Positions 1-64,000 of a DNA stretch of 64,000 nt are shown here, in pieces. The stretch is from assembly GCA_043821445.1 (NCBI GenBank), contig JBDRCT010000049.1, forward strand, positions 3,872 to 67,871. Direction: 5' to 3'. Both the position numbers and the translations under genes were made by a program. Numbering within the stretch: position 1 is the first letter of the stretch; each line of letters starts with the position of its first letter. The stretch is from Candidatus Omnitrophota bacterium (lineage in GTDB: Bacteria; Omnitrophota; Omnitrophia; Omnitrophales; Aquincolibacteriaceae). Below the pieces are notes generated by a model. That model ran no database searches. It was not told the origin of the DNA and saw only the letters and a program-made list of their open reading frames with translations.

Positions 1-236
1 CTCGGGGCCATGGCCTGCTTGCACAAACCCTTGGACCTTGACCGCGTCAAATCGTTGATCCATACAGTTACGCAACGCAGTCATGCTCACGCGTCATGAG
101 GGTTCTTTTCTTTAAAAATTCAAGACTACGGGCCCCAAGCTTTCCTGATGTTTATTTTCTTTTAATGGGCGGTAGTCAGGACTGCCCCAATTTCAGCTTC
201 GCGGAAATTGATAAAAATTGGGACTGAGGTCTCTTT

Positions 237-1517
237 ATGTCCGACATTCGAGTCCGATTCGCTCCGTCCCCGACGGGAAACCTCCATATCGGCGGCGTCC
301 GCACCGCGCTTTTTAACTATCTCTATGCCCGCCAGCAGGGCGGAAAATTCCTGCTGCGCATCGAAGACACCGACCGTCAGCGCTCGACGCCCGAATTTGA
401 GCAGGAGATCCTGGAATCACTCCGGTGGCTCGGGCTTGATTGGGACGAAGAACTGGTCTATCAAAGCAAGCGGCTTGAACGGTACCGCGAGGTCGCGCAA
501 GAACTGGTCTCCAAAGGTCTTGCCTATGAATTCGAGGGAGCCATCAAGTTCAAGGTCCCCCAGACCGGGGTCAAGGTCTACGATATTGTCCGCGGGGAAG
601 TGACTTACGACTCCAAAGAATTCGATGACCTTGTCATTCTAAAATCCGACGGATATCCGGTGTTCCATCTCGCGGTGATCGTGGACGACCATGACATGGG
701 GATCACGCATGTGGTGCGCGGGGAAGACCATCTTCCGAACACGCCGCGGCATATTTTGCTCCAGCAGGCTTTGGGCTGGAAATCGCCGAAATACGCGCAC
801 CTCCCGCTCATTTTCGGATCGGACGGCACCCCCCTTTCCAAGCGGCACGGCGCGGTGGCAGTGACGGAGTACCGCAACAAAGGCTTCCTCCCGCAAGGAC
901 TTGTCAATTATTTGGCACTTCTCGGCTGGAATCCCGGGACGTCGCAGGAGATCTTTTCGCTTCCGGAGCTTGTGAAGCAATTTTCCCTCAAACGCGTGAT
1001 CAAATCGAACGCTCAATTCAATCCCGAAAAACTTCTTTGGGTGAACGGCCAGCACATCCGCGCAATTCCGGGCGAAGACTATGAAAAACAGATCACGGAA
1101 TTCTGGAAAGGCAAGATCGACCCTATTCCGGAAGAAAAATGGCGGAAACTCATCACGCTTTACCGGCCCCGGATTCAGACTTACGGAGAATTAAAGAACC
1201 AGGCGGCTTATTGTTTCGCTTCGCCCGAGTATAAGGACCCTCAGCTCATGGCGGAGATCAAAAGCAATGCGTCTGTGATGAAGCTTCTCAAGCAGTTAAG
1301 TGAGGTTCTCGAGGAGGTCGGCGATTTCGAGGATGTGCAAATCCTGGATCAAAAAACAAAACAAGTGGCCGAGGCCGCGGGCCTGAAACCCAAGGACATC
1401 ATCCACCCGTTGCGCTTCGTTCTCACAGGCGGGACTGCAAGTCCGGGGATTTTTGAACTCATGAATCTTCTCGGCAAAGACACCTGTCTCGTGCGTCTCC
1501 GGCGCTTTCTCTCCTAA
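237..1517 (+). CDS. gltX: glutamyl-tRNA synthetase
   Basis: N-terminal 'RFAPSPTGNLHIGGVRTALFNY' HIGH-motif region and overall class I GluRS architecture; 426 aa. Confidence 0.9.
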   Translation: MSDIRVRFAPSPTGNLHIGGVRTALFNYLYARQQGGKFLLRIEDTDRQRSTPEFEQEILESLRWLGLDWDEELVYQSKRLERYREVAQELVSKGLAYEFEGAIKFKVPQTGVKVYDIVRGEVTYDSKEFDDLVILKSDGYPVFHLAVIVDDHDMGITHVVRGEDHLPNTPRHILLQQALGWKSPKYAHLPLIFGSDGTPLSKRHGAVAVTEYRNKGFLPQGLVNYLALLGWNPGTSQEIFSLPELVKQFSLKRVIKSNAQFNPEKLLWVNGQHIRAIPGEDYEKQITEFWKGKIDPIPEEKWRKLITLYRPRIQTYGELKNQAAYCFASPEYKDPQLMAEIKSNASVMKLLKQLSEVLEEVGDFEDVQILDQKTKQVAEAAGLKPKDIIHPLRFVLTGGTASPGIFELMNLLGKDTCLVRLRRFLS

Positions 1518-1576
1518 AAAAGCGGATCTTTTGGTATAATTTTTTATAAAGGACGAGTAAAAAACAAACGATTCCC

Positions 1577-1978
1577 ATGCATAACAAAAAAATACTGATC
1601 GTTGAAGACGAAAAAGAGGTTGCCCAGTCGCTTGAGGATTTTCTCAGGGATGAGGGGTTTTCGGCTGTTGAACGCGCCGCGGATGGGATCCACGCGATCC
1701 GGCAGGCCCAAAAATTCATGCCGGATCTGATCCTTCTCGACCTTAAAATGCCTCGCGGGGACGGCATCACGGTCCTTAAAAAGTTAAGGCAGATCGCTTC
1801 GACGGCGAAAATCCCGATTATTGTGATTACGGGTGTTGCGGATGACACGATAAAAAAAAGGCTTTTGTCGTCAGGGGTGTGCGCGCACTTTCAGAAACCC
1901 TACAAACTCGAGCTGCTCGTGGCCGGGATTAAAAACGCTCTTGAGAGGAGAAGCAGCTCTGAAGAGGCCTGGGGCTAG
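1577..1978 (+). CDS. single-domain response regulator receiver (CheY-like)
   Basis: 133 aa; 'KILIVEDE...LILLDLKMP...GDGI' receiver-domain signature; no output domain. Confidence 0.75.
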   Translation: MHNKKILIVEDEKEVAQSLEDFLRDEGFSAVERAADGIHAIRQAQKFMPDLILLDLKMPRGDGITVLKKLRQIASTAKIPIIVITGVADDTIKKRLLSSGVCAHFQKPYKLELLVAGIKNALERRSSSEEAWG

Positions 1979-1987
1979 CGAGATCCT

Positions 1988-3676
1988 ATGGATCAGAACA
2001 TAAAACCCTCTAATTTTATACGCGACATCATTAACCAAGATATTGTCAAAGGTAGGAATGGCGGACGCGTGCACACGCGCTTTCCGCCCGAGCCGAATGG
2101 TTATCTTCATATCGGACATGCCAAGGCGATCTGCATCAGTTTCGGGATCGCCCGTGACTATCAGGGACTCTACAACCTCCGTTTTGACGACACGAACCCG
2201 GAGAAAGAAGAGGTCGAGTACGTCGATTCCATCCGCGAGGACGTCCACTGGCTTGGTTTCGATTGGGGGGACCGGGAGTATTACGCCTCGGACTATTTCG
2301 ATCAGCTTTATGAGCACGCGCTCACGCTCATCAAAAAAGGAAAGGCCTATGTCTGCGACCTGAGCCCGGAGGAACAGAGAAAATACCGGGGCACGCTGAC
2401 TGCGCCGGGCACCCACAGCCCTTTCCGCGACCGATCGCCGAAAGAGAATCTGGATCTGTTTGAGCGGATGAAGGCCGGGGAATTCGCGGACGGCTCGCGC
2501 GTTCTCAGGGCAAAGATCGATATGGCGTCGCCCAATATCACGATGCGTGATCCCACGATCTACCGGATCAAGAAAGCCTCGCATCACAGGACCAGGGATA
2601 AGTGGTGCATTTATCCCATGTACGACTTCACGCATTGCATCTCGGATTCCATCGAAGGGATCACGCATTCGCTTTGCACGCTTGAATTCGAGAACAACCG
2701 CCCGCTTTATGATTGGTTCCTGATCGAACTCGGCATCCACCGTCCGCAGCAGATCGAATTCGCGCGGCTCAATCTCACACACACGGTCCTGAGCAAACGC
2801 ATTCTTCTCAAACTTGTCCAGCAGAAAATGGTTTCCGGTTGGGATGACCCCCGGATGCCTACGATCTCCGGTTTCCGGCGTCGTGGTTATACGGCGTCCT
2901 CGATCAGGAATTTCTGCGATCAGATCGGTGTCGCCAAGTTCAACAGCATGATCGACAGGGTCGTTCTCGAAAATTCCATCAGGGAAGAACTTAACAAGAC
3001 CGCGCCTCGCGTCATGGCTGTGCTCGATCCCCTCAAGGTCGTGATCACCAATTATCCGGAAGGGAAGACCGAAGAGATGGAGGCCGTGAACAATCCCGAG
3101 GACCCGGCGGCCGGGTCAAGGAGGCTTCCGTTCTCCCGCGAGCTTTATATCGAAAGGGATGATTTTCGCGAAGACGCGCCCAAAAAGTTTTTCCGGCTCG
3201 TGCCGGGCGGGGAAGTGCGCTTACGTTACGGGTATTTCGTTAAATGCGAAAAGGTCATCAAAGACGCCTCCGGCAAGGTCACAGAACTTCACTGCACGTA
3301 CGACCCCGAGACGCGCGGAGGCAACAATCCTCCGGACGGGCGTAAAGTGAAAGGCACGATCCACTGGGTTTCCGCCAGGCATGTTTTTAAAAGCGAAGTC
3401 CGGCTTTATGATCATTTGTTCACCGCGAAAGATCCGGGCGACGTGCCGGAAGGCGGAGATATCCTGATGAATCTCAATCCCAGATCTCTCGAGACGGTTT
3501 CCGGGGCCCTTCTTGAGCCAAGCTTGAAGGACGCAAAACCCGGAGAGCGTTTCCAGTTCGAACGGCTCGGATATTTTTTCGTAGATCCCGTCGATTCCAA
3601 ACCCGGACAGCCGGTTTTCAACCGCACCGTCACCCTGCGGGACACCTGGGAGAAGATCAAGAAGGCGCAAAAATAG
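1988..3676 (+). CDS. glnS: glutaminyl-tRNA synthetase
   Basis: '[23 protein letters not shown]...NLRFDDTNP' class I GlnRS signature; 562 aa. Confidence 0.9.
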
Positions 3677-3677
3677 C

Positions 3678-3752
3678 ACGCGCAACGGGCAACGCTCAAC
3701 GCACAACGGAAAGACCAGAACGTTGCGCTTTGCGCGTGGTACATTGCGCAGA
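3678..3752. repeat. REP-like palindromic element, copy A (GCGCAACGGGCAACGCTCAACGCACAACG ... CGTTGCGCTTTGCGCG)
   Basis: imperfect inverted repeat immediately after glnS stop; same family as copies at 57892, 59032, 59952 and an in-ORF copy at ~36880. Confidence 0.5.
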
Positions 3753-3756
3753 GATG

Positions 3757-3830
3757 TGGCTGGGGGACTAGGATTTGAACCTAGACTAGGTGATCCAGAG
3801 TCACCGGTGCTACCGTTACACCATCCCCCA
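3757..3830 (-). tRNA. tRNA-Gln (anticodon CTG)
   Basis: reverse complement reads TGGGGGATGGTGTAACGGTAGCACCGGTGACTCTGGATCACC...GGTTCAAATCC...CCCCCAGCCA; cloverleaf with anticodon loop CT-CTG-GA; encoded CCA. Confidence 0.8.
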
Positions 3831-4083
3831 ACGAAGAATATGCGATCAAAAGGCGGGAAAAAGCAGGGGAATTATAGCGGGTCTTCGCCATACCGACAAG
3901 AATTCTTCTTTTCATCAAGAATACTAAGGATGCAATTGCAACATATCCTCTTTATGAACGAAGCGATCTGGGAGGCGCGGAAGGGCCTGCGTGAAGGTAG
4001 CGCTGGCTCTCATAAAGATTTAGATGAAGGATTTATTGCCGCCAGGCCGAAGCTGTGGAACGGAGATATTGGAGAATGATCTG

Positions 4084-4446
4084 ATGTTGATCCGCCAGCT
4101 CAAGGATTGTCCTGAATCCATTGCGGGAGATGCTTGTCGTCTCCGGGAACTCCTCAATGCTAAAACGGACCATCGCGCTTATCGCTACAGTCTCGCGCAT
4201 GCCGTCGTGAAACCCGGTACAAAGACCAAGCCCCATTCACTTAAAATCTCAGAGGTTTATTATATCCTGGAAGGGCAGGGGCGCATGCATGTGGACCGCG
4301 AGACTGCGGAAGTGGGTCCCGGGGCTGTGATCGATATTCCCCCAAGGGCCGTTCAATGGATCGAAAATACCGGCCAAGAAGATCTTGCTTTTCTCTGCAT
4401 CGTAGATCCCGCTTGGTGCGCGGCAGATGAAGAAATATTGAAATAA
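4084..4446 (+). CDS. cupin-domain protein
   Basis: 'YYILEGQGRMHVD...GPGAVIDIPP...WIENTGQEDLAFLCI' cupin_2-like beta-barrel motifs; start chosen at internal Met. Confidence 0.5.
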   Translation: MLIRQLKDCPESIAGDACRLRELLNAKTDHRAYRYSLAHAVVKPGTKTKPHSLKISEVYYILEGQGRMHVDRETAEVGPGAVIDIPPRAVQWIENTGQEDLAFLCIVDPAWCAADEEILK

Positions 4447-4540
4447 GGAAGGTCTTCCAAAAAACAGTTTTTCAATCCCTGACCCTTCGGATATACTCAC
4501 TTTCAATAAAACACGCCGTCATCAAATCAAAGGTGTCGAT

Positions 4541-6785
<2,245 letters not shown>

Positions 6786-6915
6786 TCCAGCCTCAATTCT
6801 TATCCATCAAAGCAGAGCGGCACTCTTTTTAATCGTTATTTTTGTTACAATTAGTTTGCCAACGAAGCTGTTTGGTGCTAGAATTCGAATCGTTCACATT
6901 TTCACGAATAGTTGA

Positions 6916-7534
6916 CATGAAAAAGATTCCTCGAAGGACGATCACGCGAGTCTTGCTTTATATCCGGACCCTGGAAACTCTGACCAAGGAAAAACGCTTT
7001 TTGATTTCCTCTGGACAGCTAGCGGACATTACGGGGCTTTCGGCGGTTCAGATCCGAAAAGACATTTCGAATTTTAAGAGCGTCGGAAAGCCAAGGGTCG
7101 GCTACCGGACGGTCGAATTGAAGAAAACGCTCGAGAATTATTTGTTGCAGGACACCACGGTCCATGTGGTGTTGTTCGGGGTGGGGAACCTCGGCTCCGC
7201 GATCTTGAAATATCCGGGGTTTCATCAAGACCAGATCCGTCTGGTGGCCGCTTTTGATGTTTCGCGTCACAAGATCGGGAAAAAGATCGAGGGTGTGAAG
7301 GTATATCCGTTGGACCGGGCGCCTGAGATCATCAAGCGGGTGCATGGCGATATCGGGATCATCGCAGTCCCGGAAAAAGGCGCCCAGGAAGTGGCGGATC
7401 ACATGGTGATCTCGGGGCTGCAAAAGATCATTAATTTCGCGCCGTGTTCGGTCAGCGTACCGGCAAGGGTGCAGATCCGTAATATTGATTTTACGATCGA
7501 GTTCTTGTCGCTTTACTGTAACACTCAAAAATGA
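6916..7534 (+). CDS. rex: redox-sensing transcriptional repressor Rex
   Basis: 'TITRVLLYIRTLE...ISSGQLADITGLSAVQIRKDISNF' wHTH N-domain + 'VVLFGVGNLGSAI' Rossmann NADH-binding domain. Confidence 0.85.
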
Positions 7535-7536
7535 CC

Positions 7537-7548
7537 GTCAATTTTGAC
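7537..7548. promoter_or_regulatory. perfect 12-bp palindrome GTCAATTTTGAC between rex and HupE-like gene (candidate operator)
   Basis: seen directly; function unassigned. Confidence 0.2.
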
Positions 7549-7571
7549 AGGGCAAGTAGGGGGAATAGAAA

Positions 7572-8225
7572 GTGACTCACGAAAGCATGATTCTCGTAAC
7601 CGCTGCATTTTCCATGGGGATCCTACACGTTATTTTAGGTCCCGATCACTATGTGCCTTTTATTGTGATGGCCAAAGCACGGCGATGGTCCTGTTTTAAA
7701 ACGGCTGTGATTACGGCGCTATGCGGCGTCGGCCACGTCGGAAGTTCCGTGGTTTTAGGGATCCTGGGGATCCATCTAGGGATCTCCTTAAAAAAACTCG
7801 TGATGTTTGAATCCGTGCGCGGTGAATGGGCGGCATGGGGACTGATCGCTTTTGGGCTGGTTTACTTTATATACGGCTTGCGGCGGGTCCTGAAGGGCCG
7901 GTTTGAGGCGCATCATCCGGACCAACAAAAACTCACGCAGTGGGTCCCCTGGACACTTTTTGTGGTCTTTGTCTTGGGTCCGTGCGAACCGTTAATTCCG
8001 GTCTTTATGTTTCCTGCCATGCAGCATGATTTGATGACCACTGCTCTTGTGACGGGAGTTTTCAGCGGCATGACGCTCCTGACGATGCTGGGGATCGTTC
8101 TGGTGTCCGTCTTCGGAATGAATTTTTTGCCATCGGTATCCGGGCAGCTTGAGCGGTATGGCCACGCGTTCGCGGGGCTTGTCATCCTCCTCTGTGGTTT
8201 CGGGGTACGGTTTTTAGGATTGTAA
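7572..8225 (+). CDS. HupE/UreJ-family membrane protein (putative Ni2+/Co2+ transporter)
   Basis: 217 aa polytopic; N-terminal 'HVILGPDH' matches H-x4-D-H HupE/UreJ signature; located upstream of [NiFe] hydrogenase. Confidence 0.55.
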   Translation: MTHESMILVTAAFSMGILHVILGPDHYVPFIVMAKARRWSCFKTAVITALCGVGHVGSSVVLGILGIHLGISLKKLVMFESVRGEWAAWGLIAFGLVYFIYGLRRVLKGRFEAHHPDQQKLTQWVPWTLFVVFVLGPCEPLIPVFMFPAMQHDLMTTALVTGVFSGMTLLTMLGIVLVSVFGMNFLPSVSGQLERYGHAFAGLVILLCGFGVRFLGL

Positions 8226-8242
8226 AAAAGAAACAGAAGTAT

Positions 8243-9280
8243 GTGATGGAAAAAGCCATTTTTCTAAAAAAATCCAAGCTGGATGATTTCCTCGGGAAGC
8301 TTTCCGAAGGTTATCGGGTCTATGTTCCCGTCAAGAAGGATGAGCAGCGCTTCTTCAGGAAATATGCCGGTCCTGCCGCGGACATCGTCATCGGCGAAAT
8401 AAGGCCTTTTGAACCGCTCAAGGCCTTTTTCACACGTTGCCGCGAAAAGGTCGCGGACGGTTTCAAGCCGGATATTCCGCATGAGAATGACAAACCCTTC
8501 GCCATCATCGGCGTCAAGGCCTGTGATCTCAAGGGGTTCAAGATCCAGGACCATGTCTTCCGGGGCCCCGATTTTCCGGATGCGTTTTACATCAAGAACC
8601 GAGAGGAGAACTTTATCGTCAGCGCGGACTGCACCTGCGCGATCGAGACTTGTTTTTGCACCGCCATGGGGATCGGCCCCCATCCGACCGAAGATTTCGA
8701 CATCAACCTCTCCGTGATCGAGGCCGGTTTTTGGGCGGATCCCGGTTCCGAAAAAGGCAGGGAATTTATCCGGAAAAATCCGTCCCTGTTCGAGCCGGCG
8801 ACGGATACACAACTTCGTGAGAAAGAAGCGCAACGGGAAAAAATCTTTCACGAGGTGGAGGGTAATGTCAGCCGGAACGAAATTCCAAAACAGGATCATT
8901 TCCAAGGCATTATCGAGCGGAATTTCAACGCCGATCTTTGGGCGGACGAAGCGAAGACCTGTGTCGAATGCGGGGCCTGTACGGTCATTTGTCCGACATG
9001 TCACTGTTTTTTGCTTTATGATCAGAAGGACGGTGAAAAAATGGCGCGTCTGCGCACCTGGGATTCCTGCATGCTCAAGGGATATGCCCGGGTCGCGGGC
9101 GGCGGGAATCCACGCGATAAATTGTTCATGCGCCTCCGGAACCGTTTTGAAAAAAAATTTGATTTTTTCCCAAAGGCCATAAATATTTATGCCTGTACCG
9201 GATGCGGCCGTTGCGTGAGCGCGTGTCCGGCGACGATCGATATTCGCAAAGTCCTAAGAAGGCTCGTGGACCATGCATAA
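8243..9280 (+). CDS. AsrA/HydB-like iron-sulfur subunit of NAD(P)H input module
   Basis: 345 aa; cysteine motifs 'CTCAIETCFC', 'CVECGACTVICPTC', 'CTGCGRCVSACP'. Confidence 0.55.
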   Translation: MMEKAIFLKKSKLDDFLGKLSEGYRVYVPVKKDEQRFFRKYAGPAADIVIGEIRPFEPLKAFFTRCREKVADGFKPDIPHENDKPFAIIGVKACDLKGFKIQDHVFRGPDFPDAFYIKNREENFIVSADCTCAIETCFCTAMGIGPHPTEDFDINLSVIEAGFWADPGSEKGREFIRKNPSLFEPATDTQLREKEAQREKIFHEVEGNVSRNEIPKQDHFQGIIERNFNADLWADEAKTCVECGACTVICPTCHCFLLYDQKDGEKMARLRTWDSCMLKGYARVAGGGNPRDKLFMRLRNRFEKKFDFFPKAINIYACTGCGRCVSACPATIDIRKVLRRLVDHA

Positions 9281-10094
9281 CGAAAATATTTACCGCCCCA
9301 TTCGGGCCGACGTGCTCGATGTGATCACGGAAACGCCTACCATCAAAACGATCCGTTTTAAACCGGCGGAGCCTATCTCATTCAGGACGGGGCAATTTGT
9401 GGAGATCACGGTTCCGGGCGTCGGTGAGGCACCGTTTACACCGTCCTCCAAGCCTTCAATCAAGGATACGATGGAAGTGAGTGTGATGAGGGTCGGGAAG
9501 GTAACACAGAAGATCCACGAGCTCAAAAAAGGCGATGTGATCGGCGTGCGCGGTCCATTCGGGGCGGGTTATCCCGTGGATCAATTCAAAGGAAAAGACC
9601 TGTTGATTGTGGGGGGAGGATGCGGTTTTGCGCCGCTCCGCAGTCTCATGTATACCCTTTTTGAGATGAGCGGGGAATTCAAGAGGTTCTATTTTCGCGG
9701 CGGTTGCAAACTTCCGACTGAATTTCTTTACCGCAAGGAGATCGAAACCTGGCAAGAGCGGAAGGACTTGAACCTCCGGCTCACGGTCGATAGGGGTGAT
9801 GAATCCTGGAAAGGAAATGTCGGTGTTGTGACGACCATTCTGAACGATCTGGATATGGATTTCAAAACCGGTATTGCCGTAGTTTGCGGCCCGCCGATCA
9901 TGATGAAATTCGGGACCAAGAAACTTCTCGAACTAGGGTTCCGGGAAGAGAACATCTACCTTTCGATGGAAAAAAACATGTCCTGCGGCCTTGGGAAGTG
10001 CGGCCACTGCCGTCTCGGGACTTATTACGCTTGCAAGGACGGGCCGGTTTTTCCCTACGCCAAGATCAAAACATTTCACGAGATCTGGGACTGA
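9273..10094 (+). CDS. AsrB/HydG(gamma)-like FAD/NAD(P)-binding oxidoreductase with C-terminal 2Fe-2S
   Basis: 273 aa; 'RTGQFVEI' FAD motif, 'LLIVGGGCGFAPLRS' NAD motif, C-terminal 'CGLGKCGHCRLG...C'. Confidence 0.65.
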   Translation: MHNENIYRPIRADVLDVITETPTIKTIRFKPAEPISFRTGQFVEITVPGVGEAPFTPSSKPSIKDTMEVSVMRVGKVTQKIHELKKGDVIGVRGPFGAGYPVDQFKGKDLLIVGGGCGFAPLRSLMYTLFEMSGEFKRFYFRGGCKLPTEFLYRKEIETWQERKDLNLRLTVDRGDESWKGNVGVVTTILNDLDMDFKTGIAVVCGPPIMMKFGTKKLLELGFREENIYLSMEKNMSCGLGKCGHCRLGTYYACKDGPVFPYAKIKTFHEIWD

Positions 10095-10095
10095 T

Positions 10096-10662
10096 ATGGA
10101 TAAGAGCGCGGAACAATTGCACCAGGGGAAAATAAATATGAGCCCGCAGAAGGGTCCGGACCAGCGGCTTTTCATCGATCTGGACGTTTGTTCGGCGGGG
10201 CAGTGCAAGGACTGCGTGATCCAGTGCAGTTATTATTATCACCGGTCAGGAGTGGGGAATAACGGGATCATCGGCTGTGCGGAGCTTGCGACTTATGTGC
10301 TTGTCTGCCGCCGGTGCGAAATGCCGCATTGTGTGAATGCATGTCCTTATGAAGCGTTGGAGCAGCAAAAGGAAAAAGGGAAACTGCTGATCCGGCACAG
10401 CATACGCTGCGTTGCCTGCAAATCCTGTTCGCACGCGTGCCCCTACGGAGCAATCTATCCGGAGAACCTCCCGCCATTGATCCACAACTGTGATTTTTGT
10501 CTGGACCGGAGGGACGACGCGAACGAACCGTTGTGCGTTAAGACCTGTTCTCACGGTGCTTTAAGTCTCAAAAGTGGGAACATACCGCTGGATGAGAAAA
10601 CTTTTTTGGTAGGGGACAATCTGATCGTCCATTCGACGCATTGGAAGTGGGAAAAAGCATGA
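10096..10662 (+). CDS. 2x[4Fe-4S] ferredoxin-like electron-transfer subunit (HycB-like)
   Basis: 'CRRCEMPHCVNACP', 'CVACKSCSHACP', 'CDFCLDRR' motifs. Confidence 0.6.
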   Translation: MDKSAEQLHQGKINMSPQKGPDQRLFIDLDVCSAGQCKDCVIQCSYYYHRSGVGNNGIIGCAELATYVLVCRRCEMPHCVNACPYEALEQQKEKGKLLIRHSIRCVACKSCSHACPYGAIYPENLPPLIHNCDFCLDRRDDANEPLCVKTCSHGALSLKSGNIPLDEKTFLVGDNLIVHSTHWKWEKA

Positions 10663-11582
10663 TGTATCTATTCTATTTCATCATGTTCGGATTTCTGGCA
10701 ACAGCCACGCTGGGTTTAGCAGCCAGCTGGATCGACCGTAAGGTTACCGCCCGGGTGCAATACCGCGTGGGACCGCCGCTTTTTCAGCCCCTGATTGACA
10801 TCGTGAAACTTTTAGGGAAAGAAACGCTTGTTCCGGCAGGGGCATCGCGAGTCGCTTTTTTTGCAGCGCCGGTTGTGGGACTCGCGAGCGTAATGCTTGC
10901 CTCGACTTTGCTTTGGATGAATGACATAAACTGGACCCGGACGTTCATCGGAGATCTGATCGTGGTGCTCTATTTATTGATGATCCCTTCGATCAGCATC
11001 ATGATGGGAGGGTTTGCGTCAAGGAATCCTCTGGCGAGCCTGGGTGCCTCCCGCGAAATGAAATTGATTTTAAGTTACGAACTTCCTTTTCTGCTTGCCG
11101 TGCTCGTCCCGGTCATTAAGTCCGGTTTTTCGATCCGGCTCGGAGATATGATGATCGCGCAGGCACAGGACGGGATCTTCGCGGCAAGCTGGTCGGGTGC
11201 CCTGGCGTTTGTGGTGTGCGTCCTTTGTGCGCAAGCGAAGCTCGGTCTTGTTCCTTTTGACATCGCGGAGGCTGAAACGGAGATCATGAGCGGGCCCTTG
11301 ATCGAATATTCCGGTTCAGGGCTTGCCATTTACCGCTTGATGAAAAACATGCTTTTATTCGTCCTCCCGTTCTTTCTGATGATCCTTTTCATGGGAGGGG
11401 CGCGGTGGGACGGGATCCATTTATTGTATGGGATCTTGAAATATGTCGGTTTGGTCGCGCTGATCACGGTGATCCGGAACACGAATCCCCGCGTCAGAAT
11501 CGATCAGGCCATCCGGTTTTTTTGGAGGCCGGTGACGGTCATGGCCATTATGGCCGTTGTGTTGGCAGTGGGGGGGTTGTAA
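10641..11582 (+). CDS. group 4 hydrogenase membrane subunit (NuoH/HycD/MbhM-like)
   Basis: 313 aa polytopic protein with NuoH-like architecture directly upstream of NuoB/C/D-like subunits. Confidence 0.65.
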   Translation: MEVGKSMMYLFYFIMFGFLATATLGLAASWIDRKVTARVQYRVGPPLFQPLIDIVKLLGKETLVPAGASRVAFFAAPVVGLASVMLASTLLWMNDINWTRTFIGDLIVVLYLLMIPSISIMMGGFASRNPLASLGASREMKLILSYELPFLLAVLVPVIKSGFSIRLGDMMIAQAQDGIFAASWSGALAFVVCVLCAQAKLGLVPFDIAEAETEIMSGPLIEYSGSGLAIYRLMKNMLLFVLPFFLMILFMGGARWDGIHLLYGILKYVGLVALITVIRNTNPRVRIDQAIRFFWRPVTVMAIMAVVLAVGGL

Positions 11583-11583
11583 G

Positions 11584-12027
11584 ATGAGCATAAAATTAAA
11601 GGCGTTACTCAGCGCGCCTTGGGTCTTCCACATGTCGACTGGCAGCTGCAACAACTGTGATATCGAGATCCTGGACTGCCTGACGCCTCGATTCGACGTA
11701 GAACGGTTCGGCATGCTGCTTGCGGGTAGTATCAAGCATGCCGATGTCCTGCTTGTAACGGGATCAATGAATCGGAAATGCATTTCAAGGGTCAAGCGGG
11801 TCTATGAGCAAATGCCGAAGCCCTGTCTTGTGGTCGCGATCGGCGAATGCTCGCTTTCACGGGGCATGTTCATCCACAGCTACAACTGTCCTGTGCCGGT
11901 CGATAAGATCATTCCGGTGGATGTTTACATTCCCGGATGCCCGCCGAAACCGGAAGCGATCATTGCGGGTGTGGTCAAACTGATCGGAAAAGTAAAAAGC
12001 GGAATAGGAAAGAAGAAAAAGAAATGA
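11584..12027 (+). CDS. [NiFe] hydrogenase small subunit (NuoB/MbhJ-like)
   Basis: 'CNNCDIE...GSMNRKC...GECS...IPGCPPKPEAI' four-Cys proximal-cluster pattern typical of group 4 small subunits. Confidence 0.8.
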   Translation: MSIKLKALLSAPWVFHMSTGSCNNCDIEILDCLTPRFDVERFGMLLAGSIKHADVLLVTGSMNRKCISRVKRVYEQMPKPCLVVAIGECSLSRGMFIHSYNCPVPVDKIIPVDVYIPGCPPKPEAIIAGVVKLIGKVKSGIGKKKKK

Positions 12028-12497
12028 CGCGCGAAGAAATTTTGAAGGACCTGAAAGAGGAGTTTAAAGGGGATATCGTCGACATTTTCGAGAAATCACC
12101 CAAGCGGGTCTATGTCGAGATCCGGCCCGGGGCGCTCGTGAAGATCGCGACCCATATCTTCAAAGGTCTGAAAGCAAGATTCAATATCGCAACAGGGACC
12201 GACCTGCGCCACTCCATGGAAATTCTTTATCACTTTACCCTTGATGACATCAACTTGGTGGTCTCCCTCAGGGTGAAATTGACGAAGCCGGATTTGGAGG
12301 TCGATTCCCTGACGCCGGTCTTCAAAGGGGCTGATTGGATCGAACGGGAGATCCATGAACTTTTGGGGATCCGTTTCAAAAATCACCCCAATTTAAAAAG
12401 ACTCCTATTGTCCGAAGAATGGCCCGAGGGTGTTTATCCTTTAAGGCAGGATTATAAAGAGTGGGATAAAAAAGCCATTCGGGACCGGGGAGTTTAG
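12024..12497 (+). CDS. hydrogenase NuoC-like (30 kDa) subunit (MbhK-like)
   Basis: size/position and NuoC-like sequence; ATG inside upstream stop region. Confidence 0.65.
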   Translation: MTREEILKDLKEEFKGDIVDIFEKSPKRVYVEIRPGALVKIATHIFKGLKARFNIATGTDLRHSMEILYHFTLDDINLVVSLRVKLTKPDLEVDSLTPVFKGADWIEREIHELLGIRFKNHPNLKRLLLSEEWPEGVYPLRQDYKEWDKKAIRDRGV

Positions 12498-12499
12498 AC

Positions 12500-13681
12500 A
12501 TGGCAAAAACGATCGTTCCCATAGGGCCCTATCATCCACTACAAGAAGAACCCGAATTTTTCACCCTGACAGTGGAAGGCGAACGGGTGGTGGAGATAGA
12601 TGTTCAGATCGGATACAACCACCGCGGAATCGAGAAGATCTCCGAGACGAAAACATTCGATCAGTCTACCTTCGCCGTCGAGAGAATATGCGGCATCTGT
12701 TCCACGAGCCATCCCGCGGCGTATACGCTGGCAGTGGAAGATATTATTCCGGTAGAGGTCCCTGAACGCGCGAAATACATTCGGACCATTGTCGCGGAAG
12801 GCGAGCGGATCCATTCACACCTTTTATGGCTCGGACTCGCGGGCCATTTCCTCGGCTACAACACGGTCTACATGTGGGCGTGGAAATTGCGCGAAGAGGT
12901 CCTGGACGTGATGGAGATCCTGTCCGGGAACAGGAATAACTACGCGATGTTCAAACCGGGCGGTGTCAGGCGCGATATCAAAGCCGAGGATATCCCCGGC
13001 GTTTTGAAGAAGATCGATTCCATCGTGCCTACCCTTCAAATGCTCCAGAAGGCCGTGATGGACGATCCCGTGCTTCATGCGCGTACCAAGGGCATTGGAG
13101 TCCTGACCAAAGAAGATGCCATCAGTTATTCTGCCCTTGGACCGACGGCGCGGGCGTCCGGTATCGCGCGCGACGTGCGCAAGGACTCCCCCTACGCTTC
13201 CTACGATAAGGTCGCATGGGACATGATTGTCCGGCATAACGGTGATGTCTTTGATAAATTAGTGATCCGTGTTCTCGAAACTTTCGAATCGATCAAGATC
13301 ATAAAATATTGCCTTACGAATTTGCCAAAAGGCGAGATCGACCTCAAGATCAAAAGTTTTCCGATCGGGGAAGGGATCGGTCACGTCGAGGCGCCGCGTG
13401 GCGAATGCTTTCATTATGTCAAAAGCGACGGAACGAACCGGCCGCTGCGCCATAAAATAAGGGCGCCGACTTACATGAATCTTCCGACTTATAAATCGAC
13501 CATTATGGGTCAAACGATTTCGGATGCGACGATCATCCTCGCGGCGATCGATCCTTGTTATTGCTGCACTGAGAGGATGGCCGTACGCGACGGAAAAGGG
13601 AAAAAACTTTTTACTGGCGAAGACCTCATCCGGCTTTCGCAGGAAAAAACCGAGAAACTCAGGGAAAAGTATGGACGCTAG
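12500..13681 (+). CDS. group 4 [NiFe] hydrogenase large subunit (NuoD/MbhL/EchE-like)
   Basis: N-terminal 'RICGICSTSHPAAY' (RxCGxCxxxH) and C-terminal 'DPCYCCTERM' (DPCxxC) Ni-Fe ligand motifs; 393 aa. Confidence 0.85.
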   Translation: MAKTIVPIGPYHPLQEEPEFFTLTVEGERVVEIDVQIGYNHRGIEKISETKTFDQSTFAVERICGICSTSHPAAYTLAVEDIIPVEVPERAKYIRTIVAEGERIHSHLLWLGLAGHFLGYNTVYMWAWKLREEVLDVMEILSGNRNNYAMFKPGGVRRDIKAEDIPGVLKKIDSIVPTLQMLQKAVMDDPVLHARTKGIGVLTKEDAISYSALGPTARASGIARDVRKDSPYASYDKVAWDMIVRHNGDVFDKLVIRVLETFESIKIIKYCLTNLPKGEIDLKIKSFPIGEGIGHVEAPRGECFHYVKSDGTNRPLRHKIRAPTYMNLPTYKSTIMGQTISDATIILAAIDPCYCCTERMAVRDGKGKKLFTGEDLIRLSQEKTEKLREKYGR

Positions 13682-15326
13682 CGGAACGTTTTTTAGATCA
13701 GATCCTCTTTCGGCTTTTGTGGCATTCTTTATTGTCTTCTTTTCCCTCCTGACAATATTTTATTCCTTAGGTTTCATGCGAGGAAAGAAGGGACTGCTTT
13801 GGTATTATCTTTATCTTATTCTCACGCTTGCCGCTTCGCTCGGTGCCGTGTTCGCCAATAATCTTGTGTTATTCATGGTATTTTGGGGAGTTCTGGGGTT
13901 CCTCCTTTATCTTTTGATCGGATTTGGAGAAAAAGAACGCACCCCTGCGACCGCCAAGAAGACATTTATCATCATCGGTGGCACGGATGCCTTGATGCTT
14001 CTCGGTCTTGCGCTTGTCTGGCAGCTGACAGGTTCGTTCCAGATGGACAAAATGAGCATCGCCTTGAATTCCAAGCTTGCCGTTTGGGCTTACCTGTGCT
14101 TTGCGGCCGGCGCATTCGCCAAAGCAGGTGCCATGCCGTTCCATACCTGGATCCCGGACACCGCCGAAGACGCACCGACGCCGGTCACGGCTTTCTTGCC
14201 GGCATCGCTTGATAAACTTTTAGGGATCTATTTTCTTGCCCGGCTTTCGTTGAGCATGTTCCAGATGAACGGGCCGATGAACACCTTTTTAATGGCGGTC
14301 GGAGCTTTTACGATCGTGGCGGCCGTTATGATGGCGCTCGTCCAACATGATCTGAAGCGGTTGCTCGGGTATCATGCCGTGAGCCAGGTCGGCTACATGG
14401 TGCTGGGGATCGGCACGGGAAATCCTATCGGGATCGCCGGCGGATTGTTTCATATGCTGAATAATGCAGTCTATAAAACCTGTCTGTTCCTGACGGGGGG
14501 GGCCGTCGAAAAGAAAACAGGGACGACCGACCTGGACAAACTCGGCGGTTTGGCAAAGATCATGCCGGTGACTTTCATTACATTTTTGATCGCGGCATTC
14601 GCTATTTCCGGTGTTCCGCCATTTAACGGTTTTGCTTCCAAATGGCTCATTTATCAGGGAATTATCGAGACAGCGAACAAAACCCGATATTTATGGATCG
14701 TGTGGCTGGTCGCGGCTATGTTCGGAAGCGCGCTGACGCTGGCAAGCTTCATGAAGCTGGTCCATGCTATTTTTTTAGGTCAGACATCCAAGGAAATGAA
14801 CCTAGCGGAAAACCAGAAAAAAGAAACCGGATTTACCATGTGGGTCCCGGCCGTTATCCTCGCGTTTCTTTGCGTCCTTTTCGGGGTCTTTTTTTATCCG
14901 ATCCCTCTAAAAATGTTCATTATCCCAAGCCTTGGGATGAATATTGAAAACTTCGGGATGTGGGATGCGGGCCTGGCGACGATTTTGATCTTCGTTGGCA
15001 TTTTGGTCGGGTTTGTGATCTACCTTTTAGGCGCGGCCGTAAAACCCAGGGAAGCCGAGGTCTTTGTCGGCGGGGAGGACTTGAAAGATCATCCGGATAT
15101 GAGAATTTCCGGGACGGAGTTCTACCGGACCGTTGAGGACATGAAGATCTTGAAACCGGTTTATCAGCTGGCAAAGGAAAAGGCCTTTGATCCCTACGAG
15201 GTGGGGGCGAAGCTCACGTTCGGTTTCAGTAAATTTTTATCCTATCTCCACAACGGCATCCTGCCGACTTATTTGGTCTGGTGCCTTTTGGGGATGGGCA
15301 TCTTATTTTACATTTTTCTGAGGTAG
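13671..15326 (+). CDS. Mrp/NuoL-like antiporter subunit (MbhH-like)
   Basis: ~550 aa polytopic, NuoL/M/N-MnhA family sequence ('HAWLPDA'-type region 'PFHTWIPDTAED'). Confidence 0.7.
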   Translation: MDASGTFFRSDPLSAFVAFFIVFFSLLTIFYSLGFMRGKKGLLWYYLYLILTLAASLGAVFANNLVLFMVFWGVLGFLLYLLIGFGEKERTPATAKKTFIIIGGTDALMLLGLALVWQLTGSFQMDKMSIALNSKLAVWAYLCFAAGAFAKAGAMPFHTWIPDTAEDAPTPVTAFLPASLDKLLGIYFLARLSLSMFQMNGPMNTFLMAVGAFTIVAAVMMALVQHDLKRLLGYHAVSQVGYMVLGIGTGNPIGIAGGLFHMLNNAVYKTCLFLTGGAVEKKTGTTDLDKLGGLAKIMPVTFITFLIAAFAISGVPPFNGFASKWLIYQGIIETANKTRYLWIVWLVAAMFGSALTLASFMKLVHAIFLGQTSKEMNLAENQKKETGFTMWVPAVILAFLCVLFGVFFYPIPLKMFIIPSLGMNIENFGMWDAGLATILIFVGILVGFVIYLLGAAVKPREAEVFVGGEDLKDHPDMRISGTEFYRTVEDMKILKPVYQLAKEKAFDPYEVGAKLTFGFSKFLSYLHNGILPTYLVWCLLGMGILFYIFLR

Positions 15327-15330
15327 AGCC

Positions 15331-15882
15331 ATGCTTTCGTTATATCTGCTTTTGGCCTTGATGATTATCGGAGCGATCGTTGCCATTGAGCTCAAAGATA
15401 TGCTTTCTTCGGCGGTGGCCGTGGGTGCGGTCGGACTCATTCTTTCCATCACGTTCCTTATGTTAAAGGCCCCGGATGTGGCCATTACCCAGCTTGTCGT
15501 GGAAATTTTATGTTTGATCATTCTGATCCGGGCGACCTTGAAAAAGGATCTTCCGTTCTCGATCACCGGCAGATGGTATTTGAACACTTTGGTCACAGGC
15601 TGTTTTATCGTTTTGTTCCTGTCGATCGCGATGAAGGCCTGCGCCGATCTTCCGCCTTTTGGTTATCCCATTATGAAGGTGGCGGAAACTTATTTGCGGG
15701 AAGGACTGCCGAAGACGGGCGCCGCCAATATCGTCGCCGCCGTCATCCTGGATTACAGGGCTTATGACACCCTGGGAGAAGCGACCGTGCTGTTTACGGC
15801 GGTGATCGGTGTTTTGGCGATCGTGCGTCGTATCGGCAGAAAACGGGAAGATACCGTTATCACGGATGAAGATGAGTCATAA
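15331..15882 (+). CDS. Mrp antiporter MnhB-like subunit
   Basis: 'NIVAAVILDYRAYDTLGEATVLFTAVIGV' MnhB signature. Confidence 0.65.
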   Translation: MLSLYLLLALMIIGAIVAIELKDMLSSAVAVGAVGLILSITFLMLKAPDVAITQLVVEILCLIILIRATLKKDLPFSITGRWYLNTLVTGCFIVLFLSIAMKACADLPPFGYPIMKVAETYLREGLPKTGAANIVAAVILDYRAYDTLGEATVLFTAVIGVLAIVRRIGRKREDTVITDEDES

Positions 15883-15894
15883 AAGGAGGGCCCC

Positions 15895-16347
15895 ATGAGC
15901 CGCGAGCAACAAGAGGGCATGTCCGTCATCGTCAAGACGATCACACGTCTTACCGTAGGGCTCATCCTGCTTTATGGGATCTACATTCTCAGCCACGGGC
16001 ATGTGTCGCCCGGCGGCGGGGGGGCGGGCGGCGTCATCATCGCGCTTTCTTTTGTCCATTTGATGCTTGCCTACGGTAAGGAGACAGCTTTTAAAAAGAT
16101 CCCCAAGGCGGCTGTTTCGTTCTTTGAGGGCATGGGCGCCATCATCTTTTTGGCGATCGCTTTGTTCGGGTTTACCAGCGGATACTTTTTCTTGAATTTC
16201 ATCTCCAAAGGGGAACCCTTCCGTTTGTTCAGCGCCGGGATCATCCCTTTGTGCAATATCGCGATCAGCTTGAAAGTGGGCGCCGGTCTTTTCGCGATCT
16301 TTGTCGCCTTAGTATTGCTAAAATTCGAATCGGAGCACAAACAATGA
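15895..16347 (+). CDS. small polytopic membrane subunit of the Mbh/Mrp module
   Basis: 150 aa, 3-4 TM helices, operon position. Confidence 0.4.
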   Translation: MSREQQEGMSVIVKTITRLTVGLILLYGIYILSHGHVSPGGGGAGGVIIALSFVHLMLAYGKETAFKKIPKAAVSFFEGMGAIIFLAIALFGFTSGYFFLNFISKGEPFRLFSAGIIPLCNIAISLKVGAGLFAIFVALVLLKFESEHKQ

Positions 16348-16682
16348 CGGCCTACATCCTTTGTCTCATGTTGTTCTGCGTGGGCATTTACGGTGTGATA
16401 AGAAAACGTAATATCATCAAGATTATTATCGGGACGATCATCGCGGAATATGCCGTGAACTTGTTTTTTATTTTGGTGTGCTACCGCATGAAGGGACGCG
16501 CCCCCATTTTTTCGCCGGACCAGTCGATCACGAACATGGTCGACGCGCTCCCGCAGGCGCTTGTTCTAACCGCCATCGTCATCGGGCTTGCGACGACCGC
16601 CATGCTGGTGGCGATCGCCATGCGGATCTATGAAAAATACGGCACCTTCGACATTACCAAGATCAGGGAGTTAAGAGGATGA
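16344..16682 (+). CDS. MnhC/NuoK-like subunit
   Basis: 112 aa, 3 TM; ATGA start/stop overlap with upstream gene. Confidence 0.55.
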   Translation: MTAYILCLMLFCVGIYGVIRKRNIIKIIIGTIIAEYAVNLFFILVCYRMKGRAPIFSPDQSITNMVDALPQALVLTAIVIGLATTAMLVAIAMRIYEKYGTFDITKIRELRG

Positions 16683-18178
16683 GCGGTCTCGTGAACCTCC
16701 TACCGTTATTTGTGGTCGTGCCGCTGGGCGGGGCTTTTTTGACCACGATCATCGGCCGCCGGGTGAAGCGGCTGCCGGACCTTGTAGGCGTGATCGCGAC
16801 CTTTTGCCTGTTCTGTTTTTCCGTCTGGGCGGTCGCTATCGTCAAACAACACGGCGTCCTTGTTTATAGCGTCGGCGCGTGGAGACCGCCGGTGGGCATC
16901 ACCCTTGTTTTGGACGCTTTGACCTCGTTCATGCTGGTGACGGTGAACACGGTCGTCTTTCTGATCGCGGTCTATTCGGTCCGGTATATGGAGCACTTTA
17001 CTTCAAAATGGAAGTTCTTCACGCTTTTTCTGTTGTTGGTAGGGGGGATGAACGGCGTGATCATTACGGGCGATCTGTTCAATCTGTTCGTGTTTTTGGA
17101 GATCGCGGCGGTCGCCAGCTATGCTCTGGTGGCCTTTGGGACTGAAAAGTACGAACTTGAAGCGGCGTTCAAATACGGCGTGATGAGTTCCGTCAGCTCG
17201 CTTTTTATCCTTTTGGGGATCGCATTCCTCTACGCCTATACCTCCACCCTGAACATGGCGGACATGGCGGCGGTTCTGTCAAAGAAGGGCCCAAACGAGA
17301 TCATCCCGATGGTATCGATCTTATTTATCATGGGGTTCGGCCTGAAGGCGGCCCTCGTTCCTTTTCACGCGTGGCTTCCGGACGCGCATCCTTCGGCCCC
17401 GGCGCCTATCTCTGCGACGCTTTCCGGCGTTCTGATCAAATCCCTTGGAGCGTATACGATTTGCAGGATCTTTTTTAATGTGATCGGATTCAGCGAAGGG
17501 GTTTCTTATGTTTTATTGGTCCTGGGAACGCTTTCCATGGTCGGGGGGGTGTTTTTAGCCGTTGGGCAATGGGACTTCAAAAGGCTTCTTGCCTATCACT
17601 CCATCAGTCAGATGGGTTATGTCATCCTGGGCATCGGCTTGGGGACGCCGCTCGGGATCCTGGGGGGCCTTTTCCATCTTTTCAACCATTCCATATTTAA
17701 ATCACTGCTTTTCTTGAACTCAGGGGCCGTGGAGTATGCCACCGGCACCCGGGACCTTCAGCGCATGGGCGGTCTTTTTAAGAAAATGCCTGTGACCGGC
17801 ACCACCAATCTTATTGCATCGATGTCGATCGCCGGCATACCGCCTTTCAACGGTTTTTGGAGCAAGCTTCTGATCATCGTGGCGTGCGTGCAGGCCGGCC
17901 GGTACGGTTTTGCTTTTTGGGCCGTATTTGCCAGCATTTTGACCCTCGCTTCTTTTATGAAAGTGATGAAATATGTTTATTACGGGAAGCTGCCCAAGGC
18001 ATTGGCCGATACGAAAGAAGTTCCCGGCTTGATGAAATTCGCCATGGTGGTCTTAGCATTTATTTGCGTGATCGGCGGACTTTTGTTCCTTCCCGGCGTT
18101 GCCGGGACGTTCCTTCAACCGGCAACGGCCGTTCTTTTGAAAGGGGTCGGGTATGCCCATTTACCCTTCATTCCATGA
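16679..18178 (+). CDS. MnhD/NuoM-like antiporter subunit
   Basis: 499 aa; 'PFHAWLPDAHPSAP' conserved NuoM/MnhD motif. Confidence 0.7.
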   Translation: MSGLVNLLPLFVVVPLGGAFLTTIIGRRVKRLPDLVGVIATFCLFCFSVWAVAIVKQHGVLVYSVGAWRPPVGITLVLDALTSFMLVTVNTVVFLIAVYSVRYMEHFTSKWKFFTLFLLLVGGMNGVIITGDLFNLFVFLEIAAVASYALVAFGTEKYELEAAFKYGVMSSVSSLFILLGIAFLYAYTSTLNMADMAAVLSKKGPNEIIPMVSILFIMGFGLKAALVPFHAWLPDAHPSAPAPISATLSGVLIKSLGAYTICRIFFNVIGFSEGVSYVLLVLGTLSMVGGVFLAVGQWDFKRLLAYHSISQMGYVILGIGLGTPLGILGGLFHLFNHSIFKSLLFLNSGAVEYATGTRDLQRMGGLFKKMPVTGTTNLIASMSIAGIPPFNGFWSKLLIIVACVQAGRYGFAFWAVFASILTLASFMKVMKYVYYGKLPKALADTKEVPGLMKFAMVVLAFICVIGGLLFLPGVAGTFLQPATAVLLKGVGYAHLPFIP

Positions 18179-18687
18179 GACCAGATAAAATAAACAGCAG
18201 GATCATTCTTTTTATCGTTGCTTTTTTAACGTGGTGTGTTTTGAACTGGCCGCCGGACTGGCAGCACCTTTTGGTAGGTTTTTTTGTGGCGGCATTTGTC
18301 ACCTATATGATCGGCGATCTTTATGTTTCTGTGCCGAGTATTTTTAAACAACCCCAGCGGTATTGGTATTTTGCGGCCCATTATCTCCCGCTTTTCATCT
18401 TGGAGTGCATCAAGGCGAACATTGATGTTGCCTACCGTGTTTTGCATCCTCAATTACCGATCAAGCCGGGGATCGTACGGATCAAGACAAAACTCAAGAC
18501 CGACACGGGGCTGACATTTTTGGCCAATACGATCACCCTGACGCCCGGGACCATGTGTGTGGATATCGATCGGGATCGCGGCATTTTATATATCCATTGG
18601 ATTCATGTGGACGCGCAGGAAGCAGAGAAGGCGACACAACTGATCGCGGGAAAATTCGAAACGATACTGGCGAAAATATTTGGATAA
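18175..18687 (+). CDS. MnhE-like subunit
   Basis: 170 aa, N-terminal 2 TM, ATGA overlap with upstream gene. Confidence 0.5.
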   Translation: MRPDKINSRIILFIVAFLTWCVLNWPPDWQHLLVGFFVAAFVTYMIGDLYVSVPSIFKQPQRYWYFAAHYLPLFILECIKANIDVAYRVLHPQLPIKPGIVRIKTKLKTDTGLTFLANTITLTPGTMCVDIDRDRGILYIHWIHVDAQEAEKATQLIAGKFETILAKIFG

Positions 18688-18705
18688 GCAGGAAGGGAAA
18701 GGAAG

Positions 18706-19074
18706 ATGAAAATGCTCAGGTGGTTCATAGGCACGGTGGCTCTTGCCGGCACCGTGGCACTCATTATCATTTATCCGCTCCCGTTTTTGTTCTATCCCGA
18801 TCTTCCCCATGTTGGATTTGTCGGCAGGGCCCTCTATATCGTTATTTTAAGCTGCTTCCTTTGTTTTTACAGGATCGCACGGGGGCCTTCGGGCGCCGAC
18901 CGGATCGTCGCGGTCGATATTCTGGGGATCATGCTCGTGGGTTTATGCGCAGTGCTCACCATTGCAACACGTCGTTCCTGGTATATTGACATCGGCATTG
19001 CCTGGGCCCTGCAAAGCTTCATCAGCACACTCGCGCTTTCCAAGTATCTGGAAGGAAAGGATTTCGATGAATGA
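18706..19074 (+). CDS. MnhF-like subunit
   Basis: 122 aa, 3 TM, operon position. Confidence 0.45.
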   Translation: MKMLRWFIGTVALAGTVALIIIYPLPFLFYPDLPHVGFVGRALYIVILSCFLCFYRIARGPSGADRIVAVDILGIMLVGLCAVLTIATRRSWYIDIGIAWALQSFISTLALSKYLEGKDFDE

Positions 19075-19402
19075 GACCCTTGGCTTAGTATTGATCGGCA
19101 TCGGGTTGGCCTTTGACCTTTTTGGGTGTCTAGGGCTTATCCGTCTTCCCGACGTTTATAACCGTCTGCAGGCGGCGACGAAATGCGTCACCGTAGGAAC
19201 TTGCAGCATTCTTTTTGGGACTTTTCTGATCATGGGATTTACCGCCGCAGGGCTGAAATCGATCTTGTGCATATGGTTTCTGGTCTTGGCTTCCCCCGTG
19301 GCAGCCCATGCCTTGGCGAGAGGCGCCCATCGTGCCGGTATTAAACTTTGGGAAAAAAGCGTGGTGGACCAGTATGCCGAGGACGGGGAAGGAAAAAAAT
19401 AA
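19067..19402 (+). CDS. MnhG-like subunit
   Basis: 'LGLVLIGIGLAFDLFGCLGLIRLPDVYNRLQAATK' MnhG signature. Confidence 0.6.
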   Translation: MNETLGLVLIGIGLAFDLFGCLGLIRLPDVYNRLQAATKCVTVGTCSILFGTFLIMGFTAAGLKSILCIWFLVLASPVAAHALARGAHRAGIKLWEKSVVDQYAEDGEGKK

Positions 19403-19405
19403 ATC

Positions 19406-20023
19406 ATGAGATTTCCATTACCGAAACTCCGGGAAGTGGTCGAGGCGGTGAAGGCGCTTATCGTAGGGCCTTACACCTCGAAGTTTCCTAAGGAACCACA
19501 TGTGCCGCATCCTAATTTCCGCGGCCAGCCCAAGTATAACGAGCAAAAATGCGTGGGCTGTCTAGCGTGTGTCGAGGTTTGTCCCGTCCAGGCACTCGAT
19601 TATAAAGATGACACCAGCGATCCTAAAGCGGCTAAAAGAACCATGATCCATTACACGGACACCTGCATTTTCTGCAGTCAGTGTGAGGCGGCTTGCATTG
19701 CGGACCATCAGGGGATCAAGGCCTCCACAGATTGGGAACTCTCCTTTTTCGACCGGAAAGCGGCATTCGAAACGATCGAGAAAGAATTGCAGCTTTGCGA
19801 GATTTGCGGAGTGACGGTCGCTTGCAAGGATCATTTGAAATGGATTGCCGAAAAACTCGGAGAATTATCCTATTCCAGCCCCACACTTTATCAATCACGT
19901 CTTCAGGACCTCGGGGTCATCGATGAGAATCTCAAGTCCGCATTGAAAGACAACGGCCGTTCCGATCGTGTCAAGATCCTCTGCGCGCCGTGCCGCCGGA
20001 AGACAACGCTCACGACCGAATAA
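19406..20023 (+). CDS. 2x[4Fe-4S] ferredoxin subunit (NuoI/MbhN-like)
   Basis: 'CVGCLACVEVCP' and 'CIFCSQCEAAC' motifs. Confidence 0.6.
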   Translation: MRFPLPKLREVVEAVKALIVGPYTSKFPKEPHVPHPNFRGQPKYNEQKCVGCLACVEVCPVQALDYKDDTSDPKAAKRTMIHYTDTCIFCSQCEAACIADHQGIKASTDWELSFFDRKAAFETIEKELQLCEICGVTVACKDHLKWIAEKLGELSYSSPTLYQSRLQDLGVIDENLKSALKDNGRSDRVKILCAPCRRKTTLTTE

Positions 20024-20057
20024 ACCAATATTGCTTTTTCTTGGGATCCCGGCCAAT

Positions 20058-20519
20058 ATGGAAGATCTTTTAATCCCCATTCTCAAAGGAAAGACCGTGA
20101 TCGTCGGCATCGGGAACCCGCTTCGCGGGGACGATGGTGTTGGGCCGTACCTTGTGGAAATTCTCCAGGGTAGGGTCAATGCTGTTTGTATCGATGCCGG
20201 GACGGCGCCCGAAAGTTACATCGGAAAGATTTTGAAGGAGTTCCCGGATACGGTACTGATCGTGGATGCCGTACACCTAGGGCTTGAGGCGGGCGCGTGT
20301 CAGGTCCTGGAGGGGGACGAGATCTTGAAAAGCGGTCTTACCACCCATGACCTTTCGCCGCGGATGTTCATGGACCATCTGAGGCAGGGAAGCAGGGCCC
20401 GGATCTACATGCTGGGGGTTCAGCCCCAAAGGGTCCTCTTCGGGGACGCTATGTCCGGATCGGTAAAAAAAACAACGGAACAACTGGCCGCAGCAATTAC
20501 GGAGGTGCTGGGTGCATGA
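20058..20519 (+). CDS. hycI: hydrogenase maturation endopeptidase (HycI/HyaD family)
   Basis: 'VIVGIGNPLRGDDGVGPYLVEIL' signature. Confidence 0.75.
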   Translation: MEDLLIPILKGKTVIVGIGNPLRGDDGVGPYLVEILQGRVNAVCIDAGTAPESYIGKILKEFPDTVLIVDAVHLGLEAGACQVLEGDEILKSGLTTHDLSPRMFMDHLRQGSRARIYMLGVQPQRVLFGDAMSGSVKKTTEQLAAAITEVLGA

Positions 20520-20754
20520 AACACATTTAATCGAACCGATCATCAAGGGGATCTCGGAGCACGCGAAAAAAGAGGGCGCTCGTTCCGTGTCCAAGGTCCA
20601 TATCAAGGTCGGCCTGTTGACCGGCGTCAAGGAAGAATCTTTCAGAGAAACCTTCGCGGTGCTTGCTAAGGGAACGATGCTTGAGAACGCCGAGATAGAA
20701 CTGACATTCTTTCCGGGCACCATCATCCAGATTCTTTCCTTCGCTATCGAGTAG
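20512..20754 (+). CDS. HypA-like N-terminal (Ni-binding MHE) domain, lacking the C-terminal Zn-finger
   Basis: 'MHETHLIEPIIKGISEHAKKEGARSVSKVHIKVGLLTGV' resembles HypA N-terminus; no CxxC...CxxC; 80 aa. Confidence 0.45.
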   Translation: MHETHLIEPIIKGISEHAKKEGARSVSKVHIKVGLLTGVKEESFRETFAVLAKGTMLENAEIELTFFPGTIIQILSFAIE

Positions 20755-20759
20755 ACGCC

Positions 20760-22067
20760 ATGTGCTATGCCATCCCCGGGAAGGTGAAGGAACTCAAGGG
20801 AAACGTTGCGGTCCTGGATTATTTCGGAGAGCTCCGGAGAGCACATTATGAGATGACGGATCTTCGGGTGGATGAATACGTTTATGCGCAGGGTGGTTAC
20901 GTCATCAATAAAGTCCCGCTCCGCGAGGCCGAAGAGATCCTATCAGCCTGGAAGACCATGTTCTTTGAACTCCAGGAAGTCGATCTGCGCCTGTCGCGCG
21001 CCGGGATCGAGAAGATAAGCGCGGACGCGGCGATCAAGCGGATCCTGGACAAGGCCATGGAAGGAAAGCCGCCGGCCAGGGACGAGCTGCTCTATCTGCT
21101 CAAGTGCCGCGATCGATCCACGCTTGACCTGGTCTTCAAATCCGCCAATTTCCTCCGTCAGAAATATCTTAAGAACGCCTGCTGCGTTCACGGCATTCTC
21201 GAGATCTCAAACCATTGTAGGGAAAATTGCCGTTATTGCGGGATTTCGACACACCACAAGGCCCTCACACGTTACCGCATGACCCCGGACGAGATCATGG
21301 CCGTCGCCTGTGAGGCGGTTGAAAAATATGGGTTTAAGGCGCTCGTCCTTCAAAGTGGCGAAGATCCCGGATATTCGATCGATGAATTCGCAAGGATCAT
21401 CAGGATGATCAAAGAAAAAACGCCGTGTCTTATTTTCATAAGTTTCGGCGAGATCGGTATTCCGGGTCTCCGGAAACTTCACGATGCCGGCGCGCGCGGG
21501 CTCTTGATGCGCTTCGAAACCTCGAATCCCAAACTTTACGCGGAATCCCATCCGGGCCGTTCCCTGGAAACAAGGCTCGAGCACCTCCGTAAGGCCTACG
21601 AAATGGGCTATTTGATCGTGACGGGAGGGCTGATCGGCCTGCCTGACCAGACCCTTGCGGATATCGTGGATGATATTTTTCTTGCAAAAGAACTTCACGC
21701 CGAGATGTACAGTTTTGGCCCGTTCCTTCCGCACCCCCAAACGCCTTTGGGGAAGGTCCTGCCTGTGCATGAAATTGAAATGTTGAAAGTGATTGCTGTC
21801 GCGAGACTTTTGGATCCGAAAGAAGCGAGGATCCTTGTCACCACGGCTTTCGAGACCTTGAGTCCGGACGCCCGGCGCAAAGGCCTTCTTGCCGGTGCTA
21901 ATTCTGTGATGCTTAATATCACCCCCGTAGAATATCGCGAGCGTTATGCGATCTACCCGAACCGGGTTTATGCCCACGAAACGGTCCGTAAACAGATCGA
22001 TGAGACGCTTGTCTTGTTGAAAGAACTCGGGCGCGCGCCGACGGACCTTGGCGCAAAGGTCCATTAA
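20760..22067 (+). CDS. fusion protein: N-terminal HypC/HupF-like domain + HydE/BioB-like radical SAM domain
   Basis: starts 'MCYAIPGKVKEL...VDEYVYAQGGYVI' (canonical HypC MC-x-AIP N-terminus) then 'ISNHCRENCRYCGIS' CxxxCxxC radical-SAM motif and BioB/HydE-like TIM barrel; single uninterrupted frame, 435 aa. Confidence 0.7.
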   Translation: MCYAIPGKVKELKGNVAVLDYFGELRRAHYEMTDLRVDEYVYAQGGYVINKVPLREAEEILSAWKTMFFELQEVDLRLSRAGIEKISADAAIKRILDKAMEGKPPARDELLYLLKCRDRSTLDLVFKSANFLRQKYLKNACCVHGILEISNHCRENCRYCGISTHHKALTRYRMTPDEIMAVACEAVEKYGFKALVLQSGEDPGYSIDEFARIIRMIKEKTPCLIFISFGEIGIPGLRKLHDAGARGLLMRFETSNPKLYAESHPGRSLETRLEHLRKAYEMGYLIVTGGLIGLPDQTLADIVDDIFLAKELHAEMYSFGPFLPHPQTPLGKVLPVHEIEMLKVIAVARLLDPKEARILVTTAFETLSPDARRKGLLAGANSVMLNITPVEYRERYAIYPNRVYAHETVRKQIDETLVLLKELGRAPTDLGAKVH

Positions 22068-23567
22068 ATGAAAACGGCGATCGCAAAAAATACAGATACC
22101 TGGCTCTTAGGCCGCATCAAAAAAGATGAGATCACAAAATATCTTGATCAGGGCCGTGATTTCATTGATGACGATGCGATCTGGAAAAAGATCGAAGCGG
22201 CCCGGGAGCCTGATGCATCCACCGTGCGCGCCATTCTCGCGCGTTCACTCGCCATCCAGACGCTTACACCGGAAGAGCTCGCGACTCTGATTCATGTGAA
22301 GGATCCCGGCATGCTTCGCGAAATGCAAGAAGCCGCCCTTGCGATCAAGAAAAAAGTCTATGACAACCGGATCGTTACTTTCGCGCCGCTTTATATGGGA
22401 AATTATTGCGTCAATAACTGCGCCTATTGCGGATTCAAGCATGAAAATCTCAGCACGAAGCGCCGCGTCCTTTCACAGGACGAGATCCGTAGGGAAACTG
22501 AAAGCCTGACGGGAAAGATCGGCCACAAGCGCATTATCGCGGTCTACGGAGAGCATCCGCTGACCGGGATCGATTATATCCTTGAAAGCATGAAGACGAT
22601 CTACGACGTGAGGGTACCGACCAAGCACGGTTTCGGCAATATCCGTCGTATCAATGTGAATGCCGCGCCGATGTCGATCGAAGAGCTCGTTCGTCTCAGG
22701 GACGGCGGCCTTGGGACTTATCAGGTGTTTCAGGAAACCTACCATCATGAGACCTACGCAAAACTTCATCCGAAAGGGACACTCAAATCCGATTATCGCT
22801 GGCGGCTCTATGCCATGCATCGCGCGATGGAAGCGGGGATCAATGACGTGGGGATCGGGGTCCTGTTCGGGCTTTATGATTGGCGTTTTGAAGTGATGGC
22901 GCTTCTTTATCACGCGATCCACCTTGAGGCCAAGATGGGGATCGGTCCCCATACGGTATCATTCCCGCGTATGGAGCCGGCGCTCAACTCTGAATACGCC
23001 GAACATTCCCCCTATAAAGTATCCGACGAGGATTTCAAGAAGATCATCCTGCTCATCCGTCTCGCCATTCCTTACACGGGCATGATCATTACGGCGCGGG
23101 AGACTGCCCAGATGCGGCGTGATGCGATCGGTCTCGGGATCACACAGACCGATGCTTCCACTAAGATCGGGATCGGAAGTTACAGCGAAGAGGGAAAGGG
23201 CCAGGAATCCGAACGTCAGCAGTTCCTGTTGGGCGACACCAGAAGTTTGGATGAATTAGTCCGGGATTTCGCGGCAATGGGGCACATTACTTCCTTTTGC
23301 ACCGCAGGATATCGTTGCGGCAGGACGGGCAAATGTATTATGGACCTCTTGCGCGGCGGCCAGGAAGGGAAGTTCTGCAAACTGAACGCTGTGCTGACCT
23401 TTCAGGAATGGCTGGATGATTTCGCCACTCCCGCGACGCGTGAAGTAGGGCTCCGGGTGCTGGAAAAAGAACTTGAAGAGATCAAGGTAAGAAATCCCCA
23501 GGGGTTCCCGGTCTTTTATCAATTTCTTGAACGTATTCGCAAAGGGGAGAGAGATCTGTTCCTTTAG
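22068..23567 (+). CDS. HydG/ThiH-family radical SAM enzyme
   Basis: 'GNYCVNNCAYCGF' CxxxCxxC; C-terminal extra cysteines 'FCTAGYRCGRTGKC...FC' as in HydG-type; 499 aa. Confidence 0.65.
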   Translation: MKTAIAKNTDTWLLGRIKKDEITKYLDQGRDFIDDDAIWKKIEAAREPDASTVRAILARSLAIQTLTPEELATLIHVKDPGMLREMQEAALAIKKKVYDNRIVTFAPLYMGNYCVNNCAYCGFKHENLSTKRRVLSQDEIRRETESLTGKIGHKRIIAVYGEHPLTGIDYILESMKTIYDVRVPTKHGFGNIRRINVNAAPMSIEELVRLRDGGLGTYQVFQETYHHETYAKLHPKGTLKSDYRWRLYAMHRAMEAGINDVGIGVLFGLYDWRFEVMALLYHAIHLEAKMGIGPHTVSFPRMEPALNSEYAEHSPYKVSDEDFKKIILLIRLAIPYTGMIITARETAQMRRDAIGLGITQTDASTKIGIGSYSEEGKGQESERQQFLLGDTRSLDELVRDFAAMGHITSFCTAGYRCGRTGKCIMDLLRGGQEGKFCKLNAVLTFQEWLDDFATPATREVGLRVLEKELEEIKVRNPQGFPVFYQFLERIRKGERDLFL

Positions 23568-23572
23568 GGGAT

Positions 23573-23645
23573 CGGGACTCGCTCCTCGCGCCTCGGGACT
23601 CGTAAAAACGAAGAGCCCAAACGAGTCCCTAGTCCCGTTTTTTTA
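23573..23645 (+). terminator. rho-independent terminator (compound hairpin CGGGACTCG...CGAGTCCCTAGTCCCG + T7)
   Basis: direct+inverted copies of CGGGACTCG followed by TTTTTTT. Confidence 0.5.
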
Positions 23646-24011
23646 AAGTGCTCAACTGGGTCAATCAAACTATGAAAACGGGCGCCTGTGCAAGGATTGT
23701 CTTGAGCGCCGGATCCGGGTGGCGGGTGCCGAAAGTGGCTATGGTGAATGGGGTGATCCGAGGCATTTTTTTAAAAACAGAAAGTTCTCTAAAAGCGGTA
23801 CCTAGTATTTGGTGCGCCCAGCCCCCGGAAAATTGCCAACGCTACGTGGTTTTTAATCAAATATTATGGACTGCGTTCTCGGTGCAGTATTTCTGTATTC
23901 TGAGCTTGATATCTTTAAAAAATATGATAGAACATAGTGCCGTTAAGTCGTCGAAAGCCTGTTTTGAGAACCCGCCCAGTCCCGGGACAGTGCAATCCAA
24001 TGAGGTGGATC

Positions 24012-24395
24012 ATGGATAAAAAAGAGTTCTATGCAAAGTCGGAAAAGATCATTAACGAGACCTTCGAGACTATCAAAAAGTACGCCAAGGTTATGGCGGA
24101 AAAGACGGGAGAGGCGGCGCATGTCACGCGTCTTCTGATCCAGAAAGCGACCCTGGAGCATCAGATGGCCAAGGCGTTCTCCCAACTGGGTAGCCAGGTC
24201 TATCAAACAACAGTGAGGCAAGGGGGAAAGCTCGAGCTTGACACTCCCGAGATGTTAAAAGTTCTTGGGGAGATCAAGAAACTCGACACCGAACTCGGCC
24301 AGGTCGAAGCGGTGCTTGAAAAAGAGCGCAAGGTCAAGGCCGTCAAGGAAGCCAAGCTGAAAGCCGTCCGGAAGCGCACGGGCAAGTCCTCATAA
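24012..24395 (+). CDS. hypothetical coiled-coil protein
   Basis: 127 aa, K/E-rich heptad-like sequence; no recognisable family. Confidence 0.4.
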   Translation: MDKKEFYAKSEKIINETFETIKKYAKVMAEKTGEAAHVTRLLIQKATLEHQMAKAFSQLGSQVYQTTVRQGGKLELDTPEMLKVLGEIKKLDTELGQVEAVLEKERKVKAVKEAKLKAVRKRTGKSS

Positions 24396-24474
24396 AGATT
24401 GACGCACCTAGCTTTAATTAGAATTGAACGGCAGCTAGGGCAACTCTTGGAATAAAAAGTAGATTTTGATTTGA

Positions 24475-24556
24475 GCGCGGGTGGTGAAACTGGCAGACAC
24501 GCCAGCTTGAGGGGCTGGTTCCGCAAGGAGTGCAGGTTCAAGTCCTGTCCCGCGCA
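24475..24556 (+). tRNA. tRNA-Leu (anticodon GAG)
   Basis: GCGCGGGTGGTGAAACTGGCAGACACGCCAGCTTGAGGGGCTGG...long variable arm...GGTTCAAGTCC...CCCGCGCA; anticodon loop TT-GAG-GG. Confidence 0.8.
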
Positions 24557-24591
24557 TTTTTTTTGATGGTTCCATAACTTCGGAGCAGTGA

Positions 24592-25965
24592 ATGACGATT
24601 CCATCCCATATTTTCAGAGAATACGATATCCGCGGTACTGCGGGAAAAGAACTCACCGAAGAGGTCGCGCTTGCGATCGGGAGGTCTTTTGGAACTCTGC
24701 TTGTCCGCGAGGGAAAACACACCCTCGCGATCGGTCACGACCATCGCTGGAGCGCGGAATTCCTCTACCGGGGTCTTTCGAAAGGACTCCAGAGTTGCGG
24801 CCTTACGGTGATCGAGATCGGTCTTGTCCCGACGCCGCTTGTTTATTTCTATGTCATACACAACAAACTCGATGCCGGCATTTCTCTTTCCGGTTCCCAC
24901 AATCCTCCGGATGAGAACGGTTTCAAGTTCCATCATTCCGGACGTTCCTTTTACGGAAAAGATATTCAGGGTCTCCGCGAGTTGATCGAGAAGAATGATT
25001 TTGTGACCAGCCAAGGCAAGGTTGAGCGCCCGGACCATGACGCGCTTGTGAAGGCCTACCAGGATTTTATTTTCAGCGGATTCAAATTCACAAAAAAACT
25101 CAAGGTGATCATGGATACAGGGCACGGGATGGCGGCCGTGACGGCCCCCGCCCTTATTCGCCGCTTTGGGCACGACGTTACCGTGCTTTACGAGAACCTC
25201 GATCCTAAAATGCCGGACCATCAGGCTGACCCTTCAGTGCTCGCCAATATGAAAGCGCTCCAGCAAAAGGTCGTGGACGCCAGGGCGGATATCGGGATCG
25301 CATTCGACGGGGACGCGGACCGCATCGGCGTGGTGGATGAGAAAGGGCAGATCATTTTCGGGGATAAACTTCTTCTTCTCTACGCTCGCGAGATCCTCGC
25401 CCGCAAACCCGGATCGATCATCATCGGGGACGTGAAAAGCTCAAAACAGATCTATGACGATATCGCCAAACGCGGCGGGAAACCCCTAATGTGGAAAACC
25501 GGGCATTCCCTTATCAAGGCCAAGATGAAGGAAACCCACGCCGAGATGGCCGGGGAAATGAGCGGGCACATGTTCTTCAATGACAGGTGGCTCGGTTTCG
25601 ACGACGCGGTCTACGCGGCATGCCGTATTCTTGAGATCCTCGACAAGGCGAATGCGCCGCTTTCCTCGCTTTTAGCGGACATACCACAACTTGTTTCGAC
25701 GCCGGAGATCCGTTTTAACTGCCCCGAAGAGATCAAGTTCAAAGTCGTGGCCCAGGCGGTCGCGGACCTGAAAAAGAAATATGAAGTGGTTGACATCGAC
25801 GGTGCAAGAGTCCAGTTCCCGGACGGATGGGGGCTTGTGCGCGCTTCCAATACCCAGCCGGTGCTTGTGATGCGCTTTGAGGCCGCGACGCAGAAGCGCC
25901 TTGAGGAGATCCGCGCGATCGTTGAAAACGAGATCACCGCACTCATGCGTGAGATGAGCCGATGA
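24592..25965 (+). CDS. manB: phosphomannomutase/phosphoglucomutase
   Basis: 'FREYDIRGTAGKELTEE' N-terminus, 'SGSHNPPDENGFKF' phosphoserine loop, 'DGDADR' Mg site. Confidence 0.85.
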   Translation: MTIPSHIFREYDIRGTAGKELTEEVALAIGRSFGTLLVREGKHTLAIGHDHRWSAEFLYRGLSKGLQSCGLTVIEIGLVPTPLVYFYVIHNKLDAGISLSGSHNPPDENGFKFHHSGRSFYGKDIQGLRELIEKNDFVTSQGKVERPDHDALVKAYQDFIFSGFKFTKKLKVIMDTGHGMAAVTAPALIRRFGHDVTVLYENLDPKMPDHQADPSVLANMKALQQKVVDARADIGIAFDGDADRIGVVDEKGQIIFGDKLLLLYAREILARKPGSIIIGDVKSSKQIYDDIAKRGGKPLMWKTGHSLIKAKMKETHAEMAGEMSGHMFFNDRWLGFDDAVYAACRILEILDKANAPLSSLLADIPQLVSTPEIRFNCPEEIKFKVVAQAVADLKKKYEVVDIDGARVQFPDGWGLVRASNTQPVLVMRFEAATQKRLEEIRAIVENEITALMREMSR

Positions 25966-27026
25966 ACTGGGCGGTCATCATGGCCGGCGGGAGCGGCACG
26001 CGCTTCTGGCCGGAAAGCCGTAAACATCGCGCCAAACAGTTCCTCAACCTCTTCGGCCCTAAGACGCTGCTTGAACAAACCTTCGACCGCGTCAAAAAAG
26101 TGATATCTCCGTCCCGCATTCTTGTCTTCACCGCTTTGGACAAAGCCGCCTCAACGGCGAGATTGCTCCCTATTCCGCGCGGGCACGTGATCGGGGAGCC
26201 GGCCGGACGCAACACGGCGCCGTGCGCGGCGTGGGCCGCATCGCTCGTCTTGCGAAAAGACCCCTCGGCGGTCCTGGGTATTTTCCCCGCGGACCATTTC
26301 ATCAAGGATGAGACCACTTTCGCGAAAGTTCTCCGGATCGCCTACGGCCAAGCGGATGAATCAGGGATGCCTGTAACGCTTGGGATCAAACCCGATCAGC
26401 CTCACACGGGATACGGTTATCTCGAAATGGCCGGAAAGAAGACCGCGGTTCGCGGCGTGCCTGTCTTTTTTCTCAAATACTTTCACGAGAAGCCGGGGTT
26501 CGCACAGGCACGGGCGTATTTCCGCTCGAAAAAATTTCTTTGGAATGCCGGGATCTTTATTTGGCGCGCGGATTGCTTGCTCGAAACCACACGCCGTGAG
26601 CTTCCTTCTGTTTTTAAAACGGTTGTAAAACTTGCAGCCGGAGGACTTTCCGCGGCAACCGTTAAAAAGCTCTTCGACAAAGTCCCGAGTGTCTCGATCG
26701 ATCATGGGCTGATGGAAAAGCTTTCCGGCAGCATTCTGACGATTCCGGTCGCGATGGGATGGAATGATGTCGGAAGCTGGGCGACGCTCAGGGGTCTCTT
26801 GCCGGTCGACTGCAGCGGGAATCTCTCCATGGGTAACAATATCCTAGTGGAGAGTTCCGGTAACGTTGTGAAAGGAGCGGGACGCCTCATCGCCACCGTG
26901 GGCCTCAAAGATCATGTGGTGGTCGACACCGGGGATGCGGTCCTCGTCTGTCCGTTGAGCGAAACGGAATCCATCCGTAAGATCGTTCTTGAACTTCAAA
27001 AAAGGAATATGCACCGTTTTCTCTAA
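25962..27026 (+). CDS. manC: mannose-1-phosphate guanylyltransferase
   Basis: 'AVIMAGGSGTRFWPESR' NTP-transferase G-loop; 354 aa; translationally coupled to manB. Confidence 0.8.
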   Translation: MNWAVIMAGGSGTRFWPESRKHRAKQFLNLFGPKTLLEQTFDRVKKVISPSRILVFTALDKAASTARLLPIPRGHVIGEPAGRNTAPCAAWAASLVLRKDPSAVLGIFPADHFIKDETTFAKVLRIAYGQADESGMPVTLGIKPDQPHTGYGYLEMAGKKTAVRGVPVFFLKYFHEKPGFAQARAYFRSKKFLWNAGIFIWRADCLLETTRRELPSVFKTVVKLAAGGLSAATVKKLFDKVPSVSIDHGLMEKLSGSILTIPVAMGWNDVGSWATLRGLLPVDCSGNLSMGNNILVESSGNVVKGAGRLIATVGLKDHVVVDTGDAVLVCPLSETESIRKIVLELQKRNMHRFL

Positions 27027-27119
27027 TACCGCGTTGCTATTGATTTTAAGGGGTCGCGGTATTGTACCGTTAACCCGTAAAAATAAATGAAAAACGGTAT
27101 TAACCATAGGAGATTTACC

Positions 27120-27350
27120 ATGAAAATGTCTCACAAGTTCTTAGCGTTGTTTCTTTTAGCGTTGGCGCTTTCAGGTTGTTCGTCATGTCCGTTCAAGAAA
27201 AAAGCGGTGGAAACGCCGGCGCCTGAAACCGTTCAAGCCGTAGCGGCGCCGGTCGTGCCCGCAGTGGTGCAGGAATCCGCCCCCACCATGCCCGCGGAGC
27301 CTGCCGAAGAGTCTGTTCCAGCCGCGACGAGAAGATACGTAAATAAATAA
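27120..27350 (+). CDS. small lipoprotein with Pro/Ala-rich tail
   Basis: 'MKMSHKFLALFLLALALSGCSSC' lipobox. Confidence 0.4.
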   Translation: MKMSHKFLALFLLALALSGCSSCPFKKKAVETPAPETVQAVAAPVVPAVVQESAPTMPAEPAEESVPAATRRYVNK

Positions 27351-27356
27351 ATATTC

Positions 27357-27398
27357 GGGGAGCGGGTGCCTGTAAAGAGCCTGCTCCCCGGACTTTTT
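27357..27398 (+). terminator. rho-independent terminator (GGGGAGC...GCTCCCC + T-run)
   Basis: hairpin followed by GGACTTTTTG. Confidence 0.45.
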
Positions 27399-27543
27399 GC
27401 GCCTGATTTTCTATTAAGAAAAAGATCGGGAAATCAGTGCTGTCCAAATCGCCATTCAGAAAAGAAAACGGAAGATTTGGGCGCGGCGCTTCCGACTTGC
27501 CGCGCAGGTCTTTCGTTAATAGGTTTCTCCCGGAGGTTTTACT

Positions 27544-28374
27544 GTGACCTTGTGGCAAGCGGTGGTGTTAGGGATCGTCCAGGGACTTACGGAGTTCCTT
27601 CCGGTCTCCAGTTCCGGCCATTTGGTGCTTTTTCAGAATCTCTTCGGGATGAAAGAGCCGATGCTGGCGTTCGATATCGCCCTGCACGGCGGAACGCTTC
27701 TTGCGATCGCGACCTTCTTTTACAAGGACATCCTCGATATCCTGAAGGATTTCACTGGGAGCGTTCAAAGAGCTATTTCCAAAAAGCCCGCTTCCGCTGC
27801 AAGTGTCCAACCACCCCATCGGGGACTCTGGGTCTGCATTCTGATCACGCTCGTTCCGACCGGGATCTTGGCCGTTTGCTTCAAGCATCTTTTTGAGACT
27901 GCTTTTGCGAATCTCGCCTTTGTGGCCGCGGCGTGGTTCGTGATGGGCCTTCTTCTGATCCTGAGCGAACGGTTCCAAAAGGGGCAAAGGGATCTTTCTT
28001 TGATCCACTACGGCGACGCGTTTTGGATCGGCTTGGCCCAGGGGATCGCTCTTTTGCCGGGGGTCTCACGCTCGGGAAGCACGATCCTTGCGGGCATGTT
28101 TCTGGGGATCAAAAAAGAGGATGCCGCAAAATTCTCGTTCCTGATCTTTATCCCTGCGATGGTGGGAGCGATCGTGATGGACCTCAAAGAAGGGATCCCA
28201 TACTTTTCATCGAACGCAGCGGTCGTTCTGGCCGGATTTCTCGCGGCCTCGGTCGCGGGATATCTTGTCATCCGCTGGCTTATGGGTCTCATCCGGAAGG
28301 GCCGCTTTTTCATCTTTGGCTACTACTGCATTGCCGTGAGTCTCTTTGCGTGGGTCGTTGCGATCCTTTCCTGA
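27544..28374 (+). CDS. uppP: undecaprenyl-diphosphate phosphatase
   Basis: 'GIVQGLTEFLPVSSSGHL' and 'GVSRSGSTI' BacA motifs; GTG start. Confidence 0.85.
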   Translation: MTLWQAVVLGIVQGLTEFLPVSSSGHLVLFQNLFGMKEPMLAFDIALHGGTLLAIATFFYKDILDILKDFTGSVQRAISKKPASAASVQPPHRGLWVCILITLVPTGILAVCFKHLFETAFANLAFVAAAWFVMGLLLILSERFQKGQRDLSLIHYGDAFWIGLAQGIALLPGVSRSGSTILAGMFLGIKKEDAAKFSFLIFIPAMVGAIVMDLKEGIPYFSSNAAVVLAGFLAASVAGYLVIRWLMGLIRKGRFFIFGYYCIAVSLFAWVVAILS

Positions 28375-28378
28375 AGAC

Positions 28379-29644
28379 ATGAAAACCGTTCGTTGCGTCC
28401 TCCAACGGGGTAAGGAACGACCCGTCAAGAACCGTCATCCCTGGATATTCTCCGGCGCGATCGACCGGATCGACGAGGGGTTCGAGCCCGGCGATCTTGT
28501 CCGCGTTCTCTCCGACAAAGACGAATTCCTCGGGGTGGGTTATCTCAATCCTGAGTCCCAGATCGTGGTGCGCATGCTGGCGTTCGAGGATATCACGATC
28601 GATGAGTCGTTCTTTGATGAAAAGATCGGATACGCACTTGAGATGCGCAAGCGGTTCCTGCCTTTGTCCTCCCATTTTGCTTCAAAAGGGTCGACAAAGG
28701 CAGGCACTGATTTCCTTGAAAAAAAAATTAATGAAAATCATGTGCTGCCGGCTGAGACGAATGCCTACAGGCTTGTCCATTCCGAAGGGGACTTTCTTCC
28801 GGGGCTCGTTGTGGACGTCTACGGGGACTTTCTGGTCGCGGAGTTCAATACGGCCGGGATCGACGCATGGAAGCCGGCGATCGTGAAATGTCTTCAAAAA
28901 TATTTCCCCGCGCATTCCATCTTCGAACGGAGCGATTCAGATCTCCGAAAATGGGAGGGCCTCAAGCGTTCCGTGGGCGTGCTCACAGGGAAGGAGCTTC
29001 CGGAAGCGATCGAGGTCCTGGAGAACGGACTTCTCTTCGGTGTCGATATCAAAGGCGGGCAGAAGACGGGATTTTTTCTCGACCAGCGGGAAAGCCGCCA
29101 GTACGTCCGGGGAATAAGCGCTGGCAAGCGAGTGCTCAATTGTTTTGCCTATACGGGTGGATTCTCTGTTTACGCGGCCAAAGGCGGCGCGAGGGAAGTC
29201 GTGTCCGTGGAATCGTCCGAATCCGCGGTTGCCATGGGGCGAAAGAATTTCGAGAGGAATCAGCTCGGCGCGGACGCGGGCGTTTGGGCCCAGCAGGATG
29301 TTTTTGATTACTTGCGCACGACAAAAAAAGAATTCGATATGATCATCCTCGATCCGCCGGCCTTTTGTAAAAGTAAAAGCCAGGTCCAGCATGCCGCGCG
29401 GGGTTATAAGGATATCAACCTGCAGGCCCTGAGGCAGCTCCCGAGAGGCGGTCTGCTTTTCACATTCTCGTGTTCGTCTTACATCACGCCGGACCTTTTT
29501 CAAAAGATCGTCTTCGGTGCCGCTTCTGACGCGAAACGCGACGTCAGGATCCTCAAGAAAACCTCCCACGCGTTCGACCATCCGATCAATATCTATCACC
29601 CCGAAGGCGAATACCTTAAGGGACTTCTCTGCGAAGTCGTTTGA
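28379..29644 (+). CDS. class I SAM-dependent rRNA methyltransferase, RlmI/RlmK-like (PUA + MTase)
   Basis: N-terminal PUA-like region, 'VLNCFAYTGGFSVYAA' SAM motif I, 'ILDPPAF' motif IV. Confidence 0.7.
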   Translation: MKTVRCVLQRGKERPVKNRHPWIFSGAIDRIDEGFEPGDLVRVLSDKDEFLGVGYLNPESQIVVRMLAFEDITIDESFFDEKIGYALEMRKRFLPLSSHFASKGSTKAGTDFLEKKINENHVLPAETNAYRLVHSEGDFLPGLVVDVYGDFLVAEFNTAGIDAWKPAIVKCLQKYFPAHSIFERSDSDLRKWEGLKRSVGVLTGKELPEAIEVLENGLLFGVDIKGGQKTGFFLDQRESRQYVRGISAGKRVLNCFAYTGGFSVYAAKGGAREVVSVESSESAVAMGRKNFERNQLGADAGVWAQQDVFDYLRTTKKEFDMIILDPPAFCKSKSQVQHAARGYKDINLQALRQLPRGGLLFTFSCSSYITPDLFQKIVFGAASDAKRDVRILKKTSHAFDHPINIYHPEGEYLKGLLCEVV

Positions 29645-29645
29645 G

Positions 29646-30155
29646 ATGAAAAAGGGGACACGAGTCAGCTTTGCTCCGATGGTTTATCCCGGCGCCAAGA
29701 TTCTGATCCTCGGATCCATGCCGGGGGAGAGGTCGCTTCAACTGAAGCAGTATTACGGCCACTCGATGAACCAGTTCTGGCGCGTTCTCCAAGAGATTTT
29801 TGGCGCCGGCGAACTCCGAAATTATCAGAGTAAAAAGACCCTGCTTCGGGATCATGGGATCGCCCTGTGGGATGTCGTGAGGCATTGTCATCGCCGCGGA
29901 TCCTCGGATCTGTCGATCCGGAAGGCCAAGGCCAATGACATCTCTGGATTTATAAAAAAACATCCCGGCATTCGTCATATCCTGTTGAATGGAAGAACAG
30001 CTGAGAAATATTTTGCCCGTTTCTTCGGCCGGGCGATGTGCTTGCCATACGATTATGTGCCTTCGACCAGCCCCGCTCATGCGGGGCTGGGTTTTAAGAC
30101 CAAGGTCCGGTTATGGAAACGGGCGTTTACAAAAGCGGGTATCCGGCACGTATAA
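29646..30155 (+). CDS. uracil-DNA glycosylase superfamily protein (DNA-deoxyinosine glycosylase-like)
   Basis: 'ILILGSMPGERSLQLKQYYGHSMNQFW' UDG-fold motif region; 169 aa. Confidence 0.45.
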   Translation: MKKGTRVSFAPMVYPGAKILILGSMPGERSLQLKQYYGHSMNQFWRVLQEIFGAGELRNYQSKKTLLRDHGIALWDVVRHCHRRGSSDLSIRKAKANDISGFIKKHPGIRHILLNGRTAEKYFARFFGRAMCLPYDYVPSTSPAHAGLGFKTKVRLWKRAFTKAGIRHV

Positions 30156-30182
30156 ACAATGCCGGTATTTGGATGTATTGCC

Positions 30183-31160
30183 CTAAGGAAGTAAAACCAC
30201 TTTCAGGGTTTGTTTTGCGTCGGTGACGAGGCGGAAACCTTCCTGGATTTTCGCGAGCGGGAGCTTGTGGGTGATCAAGTCTTTTGCAGGGATCTTGCCT
30301 TCGCTGATCAAGCGGAGCGCGTTCTCCAGATCGTCCGGCGCCGCGCCGTAAGAAGAGGTCACCGTCATTTCATTTCTCCAAAGATCCACGGTCGGAAACT
30401 GGATGTCAGTTTCCGGGATGGCGAAAAGCAGCAAAGTGCCTTTCCGGTCAAGGGACTGAAAGGCCTGTTTTACCGCCGGGAGAGCTCCGGTGCAAAGGAT
30501 GACTTTTTCCGCTTTGATGGTGGGAAGGTTTTTCGGATCAAAAACTTCATCGGCGCCGCATGCCTTGGCTTTCTCCCTCCGGCATTCTTCCGTATCCGTT
30601 GAGATCACCTTGGCCCCGTGCAATTTGGCGACCCAAATATTGAGAAGGCCCGAGATCCCGCATCCCAGGATCAATACGGTTTGACCCTTTTTGACGCCGA
30701 TGGCCTCCTGGCCCCTGAGCACGCACGCCAGAGGTTCGATCATCGTCCCTTCTTCGTAGGAAACATTCTCCGGCAGGACATAGACCCCGTGGTCGACATT
30801 GATCTTGGGGACTCTGACAAATTCGCTGTAACCGCCAGGATCGTAATTGCCGGTGTGCAGGGTTTCGCAGGCCGTGGGGTGGCCTTCTTTGCAGTATTTA
30901 CACGTGTAGCAGGGGACGTGATGGCTGACAAAGACCCGCTGGCCTGTTTGATATTCCGGAGAGTTTGACTCGACCACATCGCCCGATATTTCATGGCCCA
31001 GGATCCTCGGGGCTTTCTTGATCCGGTACCATTCCATGACATCGGTGCCGCAGATCCCGCTTGCCCGAACCTTGACGAGGATCTCGCCCTCGCCGATCTT
31101 AGGGACGGGGCGCTCTTCCAGGCGTATGTCGCAGTTATTGTAATAGACCGCTACTTTCAT
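30183..31160 (-). CDS. zinc-dependent alcohol dehydrogenase (MDR family)
   Basis: 'GICGTDV...GHEISG' catalytic Zn, 'CYTCKYCKEG' structural Zn, 'LILGCGISGL' Rossmann. Confidence 0.8.
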   Translation of the reverse strand: MKVAVYYNNCDIRLEERPVPKIGEGEILVKVRASGICGTDVMEWYRIKKAPRILGHEISGDVVESNSPEYQTGQRVFVSHHVPCYTCKYCKEGHPTACETLHTGNYDPGGYSEFVRVPKINVDHGVYVLPENVSYEEGTMIEPLACVLRGQEAIGVKKGQTVLILGCGISGLLNIWVAKLHGAKVISTDTEECRREKAKACGADEVFDPKNLPTIKAEKVILCTGALPAVKQAFQSLDRKGTLLLFAIPETDIQFPTVDLWRNEMTVTSSYGAAPDDLENALRLISEGKIPAKDLITHKLPLAKIQEGFRLVTDAKQTLKVVLLP

Positions 31161-31189
31161 AATTTTAGGAATAAGAACACTTTCTGGAT

Positions 31190-31275
31190 GCTCACAGTGA
31201 ATGGGCTAGAAGCAAGATTCAGAGAAGCAGAGAGGCATAGATCTTTTCTTTGTTTCTTGTCTCTATGTTTCTTAT
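31190..31275. repeat. hairpin element AGAAGCAAGA...GAGGCATAGATC...CTTGTCTCTATGTTTCT (related copy at 32905-32990)
   Basis: shared ~50-nt similarity between two intergenic terminator-like hairpins. Confidence 0.35.
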
Positions 31276-32159
31276 TTTTCCGGGGTATTGCGCCGCACTT
31301 GCTCGCAGTAGACTTCGTGCGCTTCTTTGGCCGTCGCGTTGTGGTGAATGATGGCATTTAAAGCCGCAGCCATCGGAAGAGGGTGCGGGTTTTGCCAGAC
31401 ATTGCGGCCAAGATTGATCCCGACCGCGCCTTTCTGCATGCCGTCCGCGACGAATTCCAGGACCTCAAGCTCGGTCTCGCATTTCGGGCCGCCGGCCATC
31501 ACCACCGGGACCGGGCATCCCCGGACGACCTTGTCAAAATCCTTTTCACACCAATAGGTCTTGACCACACGCGCGCCGAGTTCGGCGGCGATACGGCACG
31601 CGAGAGCCAAATACCGAGCGTCGCGTTTTTCCATCTCTCTTCCCACGGCAGTGACGGCCATCACCGGGATCCCATAGCTCTCACACTCGTTGACGAGTTT
31701 CGAAAGATTGGAAAGCGTCTGCTTTTCATAATCGCTTCCGACGAAGATGGAAACGCCCACGGCCGCAACGTTCAGCCGTATGATCTCTTCGATAGACGTG
31801 GTGACGACTTCGTTGGCAAGGTCTTTGCCGACCATGCTGGTGCCGCCCGAGACCCTCAAAATAACGGGCTTTCCGAAGGTCGGGGGGATGACCGCGCGTA
31901 ACGTGCCCCGCGTGCAAAAAAGCGCGTCAAAATGGGCCACGAGGGGTCTGATCGTTTCCCACGGTTGCTCGAGCCCGGTGGTCGGCCCCTGGAAATAACC
32001 GTGATCGATCGGCATGAAAAAACAATGGCCGTTCGGCATGAGTTGATTCAATCTGTTCTTCATTCCCCAGTCCATCATAGGACCTCCTTGAGCATTGTTC
32101 GTGAGTTGGTCCCTAAGGCACAGGTACTCCATGACCCTCTGCCCCTTAGGCATGTTCAA
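31272..32159 (-). CDS. class I aldolase, DhnA/FbaB family (fructose-bisphosphate aldolase or ADH-synthase-like)
   Basis: 'FFMPIDHGYFQGP' and TIM-barrel Lys-region consistent with DhnA family; alternative start sites possible. Confidence 0.5.
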   Translation of the reverse strand: MNMPKGQRVMEYLCLRDQLTNNAQGGPMMDWGMKNRLNQLMPNGHCFFMPIDHGYFQGPTTGLEQPWETIRPLVAHFDALFCTRGTLRAVIPPTFGKPVILRVSGGTSMVGKDLANEVVTTSIEEIIRLNVAAVGVSIFVGSDYEKQTLSNLSKLVNECESYGIPVMAVTAVGREMEKRDARYLALACRIAAELGARVVKTYWCEKDFDKVVRGCPVPVVMAGGPKCETELEVLEFVADGMQKGAVGINLGRNVWQNPHPLPMAAALNAIIHHNATAKEAHEVYCEQVRRNTPEK

Positions 32160-32345
32160 ATAAGTGCCGGGCTATCCAATTACTACGGCAAATTATACTC
32201 ACAAAGACCAATAAGGGCATACTTCTTTTTTGGGCCAGAGGACAGCGGCCAAAGTACAACGAGGGATTTTTTTTGTTGCCTCCTGTCCTGGGATCGTTGA
32301 ACTTTGAGCTTTGCGCCTCGCCCTATTTTAAGATATACTTCGGCT

Positions 32346-32903
32346 ATGGAGAATATTTCGATCACTACTGAGTTTACGCCGAATCCGAACTCGCTTAAGT
32401 TCAATGTGAGCATGCCGATCTGCGCGCATGGAACGGTCCATTTTGCGTCCAAAGCCGAGGCGGGGAAATCCCCCCTGGCCGCCAAGCTTTTTGAGATCGA
32501 ACACGTCAAAGAAGTGATGATCGGATCCGATCTCGTAACGGTGACGCGCGATGAAAAAGCGCAGTCCTGGAGCATTTTAATTCCGCGTGTGACCGAGACG
32601 ATACGTGAATTTCTCGTCTGCGGCAAGACGAACCCCGAGGCTTGCGAGCAATGCGCGGATACCACGAATCCTGGTTCTGCGATCGAAAAAAAGATCGTCG
32701 AGATCATCAATGAACAGATCCGGCCGGCCCTTGCCCGGGATGGCGGAGACGCGGTTTTCTGCGGCTTTGCGAACGGTGTCGTAAAACTCCAATTGAAAGG
32801 CGCCTGTTCCGGGTGCCCGAGTGCGACCATGACCCTCAAGATGGGCATCGAAGCTTACCTCAAAGAACGCATCCCCGAAGTCAAAGAAGTCGTTAGGGTG
32901 TAA
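32346..32903 (+). CDS. NifU/Nfu-type Fe-S cluster scaffold (Nfu_N + NifU C-terminal domain)
   Basis: 'FTPNPNSLKF' Nfu_N and 'GGDAVFCGFANGVVKLQLKGACSGCPSATMTLK' CxxC NifU motif. Confidence 0.7.
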   Translation: MENISITTEFTPNPNSLKFNVSMPICAHGTVHFASKAEAGKSPLAAKLFEIEHVKEVMIGSDLVTVTRDEKAQSWSILIPRVTETIREFLVCGKTNPEACEQCADTTNPGSAIEKKIVEIINEQIRPALARDGGDAVFCGFANGVVKLQLKGACSGCPSATMTLKMGIEAYLKERIPEVKEVVRV

Positions 32904-32904
32904 C

Positions 32905-32990
32905 TTTCAGAAGCAAGAGGCATAGAAGCTAAGAGGCAAAGAAAATCTATGCTTCTTGTTTCTCTGCTTCTTCCGTCGGTTATGTGAATT
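32905..32990 (+). terminator. hairpin terminator-like element (paralog of 31190-31275)
   Basis: AGAAGCAAGAGGCATAGAAG...CTATGCTTCTTGTTTCTCTGCTTCTT imperfect palindrome after NifU-like stop. Confidence 0.35.
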
Positions 32991-33292
32991 CAACCTTCCT
33001 TGATTTGGCCGATACTTTAAAGACAAAAAATCCACTTTAGGGGGGAATATGGCTAAAAAAGTTTTCAGGAAACTTTCTACGAGCAAGGTCACGACGTTCA
33101 AAATCCGTAACCGGCGCGGCTATGCTGCGATCTTCATGAATAATCTTACCGAGGGGAAAACGGTGGGAATTGCCCTGGCGCGTATGGCCAAAGCTGCGAA
33201 GCGGATGGGGTATCTTCTTGCGTAAGGAGCACGGAGTACGGTGTCTTGCGAGTTCTTCGCCGTATGCCGTACCCCGTACTTGTTTCTAGCTT

Positions 33293-33462
33293 CTAGCGGC
33301 CGCTGGCATCCTTGCGCTTTGCGAAGCAATCCTTGCAATAGACCGGACGGTCTTCTCTCGGCTTGAAAGGAACTTCGCATTCCTTTTTGCATTCACCGCA
33401 GATCGCCTTGTGCATCTCACGCGGCGCGCCTCCGAAACCACGGCCTTCTCCTTGAAACCCCA
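33293..33462 (-). CDS. small zinc-ribbon protein (CxxC...CxxC)
   Basis: 56 aa 'CGECKKECEVPF...YCKDCFAKRK'; strong RBS GGAGGAG 7 nt upstream of ATG. Confidence 0.45.
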
Positions 33463-33568
33463 TGTTATCTCCTCCTGTTGGCACTGATGTCAGTGCAGTT
33501 GTGGGAAAAAATTCCCGAAAAACCATAACTTTGTTGAAAATCGCAGGAGAGCCTCAAAGGCCTCCGCG

Positions 33569-34048
33569 TTACGACCGGGGACCTTTCCGGTGGCGAAAAA
33601 AAGGCTTGTCGCCGTGACCGAATCCGCGGGGTCCTGCGCCCGGCTTCCGGTCAAAAGGCCTCTCCTGGCCAAAGCTTCTTTCTCTTGGGCGGTCCTGTGA
33701 GAATCCACCTTCGCGTGCCCGGTCCTTTGAAAAACCGCCTTCCCTGGGACGGCCATGCGAAAATCCGCCTTCCCTGGGGCGATCATGAGAAAAACCCTCT
33801 TTCCGTGGACCGCGGTTAAAGTTCCCCTTGCCGTGATGGGCCCCGCCCCCAAAGGAAGGGCGGAAGGGTTTTGAAAACCGCTTCTCCCTGTCCCCGAACG
33901 GTCTTTCCGGTGACTGTCCGATCAAGATATCTATTTTCTTCTCAAGAAAGTTCAGCTGCTGTTGCATCTTTTTGATCAGAGACACAACATCGGCGTCGGT
34001 CTGCAGGGGAACGGAGAGTGCCTCATTTTCTTCTGAATGTTCACTCAT
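33569..34048 (-). CDS. coiled-coil + RG/RGG-repeat low-complexity protein
   Basis: N-terminal heptad region then ~11-aa tandem repeats 'REGGFS[HKQ][DG]R[PA]' (nt ~33690-33830). Confidence 0.45.
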   Translation of the reverse strand: MSEHSEENEALSVPLQTDADVVSLIKKMQQQLNFLEKKIDILIGQSPERPFGDREKRFSKPFRPSFGGGAHHGKGNFNRGPRKEGFSHDRPREGGFSHGRPREGGFSKDRAREGGFSQDRPRERSFGQERPFDRKPGAGPRGFGHGDKPFFRHRKGPRS

Positions 34049-34117
34049 GTTGCTTGGGCTCCTTTGGGTCCGGGTTTGTACTTTATGAGAGGGACAGGCG
34101 TGTGATCTCTGCAGTTC

Positions 34118-34717
34118 TTAATCTTCTCCGGCAAGCGACAAAGCCGAAAGGACCGAAGGGTTGATCCTCGACGTAGGTCCCAGGTTCTTGAGGACCTTGT
34201 CCGCCGCTTTTTTCAAAGTCGTTTTGAATACGCAAGAAAGTTCTCCCACGAGACCTTTCGCCGAACGTTCGAGCGCCTGACGTTTCCTCTGGTCTTTGGC
34301 TTCGAACTTGTCATAAGCAAAGGTTTGAAGGGCCCGCGCCAAACCCCAAGCCTGATCCTGCAGGTGCGGGGAGGAATCGGTTCCCGGATGGCCTTTGCCG
34401 TTCCCGGCCTTCAAATAGTGGAGGATCTTATTTGCTTCCCTGGGCGAAACAAGGCCGTGAAAACCGGAGATTTCAAGGTCGGTCGCCGAAATGACAAAAC
34501 GGGCTTTCATTTTGGTGGCTACTTTCGGCACCAGTGAGTAAGACAGGTCCCCTCGACTAGGCGGGCTTGGCCGGGTCACCCTTTCTACACGGCAAAGGCC
34601 GTGGATCGGGTGGTAAAGCAGATGGCCGTTCTCGATCTTTTCTTTTTTCATAAGCCTCTTTGTGAAGGTTCTGGGTAGATCATTTTTTCGAGAGGTTTCA
34701 CGCATGACTTCATCCAA
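34118..34717 (-). CDS. hypothetical protein, possible CarD/CdnL-like N-terminal (RNAP-interacting) domain
   Basis: 'LLYHPIHGLCRVERV' resembles CarD_TRCF 'VYPHHGVGVIE' motif; weak. Confidence 0.3.
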   Translation of the reverse strand: MDEVMRETSRKNDLPRTFTKRLMKKEKIENGHLLYHPIHGLCRVERVTRPSPPSRGDLSYSLVPKVATKMKARFVISATDLEISGFHGLVSPREANKILHYLKAGNGKGHPGTDSSPHLQDQAWGLARALQTFAYDKFEAKDQRKRQALERSAKGLVGELSCVFKTTLKKAADKVLKNLGPTSRINPSVLSALSLAGED

Positions 34718-35222
34718 GACGGGCTTGTTTCAGTGCTGGCGTCACCTAGGGGATTACCAGGCTCCATTGTGACTGAAGACATTATACACCAGTTTTCCTC
34801 AAAAGGGTTATTTATTCCACGCTCTCTATTTTCTGAAGCAGATGAAAGCGCGTCCCACCCGGCGGGGAGTGCGGAACTGGAAACGGTGAACGAAAAAATG
34901 ATTTTAATGGGTCTGTACTCTCCATTCCCCGTCTTTAAGCGATCAATTCCGTGATCTGTATCGGTGCTCTGATAGCTTTCCTCTATTTGCAAAGCATACC
35001 GTGCTTAAAATTGCTATATCCTGCAACGAATAGGAGGAATATTTCGCGGCATTTTACGGCATTTAATTTTCCACAAAAAAACGAAGAAAAATCATGCCTA
35101 ACCCTTGTAATATCAACATCTGTCAGTTATATTTTTTGTAACTTTTTAAAGACGCGGTATAGAACGATAAAATCTTTTTGGAAATAAGGGGATAGAAGTC
35201 CCTTGATCGAAAGGACCACGGA

Positions 35223-38200
35223 GTGAACCACTCTCGGTTATTTAAAACGCTCATTGCGCTTTTCACCGTTGTCACGTTTTCAACGACAAGCGTGATCTGG
35301 GCTCCGGACAGTTTTGCCGTGGCACAAGCGATCCGTGTTCCGGCTCCTGTTGCTCCCGAAGTTCCCATCCCTTATCAGGCCAAGCTTGATCCCGGCATTC
35401 AATTTTCAATCCCTCAGGAACTTGGGACGCTTCAATATTTCAAGGCCGGCAAAGGCCCGATGGTCGTTCATCTCCAGACCGCGCACGGTCATTATCAAGC
35501 ACAGCAACGGATCAGGGCGCTTCTGCATCATTTGGACAAACAGTATGGTATCAAAACACTCCTCGTAGAAGGCAGCGCGTTCAAGCTCGATCCCTCGATC
35601 CTGAATTTCTTTCCGAAAGATCCCAAGCTCACGCAAAAGGTCAATGACGCGCTCACGAAGCAAGCGCTTGTGAAAGGGCCGGAGCTTTATTTATTGGATG
35701 AGTTAAACGGTAAAACGAGTCCTGCGCCGCAAGCATTCGGCATCGAAAACCTTGAAGCGTACCGCGAAAACGGCCTGTCGTTCATCGATGTCCTGAAAGA
35801 AAAAAAGAAAACGGAGAAATTCCTCGCCTCCATGAACGAAGGGATCGAGCGTCTTTCCGCGGCGTACCTCAATGACGCGCTGAGGAATTATCTGAAGCAG
35901 CTTGAAGGTTTTGAAAAGAACCAGCTCCCGCTTGATGCGTGGCTATCCCTTCTGAAAAAAGAAGCGCTGAAGCGGCTGAAGCTCGATCTGACACAGCCGG
36001 GTTCCCAGCTCGACTGGCCGATGCTCGTTCGCGTTTTTAAGGTGCAGGAGCTTTCTTCAAAATTCGATAAAGATGCGTTCATGAAGGAGCGGACGGAATT
36101 TCTTAAAGTTCTGAAGCGCTTTCTTCCATCATCCTATGCTCAGATCGAGCAACTGCTCGAATCGGAACAGGCCAGCCGGCAATTACCTGCTCCCGAAACA
36201 GGCCTGCTTTTCGAGAACATGGTCAAGGCCCTGCCGCGCGATTTCAATTACGAGGCCTACCCGGACGTTTGTTATTTCGTTGGGCGTCTGCTTCTTCAAA
36301 GCGAATTGAAAGCACCGGAATTGATGCAAGAGGCCGAGAAGCTTTCCTCGAAAGTCGCGGACAAACTTGCCAAGACGCAGGCCGAAAAAAATCTCGTGGC
36401 ACTTCTGAAAGATTACCGGCTGTTGCAGAAGTTGTTCGCGCTAGAGCTCACTCCCGCTGATTATGATCAAATTCTTGGAGCGCGGAAGGCGGATGGTGGA
36501 GGACGATTGAAGCCTTCCAATCTTGTTAAGCAATTGAACGGCGCCATCCTCCATCCTTCATCCGGTATCCAAAGAGTTAAAGACGTTAAATTTACCCACA
36601 TCGCCGAACTTAATCAGTTATTCGACGCGGCCATGAAATTTTACGCCGGAGTGAAAGAGCGCGACGGTTTGATGGAGCAGATGATCGAAAAACGCCTCCG
36701 AGAGACCGGCGCCGGCAAAGTAGCGGTCATTACCGGCGGTTTCCACTCCGAACCATTCAAAAATTATTTTTCGTCGAAGGATTATTCGTACGCTCTTATC
36801 TCGCCGCGGATCACGGAAAGCGATGAAATAGGACATCAGGCGTATGTGGAGAATATGCTGAACTTTGCGCAACATTTACAGCGCAACGCGTCCGCCACAA
36901 TGCGTCGGTCGGATCCGTCCTCCGGCGGACAACGCGCAACGCGCAACGTAAGCAATTCTGCGTTGAGCGCGAGCGAGGCGACAAGAGAACTCGAATTCCT
37001 TTCTGACCCGCAAGTCTTGGTAGGTGATTACGGCATCAACGCCGCCGCCGTGCGCATCGAAGTCCGCAAGATCGTCTCCACCGTCGCCGGAAGGACGGCG
37101 CTGTTACAGACTATAGACCGCAGCCTACAGCCTACAGCAAAAGCTTTGGGTCCTCAGTCCCCGGATTCTGTTCTTCCGTCTGAAAAATCCCGCTCCGAGG
37201 CGAGAGCTGAGAAAAAGCCCGTAACGATTTCACGGAGGTTAATTGTTCTGTGGGGGACCGCAGCGGCAGTGGGCGGTCTATTGGCTATGGCATGCAGGTC
37301 GATTGCTGCACCGAGCGAAGTCAAGCTGGCTGTCAGCATTTCGTCTGCTCCAAACCTCACCCCGGCCGATCTTACCGGGTTTCCCGAAGCACCCAATCTT
37401 TTTACAACGATCTTTAACCCGGGCAGAGCCACGGTGCAGATCCTGGGGGATGATCAGGGACGAGGCATGCACTTTGCTTTTAATACGGGAACCGATGGTT
37501 ATGTGGGTGCAGGACTCGAGTTTTTTTTACCGGGAGTTAAAGATTCGGCAAATTTAAGTTCCTTGAATGAATTGCGTTTTGAGCTTCACGGGAATGTTCC
37601 GGGTGGCAAGGTCAAAATGGATGTCATCGATGCCGATGGCAAGAAGGTTACTGTTTACTTAACCGGTATTTCCACAACGGAAGGAAGAATCTGGCAAATT
37701 CCGGTATCGATCCTTCAGGGCGTTAATATGGTCCGGATCCGCGACATTAATTTTGTGGCGGAAGGACCTCAGAACTTTAGCGGAGAACTCCACGTTAAGT
37801 ACAATAAACCCTCCGCAAGCCGTTCGGAAATGCGCGGGGAGGAACGATTCACGAAAGAACAAATCCAGTCAGCGCTGAAGGATTTTCAACCAACGTGGCT
37901 CGATTATGCGTTTGTCGAGACCGGCGCAAAGCGCAGGATTGACGCCGCCAACTTTCTCGGGGAAACCAAAGACCCTCGCGTTGCTGACGCGTTGATCAAT
38001 GTTTTGAAAAGTGATAAGCATCCCGGTGTTCGAGTCGCGGTCGCCAAAGCTCTCGGCAAAATTACAGATCCCCGTGTTTTTCCGGCACTGAGAGATGTTT
38101 TTGGGAAAGAAAAAAATGACGATGTGTGGTTCACGATCGCGGGAGTCCTTTGGGAGGCAGAAGACCCGTGGATCCACACACGGATGGCCGCTGCTCTCGC

Positions 38201-41200
38201 GGATCATTCCCCCTTTGTCCGGAAAATGGCCGTCCAGTTTTTTGGGGCGAATCATGTAGCCAGTGCCATTTCCATGTTGCGGAATGCTTTAAATGATGAT
38301 TCCGAAGATGTAAGAACAGCTGCCGCGGCGGCTCTCGAATGGATCACGACCACATCGCTAGCAGAGATTTCCCGCTCGGAAATGCGAGAGGTGACAAAAC
38401 CATTGGCCGAGGCGGTTGCCGGGAGGATCCGTTATGCCGCAGCTTTGGGGAAGCCCGGTTCCGGGAAGGGAACCTTACTACAGCGATTTGTTGCGGAACT
38501 GAACCGTCATCTTGACAAAAACCATCCGTACGTGATCTTAAGCACCGGAGATGTTTTTCGGGCGATCGCGGAAAAAGTTGCCGCGAAGAAAGAAGGAAGA
38601 GTCCCGGACCTCCAAAAGGTAGGGATCTTTGAGAGCTTTACCGTCCCGGATTCCGTCATCAGCGCGATGCAGGAAGGGAAAATCATCTCAGATGAGATCA
38701 CGATCGATCTCGTCAATGAAGTTTTACGGCTGGATTTCTTCAAAAAAGCCCGCGGTATTTTCTTTGACGGTTTTCCGCGGTCCGCCGGGCAATTGGCGGC
38801 ATTAGAGCAAGGCAAGATAGGGATCGGGGATAAGCCGCTGGTCATGGATTTTAATTTTATTTTGGACATCGAAGATCAAACCGTGTACAAGCGCGCCGCC
38901 AGCCGTGTTGCCGAAGAAAAACTTGCCGCTGTTCGCGAAAAAAGAGAACCCAAGATCCGCAAGGATGACCTTCCTGAAAGGGTGAAGACGCGGATCGAGG
39001 ATTATGAGTCGGTCACGAGCCCGGCGGTCGAAACGAAGCGCGGTCAACCCGATACCCTCACAATCAATGCCAACGTGAAGCCGATCGACGGCGTTTATGA
39101 AGATTTCCTCCAAGGACTTGACGCGTGGATCGCAATGCACCCCCCTCGCTCGGAAGCGCGGTTCACAGCTGGGGAAGAGGGGATCGTCCGTCGGGCAATG
39201 AAAGATTTGGAGATGGGTTGGTTTGATTCTTTTTTTGAACGCGAGATCGCGACGCCGCGGCGCGTGGCCGCCGTTCAAAGCCTTGATGCGATCAGAGCAT
39301 CTCTGAGGGTTTCCATATTAAGGGATCTTTTGGCGAAAGAGAAAAATGGCGATGTATGGTACGCGATGGCATCCGCTCTTTGGCAAGCAGGGGACCCGTG
39401 GATCCGCCAGCGGACGGTCGCCGCTCTCGGGGAGGACTCCTCCTCTATACGCCAAATGGCCGCCCAACTTCTTGGGGAGAATCATGAAACAAGCGCTTTT
39501 TCCGCGTTGACGGCGGCCTTGAATGATCCTGATGAAAGTGTGCGGGAAGCCGCCTCGGAGGCTCTCGAATGGATCATGACCACATCGCCGGTACTGGCGG
39601 CCCGCTCAGAAGTGAGGGCGAAACTTCAGTCGCCTTTTTTTACATTATCCGGCGAACGAAAGATTGGTGAATCGATCCGCATGGAGAGGATGTGGCCTGA
39701 GATTCATGAAATGAAGATCTTGATCTCACTCCATCGGGGGAAAAACGGGAAATTGCTATTAGATCTATGGACACATACTCCGGTAATTGCCGGGAAGATC
39801 CACACGGATGCGGTCAATTGGGAACTGGACGGTCCCGAGGAGGAGATCCTCGCGGTTTTTCAACGTCTCCGGGAACCCGCGGTACAGCAGCCGTTGCGTG
39901 AAGCCATTGAGCGAGATCTAGAACCAGGTGATTTTTATTCAGAAAATGAAAGGTTTGAAACGAAGCTTACTCCGTGGGTCGAGAAGCTTTTAAATGGGGA
40001 GATCGTTTCCGTCGTTACGGGGCAATCAGATCTCAGTCAGCAGCCTCCAGCAGAAGCTGCCGCGAGAGTTTTAGCCGAAAGCCGCTCCGAGATGAGGCTG
40101 ATGCCGCTGCTGGCGCTTGCGGACGGGAGTGGGCTTGCCGGCGTGATCAGCCAACTGCGTCAAGCCTGGCACGAAAACGCTCTTGTGATCGTTGCGGTCG
40201 GCCTGGGTCTTTGTGAAATAGGTTATTGGGCCTATAGAACGTGGCAGTTAAGGAAAAAGCTTAGCCACTTTCCCAATGCCGTGAAAAGAGTGAAGGATGC
40301 GGTTAGGAGGTTTGCTGAAAAGACAGAAGAGGACGAACGGCGTTCGTCTGCGAATGATCTCGAATCCATTTATGTCGACGGATTTTTGACGCGTATTCTA
40401 TGGCGCAATATTCCGGATTCAAAACTTTTACAGATCGAACAAGAAATCAAAGAAGGTCGGGATCCGGTCCTTCAATTAGTGCCTGACGGGAATGAAGTTC
40501 TAATGGAATGGACGAGACAAGTTCTTGAACTCCGCTCTTCGGCCTATTTTCCGAGTGGCGGCGAGGATCAATACGTCTCATCAGAACCCCAGGGATGGTA
40601 CGGGTCGATTGAAGTCACCGCCGGCGAGCAGTCCCGCTCGGAAGCAAGAGGAACGCCGAAAGGAGGCGATTGGGAAGCCGCGGCGCGGGCCAGGGTATCA
40701 GAAATACAACGAAAAGAGCAAGAGGAGGAGGCCCGGGCGTTGGCTAAGATGGAAGGAGAGCGAGAGGCGATTCGGAGCATGACAACGCCACAGCTTCTTG
40801 CGCTGAAGGAAAGAGAAGTCATGGCGTTCAGCGCGGCACAGATCCAGGCGTTGACGCCTGCGCAGCTTCGTGTGCTGGAAGGGACAGATCAGGAGAAGTG
40901 GCTGAATGCCCGAGCTAATGAATTGCTGGCACAGCAAGCAAAGATTATGAAAAAGTCCCGCTCGGAAGTGAGGGTTTTTGGAAATGATAGGTTCATACCG
41001 CTCATGCGGGCAACGGTACTGTCACTCGCGATAGCAGGCCTCTCGGGATGCGCTCCAGTAATTGCAGGAATTAAAACTATGCCTTTACCTCAAGGCGAGG
41101 AATTGGGTATTCCGTCGCCCCTAACCATTGAAGAATTTCAGGAAGCAATAAACAATATGTTTGATCCCGATTCACCCACTCCACCGGATCTCAGTCTGGC

Positions 41201-44200
41201 GACGTTCCGGGAATGGCAGCGGGATGCTAAATACATGGAGGCTTTTACCCGAAAATACTTGCGCGCATTGGGGTATCAGATTCGTAGTGAAGACTGGCTT
41301 CGTGGCTTTGCCATTTGGTATGCCGCGCCAGATCACGGCGATCGTCCCTATTGGGAATATCAGGAAGAGATTTACGAGAGATTAGGGGAGTGGGAAGCAA
41401 ATGGCTATATTATAAGATTCTCCGTCCCGATTTTTCCGTTTGGCCGCTCTGAAGTGAGAAATACGTCAGTCCAGGCTGAGCAGCCCAAACATCCCATGTT
41501 TATCACCTTAGAAGTAAATAAAGACCTGCAAGGTTTGGATTTCGGCGATGTTGAAAAAGCAATCGCGAGCGGGAAAATGGCTATTGCTGAAGTTTCGGTT
41601 GATTGGGCAAGGAAAATCAAAGAAACGTATCCCAATGATGTCTACACTATTTTTATAACTCCTTTAAGCGAAAATCAAATCAGAGAAAGAATGCAAGAAA
41701 CGGGACAAACGCGGGATGCCGTTATTTTCGAGGAGATGAGCAGGCGACAAAAAGAACGTGCGCTAGAAAAACCTACCCCTGAAGAGAAACAACTCTCACG
41801 CGCCAAAGGAGCTGTTATCGAAATGGCGAGGCAGAATGAATATAATGCCGTTATTGTCAGTAATGAACTAAAAGATTTAGAAAGAGACGATGTCCGATGG
41901 GCCGGCGATGAAGGAGCTGCAGTGGTTGAGCAGTTTATGGCTGCTGTTGATGCTGCCCGAAAGGCGGGAAAAAAATTAATTCTATATTCGGGTCCTTCCG
42001 CTACCGGAAAATCCCCCTTGTGGAACCAAATACAAAAAAAACACGGCGATCAATTTTCACGCATTGTTCTTTATACAACGCGTGGCCTTCGCCCAGGTGA
42101 AAAAGATGGAGTCGATTTTCATTTCCGTTCCGTTAATGATCTTCAAAATCTGATGAATGAAAAAAATGGTCGATCCGAGGCGCGAGCGTCAGAAGAAACT
42201 CCTGCTGACAGGTTGATCAGTGGTCGCAAATTTACCGTTATCGATGTTGCGGAAAATCCCTATGCTATTAAAGTGATCAGTGATCCCGACTACAAGAGCC
42301 TGATCCTGTATGGGTTCTCGAATGCGGCTCGTGCTCTGGGAGACCTGGTCGTGCCTTTTTTTATCACGAATAAGTTGTCTGTTACCATTGACGGTATTTC
42401 GCAAGATAGTACCGTGATATTACAAAAAAAAGTGATGCCAGCTAGTGATCAATTCCAAACTTATCTGGAAAACAATGACCTGCCAAAAGCGATCGAACTT
42501 CTAAAAAAAATGGTTGAGATCGATCAAGAGATCATGCGCAGGGGATACATCCTCACCGATTTTAAAGTGGAAAACTTTGGCATTACAGCGGATGGTAATG
42601 TGCTTTTGCTCGACCCTACGGGGGTGGTTGATGGGCTTGGTCGCACGCAACCGCCGGAAGATTTCTACCATTATTACAATCAAAACAATTTCTTGTTTGT
42701 AAAAAGTGGAAGTTATCATCGCTTCTATGATGATTACAAGAACAACAAACATGCGAAAGAACTGTTCCAAGCTTTTCGCGATCTCACAGGTGTTGACTTT
42801 ACAGGAATATTACAAACAACAAAAATGAATGTGATGATTGCCTTGGCTCTCTCGGAATCTTTTGACCCCGATAATCCATTTAGCAAGCATGTTCAGCACG
42901 CGAGGCACTACCTGGAAGGGTTGACGCCCTTTGCCGCATTGTCCCAGCAACTTAAAGAGCCGGTTGCTATGCCTGCCATCCAAGTTGAAGCGGAAAGTTC
43001 TTTGCGGGGGTTTTTAGGCCATGAACAAAGGCGGGAATTTAATTTACAAGACTTGTCCATTTGGAACGAAGAAAAAGCGATCAATATTCATGTCCCTTTA
43101 CAGGAAACTAAACTTGTAACTATCGAATCCCGCTCTGAAGTGAGGGACACTCAGACCACTCCGAGCCGTTCTGCCGCGAGACAGACAGCTCAGATCGGCA
43201 GGACGTGGAAGGATTTATTCAAAGAAAATTTCAATTGGGGTATTGAAGAGGGCCTGATCACGGCGGGGTTCAGCATCGGACTCTACGCCGGACTTTTTGG
43301 CCTACCGTTTTTAATGCCATTAGGACTCAATCCCGCCCATACGGCGCTCATCGGTACCTTGCTTGGGGGCGCTCTTTATCCTGCTGTTGTCGCTGTCCGT
43401 GCAAAGTGGTTGCAAGCTGCAAAGACGGAAGATGCGGGGGGATTTGATGTAAAGACATTCGTTGATACGCTTTTAGAAGCCTCCCGGGAAGCGCGAAGCC
43501 TTTTTGATTCGGAGCAATTGGATCTTGCAAATAATATTGAGAGCATTGTATTCCCGAGAATAAGGGCGAGGAAGCTTACGTACGCCCAGCGTGCTGCTGC
43601 GAAAGCGGAGTTGAATGGCAGGTTGCAACGGGTGAAAGAAGAGATCGCTCAGATGGAGACGAGCGGAAATTTATCGGGTAATTCCCAATCTGTATTAAAT
43701 GCCCGTTTGAGGGAGATCGAGAATTCATCGAGTGATTTCGAGGCCGCATTAACTTTCCGCTCGGAAATAAGGCAGATCCTTGAGGCATTGAGAAAAGAAA
43801 AACACGTTGCGGGTGTTATAAGCACGTTTATTTTTGGGTTGGCCGGGTTTCTTTTTGGAATTTATCAGGGGATATCATTTTTTTCAAGATCAAATATCAG
43901 GCCGTATAGTACGGATGACGTATTTTGGATGGCTATTTTTGTGCTATTGGGGGGAGAATTATTAGGCGTCGCCGGTGGGATTATTGGCCTCGCCGTTTAT
44001 GGCGTTGTTTATGCCGGATTTTCTATCGTTCGTCTCGTTGTGCACGCTTTTTGGAGCGTGGCGGGTTCGGTGAGACGTAGTGGATATAGAGCGGGAAGGG
44101 GACTTGCGGGGGAAGAACGTACGACAGGTCATGCTCCGAAACGCTCGGAAGTGAAGGTTACGGAGAGGGAATTCCAGAGGGCATTGAAGGACCTGGAGAC

Positions 44201-47200
44201 CGATTGGTTTGACACGTTCTTCATTAAGAACGCAACGCAACGGCGCGTGGGCGCTATCAAAGTCCTCGGTGAGAGCAAAGATCCGCGCGCGGTTCCAGCA
44301 TTGACCGGGTTATTAAAGGATGCCGCGGTCCGTTCGTCCGCCGCTGAAACGCTCACTTCTATTAGATCCAGCGTTCCCGCGTTGCAGGCCGAAGCCGGGT
44401 TTACAACGGAGGAAGCGGGGATATTCCGCCGGGCAATAGAGGACCTGAAATTCCAATGGACGGATCTTTTCCTGTTTGAGAGAGAAACACGCCGGCGTGT
44501 GGGTGCCGTCAAAAGTCTTGGTGCGATCCAAAATCCGGCGCTCATTCTCGAGTTATACAGTCTTCTGGTGAAAGAGGAAAAAGAAAAATGGGTCAAGACC
44601 GATGAGTGGTTCGCGATCGCGGGAGTCCTTTTGCGAAAAGGGGAAACCCGGATCCTCGAAACAGTTTTTGATTCTCTTACGGATGATATCCCCGTTGTCC
44701 GCAAACGGGCCGCCGATTTTCTCGGGGAAAATCATGTGGTGAGCGCCGTTCCGGCGCTGACCCTTGCTTTGAAAGACAGTTTTGTGAAATTCGCTGCCGC
44801 AGCAGCGATCGAAAAGATCACGGGCACACCGCCGTTCAAGAAAAAGGGAGCCTTCGAATTTTTTGGCGTGAATCCTGTCGTGTTGCCGAGGACGACCTTT
44901 TTTGCTTCAGGGGGCTTGGGTTTTCTTTTCGAATTAAAGCTCATTTCGCCGTTCGTGAAGCCAGGGGACCCCCTTGGGAAAATCGCGGGCCTTCTTCTGT
45001 TGTCCTTGGGAAGCATCATCGGAAGCTATATCCTGATATCGATCGTTCAAAACAGGATCGTCGGCCTTGACCGTCTCGGACGGCCGCTTGTGAAAAAAGA
45101 AAAAGCGTCTGCCCGCTCGGAGGCGCGGAACTTGGCATTGAGCGTGCCGGCAGGGCTTCTCGAAAAGGCTTCCGATTGGTTGCATAGTCCGTGGGGGATC
45201 GTGGACTGGATCGTGGGGGGCGTTCTTTTTGGCATGGCAGCGGCTTTCGCGTTTGCCACCCTTTTGGTGGCCCTTTATACGATCGCTTCTATTTGGACCT
45301 CTTTCCAGAAAAGTGCCATCAGGAGTTTGGAAGAGAAGGAGGGCTTTGCCGCGATAGAGTTTCTGAGGGGCCTGTTGCAGAAAACCAGGGGATTTTCTTA
45401 TCTGATCTTTTCGGATGTTTATAACGAAACCGAACTTGCGGCTATTGCCGCCCTGACACACCTCAATGATTCCTTCTTGACCGGTTTTTTAACTTCGGGC
45501 GAAGGGTTTAACCGGTATCTCCGCGCCAGTGACGAGGTCAAAGCGGCCGTCGACCGCTGGAGTCCTGAAGCGTTCAGCGCCCAGATCCTCCGGAACTTAT
45601 CGTCGAATGATCTTTCACCGGCGCAATTGATTGAGAAAAGGGAGGATCTTGCCGGGCTCGGGATCTTGAGGCCTTTTTTGGTGGCGGCCTTCTCTCATTC
45701 CGATCCCAAGATCCAACGGATGGGGCTGGAAATTTTGGCAGGCTACGAGTTCTTCACGTTTGGCAGGGTGCCCACGGACCATGAAATATTCGATCCGGTG
45801 ATCCGGGAAGCCCTCGAGCCGTTTTTGCAAAAGGCGATCTCCCAGACTTCCGACGACGACCTTTTCGATAAGACAGCGATGATCATGATCCGGCAGGGTC
45901 GTTCCGGTGAGATCGTGCCCGGGGCGCTCCAGAGAATGTCCGCCGGGAACCCGGACCACTTTCCGCTGCTTGTCAAAGAACTTGCGACCGCGGAATATCT
46001 TGACGCGACTTTATTCCATCCCGACTTGAAGATCCGGGCACTGGGGCTAAAAGCCATCGAAGATACCGGTACGGTCGCTGCTCAAGACCAGTATGCTGAG
46101 AAATATCAGGAACAGCTCATTCCATTACTTCAGGATCCGGACAATGATGTTTGCAGCGGGGCAGCTATTTTACTGACCGTCGTGGGTCACGGAAAATCCG
46201 TGCTTCAAGCCGCGGCGTCCAGGAATTGGAACGAATTGCCGGAGCTTGTTAATTATTTTGATCTGCATTGGAAAGAAGCGGTCGAACTCGCCGGGCCCGA
46301 ATCGTTGCCTCTTTTGAAGTTATTGATCGACCGGAGGAAAGCCTGGGCATACGCGGACGACCCGATTGACGGTGTGGATGCCGCTATTCTTGGGAAGAGC
46401 CAGGCAGGATTGAAATTCGACCGGAGCCACATTATCGCTAAAAAAACAGAAGAACTCCGGGAATTGAAAGCAGCGGTGGACCGTTTGTCCGCCCGTTCTG
46501 AGGTCCGCCATTTGCGCCGGTTGGGCGCTCCGGACAGGGACATCGGCGACATCGTGGAAACCGTACGGGAGTCCCTGGACGGGGCAGTGACGGACGATGA
46601 ATCGCTTTGGGCCGCGCAGCAGCGGATGGGGGATTTGCCGGACCTGCTGAAAGGGCCCAGGACCGAACGGGAACTTGGGATCGAGATCGGTGAGTCCTGG
46701 AAAATACCGAATGTTCATTATCAATCCCGCCGTTCCGAAGCCCGTTCCGAAATCAGGGAACGTCTCGCACCGGTTTTCAGGGCTTTTGGGATTGATGAAT
46801 CGAGCGGAAAAACGGAAATTGAAAAAACGAAAAACCAGGCGGACCGATGGTATGTCGAAGGAATGACGCGGCAGCATGTGCATCCCAGAGGTACCGGAAC
46901 TGACGGCGCGGACGATAAGGACGGCCCCTATGCGCCGCTCCACATAAGAAATGAGAAAGGCTCGCTTAGCGAAGTTTCTCACACTGGAAATGCCGTGGTC
47001 ACGGCGATGATGGAGGACCAGGAGTTGCAATCGGTCGGGGTCTATCAACGTGCTTTTCTTGATCATCATCCCCGGGAGCGGGAGTATCTTGAGGCCGCTG
47101 CCAAGACAAATCTCATCTGGAATACGCTCGACGGCGGTATCGGCGAGAGTTTGATGCGTGAGGCGTGGCTTTTGAACAAGGGGCTTCGATCGCGTTTGAA

Positions 47201-50200
47201 GGATATTTTATCTGCGGGTGATAAGGCGGATCCGATCTATCAGGAGGCGTTGGCCGCTCTCAAGGACGCCGAAGAAAGCGGCAAGACGAGGGATATCCTT
47301 GCGGCACTCAGGAAGATCGAGAAGTTGGGCGGTTTTGACCCGCTCCAGATCAAGATGGGAGCGAAAGGAACAGACCTGGGACGCATAGAACAGATCCGTG
47401 ATCATGAGCTCTTCGTCGGAGATGCGGAGGCCCGGTTGCTTTTCATGATAGATCTCGGGCGGAGCGGACAATTCGATAGGGTCGCGTTCCAGCCTCTTGT
47501 GAATGATCCATCGAAGGCCTCTTATATCACATTACTGAAGAAGCCCTGCCTCTGGGACCTTGTTGAGGGACGCCCCCAGCCCAGATCCTATTGGACGGCG
47601 CTCTTGGACGCCGGGGTCAAGGTCATGACAATGGTCGAACAGAAAGAGCTTCCGAAATTTGAGATCGCATTGGGCGAGATCGTTGGATTTCCAACGGCCG
47701 ATGCGAAGGATGCTCGTAAGAGGCAGCCGGGCGGTCATGGGCAGTTAGGGGTCTATTTTGTGGTGGATTTTACGGAAAATGCCCCGGCGAAAGACGGGCG
47801 GCACCATATCCGCTTTTTCGGGAACGGGGACAACCGAAAGGGAAATCCGGAGGCGATCGTGGCCGGGTTCGCGATCGTTGAAAGATTGCCGATCATAAAG
47901 ATCACGACCGCCGCCACCGCGATCGATAAAAAAGGCGGCAAGGAAGTGGTCCGCATCATTCAAAAGCTGGTCCGGGGAGTCAAAAAAATCTTTAATGTTC
48001 TTGATCAATGGGAAGAAATCGATGCCATCAATGCGGGCCAGGAAAAGATCTTTTACGCTGCGGGACAGCGGCACGGTTTTGGCCAGGAAGGCAGGCAGCT
48101 TTTCAATACGAATCTGTTCTATTTTAATATCGATATGCTCCACTCGATCCTGGTCGAGATGCGCCGGATCACGGGAGATGGTGAATTTTTGGACGGGATC
48201 ATGCCCTTCTTATTCGACAAGAGCGCCAAGGCGCAGGAAATTGACGGCAAAAAATACGTTTCGATGGATTCGGCGATCGGGTATGTGGTTCATAAGCTGA
48301 ACACCTTTTACACGACGGATCCCCGCTTTGAATCTCTGAGACAAGAGTACGGTCCCCAGCTTCTCTACTATATAAACTATGGCCGTGATATTTTTGCGCC
48401 CAAGAAAAAAGCAGAGGACCAGTATCTACAAGAAGGAACGGACTATTACGGCCCATTCGATGAAACCATCAAGAATTTCCGCGACGCGGTACCGGGGCTT
48501 ACACCTCCCGGATTCAGTCTTACGGATCCTTTTGAAAAGGACGGAAGTGCCGTGGACAAGAATGGAAATCCTATTGATTCCAAGTTCTGGACCGAAGCCC
48601 AGCATTGGCTGGATTCCTTGGGACTTTCGCGCGTTCGACGAATGACCTCACTGAAGGTGGAGGGCCGCGTGACGCTTCGAAATGCGGAATATATCGGCGA
48701 CGTGGAGATCATCAACCGGTATGGTCGCAAAGACAAATCGAATCGGGCCCAGAGAGTTGTTTTAAGCAGCGGCCAGTACCTTGAGCAGCTCAAAGCGCGC
48801 GGTTTTTGGGCCGATGATCACTTGGTGCTCGAGGATCTCCGCATCACGATCGACGAAGATGGCCGGTTGCTTACGATGGCGATTTCAATGGCCCATACTC
48901 CGGAAGGCGCTTTGAGGATCCGTGATACAGAAGAGGCCATAAAGCTATTTGATGAGTTAGGGGCCCGGGGAGCCAATGTTCGTGTCGGACGCGGTTTCAC
49001 GGTCGAAAGAGGCGGAGAACTCATCATTGATCCCAGGGATTTCGGTCCAGGTGTGGATTTCTTCGTCGAGTCCAACGTGGTGATCGCCAGTGGCGTTACG
49101 ATCAACCTGCAGCTTGACGGGAAAAATCACGTGATAATCGATAGCGGAACTGTTTTTTCCGGTCCGTCCGGGCTCAGACTTGATCTGGTGCTTCAAGAAG
49201 GCGAGTGGCTCCACATTGGTAAGGGTGCTTTACAGGATGTGATCGCCGGGCTAGCGTCGGAAGAAACCCCGAGAGGGAAAACGATGACGCTCTTTCTTCA
49301 TTACCGAGAGCTTGTTAAAGCGGATGAGCTCGAAAGGGCGTTTTCTATCCGTAAGATCATAAACTCATTGGTATCCTACCCTGTGGGGGATGCCGGGATA
49401 TTCCGGAACGCTCAATGGGTAAAGAATCTGATCGACGAATTTGAGAGGACGCCTGGCCACCACTCCCGTTCTGAAGTACGGGGAGCGCTGGGGTGGTTCG
49501 AGAACGGGAGAGTACTGACCTATGAAAGAATGATCGCGGAAAGAAAAAAGGAGATCGATAAGCTCCGGCGGAGCATTACGGATGCCAAAACGCCTGAAGC
49601 GAGACGGCTGGTCCCCGGCTACGAAGCCAGGGTTCGTGACGCCCAGGGAGCTATTACCGGTTATCAGAGGCAATTATTTGCCGCCGCGATTCCCGAACCA
49701 GAAATTCTGGCGCGACTTTTGGCCGTCGTCCCGCCGCAAACACTCTACGATATCTATCAGGCTGCCAGGGCGGTTCTGCCGTTCGATGGGGCCATTCAGC
49801 CGCGGGATATGCTTCGCTTTTTCTATGGGGTGCCGTCTCAGGGTCAGGGCCCGACGATGCAGAACTATGTTTCAGCGATCGGAAATTTTCTCATGGAAAG
49901 ACAGGAAGCGCTGGTGCCTGCTTCGGCCGACGCAAGATCTTTGGAGATGCCGCAAATCCCGCGTGAACCCTTTATTCGTTTCTATCCATTACAACTCGTG
50001 GCTCTGATACAAATGGCTCGTGGGTTCTCACGCGAAACGCTCCTTGAGATGCTCCGCGTTCAAACCGTTCCTGCGGCGGAGCAAGAAAGTTCTCAGGTAG
50101 GGACCGTGAACGGCGCAAAAACAGAGCTCTTTGCTCGTCCGGCGAATGACCAAGTACTGTTTCTCGCTGTTTTTCTCAAGAACTTATTGGCTGCGGTTGA

Positions 50201-52631
50201 CCAGAAGGCGGCAGCTCCCAATACTCAGAAATTGATCGCGGAGGCGGAAACACTCAAGGATGTTTTTGCCTCTTTGCTTGCCAGGGAACCACGGCTTTTG
50301 AAAGCTCAACCTCAACCGGTGGGAGTCTTGAGGAGCGAAGTAAGGTTCCAGGTGACGCCTGTCCGGGAAGTGCCAGGACAAGAAAAGACGTTCGGAGTGG
50401 CTATTTCCAATGGGAGCGGTAGCCATGCCGGTCATTTTACGGCTGCGATTCCACAAAAGGCGGCTGAAAGGACCTATGAGATCCTTTTTCCGGACGAGGG
50501 GAAGGGTTCGAGCCAGGCACAATTCACGGTGATGGTCGATGACCAGGGGATTTTTAGGAATGTCAGCGACATCCGGGTCGTAACACCGGTGGCTAAAAGC
50601 CTTGCGGTGGCATCTCGTGTAAACCTCGGAGGCAAAAAAACCACCGCGGAGCGTTTCGAAAAAATCAAAGGTTCCATAGAAGACTTCTTAAGATCAAAGA
50701 TCGGACAGCCCTGGGGTCCGGAAATTTTTCGTACGTCTGCGGTGCCGGCTGTTCAAGAACAGGGCGCCTCCGGCGCGGTCACCGCGGCTAACGTGTCTAC
50801 GGTACGGAGTGAAATTCGGGGCGATGAACGCCGGGTCGCGGAGCTCCGGGGTGAAATGGTGGATGAACCTCTTGACGGTAAACCCGAGATCGTGTGGTCT
50901 GAAGAAGTACTCGCCAGATACGGTGGTGTTTCGTCGGCAGTTGCTCAGGGGCTGAAGTACTGGACGCGCGTTCTGTATACTCGCTGGCCGGCGGACGTGG
51001 AACGGGCCAAAACTCTGGGTGATACGCACCGAAGGAACCAAATGACTTATGAGTTGGCGGTCGCCGCGAATCTTCTGAAGAAAATGGCCACCGACTTAAC
51101 AAATGAGCAGATCAGCAAACTCACGGCCCTGGATTTTACGCAAGTGGTCTCAATTCTTGAAACCGCTATTGCAGACGGAGAGGCGCTTCAAAAAGCCGGT
51201 AGAGAATCCCGCCCTGAGGGGAGTTATGAACAGTTAAAAACCCTCAAGGAATCTCCTGACTTGCTCAGGATCGTTTTAAATAAATTGAAAAGCACTTACG
51301 AGATGGAAGCTCAGAAAGGTCGGGATGTGCGTCAGGCCCAAGGACTCATGACATCCGGCGCGGCTCCGGAGACCAGCGGTTCTATGGCAAATCTTGTTCC
51401 GGTCGCGGAAGAGCTTTTGGGGCAGGCAGGCTTGAAATTTAGCGCTGCGGAGGTCGGAAAACTTAGACCGACCCAAATCAGGGAGTTGATCGGATTTCTC
51501 AGGGCCGTTGCGCACAGCCGGGCGATCGGTTCTTCCGAAGGGGCGGCGCAGTTTGGGCCGCTCGAAAATGTTCCCGCGCCGGTTGCAGAGATCCTGGCGG
51601 AACTGCAAAGGATCCAGCAGGCCGGGGTTTCGGAAACACAGACGCCGCCGTCCGTGACTCCGGAGCCGGGCCGTTCTGAACTGAGGCTTTCGAATTTCAA
51701 TGGTGTCATCACACCCGAAGAGATCACGTTGATCGAACATTTTTATTTCAACCTTCTTCCGATGCAACTTCGCGAGTTGATCGAGGCAGCCGGAGGCCGG
51801 AAGGCCGTTCTCGAAGCACTACGGAAAATTTCAGGCATCACCGTGAGCGAGGCGGTCGTGGATATTCCGGACACTGACGTTCTCGATAAATTGTTTGCTC
51901 CCGAGGCGTCTCTTGCGATCCCGGAAGCAGCCGGCAGGGGATTGGCAGTTACAAAGACCGTGACGTCGACGGTCAAAGATCTCGGAGGCAAGGTTTTCCT
52001 CGGGCAGGACATTCTGGCAAAGCTCACCGCAGAGAATCCCCGGGCCCTTTTCTATCTTTTGAAAACCTATGCGGCTTTTACGGAACAAAATGAGCCACCG
52101 GTTCTTTTGACCGTCGGGTCACGGCAAGTCCTCCTCAAGCAGATCGAGAATGCTTTAGTCAACAAGAGTTCCGGCCTTGTGGGACTCGAGATCGTGGAAC
52201 GTAGCGCGTTGCTTCAGGCTCTTAAGCAGGAAAAGATCCTTGATGTGATCGAGCCTGCGCAGGGAACGAGCGAAGCGCAGATCATCAACGAACTTGCGGT
52301 CACGGCCCAGGGCGGGATCGCGTCGCTTCATCTGAGTGCGGACATGCTGCCGGGCTCATTACAGGGTGTTCACTTTGCATTCGGCGCAAAGAACATCGGG
52401 GCCCGCGATCTCATGGTGGCTTCCGTGCTCGCGATCGTTCTCAAATCCGTGGCAGACCTCATTCATAATGTTCCGGACGCAAAGATCAGGGCCGGGCTTC
52501 TCGGTAAATTCGTGGCAGAGAACTTGCCGGGCGTCAACGCTCAGGCACAAGGGAATTCTTTTGTGATCACCCAGATCACGAAGCTTGCCCAAGAATTTGC
52601 AGCCCGGGCCTACATCGCAACACGAGCTTAA
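35223..52631 (+). CDS. giant multidomain secreted/membrane protein (5802 aa), mosaic of nucleotide-kinase-like, sugar-nucleotidyltransferase-like, HEAT-repeat and TM modules separated by RSE[AVMIL]R motifs
   Basis: 17.4 kb frame without stop; GTG start 7 nt after AAGGA RBS; N-terminal signal peptide 'MNHSRLFKTLIALFTVVTFSTTSVIWA'; synonymous variation in repeated motifs argues for protein-level selection. Confidence 0.8.
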   Translation: MNHSRLFKTLIALFTVVTFSTTSVIWAPDSFAVAQAIRVPAPVAPEVPIPYQAKLDPGIQFSIPQELGTLQYFKAGKGPMVVHLQTAHGHYQAQQRIRALLHHLDKQYGIKTLLVEGSAFKLDPSILNFFPKDPKLTQKVNDALTKQALVKGPELYLLDELNGKTSPAPQAFGIENLEAYRENGLSFIDVLKEKKKTEKFLASMNEGIERLSAAYLNDALRNYLKQLEGFEKNQLPLDAWLSLLKKEALKRLKLDLTQPGSQLDWPMLVRVFKVQELSSKFDKDAFMKERTEFLKVLKRFLPSSYAQIEQLLESEQASRQLPAPETGLLFENMVKALPRDFNYEAYPDVCYFVGRLLLQSELKAPELMQEAEKLSSKVADKLAKTQAEKNLVALLKDYRLLQKLFALELTPADYDQILGARKADGGGRLKPSNLVKQLNGAILHPSSGIQRVKDVKFTHIAELNQLFDAAMKFYAGVKERDGLMEQMIEKRLRETGAGKVAVITGGFHSEPFKNYFSSKDYSYALISPRITESDEIGHQAYVENMLNFAQHLQRNASATMRRSDPSSGGQRATRNVSNSALSASEATRELEFLSDPQVLVGDYGINAAAVRIEVRKIVSTVAGRTALLQTIDRSLQPTAKALGPQSPDSVLPSEKSRSEARAEKKPVTISRRLIVLWGTAAAVGGLLAMACRSIAAPSEVKLAVSISSAPNLTPADLTGFPEAPNLFTTIFNPGRATVQILGDDQGRGMHFAFNTGTDGYVGAGLEFFLPGVKDSANLSSLNELRFELHGNVPGGKVKMDVIDADGKKVTVYLTGISTTEGRIWQIPVSILQGVNMVRIRDINFVAEGPQNFSGELHVKYNKPSASRSEMRGEERFTKEQIQSALKDFQPTWLDYAFVETGAKRRIDAANFLGETKDPRVADALINVLKSDKHPGVRVAVAKALGKITDPRVFPALRDVFGKEKNDDVWFTIAGVLWEAEDPWIHTRMAAALADHSPFVRKMAVQFFGANHVASAISMLRNALNDDSEDVRTAAAAALEWITTTSLAEISRSEMREVTKPLAEAVAGRIRYAAALGKPGSGKGTLLQRFVAELNRHLDKNHPYVILSTGDVFRAIAEKVAAKKEGRVPDLQKVGIFESFTVPDSVISAMQEGKIISDEITIDLVNEVLRLDFFKKARGIFFDGFPRSAGQLAALEQGKIGIGDKPLVMDFNFILDIEDQTVYKRAASRVAEEKLAAVREKREPKIRKDDLPERVKTRIEDYESVTSPAVETKRGQPDTLTINANVKPIDGVYEDFLQGLDAWIAMHPPRSEARFTAGEEGIVRRAMKDLEMGWFDSFFEREIATPRRVAAVQSLDAIRASLRVSILRDLLAKEKNGDVWYAMASALWQAGDPWIRQRTVAALGEDSSSIRQMAAQLLGENHETSAFSALTAALNDPDESVREAASEALEWIMTTSPVLAARSEVRAKLQSPFFTLSGERKIGESIRMERMWPEIHEMKILISLHRGKNGKLLLDLWTHTPVIAGKIHTDAVNWELDGPEEEILAVFQRLREPAVQQPLREAIERDLEPGDFYSENERFETKLTPWVEKLLNGEIVSVVTGQSDLSQQPPAEAAARVLAESRSEMRLMPLLALADGSGLAGVISQLRQAWHENALVIVAVGLGLCEIGYWAYRTWQLRKKLSHFPNAVKRVKDAVRRFAEKTEEDERRSSANDLESIYVDGFLTRILWRNIPDSKLLQIEQEIKEGRDPVLQLVPDGNEVLMEWTRQVLELRSSAYFPSGGEDQYVSSEPQGWYGSIEVTAGEQSRSEARGTPKGGDWEAAARARVSEIQRKEQEEEARALAKMEGEREAIRSMTTPQLLALKEREVMAFSAAQIQALTPAQLRVLEGTDQEKWLNARANELLAQQAKIMKKSRSEVRVFGNDRFIPLMRATVLSLAIAGLSGCAPVIAGIKTMPLPQGEELGIPSPLTIEEFQEAINNMFDPDSPTPPDLSLATFREWQRDAKYMEAFTRKYLRALGYQIRSEDWLRGFAIWYAAPDHGDRPYWEYQEEIYERLGEWEANGYIIRFSVPIFPFGRSEVRNTSVQAEQPKHPMFITLEVNKDLQGLDFGDVEKAIASGKMAIAEVSVDWARKIKETYPNDVYTIFITPLSENQIRERMQETGQTRDAVIFEEMSRRQKERALEKPTPEEKQLSRAKGAVIEMARQNEYNAVIVSNELKDLERDDVRWAGDEGAAVVEQFMAAVDAARKAGKKLILYSGPSATGKSPLWNQIQKKHGDQFSRIVLYTTRGLRPGEKDGVDFHFRSVNDLQNLMNEKNGRSEARASEETPADRLISGRKFTVIDVAENPYAIKVISDPDYKSLILYGFSNAARALGDLVVPFFITNKLSVTIDGISQDSTVILQKKVMPASDQFQTYLENNDLPKAIELLKKMVEIDQEIMRRGYILTDFKVENFGITADGNVLLLDPTGVVDGLGRTQPPEDFYHYYNQNNFLFVKSGSYHRFYDDYKNNKHAKELFQAFRDLTGVDFTGILQTTKMNVMIALALSESFDPDNPFSKHVQHARHYLEGLTPFAALSQQLKEPVAMPAIQVEAESSLRGFLGHEQRREFNLQDLSIWNEEKAINIHVPLQETKLVTIESRSEVRDTQTTPSRSAARQTAQIGRTWKDLFKENFNWGIEEGLITAGFSIGLYAGLFGLPFLMPLGLNPAHTALIGTLLGGALYPAVVAVRAKWLQAAKTEDAGGFDVKTFVDTLLEASREARSLFDSEQLDLANNIESIVFPRIRARKLTYAQRAAAKAELNGRLQRVKEEIAQMETSGNLSGNSQSVLNARLREIENSSSDFEAALTFRSEIRQILEALRKEKHVAGVISTFIFGLAGFLFGIYQGISFFSRSNIRPYSTDDVFWMAIFVLLGGELLGVAGGIIGLAVYGVVYAGFSIVRLVVHAFWSVAGSVRRSGYRAGRGLAGEERTTGHAPKRSEVKVTEREFQRALKDLETDWFDTFFIKNATQRRVGAIKVLGESKDPRAVPALTGLLKDAAVRSSAAETLTSIRSSVPALQAEAGFTTEEAGIFRRAIEDLKFQWTDLFLFERETRRRVGAVKSLGAIQNPALILELYSLLVKEEKEKWVKTDEWFAIAGVLLRKGETRILETVFDSLTDDIPVVRKRAADFLGENHVVSAVPALTLALKDSFVKFAAAAAIEKITGTPPFKKKGAFEFFGVNPVVLPRTTFFASGGLGFLFELKLISPFVKPGDPLGKIAGLLLLSLGSIIGSYILISIVQNRIVGLDRLGRPLVKKEKASARSEARNLALSVPAGLLEKASDWLHSPWGIVDWIVGGVLFGMAAAFAFATLLVALYTIASIWTSFQKSAIRSLEEKEGFAAIEFLRGLLQKTRGFSYLIFSDVYNETELAAIAALTHLNDSFLTGFLTSGEGFNRYLRASDEVKAAVDRWSPEAFSAQILRNLSSNDLSPAQLIEKREDLAGLGILRPFLVAAFSHSDPKIQRMGLEILAGYEFFTFGRVPTDHEIFDPVIREALEPFLQKAISQTSDDDLFDKTAMIMIRQGRSGEIVPGALQRMSAGNPDHFPLLVKELATAEYLDATLFHPDLKIRALGLKAIEDTGTVAAQDQYAEKYQEQLIPLLQDPDNDVCSGAAILLTVVGHGKSVLQAAASRNWNELPELVNYFDLHWKEAVELAGPESLPLLKLLIDRRKAWAYADDPIDGVDAAILGKSQAGLKFDRSHIIAKKTEELRELKAAVDRLSARSEVRHLRRLGAPDRDIGDIVETVRESLDGAVTDDESLWAAQQRMGDLPDLLKGPRTERELGIEIGESWKIPNVHYQSRRSEARSEIRERLAPVFRAFGIDESSGKTEIEKTKNQADRWYVEGMTRQHVHPRGTGTDGADDKDGPYAPLHIRNEKGSLSEVSHTGNAVVTAMMEDQELQSVGVYQRAFLDHHPREREYLEAAAKTNLIWNTLDGGIGESLMREAWLLNKGLRSRLKDILSAGDKADPIYQEALAALKDAEESGKTRDILAALRKIEKLGGFDPLQIKMGAKGTDLGRIEQIRDHELFVGDAEARLLFMIDLGRSGQFDRVAFQPLVNDPSKASYITLLKKPCLWDLVEGRPQPRSYWTALLDAGVKVMTMVEQKELPKFEIALGEIVGFPTADAKDARKRQPGGHGQLGVYFVVDFTENAPAKDGRHHIRFFGNGDNRKGNPEAIVAGFAIVERLPIIKITTAATAIDKKGGKEVVRIIQKLVRGVKKIFNVLDQWEEIDAINAGQEKIFYAAGQRHGFGQEGRQLFNTNLFYFNIDMLHSILVEMRRITGDGEFLDGIMPFLFDKSAKAQEIDGKKYVSMDSAIGYVVHKLNTFYTTDPRFESLRQEYGPQLLYYINYGRDIFAPKKKAEDQYLQEGTDYYGPFDETIKNFRDAVPGLTPPGFSLTDPFEKDGSAVDKNGNPIDSKFWTEAQHWLDSLGLSRVRRMTSLKVEGRVTLRNAEYIGDVEIINRYGRKDKSNRAQRVVLSSGQYLEQLKARGFWADDHLVLEDLRITIDEDGRLLTMAISMAHTPEGALRIRDTEEAIKLFDELGARGANVRVGRGFTVERGGELIIDPRDFGPGVDFFVESNVVIASGVTINLQLDGKNHVIIDSGTVFSGPSGLRLDLVLQEGEWLHIGKGALQDVIAGLASEETPRGKTMTLFLHYRELVKADELERAFSIRKIINSLVSYPVGDAGIFRNAQWVKNLIDEFERTPGHHSRSEVRGALGWFENGRVLTYERMIAERKKEIDKLRRSITDAKTPEARRLVPGYEARVRDAQGAITGYQRQLFAAAIPEPEILARLLAVVPPQTLYDIYQAARAVLPFDGAIQPRDMLRFFYGVPSQGQGPTMQNYVSAIGNFLMERQEALVPASADARSLEMPQIPREPFIRFYPLQLVALIQMARGFSRETLLEMLRVQTVPAAEQESSQVGTVNGAKTELFARPANDQVLFLAVFLKNLLAAVDQKAAAPNTQKLIAEAETLKDVFASLLAREPRLLKAQPQPVGVLRSEVRFQVTPVREVPGQEKTFGVAISNGSGSHAGHFTAAIPQKAAERTYEILFPDEGKGSSQAQFTVMVDDQGIFRNVSDIRVVTPVAKSLAVASRVNLGGKKTTAERFEKIKGSIEDFLRSKIGQPWGPEIFRTSAVPAVQEQGASGAVTAANVSTVRSEIRGDERRVAELRGEMVDEPLDGKPEIVWSEEVLARYGGVSSAVAQGLKYWTRVLYTRWPADVERAKTLGDTHRRNQMTYELAVAANLLKKMATDLTNEQISKLTALDFTQVVSILETAIADGEALQKAGRESRPEGSYEQLKTLKESPDLLRIVLNKLKSTYEMEAQKGRDVRQAQGLMTSGAAPETSGSMANLVPVAEELLGQAGLKFSAAEVGKLRPTQIRELIGFLRAVAHSRAIGSSEGAAQFGPLENVPAPVAEILAELQRIQQAGVSETQTPPSVTPEPGRSELRLSNFNGVITPEEITLIEHFYFNLLPMQLRELIEAAGGRKAVLEALRKISGITVSEAVVDIPDTDVLDKLFAPEASLAIPEAAGRGLAVTKTVTSTVKDLGGKVFLGQDILAKLTAENPRALFYLLKTYAAFTEQNEPPVLLTVGSRQVLLKQIENALVNKSSGLVGLEIVERSALLQALKQEKILDVIEPAQGTSEAQIINELAVTAQGGIASLHLSADMLPGSLQGVHFAFGAKNIGARDLMVASVLAIVLKSVADLIHNVPDAKIRAGLLGKFVAENLPGVNAQAQGNSFVITQITKLAQEFAARAYIATRA
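35440..36850 (+). other. giant ORF module: TraB/GumN/PrgY(TIKI)-like domain (tentative)
   Basis: 'MVVHLQTAHGHYQ...LLVEGS' N-motif and 'VAVITGGFHSEP' C-motif resemble TraB-family GxxH signatures. Confidence 0.3.
36880..36980. repeat. in-frame copy of the REP-like element (CAGCGCAACG...CAACGCGCAACGCGCAACGT..CGTTGAGCG) inside giant ORF
   Basis: matches intergenic copies at 3678/57892/59032/59952; translates as low-complexity 'QRNASATMRRSDPSSGGQRATRNVSNSALSA'. Confidence 0.5.
37206..37820 (+). other. giant ORF module: Tat/Sec-like internal signal ('SRRLIVLWGTAAAVGGLLAMA') + beta-sandwich domain
   Basis: hydrophobic h-region with AxA site directly after RSEAR motif 1. Confidence 0.4.
37850..38372 (+). 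other. giant ORF module: HEAT/PBS-lyase-like repeat block 1
   Basis: 'DPRVADALINVLKSDKHPGVRVAVAKALGKITDPRVFPAL' repeats ending '...ALEWITTTS..SRSEMR'. Confidence 0.6.
38440..39130 (+). other. giant ORF module: adenylate kinase-like domain
   Basis: 'GKPGSGKGT' P-loop, 'ILSTGDVFRA', 'FFDGFPRSAGQ' (DGFPRT motif) and LID region. Confidence 0.65.
39170..39602 (+). other. giant ORF module: HEAT repeat block 2 (paralog of block 1)
   Basis: 'KNGDVWYAMASALWQAGDPWIRQRTVAALGEDSSSIRQMAAQLLGENHETSAFSALTAALNDPDESVREAASEALEWIMTTS' closely parallels block 1. Confidence 0.6.
41004..41051 (+). other. giant ORF: internal Met + lipoprotein signal peptide with lipobox (MRATVLSLAIAGLSGC)
   Basis: n-h-LSGC pattern 10 codons after RSEVR motif 8. 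Confidence 0.5.
41520..42170 (+). other. giant ORF module: circularly permuted guanylate kinase-like domain
   Basis: C-terminal GK half first ('VYTIFITPLSENQIRERMQETGQTRD...EYNAVIVSNELKD') then N-terminal half ('LILYSGPSATGKSPL...VLYTTRGLRPGEKDGVDFHF'). Confidence 0.6.
42250..42800 (+). other. giant ORF module: eukaryotic-like kinase (ELK) fold
   Basis: 'YILTDFKVENFGI' (D-x4-N catalytic loop) and 'LLLDPTG' (DFG-like). Confidence 0.45.
44160..44830 (+). other. giant ORF module: HEAT repeat block 3
   Basis: 'FQRALKDLETDWFDTFF...RRVGAIKVLGESKDPRAVPAL' parallels blocks 1-2. Confidence 0.55.
47000..49300 (+). other. giant ORF module: UDP-glucose pyrophosphorylase (UDPGP family)-like domain with C-terminal left-handed beta-helix
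   Basis: 'NTLDGGIGESL' (LNGGLGTSMG-like) and 'QPGGHGQL' (PGHGD-like) motifs; hexapeptide-like repeats downstream. Confidence 0.45.
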
Positions 52632-52717
52632 GGCCGTTCCGTTTACCCGTGTACACCTCCGAGGTGTTCCTGGGGAACGATCCGGGGCATCATTCCTGCG
52701 CACGACGATGTGTTTGA

Positions 52718-52747
52718 TTGACACCTCTGAACGATTTGCTGTAAAAT
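52718..52747 (+). promoter_or_regulatory. sigma70-like promoter for trpS (TTGACA-N18-TAAAAT)
   Basis: consensus -35 and near-consensus -10, ~40 nt upstream of trpS start. Confidence 0.35.
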
Positions 52748-52784
52748 CCCTCAAATTCAAAGGTTACGGAGATTTGTCCCCACT

Positions 52785-53768
52785 ATGTCAACACGAGTTC
52801 TAAGCGGTACACGGCCCACGGGAAAACTGCATCTCGGGCACCTCCTGGGAACTCTCGAGAACTACAAGAAATTGCAAGGCCAGGATGCTTTCTTCATGAT
52901 CGCGGACCTGCATGCCCTGACCACGGAATATGAAGACAAGACCCGGATCGCGGAGGACGTGACAGAAGTTTTGATCGATTATTTGGCAAGCGGTCTCGAT
53001 CCGGCGCAGTGCACGATGTTCGTTCAAAGCGAAGTGCTGGAGCACGCCAATCTTGCGCTGCTTTTTTCGATGATCACACCGCTGGGCTGGCTGGAACGGA
53101 ACCCGACCTACAAGGACCAGCTTGCGGAACTGAAGGGCAAGGAGCTTCACACGCACGGTTTTTTGGGATATCCGGTGCTTCAGGCCGCGGACATCGCGCT
53201 TTATAAGGCCGAAAAGGTCCCGGTGGGTGAGGATCAGCTGCCGCATCTGGAACTCACCCGCGAGATCATCCGCCGGTTCTTTCATCTTTACAAGAAACAG
53301 GTCTTTCCGGAACCGGAGGCTGTGCTCACGCATGCGCCGAAAGTACCGGGGCTCGACGGCCGGAAGATGAGCAAAAGTTACGGCAACTGTATTTATCTCG
53401 CGGATTCCAAAGAAGAGGTCATCAAAAAAGTGAAGACGATGGTGACCGATCCGGCGCGGAAATTGCGGACCGATAAAGGACATCCGGAAGTTTGCCCGGT
53501 CTTTTTCTATCACAAGCTTTTTAATCAAGATCATGTGGAAACAGTCGCGCGGGAATGCCGGGACGCGGCGCGCGGCTGCGTGGATTGCAAAATGGAAATG
53601 GCCGGAAAACTGAACGGATTTATGGACCCGATACGGGAAAGACGTGAATCATGGATGAAGAAAAAAACGGAAATACGACAGATCCTCGACCGGGGAGCCA
53701 AGAGGGCGCGGGAAGTGGCGAGCCAAACCCTCAAGGAAACCCTGCAGGCGATGGGCCTGGTGTCGTAG
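52785..53768 (+). CDS. trpS: tryptophanyl-tRNA synthetase
   Basis: 'TGKLHLGHLLG' HIGH and 'KMSKS' motifs. Confidence 0.9.
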   Translation: MSTRVLSGTRPTGKLHLGHLLGTLENYKKLQGQDAFFMIADLHALTTEYEDKTRIAEDVTEVLIDYLASGLDPAQCTMFVQSEVLEHANLALLFSMITPLGWLERNPTYKDQLAELKGKELHTHGFLGYPVLQAADIALYKAEKVPVGEDQLPHLELTREIIRRFFHLYKKQVFPEPEAVLTHAPKVPGLDGRKMSKSYGNCIYLADSKEEVIKKVKTMVTDPARKLRTDKGHPEVCPVFFYHKLFNQDHVETVARECRDAARGCVDCKMEMAGKLNGFMDPIRERRESWMKKKTEIRQILDRGAKRAREVASQTLKETLQAMGLVS

Positions 53769-53809
53769 CTTCTCCCGCGACGCCTCTGGCAGAACTCTCC
53801 GGACTCCCG

Positions 53810-54556
53810 ATGATTCCGAAAGAGTCTGATCCTCTCCACGTCAAGATCGCTGTCTATGACGGGCCGCTGGACCTTCTCTTAGACCTTATCCGGAAAAACG
53901 AGATGAACATCTATGACATTCCGGTCGCGGAGATCACGCAGCAGTATCTGGATTATTTGAAGGTGATGAAGCAGTTGGATCTCGAGGTCGCAGGCGAATT
54001 CATCGTGATGGCCGCAACCCTCATCTATATCAAGTCCAAGATGCTGCTCCCCACGGACAAGGATGAGGAGGAAGGCGAAGGCGAAGATCCCCGCGCGGAG
54101 CTCGTGCGCAAACTTCTCGAGTATCAGGCCTTCAAAGAAGCGGCCAAGGAGCTCGGGCTTCTTCAGACCGAACGCGGCAAGGCGTTCACGCGCCAGATCA
54201 CGGATTATTATTTGGGAGAGTTGGATCCCGAAGACGCGGGGGTCGATACTTTTAGTGCCAATTTTTTTGACCTGATCGTCGCGTTCCAGAATGTCCTCTC
54301 GAAAAAAGAACCCAAAAAAGAGCACGAGGTTTTCGAAGAAGTTGTCTCGATCGAGGAAAAGATGATCCAGATCCAGTCCTACCTTGACGAGAAAAAAAAG
54401 GTCTCTTTCAACGATCTTTTTTCGGAGCGCTGGACGCGCAACGAGCTCATTGCCACGTTCCTTGCGGTCCTCGAGCTCGTCAGGACCCGTTTTGCCTGGG
54501 TGCGGCAGGACAAGCAATTCGGCGAGATCGTCATTGAAAAACGGGAAGAGAATTAG
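53810..54556 (+). CDS. scpA: segregation and condensation protein A
   Basis: 'YDGPLDLLLDLIRKNEMNIYDIPVAEITQQYLDYL' ScpA N-terminus. Confidence 0.8.
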   Translation: MIPKESDPLHVKIAVYDGPLDLLLDLIRKNEMNIYDIPVAEITQQYLDYLKVMKQLDLEVAGEFIVMAATLIYIKSKMLLPTDKDEEEGEGEDPRAELVRKLLEYQAFKEAAKELGLLQTERGKAFTRQITDYYLGELDPEDAGVDTFSANFFDLIVAFQNVLSKKEPKKEHEVFEEVVSIEEKMIQIQSYLDEKKKVSFNDLFSERWTRNELIATFLAVLELVRTRFAWVRQDKQFGEIVIEKREEN

Positions 54557-54567
54557 TATAACAACTG

Positions 54568-54640
54568 CCCAAGTGTCAAAGTATCAACGTATCAAAGCGT
54601 CAAAATGCTTTGATGCCTTGACACTCTGGAACTTTGACAC
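54568..54640. promoter_or_regulatory. shared intergenic motif block (AGTGTCAAAGTATCAA, palindrome ATCAAAGC-N8-GCTTTGAT, CCTTGACACTCTGGA, TTGACA x2)
   Basis: same 15-16-mers recur (one inverted) at 56641-56700. Confidence 0.35.
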
Positions 54641-54690
54641 AGATGAATGGATCACACATTTTGTTTTCTTAACGGGAGCTATTATAAATC

Positions 54691-55554
54691 ATGAAACCCA
54701 CTGCGGCACAAGAACGGGAAAAGCAAGCCAGACTCAAGACTTTGCGCAAGGAACTGGATCAGGAGATCCAGGAACAGCTCGAGGAGAAGAATGCCCTCGA
54801 GGATTTGACCGGGGCCCAAAGATTCCAGATCGAATCGTTACGCGAAGAGGACCTCCATGATCCGAAAAAGGCCAGGCAGGTGGTGGAAGCGCTGATCTTC
54901 GCGTCTTCAAAGCCCCTGACACCCGCCGAGATCCGCAAGGTCACGAAAGTCTTGACCGTGGGTCAGATCGAGACGATCGTGGCGGAGCTGAAAGAAGATT
55001 ATCAAAGGAGTGAACGTTGTTTTGAGCTTTTGGAGATCGCGGGCGGGTATGAACTTTCGACCCGGAGGGAATTCGCGCCGTGGATCCTGAAGATCGAGTT
55101 GCAGCGCAAAGCGCGCCAGGCGACACAGTCGGCGCTTGAGACGCTGGCGATCCTGGCTTACAAGCAGCCGCTTACGCGTGCCGAGATCGAAGCCTTGCGG
55201 GGGGTGGACACGAGCGGTGTGTTGAATACGCTTATGGAAAAGAATTTCATCAGGATCACGGGCAAAAAAGAAGTTCCCGGAAGGCCGTTCATGTATGGGA
55301 CCACCGAAAAGTTCCTGGAGCATTTCGGTCTCAAGGAGTTGAGGGACCTTCCGAGCATTGATGAGATCCGCCAGATGGTGGATAGCTCGGTCAAAAAAGA
55401 AGAATTGATCGGAACGAAGAAGATCGTAGACGTGCCGCAAAGCGACACGCCACAGGACGGAACAACACCAGCTTCCGGAATTCCGGAGGACCTGTCCGAG
55501 GACAGGCAAGCAACGGGAGAGGCGACACCCCATGAGAGCGAGGGAAAAATTTAA
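54691..55554 (+). CDS. scpB: segregation and condensation protein B
   Basis: tandem winged-helix ScpB sequence 'EALIFASSKPLTPAEI...LEIAGGYELSTRREFAPWI'. Confidence 0.8.
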   Translation: MKPTAAQEREKQARLKTLRKELDQEIQEQLEEKNALEDLTGAQRFQIESLREEDLHDPKKARQVVEALIFASSKPLTPAEIRKVTKVLTVGQIETIVAELKEDYQRSERCFELLEIAGGYELSTRREFAPWILKIELQRKARQATQSALETLAILAYKQPLTRAEIEALRGVDTSGVLNTLMEKNFIRITGKKEVPGRPFMYGTTEKFLEHFGLKELRDLPSIDEIRQMVDSSVKKEELIGTKKIVDVPQSDTPQDGTTPASGIPEDLSEDRQATGEATPHESEGKI

Positions 55555-55555
55555 C

Positions 55556-56635
55556 ATGGACCTGAGCCAGCTACGCAAGAAGATCGACGAATTGGACAAG
55601 AAGATCATCGGGCTTTTGAACGAGCGGACCGAATTTGCGCGCGAAGTCGGCAAAAAAAAGACCGAGGCCGGCAAGGAGATCTACGCCCCGGAACGGGAAA
55701 GCGAGATCTACCGGAAGATCGACGGCCTGGCGGGGAAAGGGGTCCTGCCGAAGGACGCCCTGAAATCCATTTACCGGGAGATCATGTCGGCGGCGCTCGC
55801 GCTGGAAAAACCGCTCGTGATCGCCTACCTCGGGCCCGAGGCGACCTTTACGCATCTCGCGTCACTTTCCAAATTCGGTTCAAGCGTGGAATACCGTTCC
55901 TGCGTGAGTATCGGCGAGGTCTTCCGGGAGGTCGAACAGGGCCGCGCCGATTACGGCGTGATCCCGATCGAAAATTCCATCGAAGGGGCCGTGAGCCACA
56001 CGCTGGATATGTTCATTGATTCGGACCTGAAGATCTGCTCCGAGATCTATTTTGAGATCGCGCACAACCTGATGTCGAATATTCAAAATATGAAGCAGAT
56101 CAAACGCGTGTATTCCAAGGCCGAGGTATTTGGCCAGTGCCGCATGTGGCTGGAGTCACATCTGCACCACGCCGAGCTCATGGAAGCTTCGAGCACGGCT
56201 GCGGCGGCCAAGCGCGCGGCGGACGAGGATGGCGCGGCGGCGATCGGTTCAAAGCTTGCGGCGACGCTCTACAATCTGCCGATCCTGGCGGCCGAGATCC
56301 AGGATTTTTCGAACAATGTGACGCGCTTTCTCGTGATCTCTAAGCAGATCCCGGGCCGGACCAAGAGCGACAAGACCTCCATCCTTGTCTCGATCCGTGA
56401 CAAGGTGGGGGCGCTTTATGAGATGCTTTTGCCGATCAAGAAATACCGGGTGAACATGACCAAGATCGAATCGCGCCCGTCCAAGAAGAAGGCATGGGAT
56501 TATTATTTCTACATCGATCTCGAGGGACATGTGGAAGATCCCAAGGTCCGGAAGATGCTTGCGGAGATGGAAAAAAAGGTCAAGTTCCTCAAAGTGCTTG
56601 GCTCCTATCCCGCTGCGGGAAACACGAAAGACTAA
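55556..56635 (+). CDS. pheA: bifunctional chorismate mutase / prephenate dehydratase
   Basis: N-terminal AroQ CM helix 'LRKKIDELDKKIIGLLNERTEFAREVGKKK', PDT domain 'AYLGPEATFTH', C-terminal ACT. Confidence 0.85.
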   Translation: MDLSQLRKKIDELDKKIIGLLNERTEFAREVGKKKTEAGKEIYAPERESEIYRKIDGLAGKGVLPKDALKSIYREIMSAALALEKPLVIAYLGPEATFTHLASLSKFGSSVEYRSCVSIGEVFREVEQGRADYGVIPIENSIEGAVSHTLDMFIDSDLKICSEIYFEIAHNLMSNIQNMKQIKRVYSKAEVFGQCRMWLESHLHHAELMEASSTAAAAKRAADEDGAAAIGSKLAATLYNLPILAAEIQDFSNNVTRFLVISKQIPGRTKSDKTSILVSIRDKVGALYEMLLPIKKYRVNMTKIESRPSKKKAWDYYFYIDLEGHVEDPKVRKMLAEMEKKVKFLKVLGSYPAAGNTKD

Positions 56636-56640
56636 AAAAC

Positions 56641-56700
56641 AGTGTCAAGGTTTCAGAGTGTCAAGGTATCAAAGTAGGCAGTTCCGATACTCTGACACAA
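56641..56700. promoter_or_regulatory. shared intergenic motif block (AGTGTCAAGGT x2, GTATCAAAGT, TTCAGAGTGTCAAGG = revcomp of CCTTGACACTCTGAA)
   Basis: paralogous to 54568-54640. Confidence 0.35.
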
Positions 56701-56705
56701 ACAAA

Positions 56706-57891
56706 TATGATCCCATTTAAAAAACACATCCAGGATATCAGGCCCTACGAACCCGGGAAGCCGATCAAGGAGCTTCAGCGGGAGTACGGGATCCGGAGCG
56801 TCATCAAGCTCGCCTCGAACGAAAACCCTCTCGGGCCATCCGGGAAGGCGATCAGCGCGATGCGCAGGGCGATCCGGGAAGTACACCTCTATCCGGAAGG
56901 GAGCTGTTATTATCTCCTGGCCCGTTTGTCCCAAGAGCTGGATCTCGACCCGGCGAACCTCATTTTCGGGAATGGCTCTAACGAAATCATCGAGCTTTTG
57001 GCACGCGGTTTTTTGTCCGAAGGCGACGAGATCATTTCTTCGGAAATGACCTTTCTGGTCTATCCGATCCTTTCTCAGGTCTGCGGTGCGAAGTTCAAGG
57101 CCGTTCCCATGAAGAACTACCGGTATGATCTCGAAGGGATCCTCCGGGCGATCACACCGAAGACCAAGCTTATTTTTATCGCGAATCCCAACAATCCGAC
57201 CGGTACTTACGTGACCGCGGGAGAGGTCGAGGATTTTCTTTCCAAGGTTCCCCCGAGCGTGGTCGTGTGTTTCGACGAGGCATACGTGGATTTCGTGGAG
57301 GCGGAAGATTTTCCGAAGATGCTCGCGTACATTAAGGGCGGCCGCCCTGAGAATACGGGCGAGCCTCGCCCTGCTTTTCCGCCGAAGGACGGATCTGTCC
57401 ACAGTATTTTGGCGGAGCAGGCGGGGCGGCCGAATGTGGTGGTCCTGAGGACGTTTTCCAAGGCGTATGGTCTGGCCGGTCTCCGCATCGGCTATGGCGC
57501 GGCCTCCAAGGAAATGGTGGATTATCTCCACAAGGTCCGCCAGCCGTTCAATGTGAATTCGGTCGCGCAGGCCGCGGTCGTGGCGGCGCTCGACGATTCG
57601 TTCTTTCTCTGGCGCACAAAATGGCTCGTGGTCCGGGGACGGAAATATTTCTACCGTAAGCTTAAGAAATTAGGGCTAGAATACCTGCCCAGCCAGGCGA
57701 ACTTCATCCTTGTCCATATGAAGACCGACGGCCAGGAAGTTTATCAGTACTTGCTGCGTCAGGGGATGATCGTCCGGCCGATGACCGCCTACAAACTGCC
57801 GGACTGGATACGTATCACAATCGGTCGGCGCAGCCAAAATGCACAGTTGATCCGGTTGTTGAAAGCGTATTTGAACAAGAAAACCGCTTGA
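56706..57891 (+). CDS. hisC: histidinol-phosphate / aromatic aminotransferase (class II PLP)
   Basis: 'IKLASNENPLGPS' and 'RTFSKAYGLAGLRIGY' motifs; ~40-aa insertion before the PLP-lysine region. Confidence 0.8.
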
Positions 57892-57958
57892 ACAGCACAA
57901 CGCTCAACGCACAACGCGCAACGTGATAACCATTCGTTGACCGTTGCGCGTTGCGCCC
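57892..57958. repeat. REP-like palindromic element copy B
   Basis: ACAGCACAACGCTCAACGCACAACGCGCAACGTGATAACCATTCGTTGACCGTTGCGCGTTGCGC. Confidence 0.55.
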
Positions 57959-58012
57959 TCAGCATAGCCTAATGAAGGCATAAGAGATAGCGATCGGAAG
58001 GGGATAAAAAGC

Positions 58013-59029
58013 ATGATTATAGTTCTCAAGAAGACCGCAACGCCGCAAGAACTGGAGCATATTTGTCAGAAAGTCCGCGAACTGGGGCTGACGCCGCAGG
58101 TTTCCCGGGGCGTTGAACGCACCGTGATCGGCGTGATCGGGGACGAAGAAAAGCTCCAGGTCCAGCCGCTCGAAGTCTTCCCGGGCGTTGAGTCCGTGAT
58201 GGCGATCCTTAAGCCTTACAAGCTTGCGAGTCGCGATTACAGGGTCGAGAACACCGAATTCGAGATGAGCAACGGCGTGAAAGTCGGCGGCAAGAAGATC
58301 GTCGTTATGGCCGGGCCGTGCGCCGTGGAGAACTATGACATGCTCCTGGACATTGCGAAGACCGTCAAGAGATCCGGTGCGACGTTCCTGCGCGGCGGGG
58401 CCTTTAAGCCGCGCACGTCGCCTTATTCTTTCCAAGGGCTCGGTGAGGAAGGCCTGAAATACCTGCGACAAGCGGCGGACGAGACGGACCTTCTGGTCGT
58501 GACCGAGGTGATGGATACGCGTCAGGTGGAGCTTGTGTCGCAATATGCGGACATGCTCCAGATCGGCGCGCGGAACATGCAAAATTTCGATCTCCTCAAG
58601 GAATGCGGCGCGACAAAAAAACCGGTGCTTTTAAAACGCGGCATGAGCGCGACCGTCAAGGACCTTTTGATGTCCGCCGAATACTTGCTTTCCAAGGGGA
58701 ATTTCAAGGTGATGCTCGGCGAGCGCGGTATTCGTACGTTCGAAACGTCGACGCGTAACACGCTTGATCTGAACGCCATCCCGGTGCTTAAAAAAGAGAC
58801 CCATTTACCGGTACTCGTGGACCCTTCGCACGGGACCGGATACCGTGATTTCGTGCCGCCCATGGCCATGGCAGGGGTCGCGGCCGGGTGTGACGGTTTG
58901 ATGGTCGAAGTCCATCAGAACCCCGAAGAGGCGAAAAGCGACGGAGAGCAGTCGGTATTGCCGGAGCAATTTGACGAAATGATGAAAAAAGTCCGTCTTA
59001 TCGCGCATGCGGTGGGAAGGGATATTTAA
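58013..59029 (+). CDS. aroF: 3-deoxy-7-phosphoheptulonate (DAHP) synthase, type I-beta with N-terminal regulatory domain
   Basis: 'VMAGPCAVENYDMLLDIAK...LRGGAFKPRTSPYSFQGLG' KDO8PS-like core preceded by ~80-aa ACT/FL-like domain. Confidence 0.8.
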   Translation: MIIVLKKTATPQELEHICQKVRELGLTPQVSRGVERTVIGVIGDEEKLQVQPLEVFPGVESVMAILKPYKLASRDYRVENTEFEMSNGVKVGGKKIVVMAGPCAVENYDMLLDIAKTVKRSGATFLRGGAFKPRTSPYSFQGLGEEGLKYLRQAADETDLLVVTEVMDTRQVELVSQYADMLQIGARNMQNFDLLKECGATKKPVLLKRGMSATVKDLLMSAEYLLSKGNFKVMLGERGIRTFETSTRNTLDLNAIPVLKKETHLPVLVDPSHGTGYRDFVPPMAMAGVAAGCDGLMVEVHQNPEEAKSDGEQSVLPEQFDEMMKKVRLIAHAVGRDI

Positions 59030-59031
59030 AA

Positions 59032-59092
59032 ACAGCGCAACGGGCAACGCACAACGCGCAACGTTAGAACTTCTCGTTGAGCATTGCACGTA
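59032..59092. repeat. REP-like palindromic element copy C
   Basis: CAGCGCAACGGGCAACGCACAACGCGCAACGTTAGAACTTCTCGTTGAGCATTGCACG. Confidence 0.55.
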
Positions 59093-59119
59093 GAACCTGT
59101 AGTAAAGGTGATAAACTTT

Positions 59120-59953
59120 ATGTTTAAGAGGATCGTTATAGTAGGCCTGGGATTGATGGGCGGCTCATTGGCGGCGGCGTGCCGGAAAAAATTCCCCATG
59201 GCCCGGATCATCGGGGTCAGTCGCAGTCGCGAAGCCCTTGCACTCGCCAAAAAAAAGAAGTGGGTTCACGAAACCACGCGGGATGTGTCGCTCGGCGCGC
59301 AGGGCGCGGACCTCGTGGTGCTTTGCACGCCCGTCGACACTTTCCTTCCTTACCTCAAAGTGATCGACAAGGTTTGCGCGAAAGGTGCCTTGGTGATGGA
59401 CGTCGGCAGTGTCAAAGTGTCCGTTCTGAAAGAAGCAGGCTCGCGCCGTTGGAAGAACCTCTCGTTTGTCGGGTGTCATCCCATGGTCGGTTCTCACAAG
59501 CGGGGGATCCAGGCGGTCAATCCCGCGCTCTACCAAGGAGGTTTGGTGCTTTTGACGCCTGACCAGAGAACCTGCCCCAGCGCCTACCGAAGGGCCAAAA
59601 AGTTCTGGCAGGGCTTTACTCCCAAGATCGTGGAGTTGACCCCCGAGATGCATGACCGGCTCGTGGGGGAGGTTAGCCATCTGCCGCACGCGATGGCGGC
59701 TTGTCTTGTGCGCACCGTGTCGGTGCCCGCGCTCAAAATGGCTTCGACCGGTTTTTATGACACCACGCGCATTGCCGCCGCCGCTTCATCGATCTGGCAG
59801 CCGATCTTTTCCGCGAACCGGAAAGTCATGCTCGGTGTTTTGAGCCGTTTCGAGAGAGAGTTCCGGACATTCAAAAAGCTCCTTCGTTCGCAGGACCCGA
59901 AAGCGCTTGAGCGCTATCTTGATAAGGCTCAGAAGATTCGTGAGCGCATTTAG
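59120..59953 (+). CDS. tyrA: prephenate dehydrogenase
   Basis: 'IVIVGLGLMGGSLAAA' Rossmann and 'HPMVGS' catalytic His motif. Confidence 0.8.
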   Translation: MFKRIVIVGLGLMGGSLAAACRKKFPMARIIGVSRSREALALAKKKKWVHETTRDVSLGAQGADLVVLCTPVDTFLPYLKVIDKVCAKGALVMDVGSVKVSVLKEAGSRRWKNLSFVGCHPMVGSHKRGIQAVNPALYQGGLVLLTPDQRTCPSAYRRAKKFWQGFTPKIVELTPEMHDRLVGEVSHLPHAMAACLVRTVSVPALKMASTGFYDTTRIAAAASSIWQPIFSANRKVMLGVLSRFEREFRTFKKLLRSQDPKALERYLDKAQKIRERI

Positions 59954-60025
59954 CGCAACGCACAACGCGCAAAGCGCAACGTAAAAGCTTTTTCACTGTG
60001 CGTTGACCGTTGCGCATTGAGCGTA
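59952..60025. repeat. REP-like palindromic element copy D
   Basis: AGCGCAACGCACAACGCGCAAAGCGCAACGTAAAAGC...CTGTGCGTTGACCGTTGCGCATTGAGCG. Confidence 0.55.
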
Positions 60026-60186
60026 AAAAAGACCCTTCCCAAATCCGGAAGATATGCTATACTCCACGCGTTCGCATTGATTTCGGTTCCGGCCCTGCGC
60101 CAGGGATCGAGAGGGAAAAACGGTGCGGACCCCCATTTTCATGCGATCCCAATGAGAAGGGGACTCTCAAGGAGGTTTTCCCTATT

Positions 60187-61749
60187 ATGAATTCCACGTT
60201 TTTAGAGTTGTACGAGAAGTCTTTTCAGGACATCAAGATCGGTGAGGTCGTCAAAGGCACCGTGATCGCGGTCCACGAACGCGATATTGTCGTCGATATT
60301 GCCTACAAAGCCGAAGGCGTCCTGCCCAAGGATGAGTTTTCCAATCCGGAACTTCTGACCGTCGGCTCAGAGGTTGAAGTGCTGTTCGAAGGTTTTAATG
60401 ATGTTGAAGGCATGGCGATCCTTTCCAAGCGTAAGGCTGACCGCCAAAAGACCTGGAACGATATTCTCTCCAATGCCACCGAAGGCGCCATTGTGGACGG
60501 ACGTATTTCGCGCAAGGTGCGCGGAGGCTTCATGGTCGATATCGGCATGGAGGCGTTCTTGCCGGCGTCGCTCGTGGACATCAAGCCGGTCCGCAATCAG
60601 GATATGTTCATCGGTTTGCAGAGCAAATTTCTCGTCGTGAAGATCAACCATAAGCGTAAAAACGTCGTAGTTTCGCGCAAGGACCTTCTCGAGAAAAGCC
60701 GCAATGAGGCCCGCACGGAAAAACTGAGCACCCTCAAGGTGGGTCAGGTCGTGAAGGGTAAAGTGAAGAACATCACGGATTTCGGCGTCTTCATCGATGT
60801 CGGAAACCTTGATGGTCTTCTCCATATCACGGACATGAGCTGGGGGCGTATTTCGCACCCCTCTGACCTTGTGAAGATCGGCGACGACATCGAAGTCGTC
60901 GTCATCTCGATCGACCAGGTCAAACAGAAGATCTCCCTCGGTCTCAAGCAGAAGGGGACCAATCCCTGGGTCGCGGTCGATCAGCGTTATGCCATCGGGA
61001 ATCAGGTCCGCGGCAAGGTCGTCAATATTCTGCCGTACGGCGCGTTCGTGGAACTTGAGCCCGGCATCGAAGGGCTGGTCCACATCAGCGAATTGTCCTG
61101 GACCAAGCGCGTCAATCATCCGAGTGAGATCCTTTCGATCGGCATGGAGCTGGATGTTGTGATCCTGAGCCTTGATACGGCCGCGAAAAAGATCTCGCTG
61201 GGCGCGAAACAGGCGCAGGAGAATCCCTGGACCACCGCGTCCGACAGGTTCCAGGTCGGCAGTCACGCGACCGGGACCATCCGGAATCTTACCGACTACG
61301 GCGCATTCATCGAACTCGAGCCTGGCATCGAGGGGCTGCTTCACGTCTCCGATATTTCATGGATCCACAAGGTCGCCAAACCCTCGGATGTCCTCAAAAA
61401 AGGGGGTGCGGCGGAAGTGATGATCCTTGCGGTGGATACGGATGCGAAGAAGATCTCGCTGGGGATGAAGCAGCTCTCCGACGATCCATGGAACGAACTC
61501 ACCAAAAATTTTCTCACGGGTCTTGAACTTCAGGGCAAGGTCACGAGGGTCGTGAATTTCGGGGTTTTTGTGGAGCTGGACAACGGCCTCGAGGGGCTGA
61601 TCCATGTCTCCGAGATCCCGGATTGTTCCGCGCAGGACCTTGCGAAACGTTTCAACGTGAGCGACACGCTCCGTTGCAGCATCCTGAACGTGGACCACGA
61701 AGGACGCAAGATCGCGTTGAGTTGCAAGAACGAGCCGATCACGGCCTAA
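60187..61749 (+). CDS. rpsA: 30S ribosomal protein S1 (six S1 domains)
   Basis: repeated 'G.V.G.V..I..FGAFV.L..G..GL.HISE' S1 motifs. Confidence 0.9.
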   Translation: MNSTFLELYEKSFQDIKIGEVVKGTVIAVHERDIVVDIAYKAEGVLPKDEFSNPELLTVGSEVEVLFEGFNDVEGMAILSKRKADRQKTWNDILSNATEGAIVDGRISRKVRGGFMVDIGMEAFLPASLVDIKPVRNQDMFIGLQSKFLVVKINHKRKNVVVSRKDLLEKSRNEARTEKLSTLKVGQVVKGKVKNITDFGVFIDVGNLDGLLHITDMSWGRISHPSDLVKIGDDIEVVVISIDQVKQKISLGLKQKGTNPWVAVDQRYAIGNQVRGKVVNILPYGAFVELEPGIEGLVHISELSWTKRVNHPSEILSIGMELDVVILSLDTAAKKISLGAKQAQENPWTTASDRFQVGSHATGTIRNLTDYGAFIELEPGIEGLLHVSDISWIHKVAKPSDVLKKGGAAEVMILAVDTDAKKISLGMKQLSDDPWNELTKNFLTGLELQGKVTRVVNFGVFVELDNGLEGLIHVSEIPDCSAQDLAKRFNVSDTLRCSILNVDHEGRKIALSCKNEPITA

Positions 61750-61763
61750 ATTAAAATCGATCA

Positions 61764-63014
61764 ATGACGAGCCCCAGGAACCGAAGAGTCGTTATCACGG
61801 GCCTGGGGGTCGTTTCGTCGGTCGGCTTCGGGAAAGAAGCCTTTTGGGATTCTATCTCCAACGGCCGTAGCGGCATTTCCAATATCACCGCTTTTGATGC
61901 CACCCAGTTCACCACCCGCTTTGCCGGCGAGATCAAGGATTTCGATCCGTCCGCCTATATCCTCCCCAAAAAACTCAAACGTATGGACCGCACGACGCAA
62001 TTGGCGGTCGTGGCTTCCAAGATGGCCGTTGAGGACGCGAAGCTTGATCTCGAAGAGCCCGGGGTCCGCGAGCGGACCGGGGTGATCATCGGCGCGGCTT
62101 TGGCGGGCGTAGGTTTTATTCTGGAGCAACATGAGGTGATGTTGAAAAAAGGCCCGATGAGGCTCAATCCCTTTACGGCGCTCGCCTCTTTTCCGGACGC
62201 TTGCGCCGGCAACGTCTCGATCGAGTTGGGTGTGAAGGGCCCGAGTTTTTCTATCGCGACCGCCTGCTCTTCGGCTTCCGACGCGTGCGGGTATGCCCTG
62301 GATGCGATCCAGAGCGGGGACCTTGATTTCTTGATCATGGGGGGCGCGGAAGCAACGATCTTTCCCGGCATTGTGGCCTCTTTTTGCGTGGCCCGCGCGC
62401 TTTCGACCCGGAACGACCAGCCCGAAAAAGCCTCACGCCCGTTCAGTATGGACCGTGACGGATTCGTCCTGGGAGAAGGGGCCGGGATGCTGGTTTTGGA
62501 GGAATATGAGCACGCCAAAAAACGGGGGGCGCATATTTATGCGGAGATCCTCGGCCACGGCATGACCTGCGATGCGTATCACATGACGGCGCCGGACCCG
62601 GAAGGGACCGAGGCGGTCCGTGCCATGCAGCTCGCGATGGAAAGCGCCGGGGTGGAACCGGGCGAGATCGACTACATCAATGCCCACGGAACCTCGACGT
62701 CTCTCAATGATAAAACGGAGACCCTGGTCATCAAGAAAGTTTTCGGTCCGCGGGCTTATGAAATCCCCATCAGTTCCGTAAAATCCATGATCGGCCATCT
62801 GATCGGCGCGGCCGGCAGCGTGGAGCTTATTGCAACGCTCCTCGCCATGGAACATCAGCTGATCCCTCCGACCATCAATTGCAACTCCAAAGACCCCGAA
62901 TGTGATCTGGACTATGTCCCCAATACGGCACGTAAAGCCAATATCCGGATCGCGATGAAGAACTCATTCGGTTTCGGCGGCAAGAATTCCATCCTGATAC
63001 TCAAGAAAGTGTAA
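61764..63014 (+). CDS. fabF: 3-oxoacyl-[acyl-carrier-protein] synthase II
   Basis: 'RRVVITGLGVVS', active-site 'ATACSSA', 'HGTSTSLNDK', 'GHLIGAAG' motifs. Confidence 0.9.
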   Translation: MTSPRNRRVVITGLGVVSSVGFGKEAFWDSISNGRSGISNITAFDATQFTTRFAGEIKDFDPSAYILPKKLKRMDRTTQLAVVASKMAVEDAKLDLEEPGVRERTGVIIGAALAGVGFILEQHEVMLKKGPMRLNPFTALASFPDACAGNVSIELGVKGPSFSIATACSSASDACGYALDAIQSGDLDFLIMGGAEATIFPGIVASFCVARALSTRNDQPEKASRPFSMDRDGFVLGEGAGMLVLEEYEHAKKRGAHIYAEILGHGMTCDAYHMTAPDPEGTEAVRAMQLAMESAGVEPGEIDYINAHGTSTSLNDKTETLVIKKVFGPRAYEIPISSVKSMIGHLIGAAGSVELIATLLAMEHQLIPPTINCNSKDPECDLDYVPNTARKANIRIAMKNSFGFGGKNSILILKKV

Positions 63015-63019
63015 CTAGA

Positions 63020-63171
63020 CTGAAGACCTCAGACTAGAGACTACAGACCAGAGCCGAAAGTCCGCGGGTGTTTCCTTGCTCAGAAAGGATACCTCTATTT
63101 ATGGATGGGCGGGATGGATTTAAAAAGTCTGCGGTCTATGGTCTGAAGTCTGTGGTCTAAAGCGGCGGGTA
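63020..63171. terminator. convergent intergenic region with imperfect inverted AGAC-rich repeats (likely bidirectional terminator)
   Basis: GAAGACCTCAGACTAGAGACTACAGACCAGAG vs GTCTGCGGTCTATGGTCTGAAGTCTGTGGTCT. Confidence 0.3.
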
Positions 63172-64000
63172 CTATTCTAGATCTTCGTTAGTTGCATCGC
63201 CGACTGTTGCGAGATTCTTGCGGTGTCCGATCGTATCGGCCGCCGCGCCGGAGCCGTCCAGGATCCCGCGTTTGGAGGCTTCGATGAACTCGACCATGTG
63301 GGCCACTTCGGGGCTCTTGAGGGAATTTTTGATCTGGTCGATCGCCTGGCTGACATTCATGCCGGAGCGGTAAAGAAGTTTGTAGGCTTCCTTGATCTCG
63401 GCGCGCACCTGCGGTCCGATCCCCGCGCGCCTCATGCCCACCACATTGATCCCTTGCGCCACGCCCGGTCGGCCGCCGCAAACCACGTACGGAGGAATGT
63501 CCTTATTGATCGCGGTCAGGGCGCTGACCATGGCCAACGTGCCGATGCGCGTAAATTGGTGAAAGCCGGTCATGCCCGAAAGGAACGCCTTGTCCTCGAC
63601 CACGCAGTGGCCGGTCAGAGAAGCTTGGTTTACCATGATGATATTATTGCCGAGGTGGCAATTGTGCGCGATATGGCAATAGGCCATAAGAAAATTTTCG
63701 TCGCCGATCACAGTAGCCGTGCCTTCTTTTGTGCCGCGGTGAATGGTGACGAATTCGCGGATGACGTTCTTAGAGCCGATCTTGGTGAAAGTCTCCTGTC
63801 CTTGATAGGCAAGGTCCTGGGGTTCGTGGCCGATCACGGCATTCATGTGGAGGATGTTGTAATTCCCGATCTCGGTCCCGCGAGCGAGGTAAGCTCCGGC
63901 CAGGATCTTATTATGGGAGCCGATCTTGACCCCGTCCTCCAGGATGACGTGCGGGCCAATGATGTTATGAACCCCGATCTCGACCTGTTTTCCGATAATG
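63172..64000 (-). CDS. lpxA: UDP-N-acetylglucosamine O-acyltransferase (partial; N-terminus beyond window end)
   Basis: hexapeptide left-handed beta-helix continuing without stop to position 64000; C-terminal 'GINVVGMRRAG...EIKEAYKLLY' LpxA helical domain. Confidence 0.85.
   Translation of the reverse strand, partial: IIGKQVEIGVHNIIGPHVILEDGVKIGSHNKILAGAYLARGTEIGNYNILHMNAVIGHEPQDLAYQGQETFTKIGSKNVIREFVTIHRGTKEGTATVIGDENFLMAYCHIAHNCHLGNNIIMVNQASLTGHCVVEDKAFLSGMTGFHQFTRIGTLAMVSALTAINKDIPPYVVCGGRPGVAQGINVVGMRRAGIGPQVRAEIKEAYKLLYRSGMNVSQAIDQIKNSLKSPEVAHMVEFIEASKRGILDGSGAAADTIGHRKNLATVGDATNEDLE

What the first reader, a model, noticed from the sequence alone, without database searches (positions are those of the whole stretch)
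35223..52631. Giant 5802-aa ORF encoding a secreted/membrane mosaic of enzyme-like modules
A single 17.4 kb frame (GTG start, RBS AAGGA, signal peptide) has no stop codon, and chance cannot explain an open frame of that length. Read across, it concatenates modules that normally exist as separate small proteins. These are a TraB/GumN-like domain, an adenylate kinase, a circularly permuted guanylate kinase, an ELK-fold kinase, a UDPGP-family nucleotidyltransferase, three paralogous HEAT blocks and more than 10 TM segments. Giant genes have been noted in Omnitrophota-like ultra-small bacteria but remain functionally undescribed. The combination of nucleotide-handling enzymes on a secreted scaffold suggests a host/partner-interaction or nucleotide-scavenging surface machine.
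Basis: partly seen in the sequence, partly recalled or inferred. Interest (0 to 1): 0.92.

Follow-up and report, generated by a model that had tools for sequence, protein, structure and literature searches.

The report
Cassette polyprotein-like giant gene, Omnitrophota
The 5802-residue gene is real and belongs to a very large Omnitrophota family in which unrelated enzyme cassettes are strung between a conserved head and tail domain and separated by one strict five-residue peptide (Arg-Ser-Glu-x-Arg), which suggests, but does not prove, that these "giant proteins" are cut into many ordinary proteins.

Summary
These are a Tiki/TraB-like N-domain, adenylate kinase, circularly permuted guanylate kinase, HEAT blocks, a UDPGP-like module and about 12 TM-like segments. 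The kinase-fold call is only weakly supported.

R-S-E-[VLAMI]-R occurs 21 times in the ORF (0.23 expected by chance) and sits at every module junction.

The gene belongs to a family of at least 4349 protein clusters, and every identifiable relative is from Omnitrophota. Members share the N-terminal hydrolase-like cap and, where the C-terminus is complete, a last module ending in -[S/A]-A. Between these lie shuffled cassettes of cytoplasmic-type enzymes delimited by R-[S/A/P]-E-x-R (951 copies in 424 kaa, 31 expected).

Three observations point to a co-evolving reader:
- Homology blocks start at the motif.
- Sec and lipoprotein signal peptides start directly after it, three times more often than at random positions.
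- The residue after the motif is small, and rarely Pro or aromatic.
- The motif variant switches in concert within a protein.

My best reading is a bacterial polyprotein cleaved after the last Arg (confidence about 0.5). The protease is unknown and no cleavage has been shown. An unexplained codon bias at the first Arg keeps a translational mechanism open.

The parts
35211..35215 (+). Shine-Dalgarno-like AAGGA, 7 nt before the GTG start
   Evidence: Read from the sequence
35223..52631 (+). The giant ORF, 5802 aa plus stop
   Evidence: Homologues match along its whole length in the same frame.
35247..35303 (+). N-terminal hydrophobic helix (aa 9-27), either a signal peptide or a signal anchor. 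Basic residues lie on its N side.
   Evidence: The pattern is conserved in the family.
35400..36902 (+). N-cap (aa ~60-560): Tiki/TraB/EreA/ChaN-like hydrolase fold with a large helical insert. H88, E116, E175, R480 and GGFH508 are invariant.
36903..37190 (+). Low-confidence linker between the N-cap and the first junction motif
   Evidence: pLDDT <50 from aa 556 onward. In the family the first motif lies a median 117 aa after GGFH.
37191..37820 (+). Cassette 2 (aa 657-866). RSEAR, then a signal-like segment (AEKKPVTISRR + LIVLWGTAAAVGGLLAMA), then a beta-rich domain.
   Evidence: Weak CBM_11 hit, E=0.14. Conserved in P0003.
37821..38372 (+). Cassette 3 (aa 867-1050). RSEMR, then HEAT repeats.
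   Evidence: HEAT_2 8.7e-22. Homologous cassettes in other family ORFs also begin at their motif.
38373..39146 (+). Cassette 4 (aa 1051-1308). RSEMR, then a complete adenylate kinase with P-loop GKPGSGKGT.
   Evidence: PF00406 65.7 bits. TIGR01351 1.6e-23. 84% identical cassette at a different position in L001, with homology starting right after the motif's last Arg.
39147..39602 (+). Cassette 5 (aa 1309-1460). RSEAR, then HEAT repeats.
39603..40082 (+). Cassette 6 (aa 1461-1620). RSEVR, then a domain of unknown function.
   Evidence: no family hit
40083..40634 (+). Cassette 7 (aa 1621-1804). RSEMR, then a TM segment at aa 1652-1670, then a soluble part.
40635..40958 (+). Cassette 8 (aa 1805-1912). 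RSEAR, then a helical/coiled region.
40959..41444 (+). Cassette 9 (aa 1913-2074). RSEVR followed directly by a lipoprotein-type signal peptide (VFGNDRFIPLMRATVLSLAIAGLSG|C).
   Evidence: 70% identical cassette in L001.
41445..42170 (+). Cassette 10 (aa 2075-2316). RSEVR, then a circularly permuted guanylate kinase.
   Evidence: 67% identical cassette in L018.
42171..43130 (+). Cassette 11 (aa 2317-2636). RSEAR, then a possible protein-kinase-like fold (DFKVEN ... DPTG).
   Evidence: PIP49_C E=0.004, below cut-off. No PDB match. Inconclusive.
43131..43757 (+). Cassette 12 (aa 2637-2845). RSEVR, then two TM-like segments.
   Evidence: 73% identical cassette in L001.
43758..44141 (+). Cassette 13 (aa 2846-2973). 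RSEIR, then TM-like segments starting 10 aa after the motif.
44142..45113 (+). Cassette 14 (aa 2974-3297). RSEVK (variant with Lys), then two HEAT blocks and a C-terminal TM-like segment.
45114..46493 (+). Cassette 15 (aa 3298-3757). RSEAR, then a TM-like segment and a HEAT/ARM-like helical domain.
46494..46742 (+). Cassette 16 (aa 3758-3840). RSEVR, then a short segment that ends in a doubled motif, RSEAR-SEIR (46731-46757).
46743..49466 (+). Cassette 18 (aa 3841-4748). RSEIR, then a UDPGP-like nucleotidyltransferase (LDGGIGES) and a C-terminal beta-rich region.
   Evidence: No direct Pfam or PDB hit. Homologues P0015 and P0016 carry PF01704. The same cassette in L006, L031 and L003 starts at their motif.
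49467..50330 (+). Cassette 19 (aa 4749-5036). RSEVR, then a domain of unknown function.
50331..50804 (+). Cassette 20 (aa 5037-5194). RSEVR, then a domain of unknown function.
50805..51671 (+). Cassette 21 (aa 5195-5483). RSEIR, then a domain of unknown function.
51672..52628 (+). C-cap (aa 5484-5802). RSELR, then the family's conserved last module.
   Evidence: Homologous to the C-termini of L020, L023, P0003, P0004 and P0008 and 32 of 140 representatives. AF2 failed, pLDDT 37.
52611..52628 (+). C-terminal tail YIATRA. The family pattern is hydrophobic-x-x-[S/A]-A-COOH.
   Evidence: 82 of 140 representatives end in [SA]A.

Best explanation
**Shown.** The ORF is one member of a very large Omnitrophota family of cassette genes. 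Each gene starts with a Tiki/TraB-like hydrolase domain (the N-cap). Where the C-terminus is intact, it ends with a conserved last module whose tail is -[S/A]-A. In between lies a variable, shuffled series of unrelated cassettes: enzymes, HEAT blocks and membrane or exported modules. Every cassette boundary carries the peptide [small]-R-[S>A>P]-E-[V/L/A/M/I]-R-[small].

**Inferred.** This peptide is the recognition site of one reader that co-evolves with it, most likely an endoprotease cutting after the last Arg. The gene would then be a polyprotein, in effect an operon without stop codons. Cytoplasmic cassettes (ADK, GK, the UDPGP-like module) would be released as ordinary soluble proteins. 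Cassettes that begin with a Sec or lipoprotein signal peptide would be exported individually and trimmed by signal peptidase I or II. This is the same logic as a flavivirus polyprotein.

**Not known.** The identity and location of the protease. The N-cap is the only hydrolase-like module present in all members, which makes it the obvious candidate, but it appears to be exported, which does not fit cytoplasmic cutting.
For: **Motif frequency.**
- 21 RSEx[R/K] in this ORF against 0.23 expected (maximum 3 in 2000 shuffles). Only one other copy occurs in all six frames of the window.
- 389 copies in 193 kaa of 80 related ORFs, against 0.18 per kaa in other ORFs, and most of those others lie in tandem family genes.
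- RSE.R: 384 observed against 4.5 expected. It is the only recurrent short motif outside the N-cap.
- Replicated on 140 independent representatives: 951 R[SAP]ExR against 31 expected.

**Selection acts on the peptide.** Synonymous codons vary, both Ser codon classes occur, and x is defined by hydrophobicity rather than by codon.

**The motif bounds evolutionary units.**
- 40% of inter-ORF homology blocks start within 5 aa of a motif, against 2% at random; 22% end there.
- Cassette order differs from the closest relative.
- Homology of the ADK cassette starts exactly after the last Arg.

**Cassettes behave like separate pre-proteins.**
- A TM or signal-like segment starts within 40 aa after 10% of motifs, against 3% of random positions (p=2e-10 and p=3e-24 in two data sets). 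There is no such enrichment before motifs.
- Textbook lipoprotein and Sec signal peptides follow the motif directly.
- The first TM after a motif is N-in 41 times and N-out 14 times. TM pairs separated by a motif keep the same orientation 24 times and alternate 11 times.

**Protease-site-like flanks.** Position +1 is S/T/N/G/A-rich (44% small residues against 27% background, p=2e-16) and depleted in Pro (0.25x), Phe (0.22x) and Tyr (0.15x).

**One common reader.** Variants are homogeneous within a protein (A17/19, A15/21, P10/10, and [L/R/F]SDSR x11 in L046), and the switches are scattered over the N-cap tree. The last Arg is the only residue kept in all variants.

**Cargo is cytoplasmic biochemistry.** This includes enzymes that I know to be oligomeric (GDH, UGDH) and DNA-binding regulators.

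**Median motif spacing is 181 aa**, the size of a domain or small protein.
Against: - No cleavage product has been observed. All of the evidence is sequence statistics.
- No recognisable protease other than the N-cap was found in this ORF or in 12 relatives. By the positive-inside rule the N-cap is exported, and so on the wrong side of the membrane for most junctions.
- The first Arg shows a strong codon constraint (CGY 84% against 43% expected; AGR 7 against 98), while the second Arg does not. A simple protease site does not predict this.
- Only about 10% of motifs are followed by a signal or TM segment. The TM-orientation test is marginal (Fisher p=0.08) and rests on a crude hydropathy method.
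- If the N-terminal helix is not a TM segment, a self-consistent single-chain topology can be drawn for the first three TMs.
- The motif is not avoided inside the folded N-cap (10 observed, 6.3 expected).
- Some family members have few or no motifs (L075, L068).
Confidence: 0.5

Rival explanations
1. **Single-chain scaffold.** The 5802-aa product stays intact as a membrane-anchored multi-enzyme protein. R-S-E-x-R is then a short linear motif in the inter-domain linkers. It could be a docking site for a partner such as the HEAT modules or a chaperone, or a topogenic or linker element. It would not be a cleavage site.
For: - This is the reading in the literature (10.1101/2023.11.21.568195; 10.64898/2026.06.07.730766).
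- Short linear motifs also sit in linkers and co-evolve with their reader, which would explain.
- No protease has been identified.
- One alternating topology satisfies the positive-inside rule for TMs 673, 1652 and 1924, provided the N-terminal helix is not membrane-spanning.
Against: - It places ADK, GK and the kinase-like module, and in relatives GDH, hexokinase and HTH regulators, outside the cell, or else it breaks the positive-inside rule. The authors of 10.1101/2023.11.21.568195 themselves call some of their predicted localisations 'highly unlikely'.
- It does not explain why complete Sec and lipoprotein signal peptides with a lipobox begin right after the motif.
- It does not explain why position +1 avoids Pro and aromatic residues.
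- It does not explain why cassette order is free.
Confidence: 0.28
2. **Ribosome-level separation.** The motif acts during translation as a 2A-like 'stop-go' or release-and-continue event that depends on particular codons or tRNAs. Cassettes would then be released without any protease.
For: - The codon-specific constraint on the first Arg (CGY 84% against 43% expected) and on Ser (TCN 94% against 68%), and the G-ending codon at x, are not predicted by a protease site.
- It would work on both membrane sides and would explain why no protease is found.
- It fits the appearance of new N-termini directly before signal peptides.
Against: - To my knowledge no such mechanism is known in bacteria.
- The motif is only five residues with no conserved upstream peptide.
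- AGR, AGY and other codons do occur at functional-looking sites in this ORF.
- The variants RAExR, RPExR and LSDSR are hard to reconcile with a fixed tRNA requirement.
Confidence: 0.08
3. **DNA-level cassette boundary.** The 15-nt unit is the footprint or target of a recombination mechanism that shuffles cassettes, and the peptide is a by-product of that.
For: - Cassettes are shuffled, with break-points at the motif.
- There is partial nucleotide conservation, CGY-TCN-GAR.
Against: - Conservation follows amino-acid classes: x is hydrophobic with many codons, the last Arg uses all six codons, and both Ser classes occur.
- Positions -1 and +1 show amino-acid preferences.
- There is no nucleotide conservation outside the motif, no palindrome correlation, and no recombinase in the neighbourhood.
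- Eight conserved bases are too few to drive homologous exchange.
Confidence: 0.07
4. **Assembly chimera or pseudogene.** The long frame would be an artefact of the assembly.
For: None was found. The window is of unknown origin, and the exact TrpRS neighbour is not on record.
Against: - There are 5802 sense codons.
- Relatives in at least 80 independent MAG contigs and thousands of protein clusters have the same head, cassettes and tail architecture, with lengths of up to 7.8 kaa among the best 150 representatives.
- The flanks are ordinary housekeeping genes.
Confidence: 0.02

Closest known systems
Omnitrophota giant multi-enzyme ORFs ('Archaeovorins', West-Roberts et al. 2023 bioRxiv 10.1101/2023.11.21.568195; 'multi-enzyme metabolic cluster' class in 10.64898/2026.06.07.730766; giant ORFs in Seymour et al. 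2023, PMC10066038)
   Same: Same phylum. Same mosaic of HEAT repeats, small-molecule enzymes and TM helices in one frame. N-terminal signal-like segment. Post-translational cleavage has been speculated.
   Different: This ORF is 5.8 kaa, far below their threshold of more than 30 kaa. It has no glycosyltransferase, NUDIX, C39, S8 or SecA-like domains. None of the three papers I searched mentions a junction motif, the Tiki-like N-cap or the -[SA]A tail. One states that cleavage points are unknown, and another discards internal signal-peptide calls as artefacts. I could not test whether the type Archaeovorin carries the motif.
Flavivirus-type viral polyproteins (own knowledge)
   Same: One ORF encodes many mature proteins. 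There are short basic cleavage sites with a small P1' residue on the cytosolic side. Internal signal peptides directly after such sites are then cut by host signal peptidase. The site co-evolves with its protease.
   Different: This is a cellular, chromosomal gene in a bacterium. The cargo is metabolic enzymes. The motif, R-x-E-x-R, is different. No chymotrypsin-like protease is encoded. Cleavage is not demonstrated.
MARTX toxins (own knowledge)
   Same: Conserved N- and C-terminal regions frame a variable, recombining array of unrelated effector cassettes that are released by proteolysis at inter-cassette sites.
Tiki/TraB/PrgY/GumN - EreA/B - ChaN - HopBA1 superfamily (for the N-cap)
   Different: There is no Pfam hit for this sequence. 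It carries a ~300-aa helical insertion. It always sits at the N-terminus of cassette proteins. Its activity and substrate are unknown.
Processed bacterial surface polyproteins: gingipain/adhesin precursors of Porphyromonas, and P97/P102 adhesins of Mycoplasma hyopneumoniae cut at S/T-X-F|X-D/E (own knowledge)
   Same: These are large bacterial precursors cut at short recurring motifs into several functional pieces. In gingipains the cut is after Arg or Lys.
   Different: Those are extracellular adhesin or protease complexes with a few pieces. They are not 20 or more unrelated cytoplasmic enzymes plus exported modules in free order.

Membership tests
Omnitrophota N-cap cassette family (defined here) | N-terminal Tiki-like cap with HxQTAHG / EGS / ERDxxM / GGFH | tested here: met
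   100 genomic relatives. 4349 clusters at E<=1e-30, with the cap always at the N-terminus among the best 150.
Omnitrophota N-cap cassette family (defined here) | Multiple R-[SAP]-E-x-R junction motifs | tested here: met
   21 copies including one RSEVK. Family density is 2.0-2.2 per kaa against about 0.07 expected.
Omnitrophota N-cap cassette family (defined here) | Last module (C-cap) ending in hydrophobic-x-x-[S/A]-A-COOH | tested here: met
   The ORF ends in YIATRA. The C-cap is homologous to L020, L023 and P0003.
Archaeovorin-type giant proteins (West-Roberts 2023) | Gene longer than 90 kb (more than 30 kaa) | tested here: not met
   17.4 kb
Archaeovorin-type giant proteins (West-Roberts 2023) | Omnitrophota origin, with HEAT repeats, enzymes and TM helices in one ORF | tested here: met
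Archaeovorin-type giant proteins (West-Roberts 2023) | Glycosyltransferases, glycosyl hydrolases, peptidases, SAM methylases and NUDIX consistently present | tested here: not met
   None detected by Pfam or NCBIfam in this ORF
Tiki/TraB/EreA/ChaN superfamily (N-cap) | Alpha/beta fold shared with solved members | tested here: met
Tiki/TraB/EreA/ChaN superfamily (N-cap) | Sequence-model match (Pfam TraB_PrgY_gumN, Cofac_haem_bdg, Erythro_esteras) | tested here: inconclusive
   No hit for the window sequence. 4 of 47 relatives hit ChaN (best E=0.0016) and 3 hit Erythro_esteras, all below cut-off.
Tiki/TraB/EreA/ChaN superfamily (N-cap) | Hydrolase or protease activity | not testable with these tools
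   Only the conservation of His/Glu/Arg/His is shown
Adenylate kinase | Pfam ADK above the gathering score, with P-loop and LID motifs | tested here: met
   65.7 bits against 26.8. GKPGSGKGT, GFPRS and RKDD read from the sequence. Below the NCBIfam equivalog cut-offs.
Guanylate kinase | Pfam Guanylate_kin above the gathering score | tested here: met
   66.7 bits against 25.2
Guanylate kinase | Canonical linear order of the P-loop half and the GMP/lid half | tested here: not met
   The order is reversed, a circular permutation. It is conserved in L018.
UDPGP nucleotidyltransferase (PF01704) | Model match | tested here: inconclusive
   No direct hit. Homologues at 32% identity over 76-79% of the cassette carry PF01704.
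Protein-kinase-like fold | Model or structure match | tested here: inconclusive
   PIP49_C 17 bits against a cut-off of 25.2. No PDB sequence match.
Polyprotein (viral type) | Conserved recognition motif at every junction between functional units | tested here: met
Polyprotein (viral type) | Cognate protease encoded in the polyprotein | tested here: inconclusive
   The only candidate is the N-cap. No other peptidase family was found.
Polyprotein (viral type) | Mature products observed | not testable with these tools
   No proteomic data were accessible. Tryptic data cannot reveal cuts after Arg.
MARTX toxin | RTX/glycine-rich repeats and a CPD autoprotease | tested here: not met
   No such Pfam hits

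The most novel reading that the evidence does not exclude
Many of the multi-enzyme 'giant proteins' of Omnitrophota, at least the thousands that carry the Tiki-like N-cap, would not be giant working proteins. They would be cellular polyproteins: stop-codon-free operons whose cassettes are separated at R-[S/A/P]-E-x-R by a dedicated, co-evolving reader, and then sorted one by one through their own Sec or lipoprotein signals. That mode of gene expression is known from RNA viruses but not from bacterial chromosomes at this scale.
Probability: 0.45. Interest if true: 0.9.

Novelty: new variant of a known kind. Interest (0 to 1): 0.8.

Why it matters
Giant Omnitrophota genes are currently discussed as the longest proteins in biology and as surface machines for predation. 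The authors of that work state that missing cleavage-site information blocks structural and functional analysis.

A strict, family-wide junction peptide gives exact, testable cut points. It splits each ORF into about 20 tractable units. It also resolves the predicted localisations those authors found implausible, since cytoplasmic enzymes would no longer sit 'outside' the cell.

If cleavage is confirmed, it would establish a polyprotein mode of gene expression in bacteria and define a new protease-substrate or recoding system. It would also change how protein length records and membrane topology predictions for these genes are read.

Even if the chain is not cleaved, the motif, the Tiki-like cap and the -[SA]A tail define a previously undescribed family of at least 4000 clusters.

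Tried and rejected
- **Full-length homologue searches.** Both attempts failed, on the length limit and then on time-out.
- **Literature search for the motif strings.** This was useless because 'rsear' matches 'research'. No paper combines polyprotein or cleavage site with Omnitrophota or Omnitrophica.
- **Internal translation starts at the x codon.** Rejected. x is Ala, Thr or Ser in 28% of sites, and there is no nucleotide conservation (hence no shared SD-like element) upstream of the motif.
- **DNA palindrome YTCNGAR.** Rejected. The third base of Arg1 and the third base of Glu show no correlation.
- **Ser phosphorylation or an N-O acyl shift at Ser.** Rejected. Ser is replaced by Ala or Pro throughout whole proteins.
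- **A conserved neighbouring protease gene.** None found. The neighbours are housekeeping genes and only syntenic.
- **PDB sequence searches with profiles.** The N-cap profile gave only a RelA/SpoT hit caused by the tail of one aligned protein, and the UDPGP-like cassette profile gave nothing.
- **Foldseek of the N-cap against the PDB.** Not significant. The afdb50 library was unavailable.
- **AF2 of the C-cap.** Failed with pLDDT 37, so its fold is unknown.
- **Third homologue search (HEAT-ADK-HEAT).** Returned only generic HEAT proteins and gave no alignment for a junction model.
- **Motif avoidance inside the N-cap.** Not seen.
- **Exact-sequence lookup of the TrpRS neighbour.** Not on record.
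- **L072, the closest relative.** Contains Ns, so its apparent split into ORFs is uninformative.
- **Rfam and the promoter/terminator scan.** Nothing relevant inside the ORF.


Full report
**1. The observation**

The window contains a single ORF at 35223-52631 (+) of 5802 codons with a GTG start. The preceding in-frame stop is at 35193, and AAGGA lies 7 nt upstream of the GTG. Composition is unremarkable, about 52% GC like the flanks.

The flanks are ordinary chromosomal genes:
- DeoC-type aldolase and alcohol dehydrogenase upstream on the other strand.
- TrpRS, ScpA, ScpB, PheA and an aminotransferase downstream.
- GluRS/GlnRS, complex-I/Mrp-like subunits, hydrogenase maturases and PGM further upstream.

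The ORF is therefore real and not a chance frame.

**2.

Confirmed:
- Adenylate kinase: PF00406, 65.7 bits. The P-loop, AMP-binding and LID motifs can be read in the sequence.
- Guanylate kinase with its two halves in reversed order. Residues 2251-2314 match GK positions 2-64, and residues 2097-2170 match positions 75-147.
- HEAT blocks at aa 867-1050, 1309-1460 and 2974-3297.
- About 12 TM-like segments.

Supported indirectly:
- The 908-aa cassette at aa 3841-4748 has no direct hit. Its homologues at 32% identity carry PF01704, the UDPGP family.

Weak:
- The kinase-fold call. The Pfam score is sub-threshold and there is no PDB match.

**3.

Reading the translation shows the peptide R-S-E-x-R at every module junction. 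There are 21 copies (one is RSEVK), against 0.23 expected from shuffles with a maximum of 3. Only one further copy occurs in all six frames of the window, and it lies outside any listed ORF.

The DNA encoding the motif differs among copies. Both Ser codon families and several Arg codons are used, so selection acts on the peptide.

**4. It is a family property**

The N-terminal 866 aa find only Omnitrophota proteins, and many of these carry the motif. A pattern scan of one genome per species found 100 relatives, and the 80 kept are all in Omnitrophota MAGs, often several per genome.

Motif counts across data sets:

| Data set | Observed | Comparison |
|---|---|---|
| 80 related ORFs, RSEx[R/K] | 389 copies in 193 kaa (2.0 per kaa) | 0.18 per kaa in other ORFs of the same loci |
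| 80 related ORFs, RSE.R | 384 | 4.5 expected |
| 140 representatives, R[SAP]ExR | 951 copies in 424 kaa | 31 expected |

Most of the 'other ORF' copies lie in tandem upstream or downstream family genes. RSE.R is the only recurrent short pattern apart from N-cap residues.

An exhaustive HMMER search with the N-cap profile finds 8720 clusters (50% identity) at E<=1e-3 and 4349 at E<=1e-30. Among the best 150 the cap is always at the N-terminus, and lengths reach 7.8 kaa.

Complete members end in a divergent but recognisable last module whose tail is hydrophobic-x-x-[S/A]-A-COOH. The window ORF ends in YIATRA, and 82 of 140 representatives end in [SA]A.

Short members of about 1.1-1.4 kaa (P0003, P0008) consist of little more than cap, one cassette and tail. 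The 5.8-kaa ORF looks like the same frame with about 20 cassettes inserted.

**5. Anatomy of the motif**

- The extended consensus is [S/A/V/P/G]-R-[S>>A>P]-E-[V/L/A/M/I]-R-[S/T/N/G/A].
- K, D or Q at the charged positions are not enriched.
- Position +1 is small in 44% of sites against 27% background (p=2e-16), and is depleted in Pro (0.25x), Phe (0.22x), Tyr (0.15x) and Trp (0.36x).
- Median spacing between motifs is 181 aa, with an interquartile range of 94-343.
- Variants are homogeneous within a protein: RAExR 17/19, 15/21 and 14/18; RPExR 10/10; and [L/R/F]SDSR x11 in L046. Switches from Ser to Ala are scattered over the N-cap tree.
- The last Arg is the only residue retained in every variant.

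Concerted change at 10-20 non-homologous sites in one protein implies a common reader that co-evolves with the sites. It also excludes any mechanism that needs the Ser hydroxyl.

**6. The motif bounds evolutionary units**

- When the ORF is cut at its motifs, cassettes find homologues in other family ORFs whose alignments start at the subject's own motif and end 0-20 aa before the next one.
- Over all ORF pairs, 40% of homology-block starts and 22% of ends lie within 5 aa of a motif, against 2% at random.
- Relative to the closest long relative (L001, N-cap 72% identical), the shared cassettes are in a different order and have very different identities, from 84% for ADK to 31% for others.
- Homology of the ADK cassette begins exactly after the last Arg...SRSEMR|EVTKPLAEAVAG in the window against ...SNPEER|EVTKPLAEAVAG in L001.

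**7. Cassettes behave like separate pre-proteins**

- A TM or signal-like hydrophobic segment begins within 40 aa after 10.0% of motifs, against 3.2% of random positions (p=2e-10). Before motifs there is no enrichment.
- The independent set gives 10.3% against 3.1% (p=3e-24).
- Several of these are textbook signal peptides that start at the motif. In this ORF, RSEVR-VFGNDRFIPLMRATVLSLAIAGLSG|C. Elsewhere, RSELR-GKFAKSIILGIIALAAG|C, RSEVR-TVTLRVLTAAIMGFAFSAIA|EQKP and RSELR-VRSVIQRVTIFAAVAAMAGLVG|C.
- By flanking charge, the first TM after a motif is N-in 41 times and N-out 14 times. Consecutive TMs separated by a motif keep the same orientation 24 times and alternate 11 times. Without a motif between them the split is 8 to 11. 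The contrast is marginal (p=0.08), and the method is a crude hydropathy scan.

For this ORF, a single polytopic chain starting from the N-terminal signal-like helix has two options. It can put the kinases in the cytoplasm at the price of violating the positive-inside rule at TMs 673, 1652 and 1924, which also makes the lipobox meaningless. Or it can obey the charges and put ADK, GK and the kinase-like module outside.

Treating each cassette as its own protein gives a sensible result throughout. The cap, the beta-rich cassette 2 and the lipoprotein cassette 9 are exported, and the enzymes and HEAT blocks are cytoplasmic.

Cassettes in 12 other members include glutamate dehydrogenase, UDP-glucose dehydrogenase, hexokinase, GNAT acetyltransferases, a response regulator and an HTH_8 domain. 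No peptidase family was found.

**8. Interpretation**

Shown:
- The architecture of cap, motif-delimited shuffled cassettes and tail.
- Peptide-level conservation of the motif and its family-wide occurrence.
- The association of the motif with homology boundaries and with downstream signal peptides.
- Variant homogeneity within proteins.

Inferred:
- The motif is a processing site, most simply an endoprotease site with P1 = the last Arg and a small P1' residue. The gene would then be a polyprotein whose exported cassettes are finished by signal peptidases I and II. From my own knowledge, this is the logic of flavivirus polyproteins.

Not resolved:
- Who reads the motif. The N-cap is the only universal hydrolase-like module, and it always comes first, as leader proteases do. 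But its N-terminal helix predicts export.
- A strong codon constraint on the first Arg. CGY is 84% against 43% expected from each ORF's own usage, and AGR occurs 7 times against 98 expected (p about 1e-61). The second Arg is near background, and Ser is TCN in 94% against 68%. A protease site does not explain this, so a translation-level mechanism stays open.
- The role of the -[SA]A tail, which from my own knowledge resembles ssrA or tail-specific-protease recognition tails.

**9. Comparison with what is known**

Giant Omnitrophota ORFs are described in PMC10066038, 10.1101/2023.11.21.568195 and 10.64898/2026.06.07.730766. These papers treat the products as single membrane-anchored chains and speculate about cleavage by C39 or S8 domains. 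One states that cleavage points are unknown and that some predicted localisations are 'highly unlikely'. One explicitly suppresses internal signal-peptide calls.

In those three papers, term searches for words such as motif, cleavage, polyprotein, linker, junction and N-terminal turned up no description of a junction motif, the Tiki-like cap or the conserved tail. No paper in the library pairs 'polyprotein' or 'cleavage site' with Omnitrophota or Omnitrophica. The library is incomplete; Kizina et al. 2022, for example, could not be searched.

The ORF itself is therefore a smaller relative of a known kind. The junction code and the cap-to-tail architecture appear to be new.

**10. Verdict**

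The best explanation is a cassette polyprotein read at R-[S/A/P]-E-x-R (confidence about 0.5). The main rival is an uncleaved scaffold in which the motif is a linker-docking peptide (about 0.28). Interest is high because the motif turns an open question, whether giant bacterial proteins are processed, into a directly testable one with exact coordinates.

Noticed in passing
window 63172-63846 (-), and beyond the 3' end of the window: This is an LpxA-like hexapeptide acyltransferase, 91% identical to the gene that sits just upstream (mostly on the opposite strand) of another N-cap family gene in about 20 related loci. The housekeeping block at 53651-63014 is syntenic with those loci. A second cassette gene therefore probably starts just past the window end.
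   Followed up: partly
family-wide (L001-L080, P0026-P0165); window motif sites such as 37191-37205: The first Arg of the junction motif is encoded by CGY in 84% of sites (43% expected), and AGR is almost absent. The second Arg uses all codons near background. Ser is TCN in 94% of sites. This is unexplained.
   Followed up: yes
window 52611-52628; C-termini of family proteins: There is a conserved C-terminal tail, hydrophobic-x-x-[S/A]-A-COOH, resembling ssrA or tail-specific-protease tails. It is present in 82 of 140 representatives, and 10 more end in -MA. Its role is unknown.
   Followed up: partly
L004, L026, L059, L062, L074 (ORFs upstream of the matched gene): Family genes often lie head-to-tail in tandem. 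The upstream ORFs end in the same -[SA]A tail and carry the motif.
   Followed up: partly
P0016 (1276 aa, source 'lgn'): This is a short relative with an N-cap-like start, the UDPGP-like module and a tail ending in ...EAAAA, but no junction motif. It may be a fused, motif-free form of the system.
   Followed up: no
window 20760-22067 and 22068-23567: A HypC/HupF domain is fused to a radical-SAM + BATS protein and is followed by a second radical-SAM + BATS gene (HydE/HydG-like maturases). They lie downstream of complex-I/Mrp-like membrane subunits at 12500-18178.
   Followed up: no
window 237-1517 and 1988-3676; tRNAs at 3760-3830 (-) and 24475-24556 (+): Two class-Ic aminoacyl-tRNA synthetase genes (GluRS/GlnRS type) lie side by side, and there are two tRNA genes.
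   Followed up: no
L072 (PLLJ01000051), 560-1040: The closest relative of the window ORF (69-90% identical over the N-cap parts held in L072 and L021) has Ns inside the gene. Its apparent split into several ORFs is therefore an assembly artefact and not evidence for separate genes.
   Followed up: yes
L058 aa 2225-2290: Tandem 20-aa repeats each carry RPEAR (…EPVPESTDSGRPEARQALRR… x4). Junction motifs here are multiplied without any cassettes between them.
   Followed up: no

Follow-up and report, generated by a model that had tools for sequence, protein, structure and literature searches.

To our knowledge, self-processing polyprotein systems have so far been described mainly in viruses and MARTX toxins, and the reading proposed below would, if true, add a cellular case. 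Repeated short sites that flank cassettes and guide dedicated proteases also occur in cyanobactin PatE-type precursors, Kex2-processed repeat proteins, and nematode polyprotein antigens. In MARTX toxins, cleavage takes place after Leu in loosely defined linkers. These toxins, produced by Vibrio and relatives, combine conserved ends with a variable effector array that is reshuffled by recombination, and an internal protease cuts the linkers (background in PMC6254334).

Within the phylum Omnitrophota, very long proteins may act as single chains or as cut pieces. Cleavage of the giant proteins of this phylum, defined as those of >30,000 aa or of ≥10,000 aa, has been suspected, C39 or S8 peptidases have been proposed for their processing, and the cleavage points have been stated to be unknown (10.1101/2023.11.21.568195; 10.64898/2026.06.07.730766). 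The pentapeptide motif considered here is mentioned in neither of these papers, and a full-text literature search for the pentapeptides gave only unrelated matches among the 20 listed of 528; the motif is apparently undescribed so far.

The motif, RSE[AVMIL]R, recurs in one long modular protein encoded in the window, i.e., the whole 64-kb stretch of Omnitrophota DNA that was analysed, where it stands at module junctions as a putative recognition sequence would in a polyprotein. By analogy only, the family of this protein resembles MARTX toxins in having a variable, reshuffled array between conserved termini, and its N-terminal domain (N-domain) has a fold in common with the MARTX effector RRSP. 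Unlike in MARTX toxins, neither RTX-type repeats nor a C80 cysteine protease domain was found in Pfam searches of both halves and of segments of the window protein; the junction consists of five strictly defined residues, the modules are not recognisable as toxins but comprise housekeeping-type enzymes, HEAT scaffolds, and membrane pieces, a signal peptide takes the place of the type I secretion signal, and cleavage is here only proposed. Viral polyproteins (picornavirus 3C, flavivirus NS3) likewise yield many proteins from one ORF with a short recurring site and a protease inside the polyprotein, site and enzyme co-evolving by lineage, whereas the present gene is cellular and lies in a conserved housekeeping neighbourhood, its candidate protease has another fold, and processing is a proposal.

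With the Omnitrophota giant proteins ("Archaeovorins" and multi-enzyme metabolic clusters), the window protein shares its phylum, HEAT repeats alongside metabolic enzymes and many TM helices, and the combination of a signal peptide with TM segments. It differs from Archaeovorins in its N-terminal domain, its explicit junction motif, and its size, being 5,802 aa long and encoded by 17,409 bp, compared with a gene of >90,000 bp and >30,000 aa in the definition of West-Roberts et al. (2023). The cassettes of cyanobactin PatE-type, Kex2, and nematode systems are short peptides or one-domain repeats, whereas those in the window are unrelated full-size proteins. A preliminary description of this DNA had set the motif apart from sortase, PEP-CTERM, and furin-type signals, and rightly so: unlike Kex2/furin sites, it contains neither R-X-[KR]-R nor a dibasic P2-P1 pair, the residue before its last Arg being A, V, M, L, I, S, or T, and unlike sortase, exosortase, or rhombosortase signals, all copies are internal and just ~9% have a hydrophobic segment ≤40 aa downstream.

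Recurrence of the pentapeptide in one reading frame

The ORF holds 21 copies, 20 of RSE[AVMIL]R and one of RSEVK at aa 2974, which extend from nt 37191 to 51686 (aa 657 for the first copy, aa 5484 for the last; Table 1) and reproduce exactly the coordinates at which about 21 recurrences had been claimed. The strong enrichment reported with them also holds, with 21 copies against about 0.04 expected: amino-acid composition predicts 0.043 copies, and 2,000 shuffles of the ORF averaged 0.041 copies with never more than 2, which rules out chance or composition as the source. In a six-frame scan of the 64-kb window, the motif was found in no other real ORF, the sole match outside lying in a 20-codon stop-to-stop stretch.

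Table 1. Features of the long Omnitrophota ORF and positions of the motif copies within it
Feature	Position (nt)	Strand	Remarks
Modular Omnitrophota long protein, single 5,802-aa ORF	35223..52631	+	GTG start; 17,409 bp; all motif copies inside
N-terminal signal-peptide-like segment	35223..35330	+	basic n-region, hydrophobic aa 9-27, then AVAQA; from hydropathy; homologues likewise
Family-defining N-domain (about aa 60-553)	35400..36881	+	alpha/beta core, large helical insert
Motif 1 RSEAR (aa 657)	37191..37205	+	~100 aa past N-domain; followed by signal-peptide-like segment aa 662-700
Motif 2 RSEMR (aa 867)	37821..37835	+	
Motif 3 RSEMR (aa 1051)	38373..38387	+	closes HEAT module 872-1050
Adenylate kinase (ADK) module (aa 1056-1308)	38388..39146	+	complete ADK, motif on either side
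Motif 4 RSEAR (aa 1309)	39147..39161	+	
Motif 5 RSEVR (aa 1461)	39603..39617	+	closes second HEAT module
Motif 6 RSEMR (aa 1621)	40083..40097	+	
Motif 7 RSEAR (aa 1805)	40635..40649	+	
Motif 8 RSEVR (aa 1913)	40959..40973	+	followed by lipoprotein-type signal peptide aa 1918-1943 with lipobox L-S-G-C at its end
Motif 9 RSEVR (aa 2075)	41445..41459	+	
Circularly permuted guanylate kinase (GMK) module (aa 2080-2316)	41460..42170	+	C-terminal two-thirds of GMK first, P-loop N-terminal third last
Motif 10 RSEAR (aa 2317)	42171..42185	+	
Motif 11 RSEVR (aa 2637)	43131..43145	+	
Motif 12 RSEIR (aa 2846)	43758..43772	+	TM-like segments downstream
Motif 13, relaxed copy RSEVK (aa 2974)	44142..44156	+	upstream of third HEAT module
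Motif 14 RSEAR (aa 3298)	45114..45128	+	
Motif 15 RSEVR (aa 3758)	46494..46508	+	
Motifs 16 and 17, overlapping pair RSEARSEIR (aa 3837-3845)	46731..46757	+	
Motif 18 RSEVR (aa 4749)	49467..49481	+	closes 903-aa module without database match
Motif 19 RSEVR (aa 5037)	50331..50345	+	sole copy encoded AGG AGC
Motif 20 RSEIR (aa 5195)	50805..50819	+	
Motif 21 RSELR (aa 5484)	51672..51686	+	directly before C-domain
Family-conserved C-terminal domain (aa 5489-5802)	51687..52628	+	alpha/beta; ends ...IATRA-COOH

Distribution and variants in the protein family

Earlier treated as particular to a single ORF, the motif turns out to be shared by a whole family comprising at least 669 clusters at 50% identity, whose homologues and loci all belong to Omnitrophota. 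Family members have a fixed architecture, in which a signal peptide, an invariant ~550-aa N-domain, and a motif precede motif-separated variable modules and a conserved ~280-aa C-domain ending in Ala. The window protein displays each of these elements, namely a signal peptide with a ~500-aa domain containing H-x-Q-x-A-H-G, E-G-S, G-I-E, and T-G-G-F-H, a first R-[SAP]-E-x-R in the interval ~70-230 aa past TGGFH with more copies between modules, and the conserved C-terminal domain (~280 aa) with its terminal Ala (...IATRA). Word-based homologue searches that started from the HEAT module and the C-domain found too few proteins to be informative. Motif density amounts to 1.52 per 1,000 aa in 75 related Omnitrophota ORFs versus 0.09 in flanking ORFs, where the matches lie mostly within fragments of family genes. 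A motif that is common genome-wide is ruled out by its absence from the other window genes and by a 17-fold lower frequency in the flanking genes of 80 loci. A further 138 family representatives contain 578 strict copies in 417,810 aa, and among the 110 long members, 68 have RSE.R as their most repeated gapped 5-mer. Judged from these homologues, the motif is the hallmark of a large family in Omnitrophota in which both terminal domains are conserved.

In several members, the motif has changed in concert throughout the protein, to RAExR in L047 (13/13), RPExR in L069, RTExR in P0066, and LSDxR in L055 (11 copies), and synonymous-site variation is kept in these variant-motif proteins. The S-to-A switch arose in at least five separate lineages, some family proteins contain both S and A copies, and two paralogues in one MAG differ in their variant (RPE in L069, RSE in L076). 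Such concerted switches argue for a matching recognition partner.

Selection on the peptide

In the family copies, information is limited to the five residues, and only small residues are favoured in the flanks, at -1 and -2. The substitution pattern indicates that selection acts at the peptide level, because the motif varies at synonymous sites alone, the last Arg alternating between CGN and AGR and the hydrophobic residue taking any codon. The synonymous variation noted in the preliminary description is therefore real as regards varying codons and a selected peptide, but codon usage is not random, as the first Arg is encoded by CGY in 84% of family copies (45% in the background) and the Ser by TCN in 94% (68% in the background).

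This strong codon bias, together with a module order that differs among close relatives with breakpoints at motifs, would also be expected if the motif were the protein footprint of a DNA junction, a ~15-nt core (CGY TCN GAR NNN MGN) used in recombination to insert or shuffle cassettes. We regard such a junction as very improbable. A similar codon bias exists where the N-domain of these proteins has conserved Arg and Ser residues of the ordinary kind, the non-synonymous positions are all fixed whereas the synonymous ones vary freely, even at the first base (C or A) of the final Arg codon, and nucleotide repeats, including tandem ones, are absent from the ORF; these three observations speak against a nucleotide-level signal. 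Moreover, the DNA pattern is present in frame only, no recombinase is conserved near the loci, and selection for intact modules can itself yield breakpoints at motifs. An internal start codon at position 4 (ATG/GTG/ATH/CTG) is likewise ruled out, one third of the copies having Ala (GCN) there.

Motif copies as borders of whole modules

Only HEAT, ADK, and guanylate kinase were found in a Pfam search of the window protein, and no Pfam domain spans a motif in this protein or in P0033, P0055, P0057, and P0048. Glutamate dehydrogenase (both halves) and phosphoglucomutase each lie within a single module. The guanylate kinase is circularly permuted, query residues 18-97 corresponding to GMK 73-170 and residues 172-233 to GMK 5-64, and its new termini are located at motifs 9 and 10. 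The ADK module is 84% identical to a module that occupies another position in the relative L001, and the blocks common to the two proteins (1045-1314, 1804-1917, 1913-2079, and 2637-2850) run from motif to motif in a changed order. Across the family, 36% of similarity-block starts lie ≤5 aa from a motif, compared with 1.3% at random. No PDB sequence relatives were found for the 903-aa and 315-aa modules. By module content, the motif marks the end of one whole enzyme or membrane module and the start of the next; the earlier placement of motifs between recognisable units is thus strengthened by the relatives, the permuted kinase, the shuffling breakpoints, and the lipoprotein signal peptides described below. 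The "...ALEWI.TTS.." ending ascribed to the HEAT blocks is present in two of the HEAT modules (aa 1036-1050 and 1446-1460).

Family-wide, a hydrophobic segment occurs ≤40 aa downstream of 9.4% of motifs, versus 3.2% upstream and 2.7% at random positions, so that such segments are 3.5-fold enriched just downstream, with no upstream enrichment. Several of them are textbook lipoprotein signal peptides, including the orthologous L001 copy of the segment after motif 8. Signal or TM segments had been said to follow the motifs "frequently", which is overstated: a hydrophobic segment comes next in a minority of copies, ~10% family-wide (if 3.5-fold above the background) and ~3-6 of the 21 in the window protein. 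Post-motif signal peptides are no proof of cleavage, because signal-anchor segments inside a chain do not necessarily need a free N-terminus to function.

Alternatively, the motif could be an uncleaved docking or modification site in linkers of a protein that stays one membrane-threaded multi-enzyme scaffold. The motif could then be bound or modified by the HEAT modules, by a chaperone, by a targeting factor, by a Ser kinase, or by an Arg-modifying enzyme. Such a role is rather unlikely, even though the motif has the character of a short linear motif located in linkers, the window protein contains HEAT scaffolds repeatedly, the concerted motif changes suit any co-evolving binder, and a sequential-insertion topology puts ADK and GMK in the cytoplasm without a cut; long proteins have also been published as intact membrane-anchored architectures (10.64898/2026.06.07.730766). 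However, many members with the motif lack a HEAT match (e.g., P0024 and P0045), and the motif stands between entire proteins, not between domains, bounds a permuted enzyme, precedes lipoprotein signal peptides, and, where closely spaced, delimits pieces of just 4-20 aa. A cut site explains these whole-protein borders, the permuted enzyme, the lipoprotein signal peptides, and the short inter-motif pieces more easily than docking does.

The N-domain as candidate enzyme

The N-domain is located at the N-terminus of every family member and carries the invariant motifs H88-G, E116-G-S, G-I-E175, and T-G-G-F-H508, with H88, E116, E175, and H508 being sequence-invariant in the family. Sequence searches gave no Pfam match at E≤0.1, no NCBIfam match, and no PDB profile at E≤10, and Foldseek against PDB gave no significant match. 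Its fold is TIKI/TraB/erythromycin-esterase/ChaN-like, with a central parallel beta-sheet core that is flanked by helices and resembles known members in structure. It differs from this superfamily in a ~320-residue helical insert that splits the core, and in the presumed equivalent of the 2His/2Glu motif of the TIKI/TraB/Ere superfamily, the first Glu of which is mostly replaced by Gln or Thr. The N-domain is a candidate processing hydrolase or protease of the modular protein, a role weakened by the fact that the superfamily also holds esterases and haem binders. One enzyme for all sites would also be topologically awkward, because the N-domain, following a signal peptide, is expected outside the cytoplasm and the ATP-using kinase modules inside. 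In response to the earlier call for a co-varying peptidase, the N-domain thus supplies a candidate enzyme, although no N-domain substitution co-varying with the S-to-A motif change, and no convergent one, was found.

These points bear on another possibility, that a separate trans-acting protease (e.g., a cytoplasmic Arg-specific one) cuts the motif and the N-domain is unrelated, for example an esterase or peptidase that is exported to act on prey or envelope. It would accommodate the predicted export of the N-domain when several modules look cytoplasmic, the lack of detected co-variation between N-domain and motif variants, and a possible N-domain-less ORF (upstream of L056) with two motifs and a C-domain. 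We consider this unlikely: the locus has no linked candidate protease, the neighbours of family loci being housekeeping genes with no conserved peptidase gene found among them, and the RPE and RSE paralogues within one MAG fit a cis-encoded specificity better, unless the enzyme tolerates position 2.

Proposed processing and its implications

We propose, with moderate confidence, that the motif is a processing or recognition site where the cassettes of a polyprotein meet, with the protein's own N-domain as candidate enzyme; the motif is a strong candidate for the cut site of these very long bacterial proteins. The gene encodes a Sec-type signal peptide, an invariant and putatively hydrolytic N-terminal domain, ~20 self-contained modules (adenylate kinase, permuted guanylate kinase, HEAT scaffolds, a lipoprotein precursor, membrane segments, and uncharacterised ones), and a conserved C-terminal domain. 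A site-specific endopeptidase, putatively the family N-domain with its TIKI/TraB/erythromycin-esterase fold and retained, putatively catalytic His-Glu-His(-Glu) set, would cut at or beside each motif and release the modules as separate proteins. Any module that starts with a signal peptide or lipobox of its own would then undergo separate export or lipidation. At +1 of the motif, Pro is 3-fold depleted, yet at -1 it is enriched, and the depletion at the next residue hints at a cut after the last Arg. The cleavage itself, the position of the scissile bond, and the identity of the cutting enzyme are features that we infer rather than observe.

A broader and more tentative form of this proposal, "operons as polyproteins", would have the N-terminal TIKI/Ere-fold endopeptidase of the ORF product cleave this product at R-[SAP]-E-x-R into ~20 proteins (cytoplasmic enzymes, lipoproteins, and membrane proteins), with motif and specificity co-evolving by lineage and cassettes being exchanged at the motif. 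If this were true, the long and giant proteins of the phylum would gain the cleavage map that they lack, and a reduced-genome bacterium would co-express stoichiometric sets of unrelated proteins via one ORF. It would further imply a new specificity within the TIKI/TraB/erythromycin-esterase superfamily and make available a cleavage tag of five residues for which nature provides orthogonal variants (RSE, RAE, RPE, RTE, and LSD). For one large family (at least 669 clusters at 50% identity), the motif gives a concrete set of junctions, points to a specific candidate enzyme, and predicts exact neo-termini. It also allows the computational splitting of these proteins into foldable units, the median module length being 184 aa.

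Enrichment and peptide-level conservation of the motif

The single very long ORF of the window (35223..52631, + strand) encodes a protein of 5,802 aa, in whose translation 20 copies of RSE[AVMIL]R and one RSEVK (aa 2974) were found, reproducing the roughly 21 copies, with the same end coordinates, of the preliminary description. The strong enrichment claimed there (about 0.1 copies expected) is, if anything, sharper: amino-acid composition predicts 0.043 copies, and 2,000 shuffled versions of the protein never held more than two. In none of the six frames of the window does a real ORF outside this protein hold the motif, and the DNA version of the motif has 17 matches in the ORF, all in frame, and two elsewhere in the window. 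Motifs 16 and 17 overlap as RSEARSEIR (window 46731-46757, aa 3837-3845). Very short inter-motif pieces also occur in relatives, including four tandem 20-aa units in L069 (RPEARQALRREPVPESTDSG, aa 2225-2304) and RAEARVISLRAEVR in L047.

A motif of this kind might also be a DNA-level recombination core. In a logo of 479 copies, information is limited to the five residues, with small residues favoured at -1 and -2; in the underlying DNA, all non-synonymous positions are fixed and synonymous positions vary, a pattern that largely excludes such a core. No tandem nucleotide repeats occur in the ORF. Across the family, all six Arg codons occur at the last position at frequencies close to background, whereas CGY encodes the first Arg in 84% of copies and TCN the Ser in 94%, each departing strongly from background. 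Since conserved Arg positions (70-88% CGY) and the conserved Ser118 (96% AGY) of the family-defining N-terminal domain (N-domain) show comparable bias, this is typical of conserved sites in these genomes and reveals no nucleotide signal. We conclude, as had been proposed, that the peptide is the target of selection. In the window protein the two Arg residues of the motif differ in codon use (AGR in 1/20 first and 11/20 last positions, background 33%), a minor point that this conclusion leaves aside.

Motifs as borders of whole proteins

Pfam recognises nothing in the window protein beyond HEAT repeats, one adenylate kinase and one guanylate kinase; the entire adenylate kinase falls within aa 1056-1308, and no HEAT block extends beyond its own segment. 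The guanylate kinase, between motifs 9 and 10, is circularly permuted: module residues 18-97 align with GMK 73-170 and residues 172-233 with GMK 5-64. The module thus opens with GMK residues ~73-170 and closes with the ~65 N-terminal residues that hold the P-loop, and its new termini coincide with two motifs. In relatives, both Pfam halves of glutamate dehydrogenase fall within one module, phosphoglucomutase is likewise contained in one, the C-terminal border of a carrier-protein domain lies 7 residues ahead of a motif, and no motif was found inside a detected domain in the relatives examined by Pfam. The closest relative, L001, whose N-domain is 72% identical, shares BLAST blocks at window-protein aa 1045-1314, 1804-1917, 1913-2079 and 2637-2850, each with both ends at motifs and in a different order. 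Family-wide, 36% of similarity blocks begin no more than 5 aa from a motif, versus 1.3% at random (77 non-independent blocks), and the median inter-motif spacing of 184 aa is the size of a small protein. Pfam placement, the permuted kinase, the enzymes of relatives, the L001 block ends and the spacing thus agree with the earlier proposal that motifs punctuate module boundaries, and they indicate that each unit is a complete protein and not a domain. The module following the permuted kinase may be a divergent kinase, judging from a weak domain match (Table); a 903-aa module (window 46758-49466) matched nothing in Pfam, NCBIfam or PDB.

Signal-like or transmembrane segments had been described as frequent after motifs. 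Only 9.4% of motifs have a hydrophobic segment beginning in the 40 aa downstream, so "frequently" does not hold, but the asymmetry does (3.2% upstream, 2.7% at random positions). Among these segments are several textbook signal peptides of lipoproteins, which combine a short basic n-region with an h-region and a Cys-containing lipobox; the stretch after motif 1 of the window protein (aa 662-700) is likewise signal-peptide-like in sequence.

Table. Location of features in the window and in homologous Omnitrophota loci (L numbers)
Feature	Position	Strand	Basis
First motif copy	nt 37191-37205	+	motif search of translation
Last motif copy	nt 51672-51686	+	motif search of translation
Circularly permuted guanylate kinase module	window 41460-42170 (aa 2080-2316)	+	alignment to GMK
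Module aa 2322-2636	window 42186-43130	+	weak Pfam match, FAM69/PIP49 protein-kinase-like domain, E=0.0036
Lipoprotein-type signal peptides after motifs	window protein, motif copy at aa 1913 (L-S-G-C), L008 1056, L013 1392, L014 1884, L001 2317		sequence
Conserved tail ...[RK/x]-[S/A/M]-Ala-COOH of family proteins	window 52614-52628	+	C-termini of relatives
Housekeeping neighbourhood of family gene (trpS, scpA, scpB, pheA and aminotransferase downstream)	window 52785-57891 and 30183-32159		gene neighbours

An Omnitrophota family defined by N-domain and motif

With the first ~550 residues as query, the relatives retrieved are annotated as Omnitrophota/Omnitrophica and carry R[SA]ExR copies too; their common N-domain is followed by differing cargo (GT2, response regulator, aldose epimerase, isocitrate lyase/PEP mutase, or HEAT). 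A genome scan gave 80 loci, every named one from Omnitrophota, with more than one locus in several genomes, and an exhaustive HMMER search gave 669 representatives (E<=1e-30), up to 7,823 aa long and always with the N-domain at the N-terminus. The possibility, raised in the preliminary description, that the motif is equally frequent in unrelated proteins is contradicted by its strict density of 1.52 per 1,000 aa in 75 family ORFs (289 copies in 189,898 aa) versus 0.09 in other stop-to-stop ORFs at the same loci, whose 41 copies mostly belong to fragments of family genes or to their tandem neighbours. Strict copies number 578 in a further 138 representatives (417,810 aa), and in 68/110 long members no gapped 5-mer is repeated more often than RSE.R. 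The motif is a hallmark of this family.

The first copy follows the TGGFH of the N-domain by a median of 114 aa, and the piece after the last copy (median 278 aa) is a conserved C-terminal domain (C-domain), whose model (pLDDT 74) matches generic Rossmann-like folds only. Together, these placements give the architecture signal peptide, N-domain, motif, (module, motif) repeated, C-domain. The C-terminal residue is Ala in 101/138 proteins, and complete proteins end in AA (45 times), SA (40) or MA (9); by analogy, this tail resembles ssrA-like or tail-specific-protease recognition tails. Upstream of the family gene at L056, a + strand ORF (962 aa stop-to-stop) with two RSELR, a family-type C-terminus (...QQISASA) and no recognisable N-domain represents either a family member that lacks this domain or a fragment left by a frameshift, a distinction relevant to whether the motif requires the N-domain in cis.

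Upstream of the family gene, many loci carry lpxA-like, fabF and rpsA genes, and the conserved neighbours across L001-L080 are housekeeping genes, which suggests that the locus is inherited vertically while cargo modules turn over. The window also holds tRNA-Gln(CTG) (3757-3830, -) and tRNA-Leu(GAG) (24475-24556, +), unrelated to the motif.

A cassette polyprotein model and its alternatives

The simplest model covering all observations would be a cassette polyprotein with a recognition site for a protease at each junction, a reading we hold to be evenly balanced in probability. Some members use one variant throughout: RAExR (13/13 in L047; also L007, L018 and L027), RPE[SA]R (10 copies, L069), RTExR (16, in the homologue P0066) or LSD[SAT]R (11, L055), with synonymous sites variable inside each set. 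Because RAE-type proteins are dispersed among RSE-type ones by N-domain similarity, the RSE-to-RAE switch occurred at least five times, each over most copies of a protein; an RPE-type (L069) and an RSE-type (L076) paralogue even share one MAG. Such concerted replacement of many dispersed copies is as expected from a recognition partner changing specificity. One rival reading is a trans-acting protease. No conserved peptidase or recombinase lies near the family gene across loci, and a test for co-variation of the N-domain with motif variants was negative.

Topology is the main difficulty of the polyprotein model: a canonical signal peptide predicts export of the N-domain, and ATP-dependent kinases are expected in the cytoplasm. 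Flanking charges and hydropathy also give the hydrophobic segments conflicting orientations by the positive-inside rule. Cleavage would resolve the orientation conflict, yet the conflict is no evidence for cleavage, and a rival reading takes the motif as a non-cleaved docking or modification site.

MARTX toxins and viral polyproteins are functionally closest, but the window protein lacks the RTX repeats and C80 domain of MARTX toxins, and it is too short, with another domain set and N-terminus, to be an Archaeovorin as defined. It belongs to the recently described broader phenomenon of long multi-enzyme Omnitrophota proteins, for whose giant members cleavage has been suspected, with cleavage points stated to be unknown (West-Roberts et al., 10.1101/2023.11.21.568195). 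Since the papers on giant or long Omnitrophota proteins consulted here mention neither motif nor N-domain, we regard the motif, like the architecture of the family, as undescribed, as far as our literature search reaches.

The N-domain as a candidate enzyme

The AF2 model of the N-domain (about aa 60-553, pLDDT 82) shows a small alpha/beta core split by a ~320-residue helical insert; neither Foldseek nor sequence comparison with curated families gave a significant match. The TIKI superfamily, which groups HopBA1, Bcr135, ChaN and RRSP with PMT, has a catalytic 2His/2Glu motif, and two members are described as proteolytic, TIKI as a metal-dependent protease in the Wnt pathway and RRSP as a site-specific endopeptidase (PMC6254334). 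In the N-domain, H88, E116, E175 and H508 are invariant across the family, and the H88-E116 spacing equals that of the Bcr135 pair His85-Glu113 (PMC6254334). Esterases and a haem binder belong to the superfamily as well. The substrate of TIKI is Wnt itself. As TIKI and RRSP are proteases, a processing role for the N-domain is plausible by analogy; that it is itself the cutting enzyme is a tentative proposal, which we hold to be less likely than not. Two to three in-frame copies of ~25-aa elements absent from the window protein occur in the N-domains of the homologues P0001/P0016 ('EYGVRSTA...TPYAFRRT') and P0006 ('GGRSNP...PRND'), as if a repeated DNA element had been inserted in frame.

Follow-up and report, generated by a model that had tools for sequence, protein, structure and literature searches.

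The window analysed here, a stretch of 64,000 nucleotides (64 kb), holds a giant ORF and, on either side of it and within it, palindromes built from short tandem units, most of them set directly behind stop codons (Table 1). Pfam identified the genes in front of the first four elements listed as glnS, a class I/II aminotransferase (hisC-like), DAHP synthase and prephenate dehydrogenase (tyrA), and an Rfam search of the window returned two tRNAs and nothing else.

Table 1. Tandem-unit palindromes in the 64-kb window and the giant ORF that hosts some of them
Feature	Position	Strand	Context	Folding z	nhmmer E
CAACG palindrome	3678..3749	+	2 nt past glnS stop (TAG 3674-3676)	-2.4 (MFE -29.6)	1e-16
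CAACG element	57892..57958	+	abuts stop (TGA 57889-57891) of hisC-like aminotransferase	-3.7	1e-17
CAACG element	59032..59100	+	2 nt past DAHP synthase (aroF) stop (TAA 59027-59029)	-0.2	2e-16
CAACG element	59953..60025	+	at tyrA stop (TAG 59951-59953)	-2.3	6e-20
CAACG/CAAAG-family copy	32236..32316	-	composite, with a nested palindrome inside		3e-6
Giant ORF, 5,802 aa	35223..52631	+	HEAT repeats, adenylate-kinase and guanylate-kinase domains		
In-frame CAACG copy	36867..36975 (main part 36878-36975)	+	giant ORF, residues ~549-585	-0.4 to +0.1	1e-8
Nested 41-nt segment	36889..36929	+	within left arm of in-ORF copy; own palindrome GTCCGCC...GGCGGAC		
GGATGG / CCATCC heptamer arms	36485..36570	+	in giant ORF, either side of conserved coding segment LKPSNLVKQLNG		
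NNNRTCAA octamer palindrome	54566..54640	+	~10 nt past scpA stop	-5.7	
GTCAA-family hairpin	56641..56700	+	5 nt past pheA (chorismate mutase-prephenate dehydratase) stop	-2.9	
AGACYNN x5 ... NNRGTCT x5 palindrome	63016..63165		occupies spacer of convergent fabF/lpxA	-3.8	
GGACTCG-family heptamer hairpin	23568..23644	+	abuts stop at 23565-23567		
AGAAGCA-family hairpin	31205..31275	-	abuts stop of minus-strand gene 31272-32159		
AGAAGCA-family hairpin	32905..32975	+	5 nt past NifU stop (32901-32903)		
GGAGTAC-family hairpin	33226..33285		between convergent small genes 33049-33225 (+) and 33293-33526 (-)		

In the CAACG family, a left arm of three to four tandem NNCAACG units and a right arm of two to four CGTTGNN units enclose an A/T-rich loop, in which an A-rich part is followed by a T-rich part, and form a stem of ~25-30 bp made of 5-bp helices with an interruption every 7 nt. 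That this palindromic family is real, as a preliminary description of the locus had proposed, is borne out: all five copies quoted there were found in place, and CAACGCGCAACG, at no more than one mismatch, occurs 18 times in the window against 0.48 expected, which is not a random frequency and was reached by none of 100 shuffles, while CAACGNNCAACG occurs 26 times against 4.45 expected. TRF reports a period of 7 at 3678, 36930, 57895, 59035 and 59953. An nhmmer profile built from the four intergenic window copies and 12 metagenomic copies, with the in-ORF copy excluded, regained the latter at 36926-36969 and added a sixth copy at 32236-32316, bringing the members in the window to four after stops, one in a 5' spacer and one inside the giant ORF.

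Four of these six copies start 0-5 nt past a stop codon. The one behind glnS is followed by a convergent tRNA-Gln (3757-3830), the one behind hisC has four left and three right units, the right arm of the aroF copy is degraded, and the tyrA copy shares one base, the G at 59953, with the stop codon itself. The last three are consecutive and intercistronic, lying between hisC, aroF, tyrA and rpsA, each 30-55 nt ahead of the next gene on the same strand. The minus-strand copy occupies the spacer of two divergent genes, the minus-strand gene 31272-32159 and NifU (32304-32903), and is therefore not at a gene end.

The preliminary description recognised the CAACG family correctly, but overlooked that the same tandem 7-8-mer palindrome layout recurs in at least six sequence families within the window, with the units CAACG, GTCAA, AGACY, GGAGTAC, GGACTCG and AGAAGCA. 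Its claim of a tight association with gene ends holds for this wider set too, as 11 of the ~13 hairpins of this design in the window start 0-13 nt past a stop. Such hairpins also lie 0-35 nt past stops in the related metagenome contigs L233, L235, L239, L181, L149, L150, L205 and L222, and the genome and its close relatives, probably Omnitrophota, carry at least six unrelated unit sequences, nearly always 0-13 nt past a stop. In the window, strict detectors picked up 3-7 palindromes, far from the chance level of 0-0.8 set by Markov controls; settings with a mismatch penalty of -1.5 or a strict k-mer rule missed most copies, and a looser version was calibrated on Markov controls.

Particularly informative is the copy inside the giant ORF, which consists of a vestigial GCGCAAC (36867-36873), ACAGCGCAACG (36878-36888), a left-arm core (36930-36948), a loop and a truncated right arm (36960-36975), and is read in frame as ...FAQHLQRNASATMRRSDPSSGGQRATRNVSNSALSASEATRE.... 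As described previously, it leaves the frame intact, and homologues align in the same frame on either side of it. It follows a domain (residues ~60-555) that is conserved in Omnitrophota proteins and for which a Foldseek search turned up nothing significant in the PDB (best E = 0.04), only faint resemblances to erythromycin esterase, ChaN and BcR135. In the AlphaFold model, pLDDT falls from 75-90 in this domain to below 50 at residues 560-605. The earlier suggestion that the linker tolerates insertion agrees with this predicted disorder and with the existence of homologues without any insert there (P0004, P0005, P0009, P0010 and P0014), from which we conclude that the site is tolerant. The in-ORF copy is an old in-frame member of the family at the disordered C-terminal edge of the conserved N-terminal domain; in this genome it is degraded, split by the nested 41-nt insert, and now encodes linker residues only. 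A 28-nt match to the nested segment, 93% identical, is found in L191, within a different in-ORF hairpin.

Among homologues of the N-terminal domain, L121, L122 and L191 have the corresponding site occupied, in the same frame, by a CAACG hairpin that is intact and 99 nt long, and L123 carries there a hairpin of a different heptamer family, of the GTACGCC type. An origin of the in-ORF copy by recent insertion is thus contradicted: other species have the element in their homologues, intact and with conservation of its nucleotides, and here it is decaying. Further in-frame hairpins of other families occur in L121, L122, L123, L127 and L191, two to four per relative, and the GGAGTAC unit of the window is also found in frame within L122 and L123. 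Apparent in-ORF copies in L157 were set aside, as their host ORF resembles translated non-coding sequence. In the homologous in-ORF copies, the arms reach an identity of 0.68 at third codon positions and the flanks 0.43 (Fisher p = 0.0016), and the loop is 0.38 identical; likewise, the GGAGTAC hairpin of L122 and L123 is 93% identical versus 75% for its flanks. Judged by these nucleotide identities, the arms appear to be conserved beyond the needs of the protein. In an RNAalifold alignment of three homologous copies, with three sequences only, the pairs were mostly invariant and just 2 of 31 were compensatory; the conservation could also be due to a sequence motif, to gene conversion or to constraint on the protein. 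When orthologous gene junctions were sought by synteny, to compare those that have an element with those that lack one, only fabF/lpxA (L123, L191) and trpS gave matches, and no spacer offered a clean case of presence and absence.

The reading we favour, with a probability of about 60%, places the CAACG elements as one family within a lineage-specific class of tandem-heptamer palindromes. These would be repeats of the STRR/REP type, acting at the DNA level and serving as 3'-end barriers, with the in-ORF copy an old member. Their units would multiply by slippage inside one arm, and whole elements would be copied, or swapped for one another, at hairpin sites, as the nesting and the family replacement at one site suggest. 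Copies would survive chiefly where they are harmless, in 3' and intercistronic spacers, and would there be transcribed into long imperfect hairpins, most plausibly barriers that stabilise mRNA or partially terminate transcription between cistrons.

The closest analogues are the cyanobacterial STRR heptamer hairpins and the Rickettsia RPEs. With the former, the elements share tandem 7-bp units, a mostly intergenic location, several unit families per genome and, by the folding and positions found here, inverted arrays able to form hairpins between cistrons. They differ in host, which is a probable member of the Omnitrophota/PVC (homologues of the window's proteins bear the name Candidatus Omnitrophica) and not a heterocystous cyanobacterium, and presumably also in the sequence of the six units named above. 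The usual description of STRRs is of direct arrays, hairpins being a special case, whereas here the inverted two-arm design set against a stop codon is the rule. To our knowledge, an STRR inserted in frame into a protein has not been reported. STRR heptamer hairpins between hupS and hupL have been proposed to raise transcript stability or to couple translation (PMC2670836), and a passage in PMC4046671 cites Vioque (1997) for an STRR within a functional gene, that of RNase P RNA. RPEs are palindromic repeats, recurrent and of several families, that lie in frame within protein genes, keeping the protein and adding a peptide where this is tolerated (PMC10969869), and the in-ORF copy resembles them in leaving its protein intact. 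However, RPEs are ~100-150 bp long, with a conserved peptide and a CGTC tag (PMC3733652), and occur in unrelated metabolic genes of an obligate intracellular α-proteobacterium; the elements described here differ in size, structure, ends and host, are built of heptamers in families based mainly in 3' spacers, and have their in-ORF copies clustered in one fast-evolving family of giant proteins. TAACTGA heptamer repeats of Beggiatoaceae, Cyanobacteria and Bacteroidetes are direct, lie just upstream of start codons and include one inverted set among 170 (PMC4679880); they are similar as abundant intergenic heptamers with a strict position relative to genes, and dissimilar in that our elements are inverted pairs just downstream of stops. 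No prior description of such elements in Omnitrophota was found in the literature.

The palindromes could instead be non-autonomous elements mobilised by a transposase, as REP/BIME by RAYT or MITE by an IS, and targeted to hairpins or post-stop sites, the in-ORF copies being chance in-frame landings. REP/BIME of proteobacteria, which are thought to act as RNA hairpins and are linked to RAYT transposases, are extragenic palindromes 3' of coding regions or in operons, come in several families and are documented within genes (PMC3733652). Several families per genome are found here as well, two genomes have the nested 41-nt segment, each in a different hairpin context, homologues vary in presence and absence, and L191 and L123 carry different families at one site, both next to lpxA. 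A REP, however, is an imperfect palindrome of 20-40 bp with a stem of 6-13 bp and a GTAG or CGTC tag (PMC3733652), while the present elements measure 60-75 nt (one 150 nt), with ~20-28 paired positions and three to four heptamers per arm. Their tandem-unit stems are two to three times as long, and neither end of the 16 aligned copies has a GTAG/CGTC consensus, the ends prolonging the pairing instead, as TCGCGCAACG...CGTTGCGCGA. On these grounds (no tag, ~25-bp stems of tandem heptamers) the REP label first given to the family does not apply. Loops vary between copies, which are therefore not recent copies of one master. Neither a RAYT nor any other transposase was detected among the window ORFs scanned with Pfam, and the aligned copies show no evident direct duplication at their flanks, the whole element itself being the palindrome. 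Since neither a transposase nor terminal inverted repeats nor a target-site duplication was seen, the mobile MITE of the preliminary description is unproven, and we regard transposase-driven mobility as unlikely.

Appreciably less likely still is that the elements are ordinary intrinsic terminators with repetitive stems, the in-ORF copy being a chance likeness or a terminator left over from a gene fusion. They do lie directly 3' of stop codons, two members occupy the spacers of convergent genes, and the GGACTCG hairpin at 23568-23644, the sole member with a T7 run after it, is terminator-like. None of the CAACG copies, however, is followed by the T-run of an intrinsic terminator, none was called on the plus strand in a scan with a terminator consensus, and terminator-like sites in the window stand at chance level (16 vs 13.7), so that the earlier view of the copies as likely terminators is not supported. 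The three consecutive copies behind hisC, aroF and tyrA, so close ahead of genes on the same strand, also speak against it. Folded as RNA, most tandem-unit hairpins scored z = -2.3 to -5.7 and three of the four intergenic CAACG copies z = -2.3 to -3.7, but the aroF copy folds weakly and the in-ORF copy no better than shuffles (Table 1). Folding and G-U counts revealed no asymmetry between sense and antisense (sense more stable in 13 of 27, Wilcoxon p = 0.49), and with equal folding on both strands nothing points to selection on RNA rather than DNA. As for the in-ORF copy, its profile match (E = 1e-8) weighs against chance likeness, and the fusion relic was rejected because the frame is kept on both sides of the insert and insert-free homologues run on in frame through residue T587, which is invariant.

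We assign a similarly small chance to a local and independent birth of each hairpin, by slippage and intrastrand template switching at every gene end and, in tolerant loops, inside ORFs, without copying between sites and with mutational bias accounting for the resemblance. This would fit the differing loops, the likeness of the adjacent hisC, aroF and tyrA copies, and the fabF 3' spacer of the close relative L123 (fabF protein 95% identical to the window's), where a hairpin of different sequence is partly alignable with that of the window. It is at odds with three findings: copies separated by 21-56 kb, as well as copies from other species, have the ACAGCGCAACG start and the loop type (T-A-rich, then T-rich) in common; the GGAGTAC unit is common to a window spacer and the in-ORF sites of L122 and L123; and the 28-nt nested segment is shared by unrelated contexts. 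Least probable is that the 5-nt cores, spaced every 7 nt and oppositely oriented in the two arms, are putative arrays for a protein binding DNA or single-stranded RNA (heptad-binding or OB-fold), the hairpin being secondary: the cores exceed the variable dinucleotides in conservation (0.82 vs 0.67), folding lacks strand asymmetry, cold-shock proteins bind heptamer repeats (reviewed in PMC4679880) and CAACGC heptamer arrays recur in PVC genomes (~55 of 120 genome matches listed, with all eight listed matches that have at least two exact downstream CGTTG units from Verrucomicrobiota), but this enrichment among the matches listed comes from a scan seeded with CAACGC itself, at least six unrelated cores in one 64-kb window would require as many specific binders, and inverted symmetry is universal, no direct-only array having been seen in the window.

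The in-ORF hairpins of the giant genes may be maintained nucleic-acid elements in coding sequence and not passengers, a tentative idea to which we give a low probability. It agrees with their recurrence at domain boundaries, where several species have them at the same sites, with their replacement there by other heptamer families rather than loss, and with arms that are more conserved than the well-conserved codons around them. If true, this would fit a role in the mRNA or DNA of very long genes, such as programmed pausing of ribosomes or RNA polymerase at domain boundaries, or internal points of processing or protection; it would likewise be in keeping with a copying mechanism, as yet undescribed in Omnitrophota, that targets hairpins in a site-specific manner.

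Should the pattern hold genome-wide, Omnitrophota, and perhaps the wider PVC group, would have their own class of gene-end repeats marking many 3' ends, REP/STRR-like yet built differently, which matters for annotating operons and terminators in this phylum, known almost solely from metagenomes. It would also add to the Rickettsia RPEs a second clear case of proteins being colonised in frame by palindromic repeats, and the linker-rich design of giant proteins may make these unusually permissive hosts. The excess conservation of in-ORF hairpins offers a concrete route to asking about selected structure in coding sequence. At a practical level, the heptamer-palindrome repeats probably cause contig breaks, and they introduce spurious peptides, for example QRATRN or EYGVRST, into predicted proteins.

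The palindromic copies that the preliminary description had proposed at five places, four behind genes and one inside a giant open reading frame (ORF), were borne out in their layout, their positions after stop codons and the Pfam names of the genes (see table), with period-7 arrays detected by TRF at each of them. In every intergenic copy of this CAACG family, the left arm comprises 3 or 4 tandem NNCAACG heptamers, where NN is mostly CG, CA, GG or CT, followed by a spacer of 10-20 nt that is A-rich first and T-rich after, and by a right arm of 2 to 4 CGTTGNN units. The core CAACGCGCAACG, with at most 1 mismatch, occurs 18 times in the window against 0.48 expected. A profile built from the 4 intergenic window copies and 12 copies from metagenome contigs, leaving out the in-ORF copy, recovered the latter (E = 1e-8) and also revealed a sixth copy of composite structure (E = 3e-6); it gave no further match below E = 0.7 in the window. 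The sixth copy, of mixed CAACG/CAAAG type, lies in the spacer of divergent genes and not at a 3' end. Within it are a run of eight T and a second palindrome, nested in the first (CCAGAGGACAGCGG / CCTCCTGTCCTGG). A tRNA-Gln (CTG) gene on the minus strand (3757-3830) is convergent to glnS and lies only a few bases past its CAACG element, such that the hairpin separates the synthetase gene from a cognate tRNA gene. In most CAACG elements, a stop triplet opens the loop directly after the last CAACG (CAACG followed by TGA, TAA or TTAG; by profile alignment, window positions 57924, 59064 and 59982 and metagenome contigs L233, L235, L167, L172, L150, L197 and L222). As the upstream ORFs of contigs L172 (5182-5913) and L239 (11673-12986) run through the left arm and end at this triplet, the element may perhaps supply a gene's stop codon.

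The same design, built from unrelated units, is found at other gene ends in the window. Strict detectors, which require that a k-mer recur every 7 or 8 nt and that its reverse complement then follow at the same spacing, made 3-7 calls in the window and 0-0.8 in Markov controls, and a palindrome-plus-periodicity detector made 6 and 0, respectively. By inspection, 11 of the approximately 13 hairpins in the window start 0-13 nt past a stop codon, and elements directly follow stops also inside the operon-like run of pheA, hisC, aroF and tyrA. The stems follow a regular pattern of 5-bp helices broken at the variable dinucleotides, and most hairpins fold as RNA far better than shuffled sequences (z = -2.3 to -5.7); the in-ORF copy of the window scores -0.4 to +0.1, and -1.7 for a longer segment. 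The 3' spacer of fabF carries a tandem-repeat palindrome both in the window (63015-63171, 157 nt) and in L123, a contig from a close relative with 95% protein and 87% DNA identity in fabF (1284-1361, 78 nt). Its units are AGACY/RGTCT in the former and GTCAC/GTGAC in the latter, and its left arms are still partly alignable, which argues for a hairpin that evolves fast at a fixed site.

Tandem-repeat palindromes in the window, with their genomic setting
Feature	Position	Upstream stop ends	Setting
CAACG element	start 3678	3676	after glutaminyl-tRNA synthetase (glnS; Pfam)
CAACG element	start 57892	57891	after class I/II aminotransferase (hisC; Pfam)
CAACG element	start 59032	59029	after DAHP synthase (aroF; Pfam)
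CAACG element	start 59953	59953	after prephenate dehydrogenase (tyrA; Pfam)
CAACG element, in-ORF	about 36867-36975		within giant ORF 35223-52631
CAACG element, composite	32236-32316		between divergent genes
NNNRTCAA octamer palindrome	54566-54640		after scpA
GTCAA-type palindrome	56641-56700		after pheA
AGACYNN x5 facing NNRGTCT x5	63016-63165		between convergent fabF and lpxA
AGAAGCA-type palindrome	31205-31275		after minus-strand gene
AGAAGCA-type palindrome	32905-32975		after NifU
GGAGTAC-type palindrome	33226-33285		between 2 convergent small genes
GGACTCG-type palindrome	23568-23644		the only one of these palindromes followed by a T-run

The giant ORF encodes 5,802 residues with HEAT repeats and adenylate-kinase and guanylate-kinase domains, and the CAACG copy reads in frame within it, as first described. 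In an alignment of 15 homologues, conserved residues Y541-L546 on one side and an invariant T587 on the other bound a variable insert, which contains the element; 5 proteins have no insert at this site. AlphaFold, run on the same 15-sequence alignment, predicts a confident domain at residues about 60-555 (pLDDT 75-90) and values below 50 at 560-605, which places the insert in a predicted disordered linker and upholds the linker location. The domain itself has no Pfam match, and Foldseek found no significant match in the PDB, with only faint similarity to erythromycin esterase, ChaN and BcR135. At the DNA level, the homologue-bearing contigs L121 (protein P0002), L122 (P0013) and L191 each have, at this position and in the same frame, a hairpin of CAACG heptamers 99 nt long, with the variant unit CGTAG in common, encoding SAQR..NAQ...V(E/D)RSxLxA(K/Q)EAT and folding with z of -5.0, -4.8 and -2.4. 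In the window copy, both the right arm (GCGTTGAGCGCGAGC, encoding SALSAS) and the core of the left arm (encoding QRATRNV) agree with these hairpins in reading frame as well as sequence, which makes the copies homologous. Its left arm is split by 41 nt with a small palindrome of its own, and its right arm is shortened. The in-ORF copy is real, but old and decaying. At the homologous site, L123 (P0001) has a GTACGCC-type heptamer hairpin instead and, since the giant-protein homologue adjoins lpxA in both L123 and L191, two different families occupy one syntenic site. A paralogue in L127, 28% identical and with an ORF of at least 3,586 residues, contains two CAACG-bearing sites of this sort: a clean hairpin close to the corresponding domain end, and a second one.

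In-frame hairpins are found elsewhere in these genes. L123 and L122 have (GGAGTAC)x4 ... (GTACGCC)x3 hairpins at 1 or 2 other variable sites, encoding EYGVRST...TPYAFRRT; L121 has one of GGATGGAG type; L191 has four within a single 3.2-kb stretch (CAACG, GGGGAACG/GTAACGG, GGACTCG and GTCACCA); and the window ORF has GGATGG/CCATCC arms on either side of a conserved peptide. The 41-nt nested segment (36889-36929) has a 28-nt, 93% match within the GGACTCG-type hairpin of L191 (1671-1698), which points to another small repeat, one that takes hairpins as its insertion sites. In P0007, a 50-residue insert (alignment A1, columns 607-657; ...GAQFIAPFHLGRDQSRPDQ...) looks to our eye like the translation of a GC-rich palindromic repeat that is not of the heptamer kind.

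Among L121, L122 and L191, identities at the three codon positions are 0.81, 0.85 and 0.43 in the conserved flank and 0.74, 0.93 and 0.68 in the hairpin arms, a third-position excess of the arms (Fisher p = 0.0016), while the loop reaches only 0.38. The GGAGTAC hairpins of L122 and L123 share 93% identity, compared with 75% for the 150-nt flanks on each side. Core pentamers are kept better than variable dinucleotides (0.82 vs 0.67), and RNAalifold finds only 2 compensatory pairs of 31 in L121, L122 and L191. This conservation points to nucleotide-level constraint or homogenisation, whether through pairing, motif or gene conversion.

Nearly every homologue of the first 900 residues of the giant protein bears the label Candidatus Omnitrophica or Omnitrophota. 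When species-representative genomes were scanned with CAACGCNCAACGCNCAACG, at least 120 loci matched (those listed are L001-L120), about 55 of those listed in PVC-superphylum genomes. As the core is built into the search pattern, this spread can serve only as an indication. Among the matches listed, 8 have at least 2 exact CGTTG units downstream, all in Verrucomicrobiota, whose metagenome-assembled genomes (Chthoniobacterales, Udaeobacter) commonly have CAACGC heptamer arrays, many of them paired in inverted orientation, e.g. (CCAACGC)n...(GCGTTGG)n; others, including Limnohabitans, Ottowia and Burkholderia, have long arrays that are purely direct and reach 19 units. Judging by these arrays, palindromes built from heptamers may be found throughout the PVC superphylum. 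A more specific pattern found elements exactly of the window type in metagenome contigs (L127, L149, L150, L167/L239, L172, L181, L184, L191, L197, L205, L222, L233, L235), most of them 0-35 nt past the stop of a long ORF and in many cases followed at once by the ribosome-binding site of the next gene (e.g., L233). Contigs of more distant homologues hold 0 elements in 24.6 kb (L244) and 1 in 24.1 kb (L245). The design is lineage-specific.

With copies, profile matches and in-frame position all checking out, the observation in the preliminary description is confirmed and its interpretation partly supported. What we observe is the sequence design, the placement right behind stop codons, a strong potential to fold, the coexistence of several families in one genome, nesting, changes of family at fixed sites and in-frame copies that are tolerated. 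Sense and antisense strands fold equally well (13/27, p = 0.49), making the palindrome as good a DNA feature as an RNA feature. We favour, at a probability of about 0.6, an STRR/REP-like repeat class whose units would be generated and spread at the DNA level and whose copies would be retained at gene ends. By analogy with REP and STRR precedents (PMC3733652, PMC2670836), they might act as 3' barriers or intercistronic stabilisers, to which we give about half that weight. The elements resemble STRRs in their heptamer unit, multiple families and hairpins between cistrons, although STRRs have cyanobacterial hosts and other units; like RPEs, they colonise proteins in frame (PMC10969869), but differ in size, structure and host. 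Spread by a transposase, as REP or MITE, is unlikely. In their size, their type of stem and the lack of a GTAG/CGTC tag, the elements fall outside the REP class proposed initially (PMC3733652). A purely local origin is distinctly improbable. Equally so are plain terminators, the other initial reading, since the CAACG copies are without the T-run of intrinsic terminators and a consensus scan found terminator-like sites only at chance level. Protein-binding heptad arrays are the least probable. Among known systems, the TAACTGA heptamers of the Beggiatoa type are arranged as direct repeats ahead of start codons (PMC4679880). Two papers on Omnitrophota giant genes make no mention of palindromes, hairpins, or tandem or inverted repeats, and a literature text search on palindromic repeats in Omnitrophota returned nothing relevant. 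More interesting than the single in-ORF copy are the heptamer-palindrome design as a general feature of gene ends and the in-frame hairpins of the giant-protein family, which recur and are unusually well conserved.

Just past the giant ORF and upstream of trpS is a sigma-70-like promoter close to consensus (TTGACA-18-TAAAAT, 52718-52747). A weaker extended -10 candidate (60036-60063) lies right after the tyrA hairpin and ahead of rpsA, so that an operon may end at the tyrA element. On the minus strand, an ORF without a Pfam match (33569-34048), whose 30-nt tandem repeat (33729-33796) encodes GGFSxDRPRE units, lies upstream of a small treble-clef zinc-finger protein (33293-33526).
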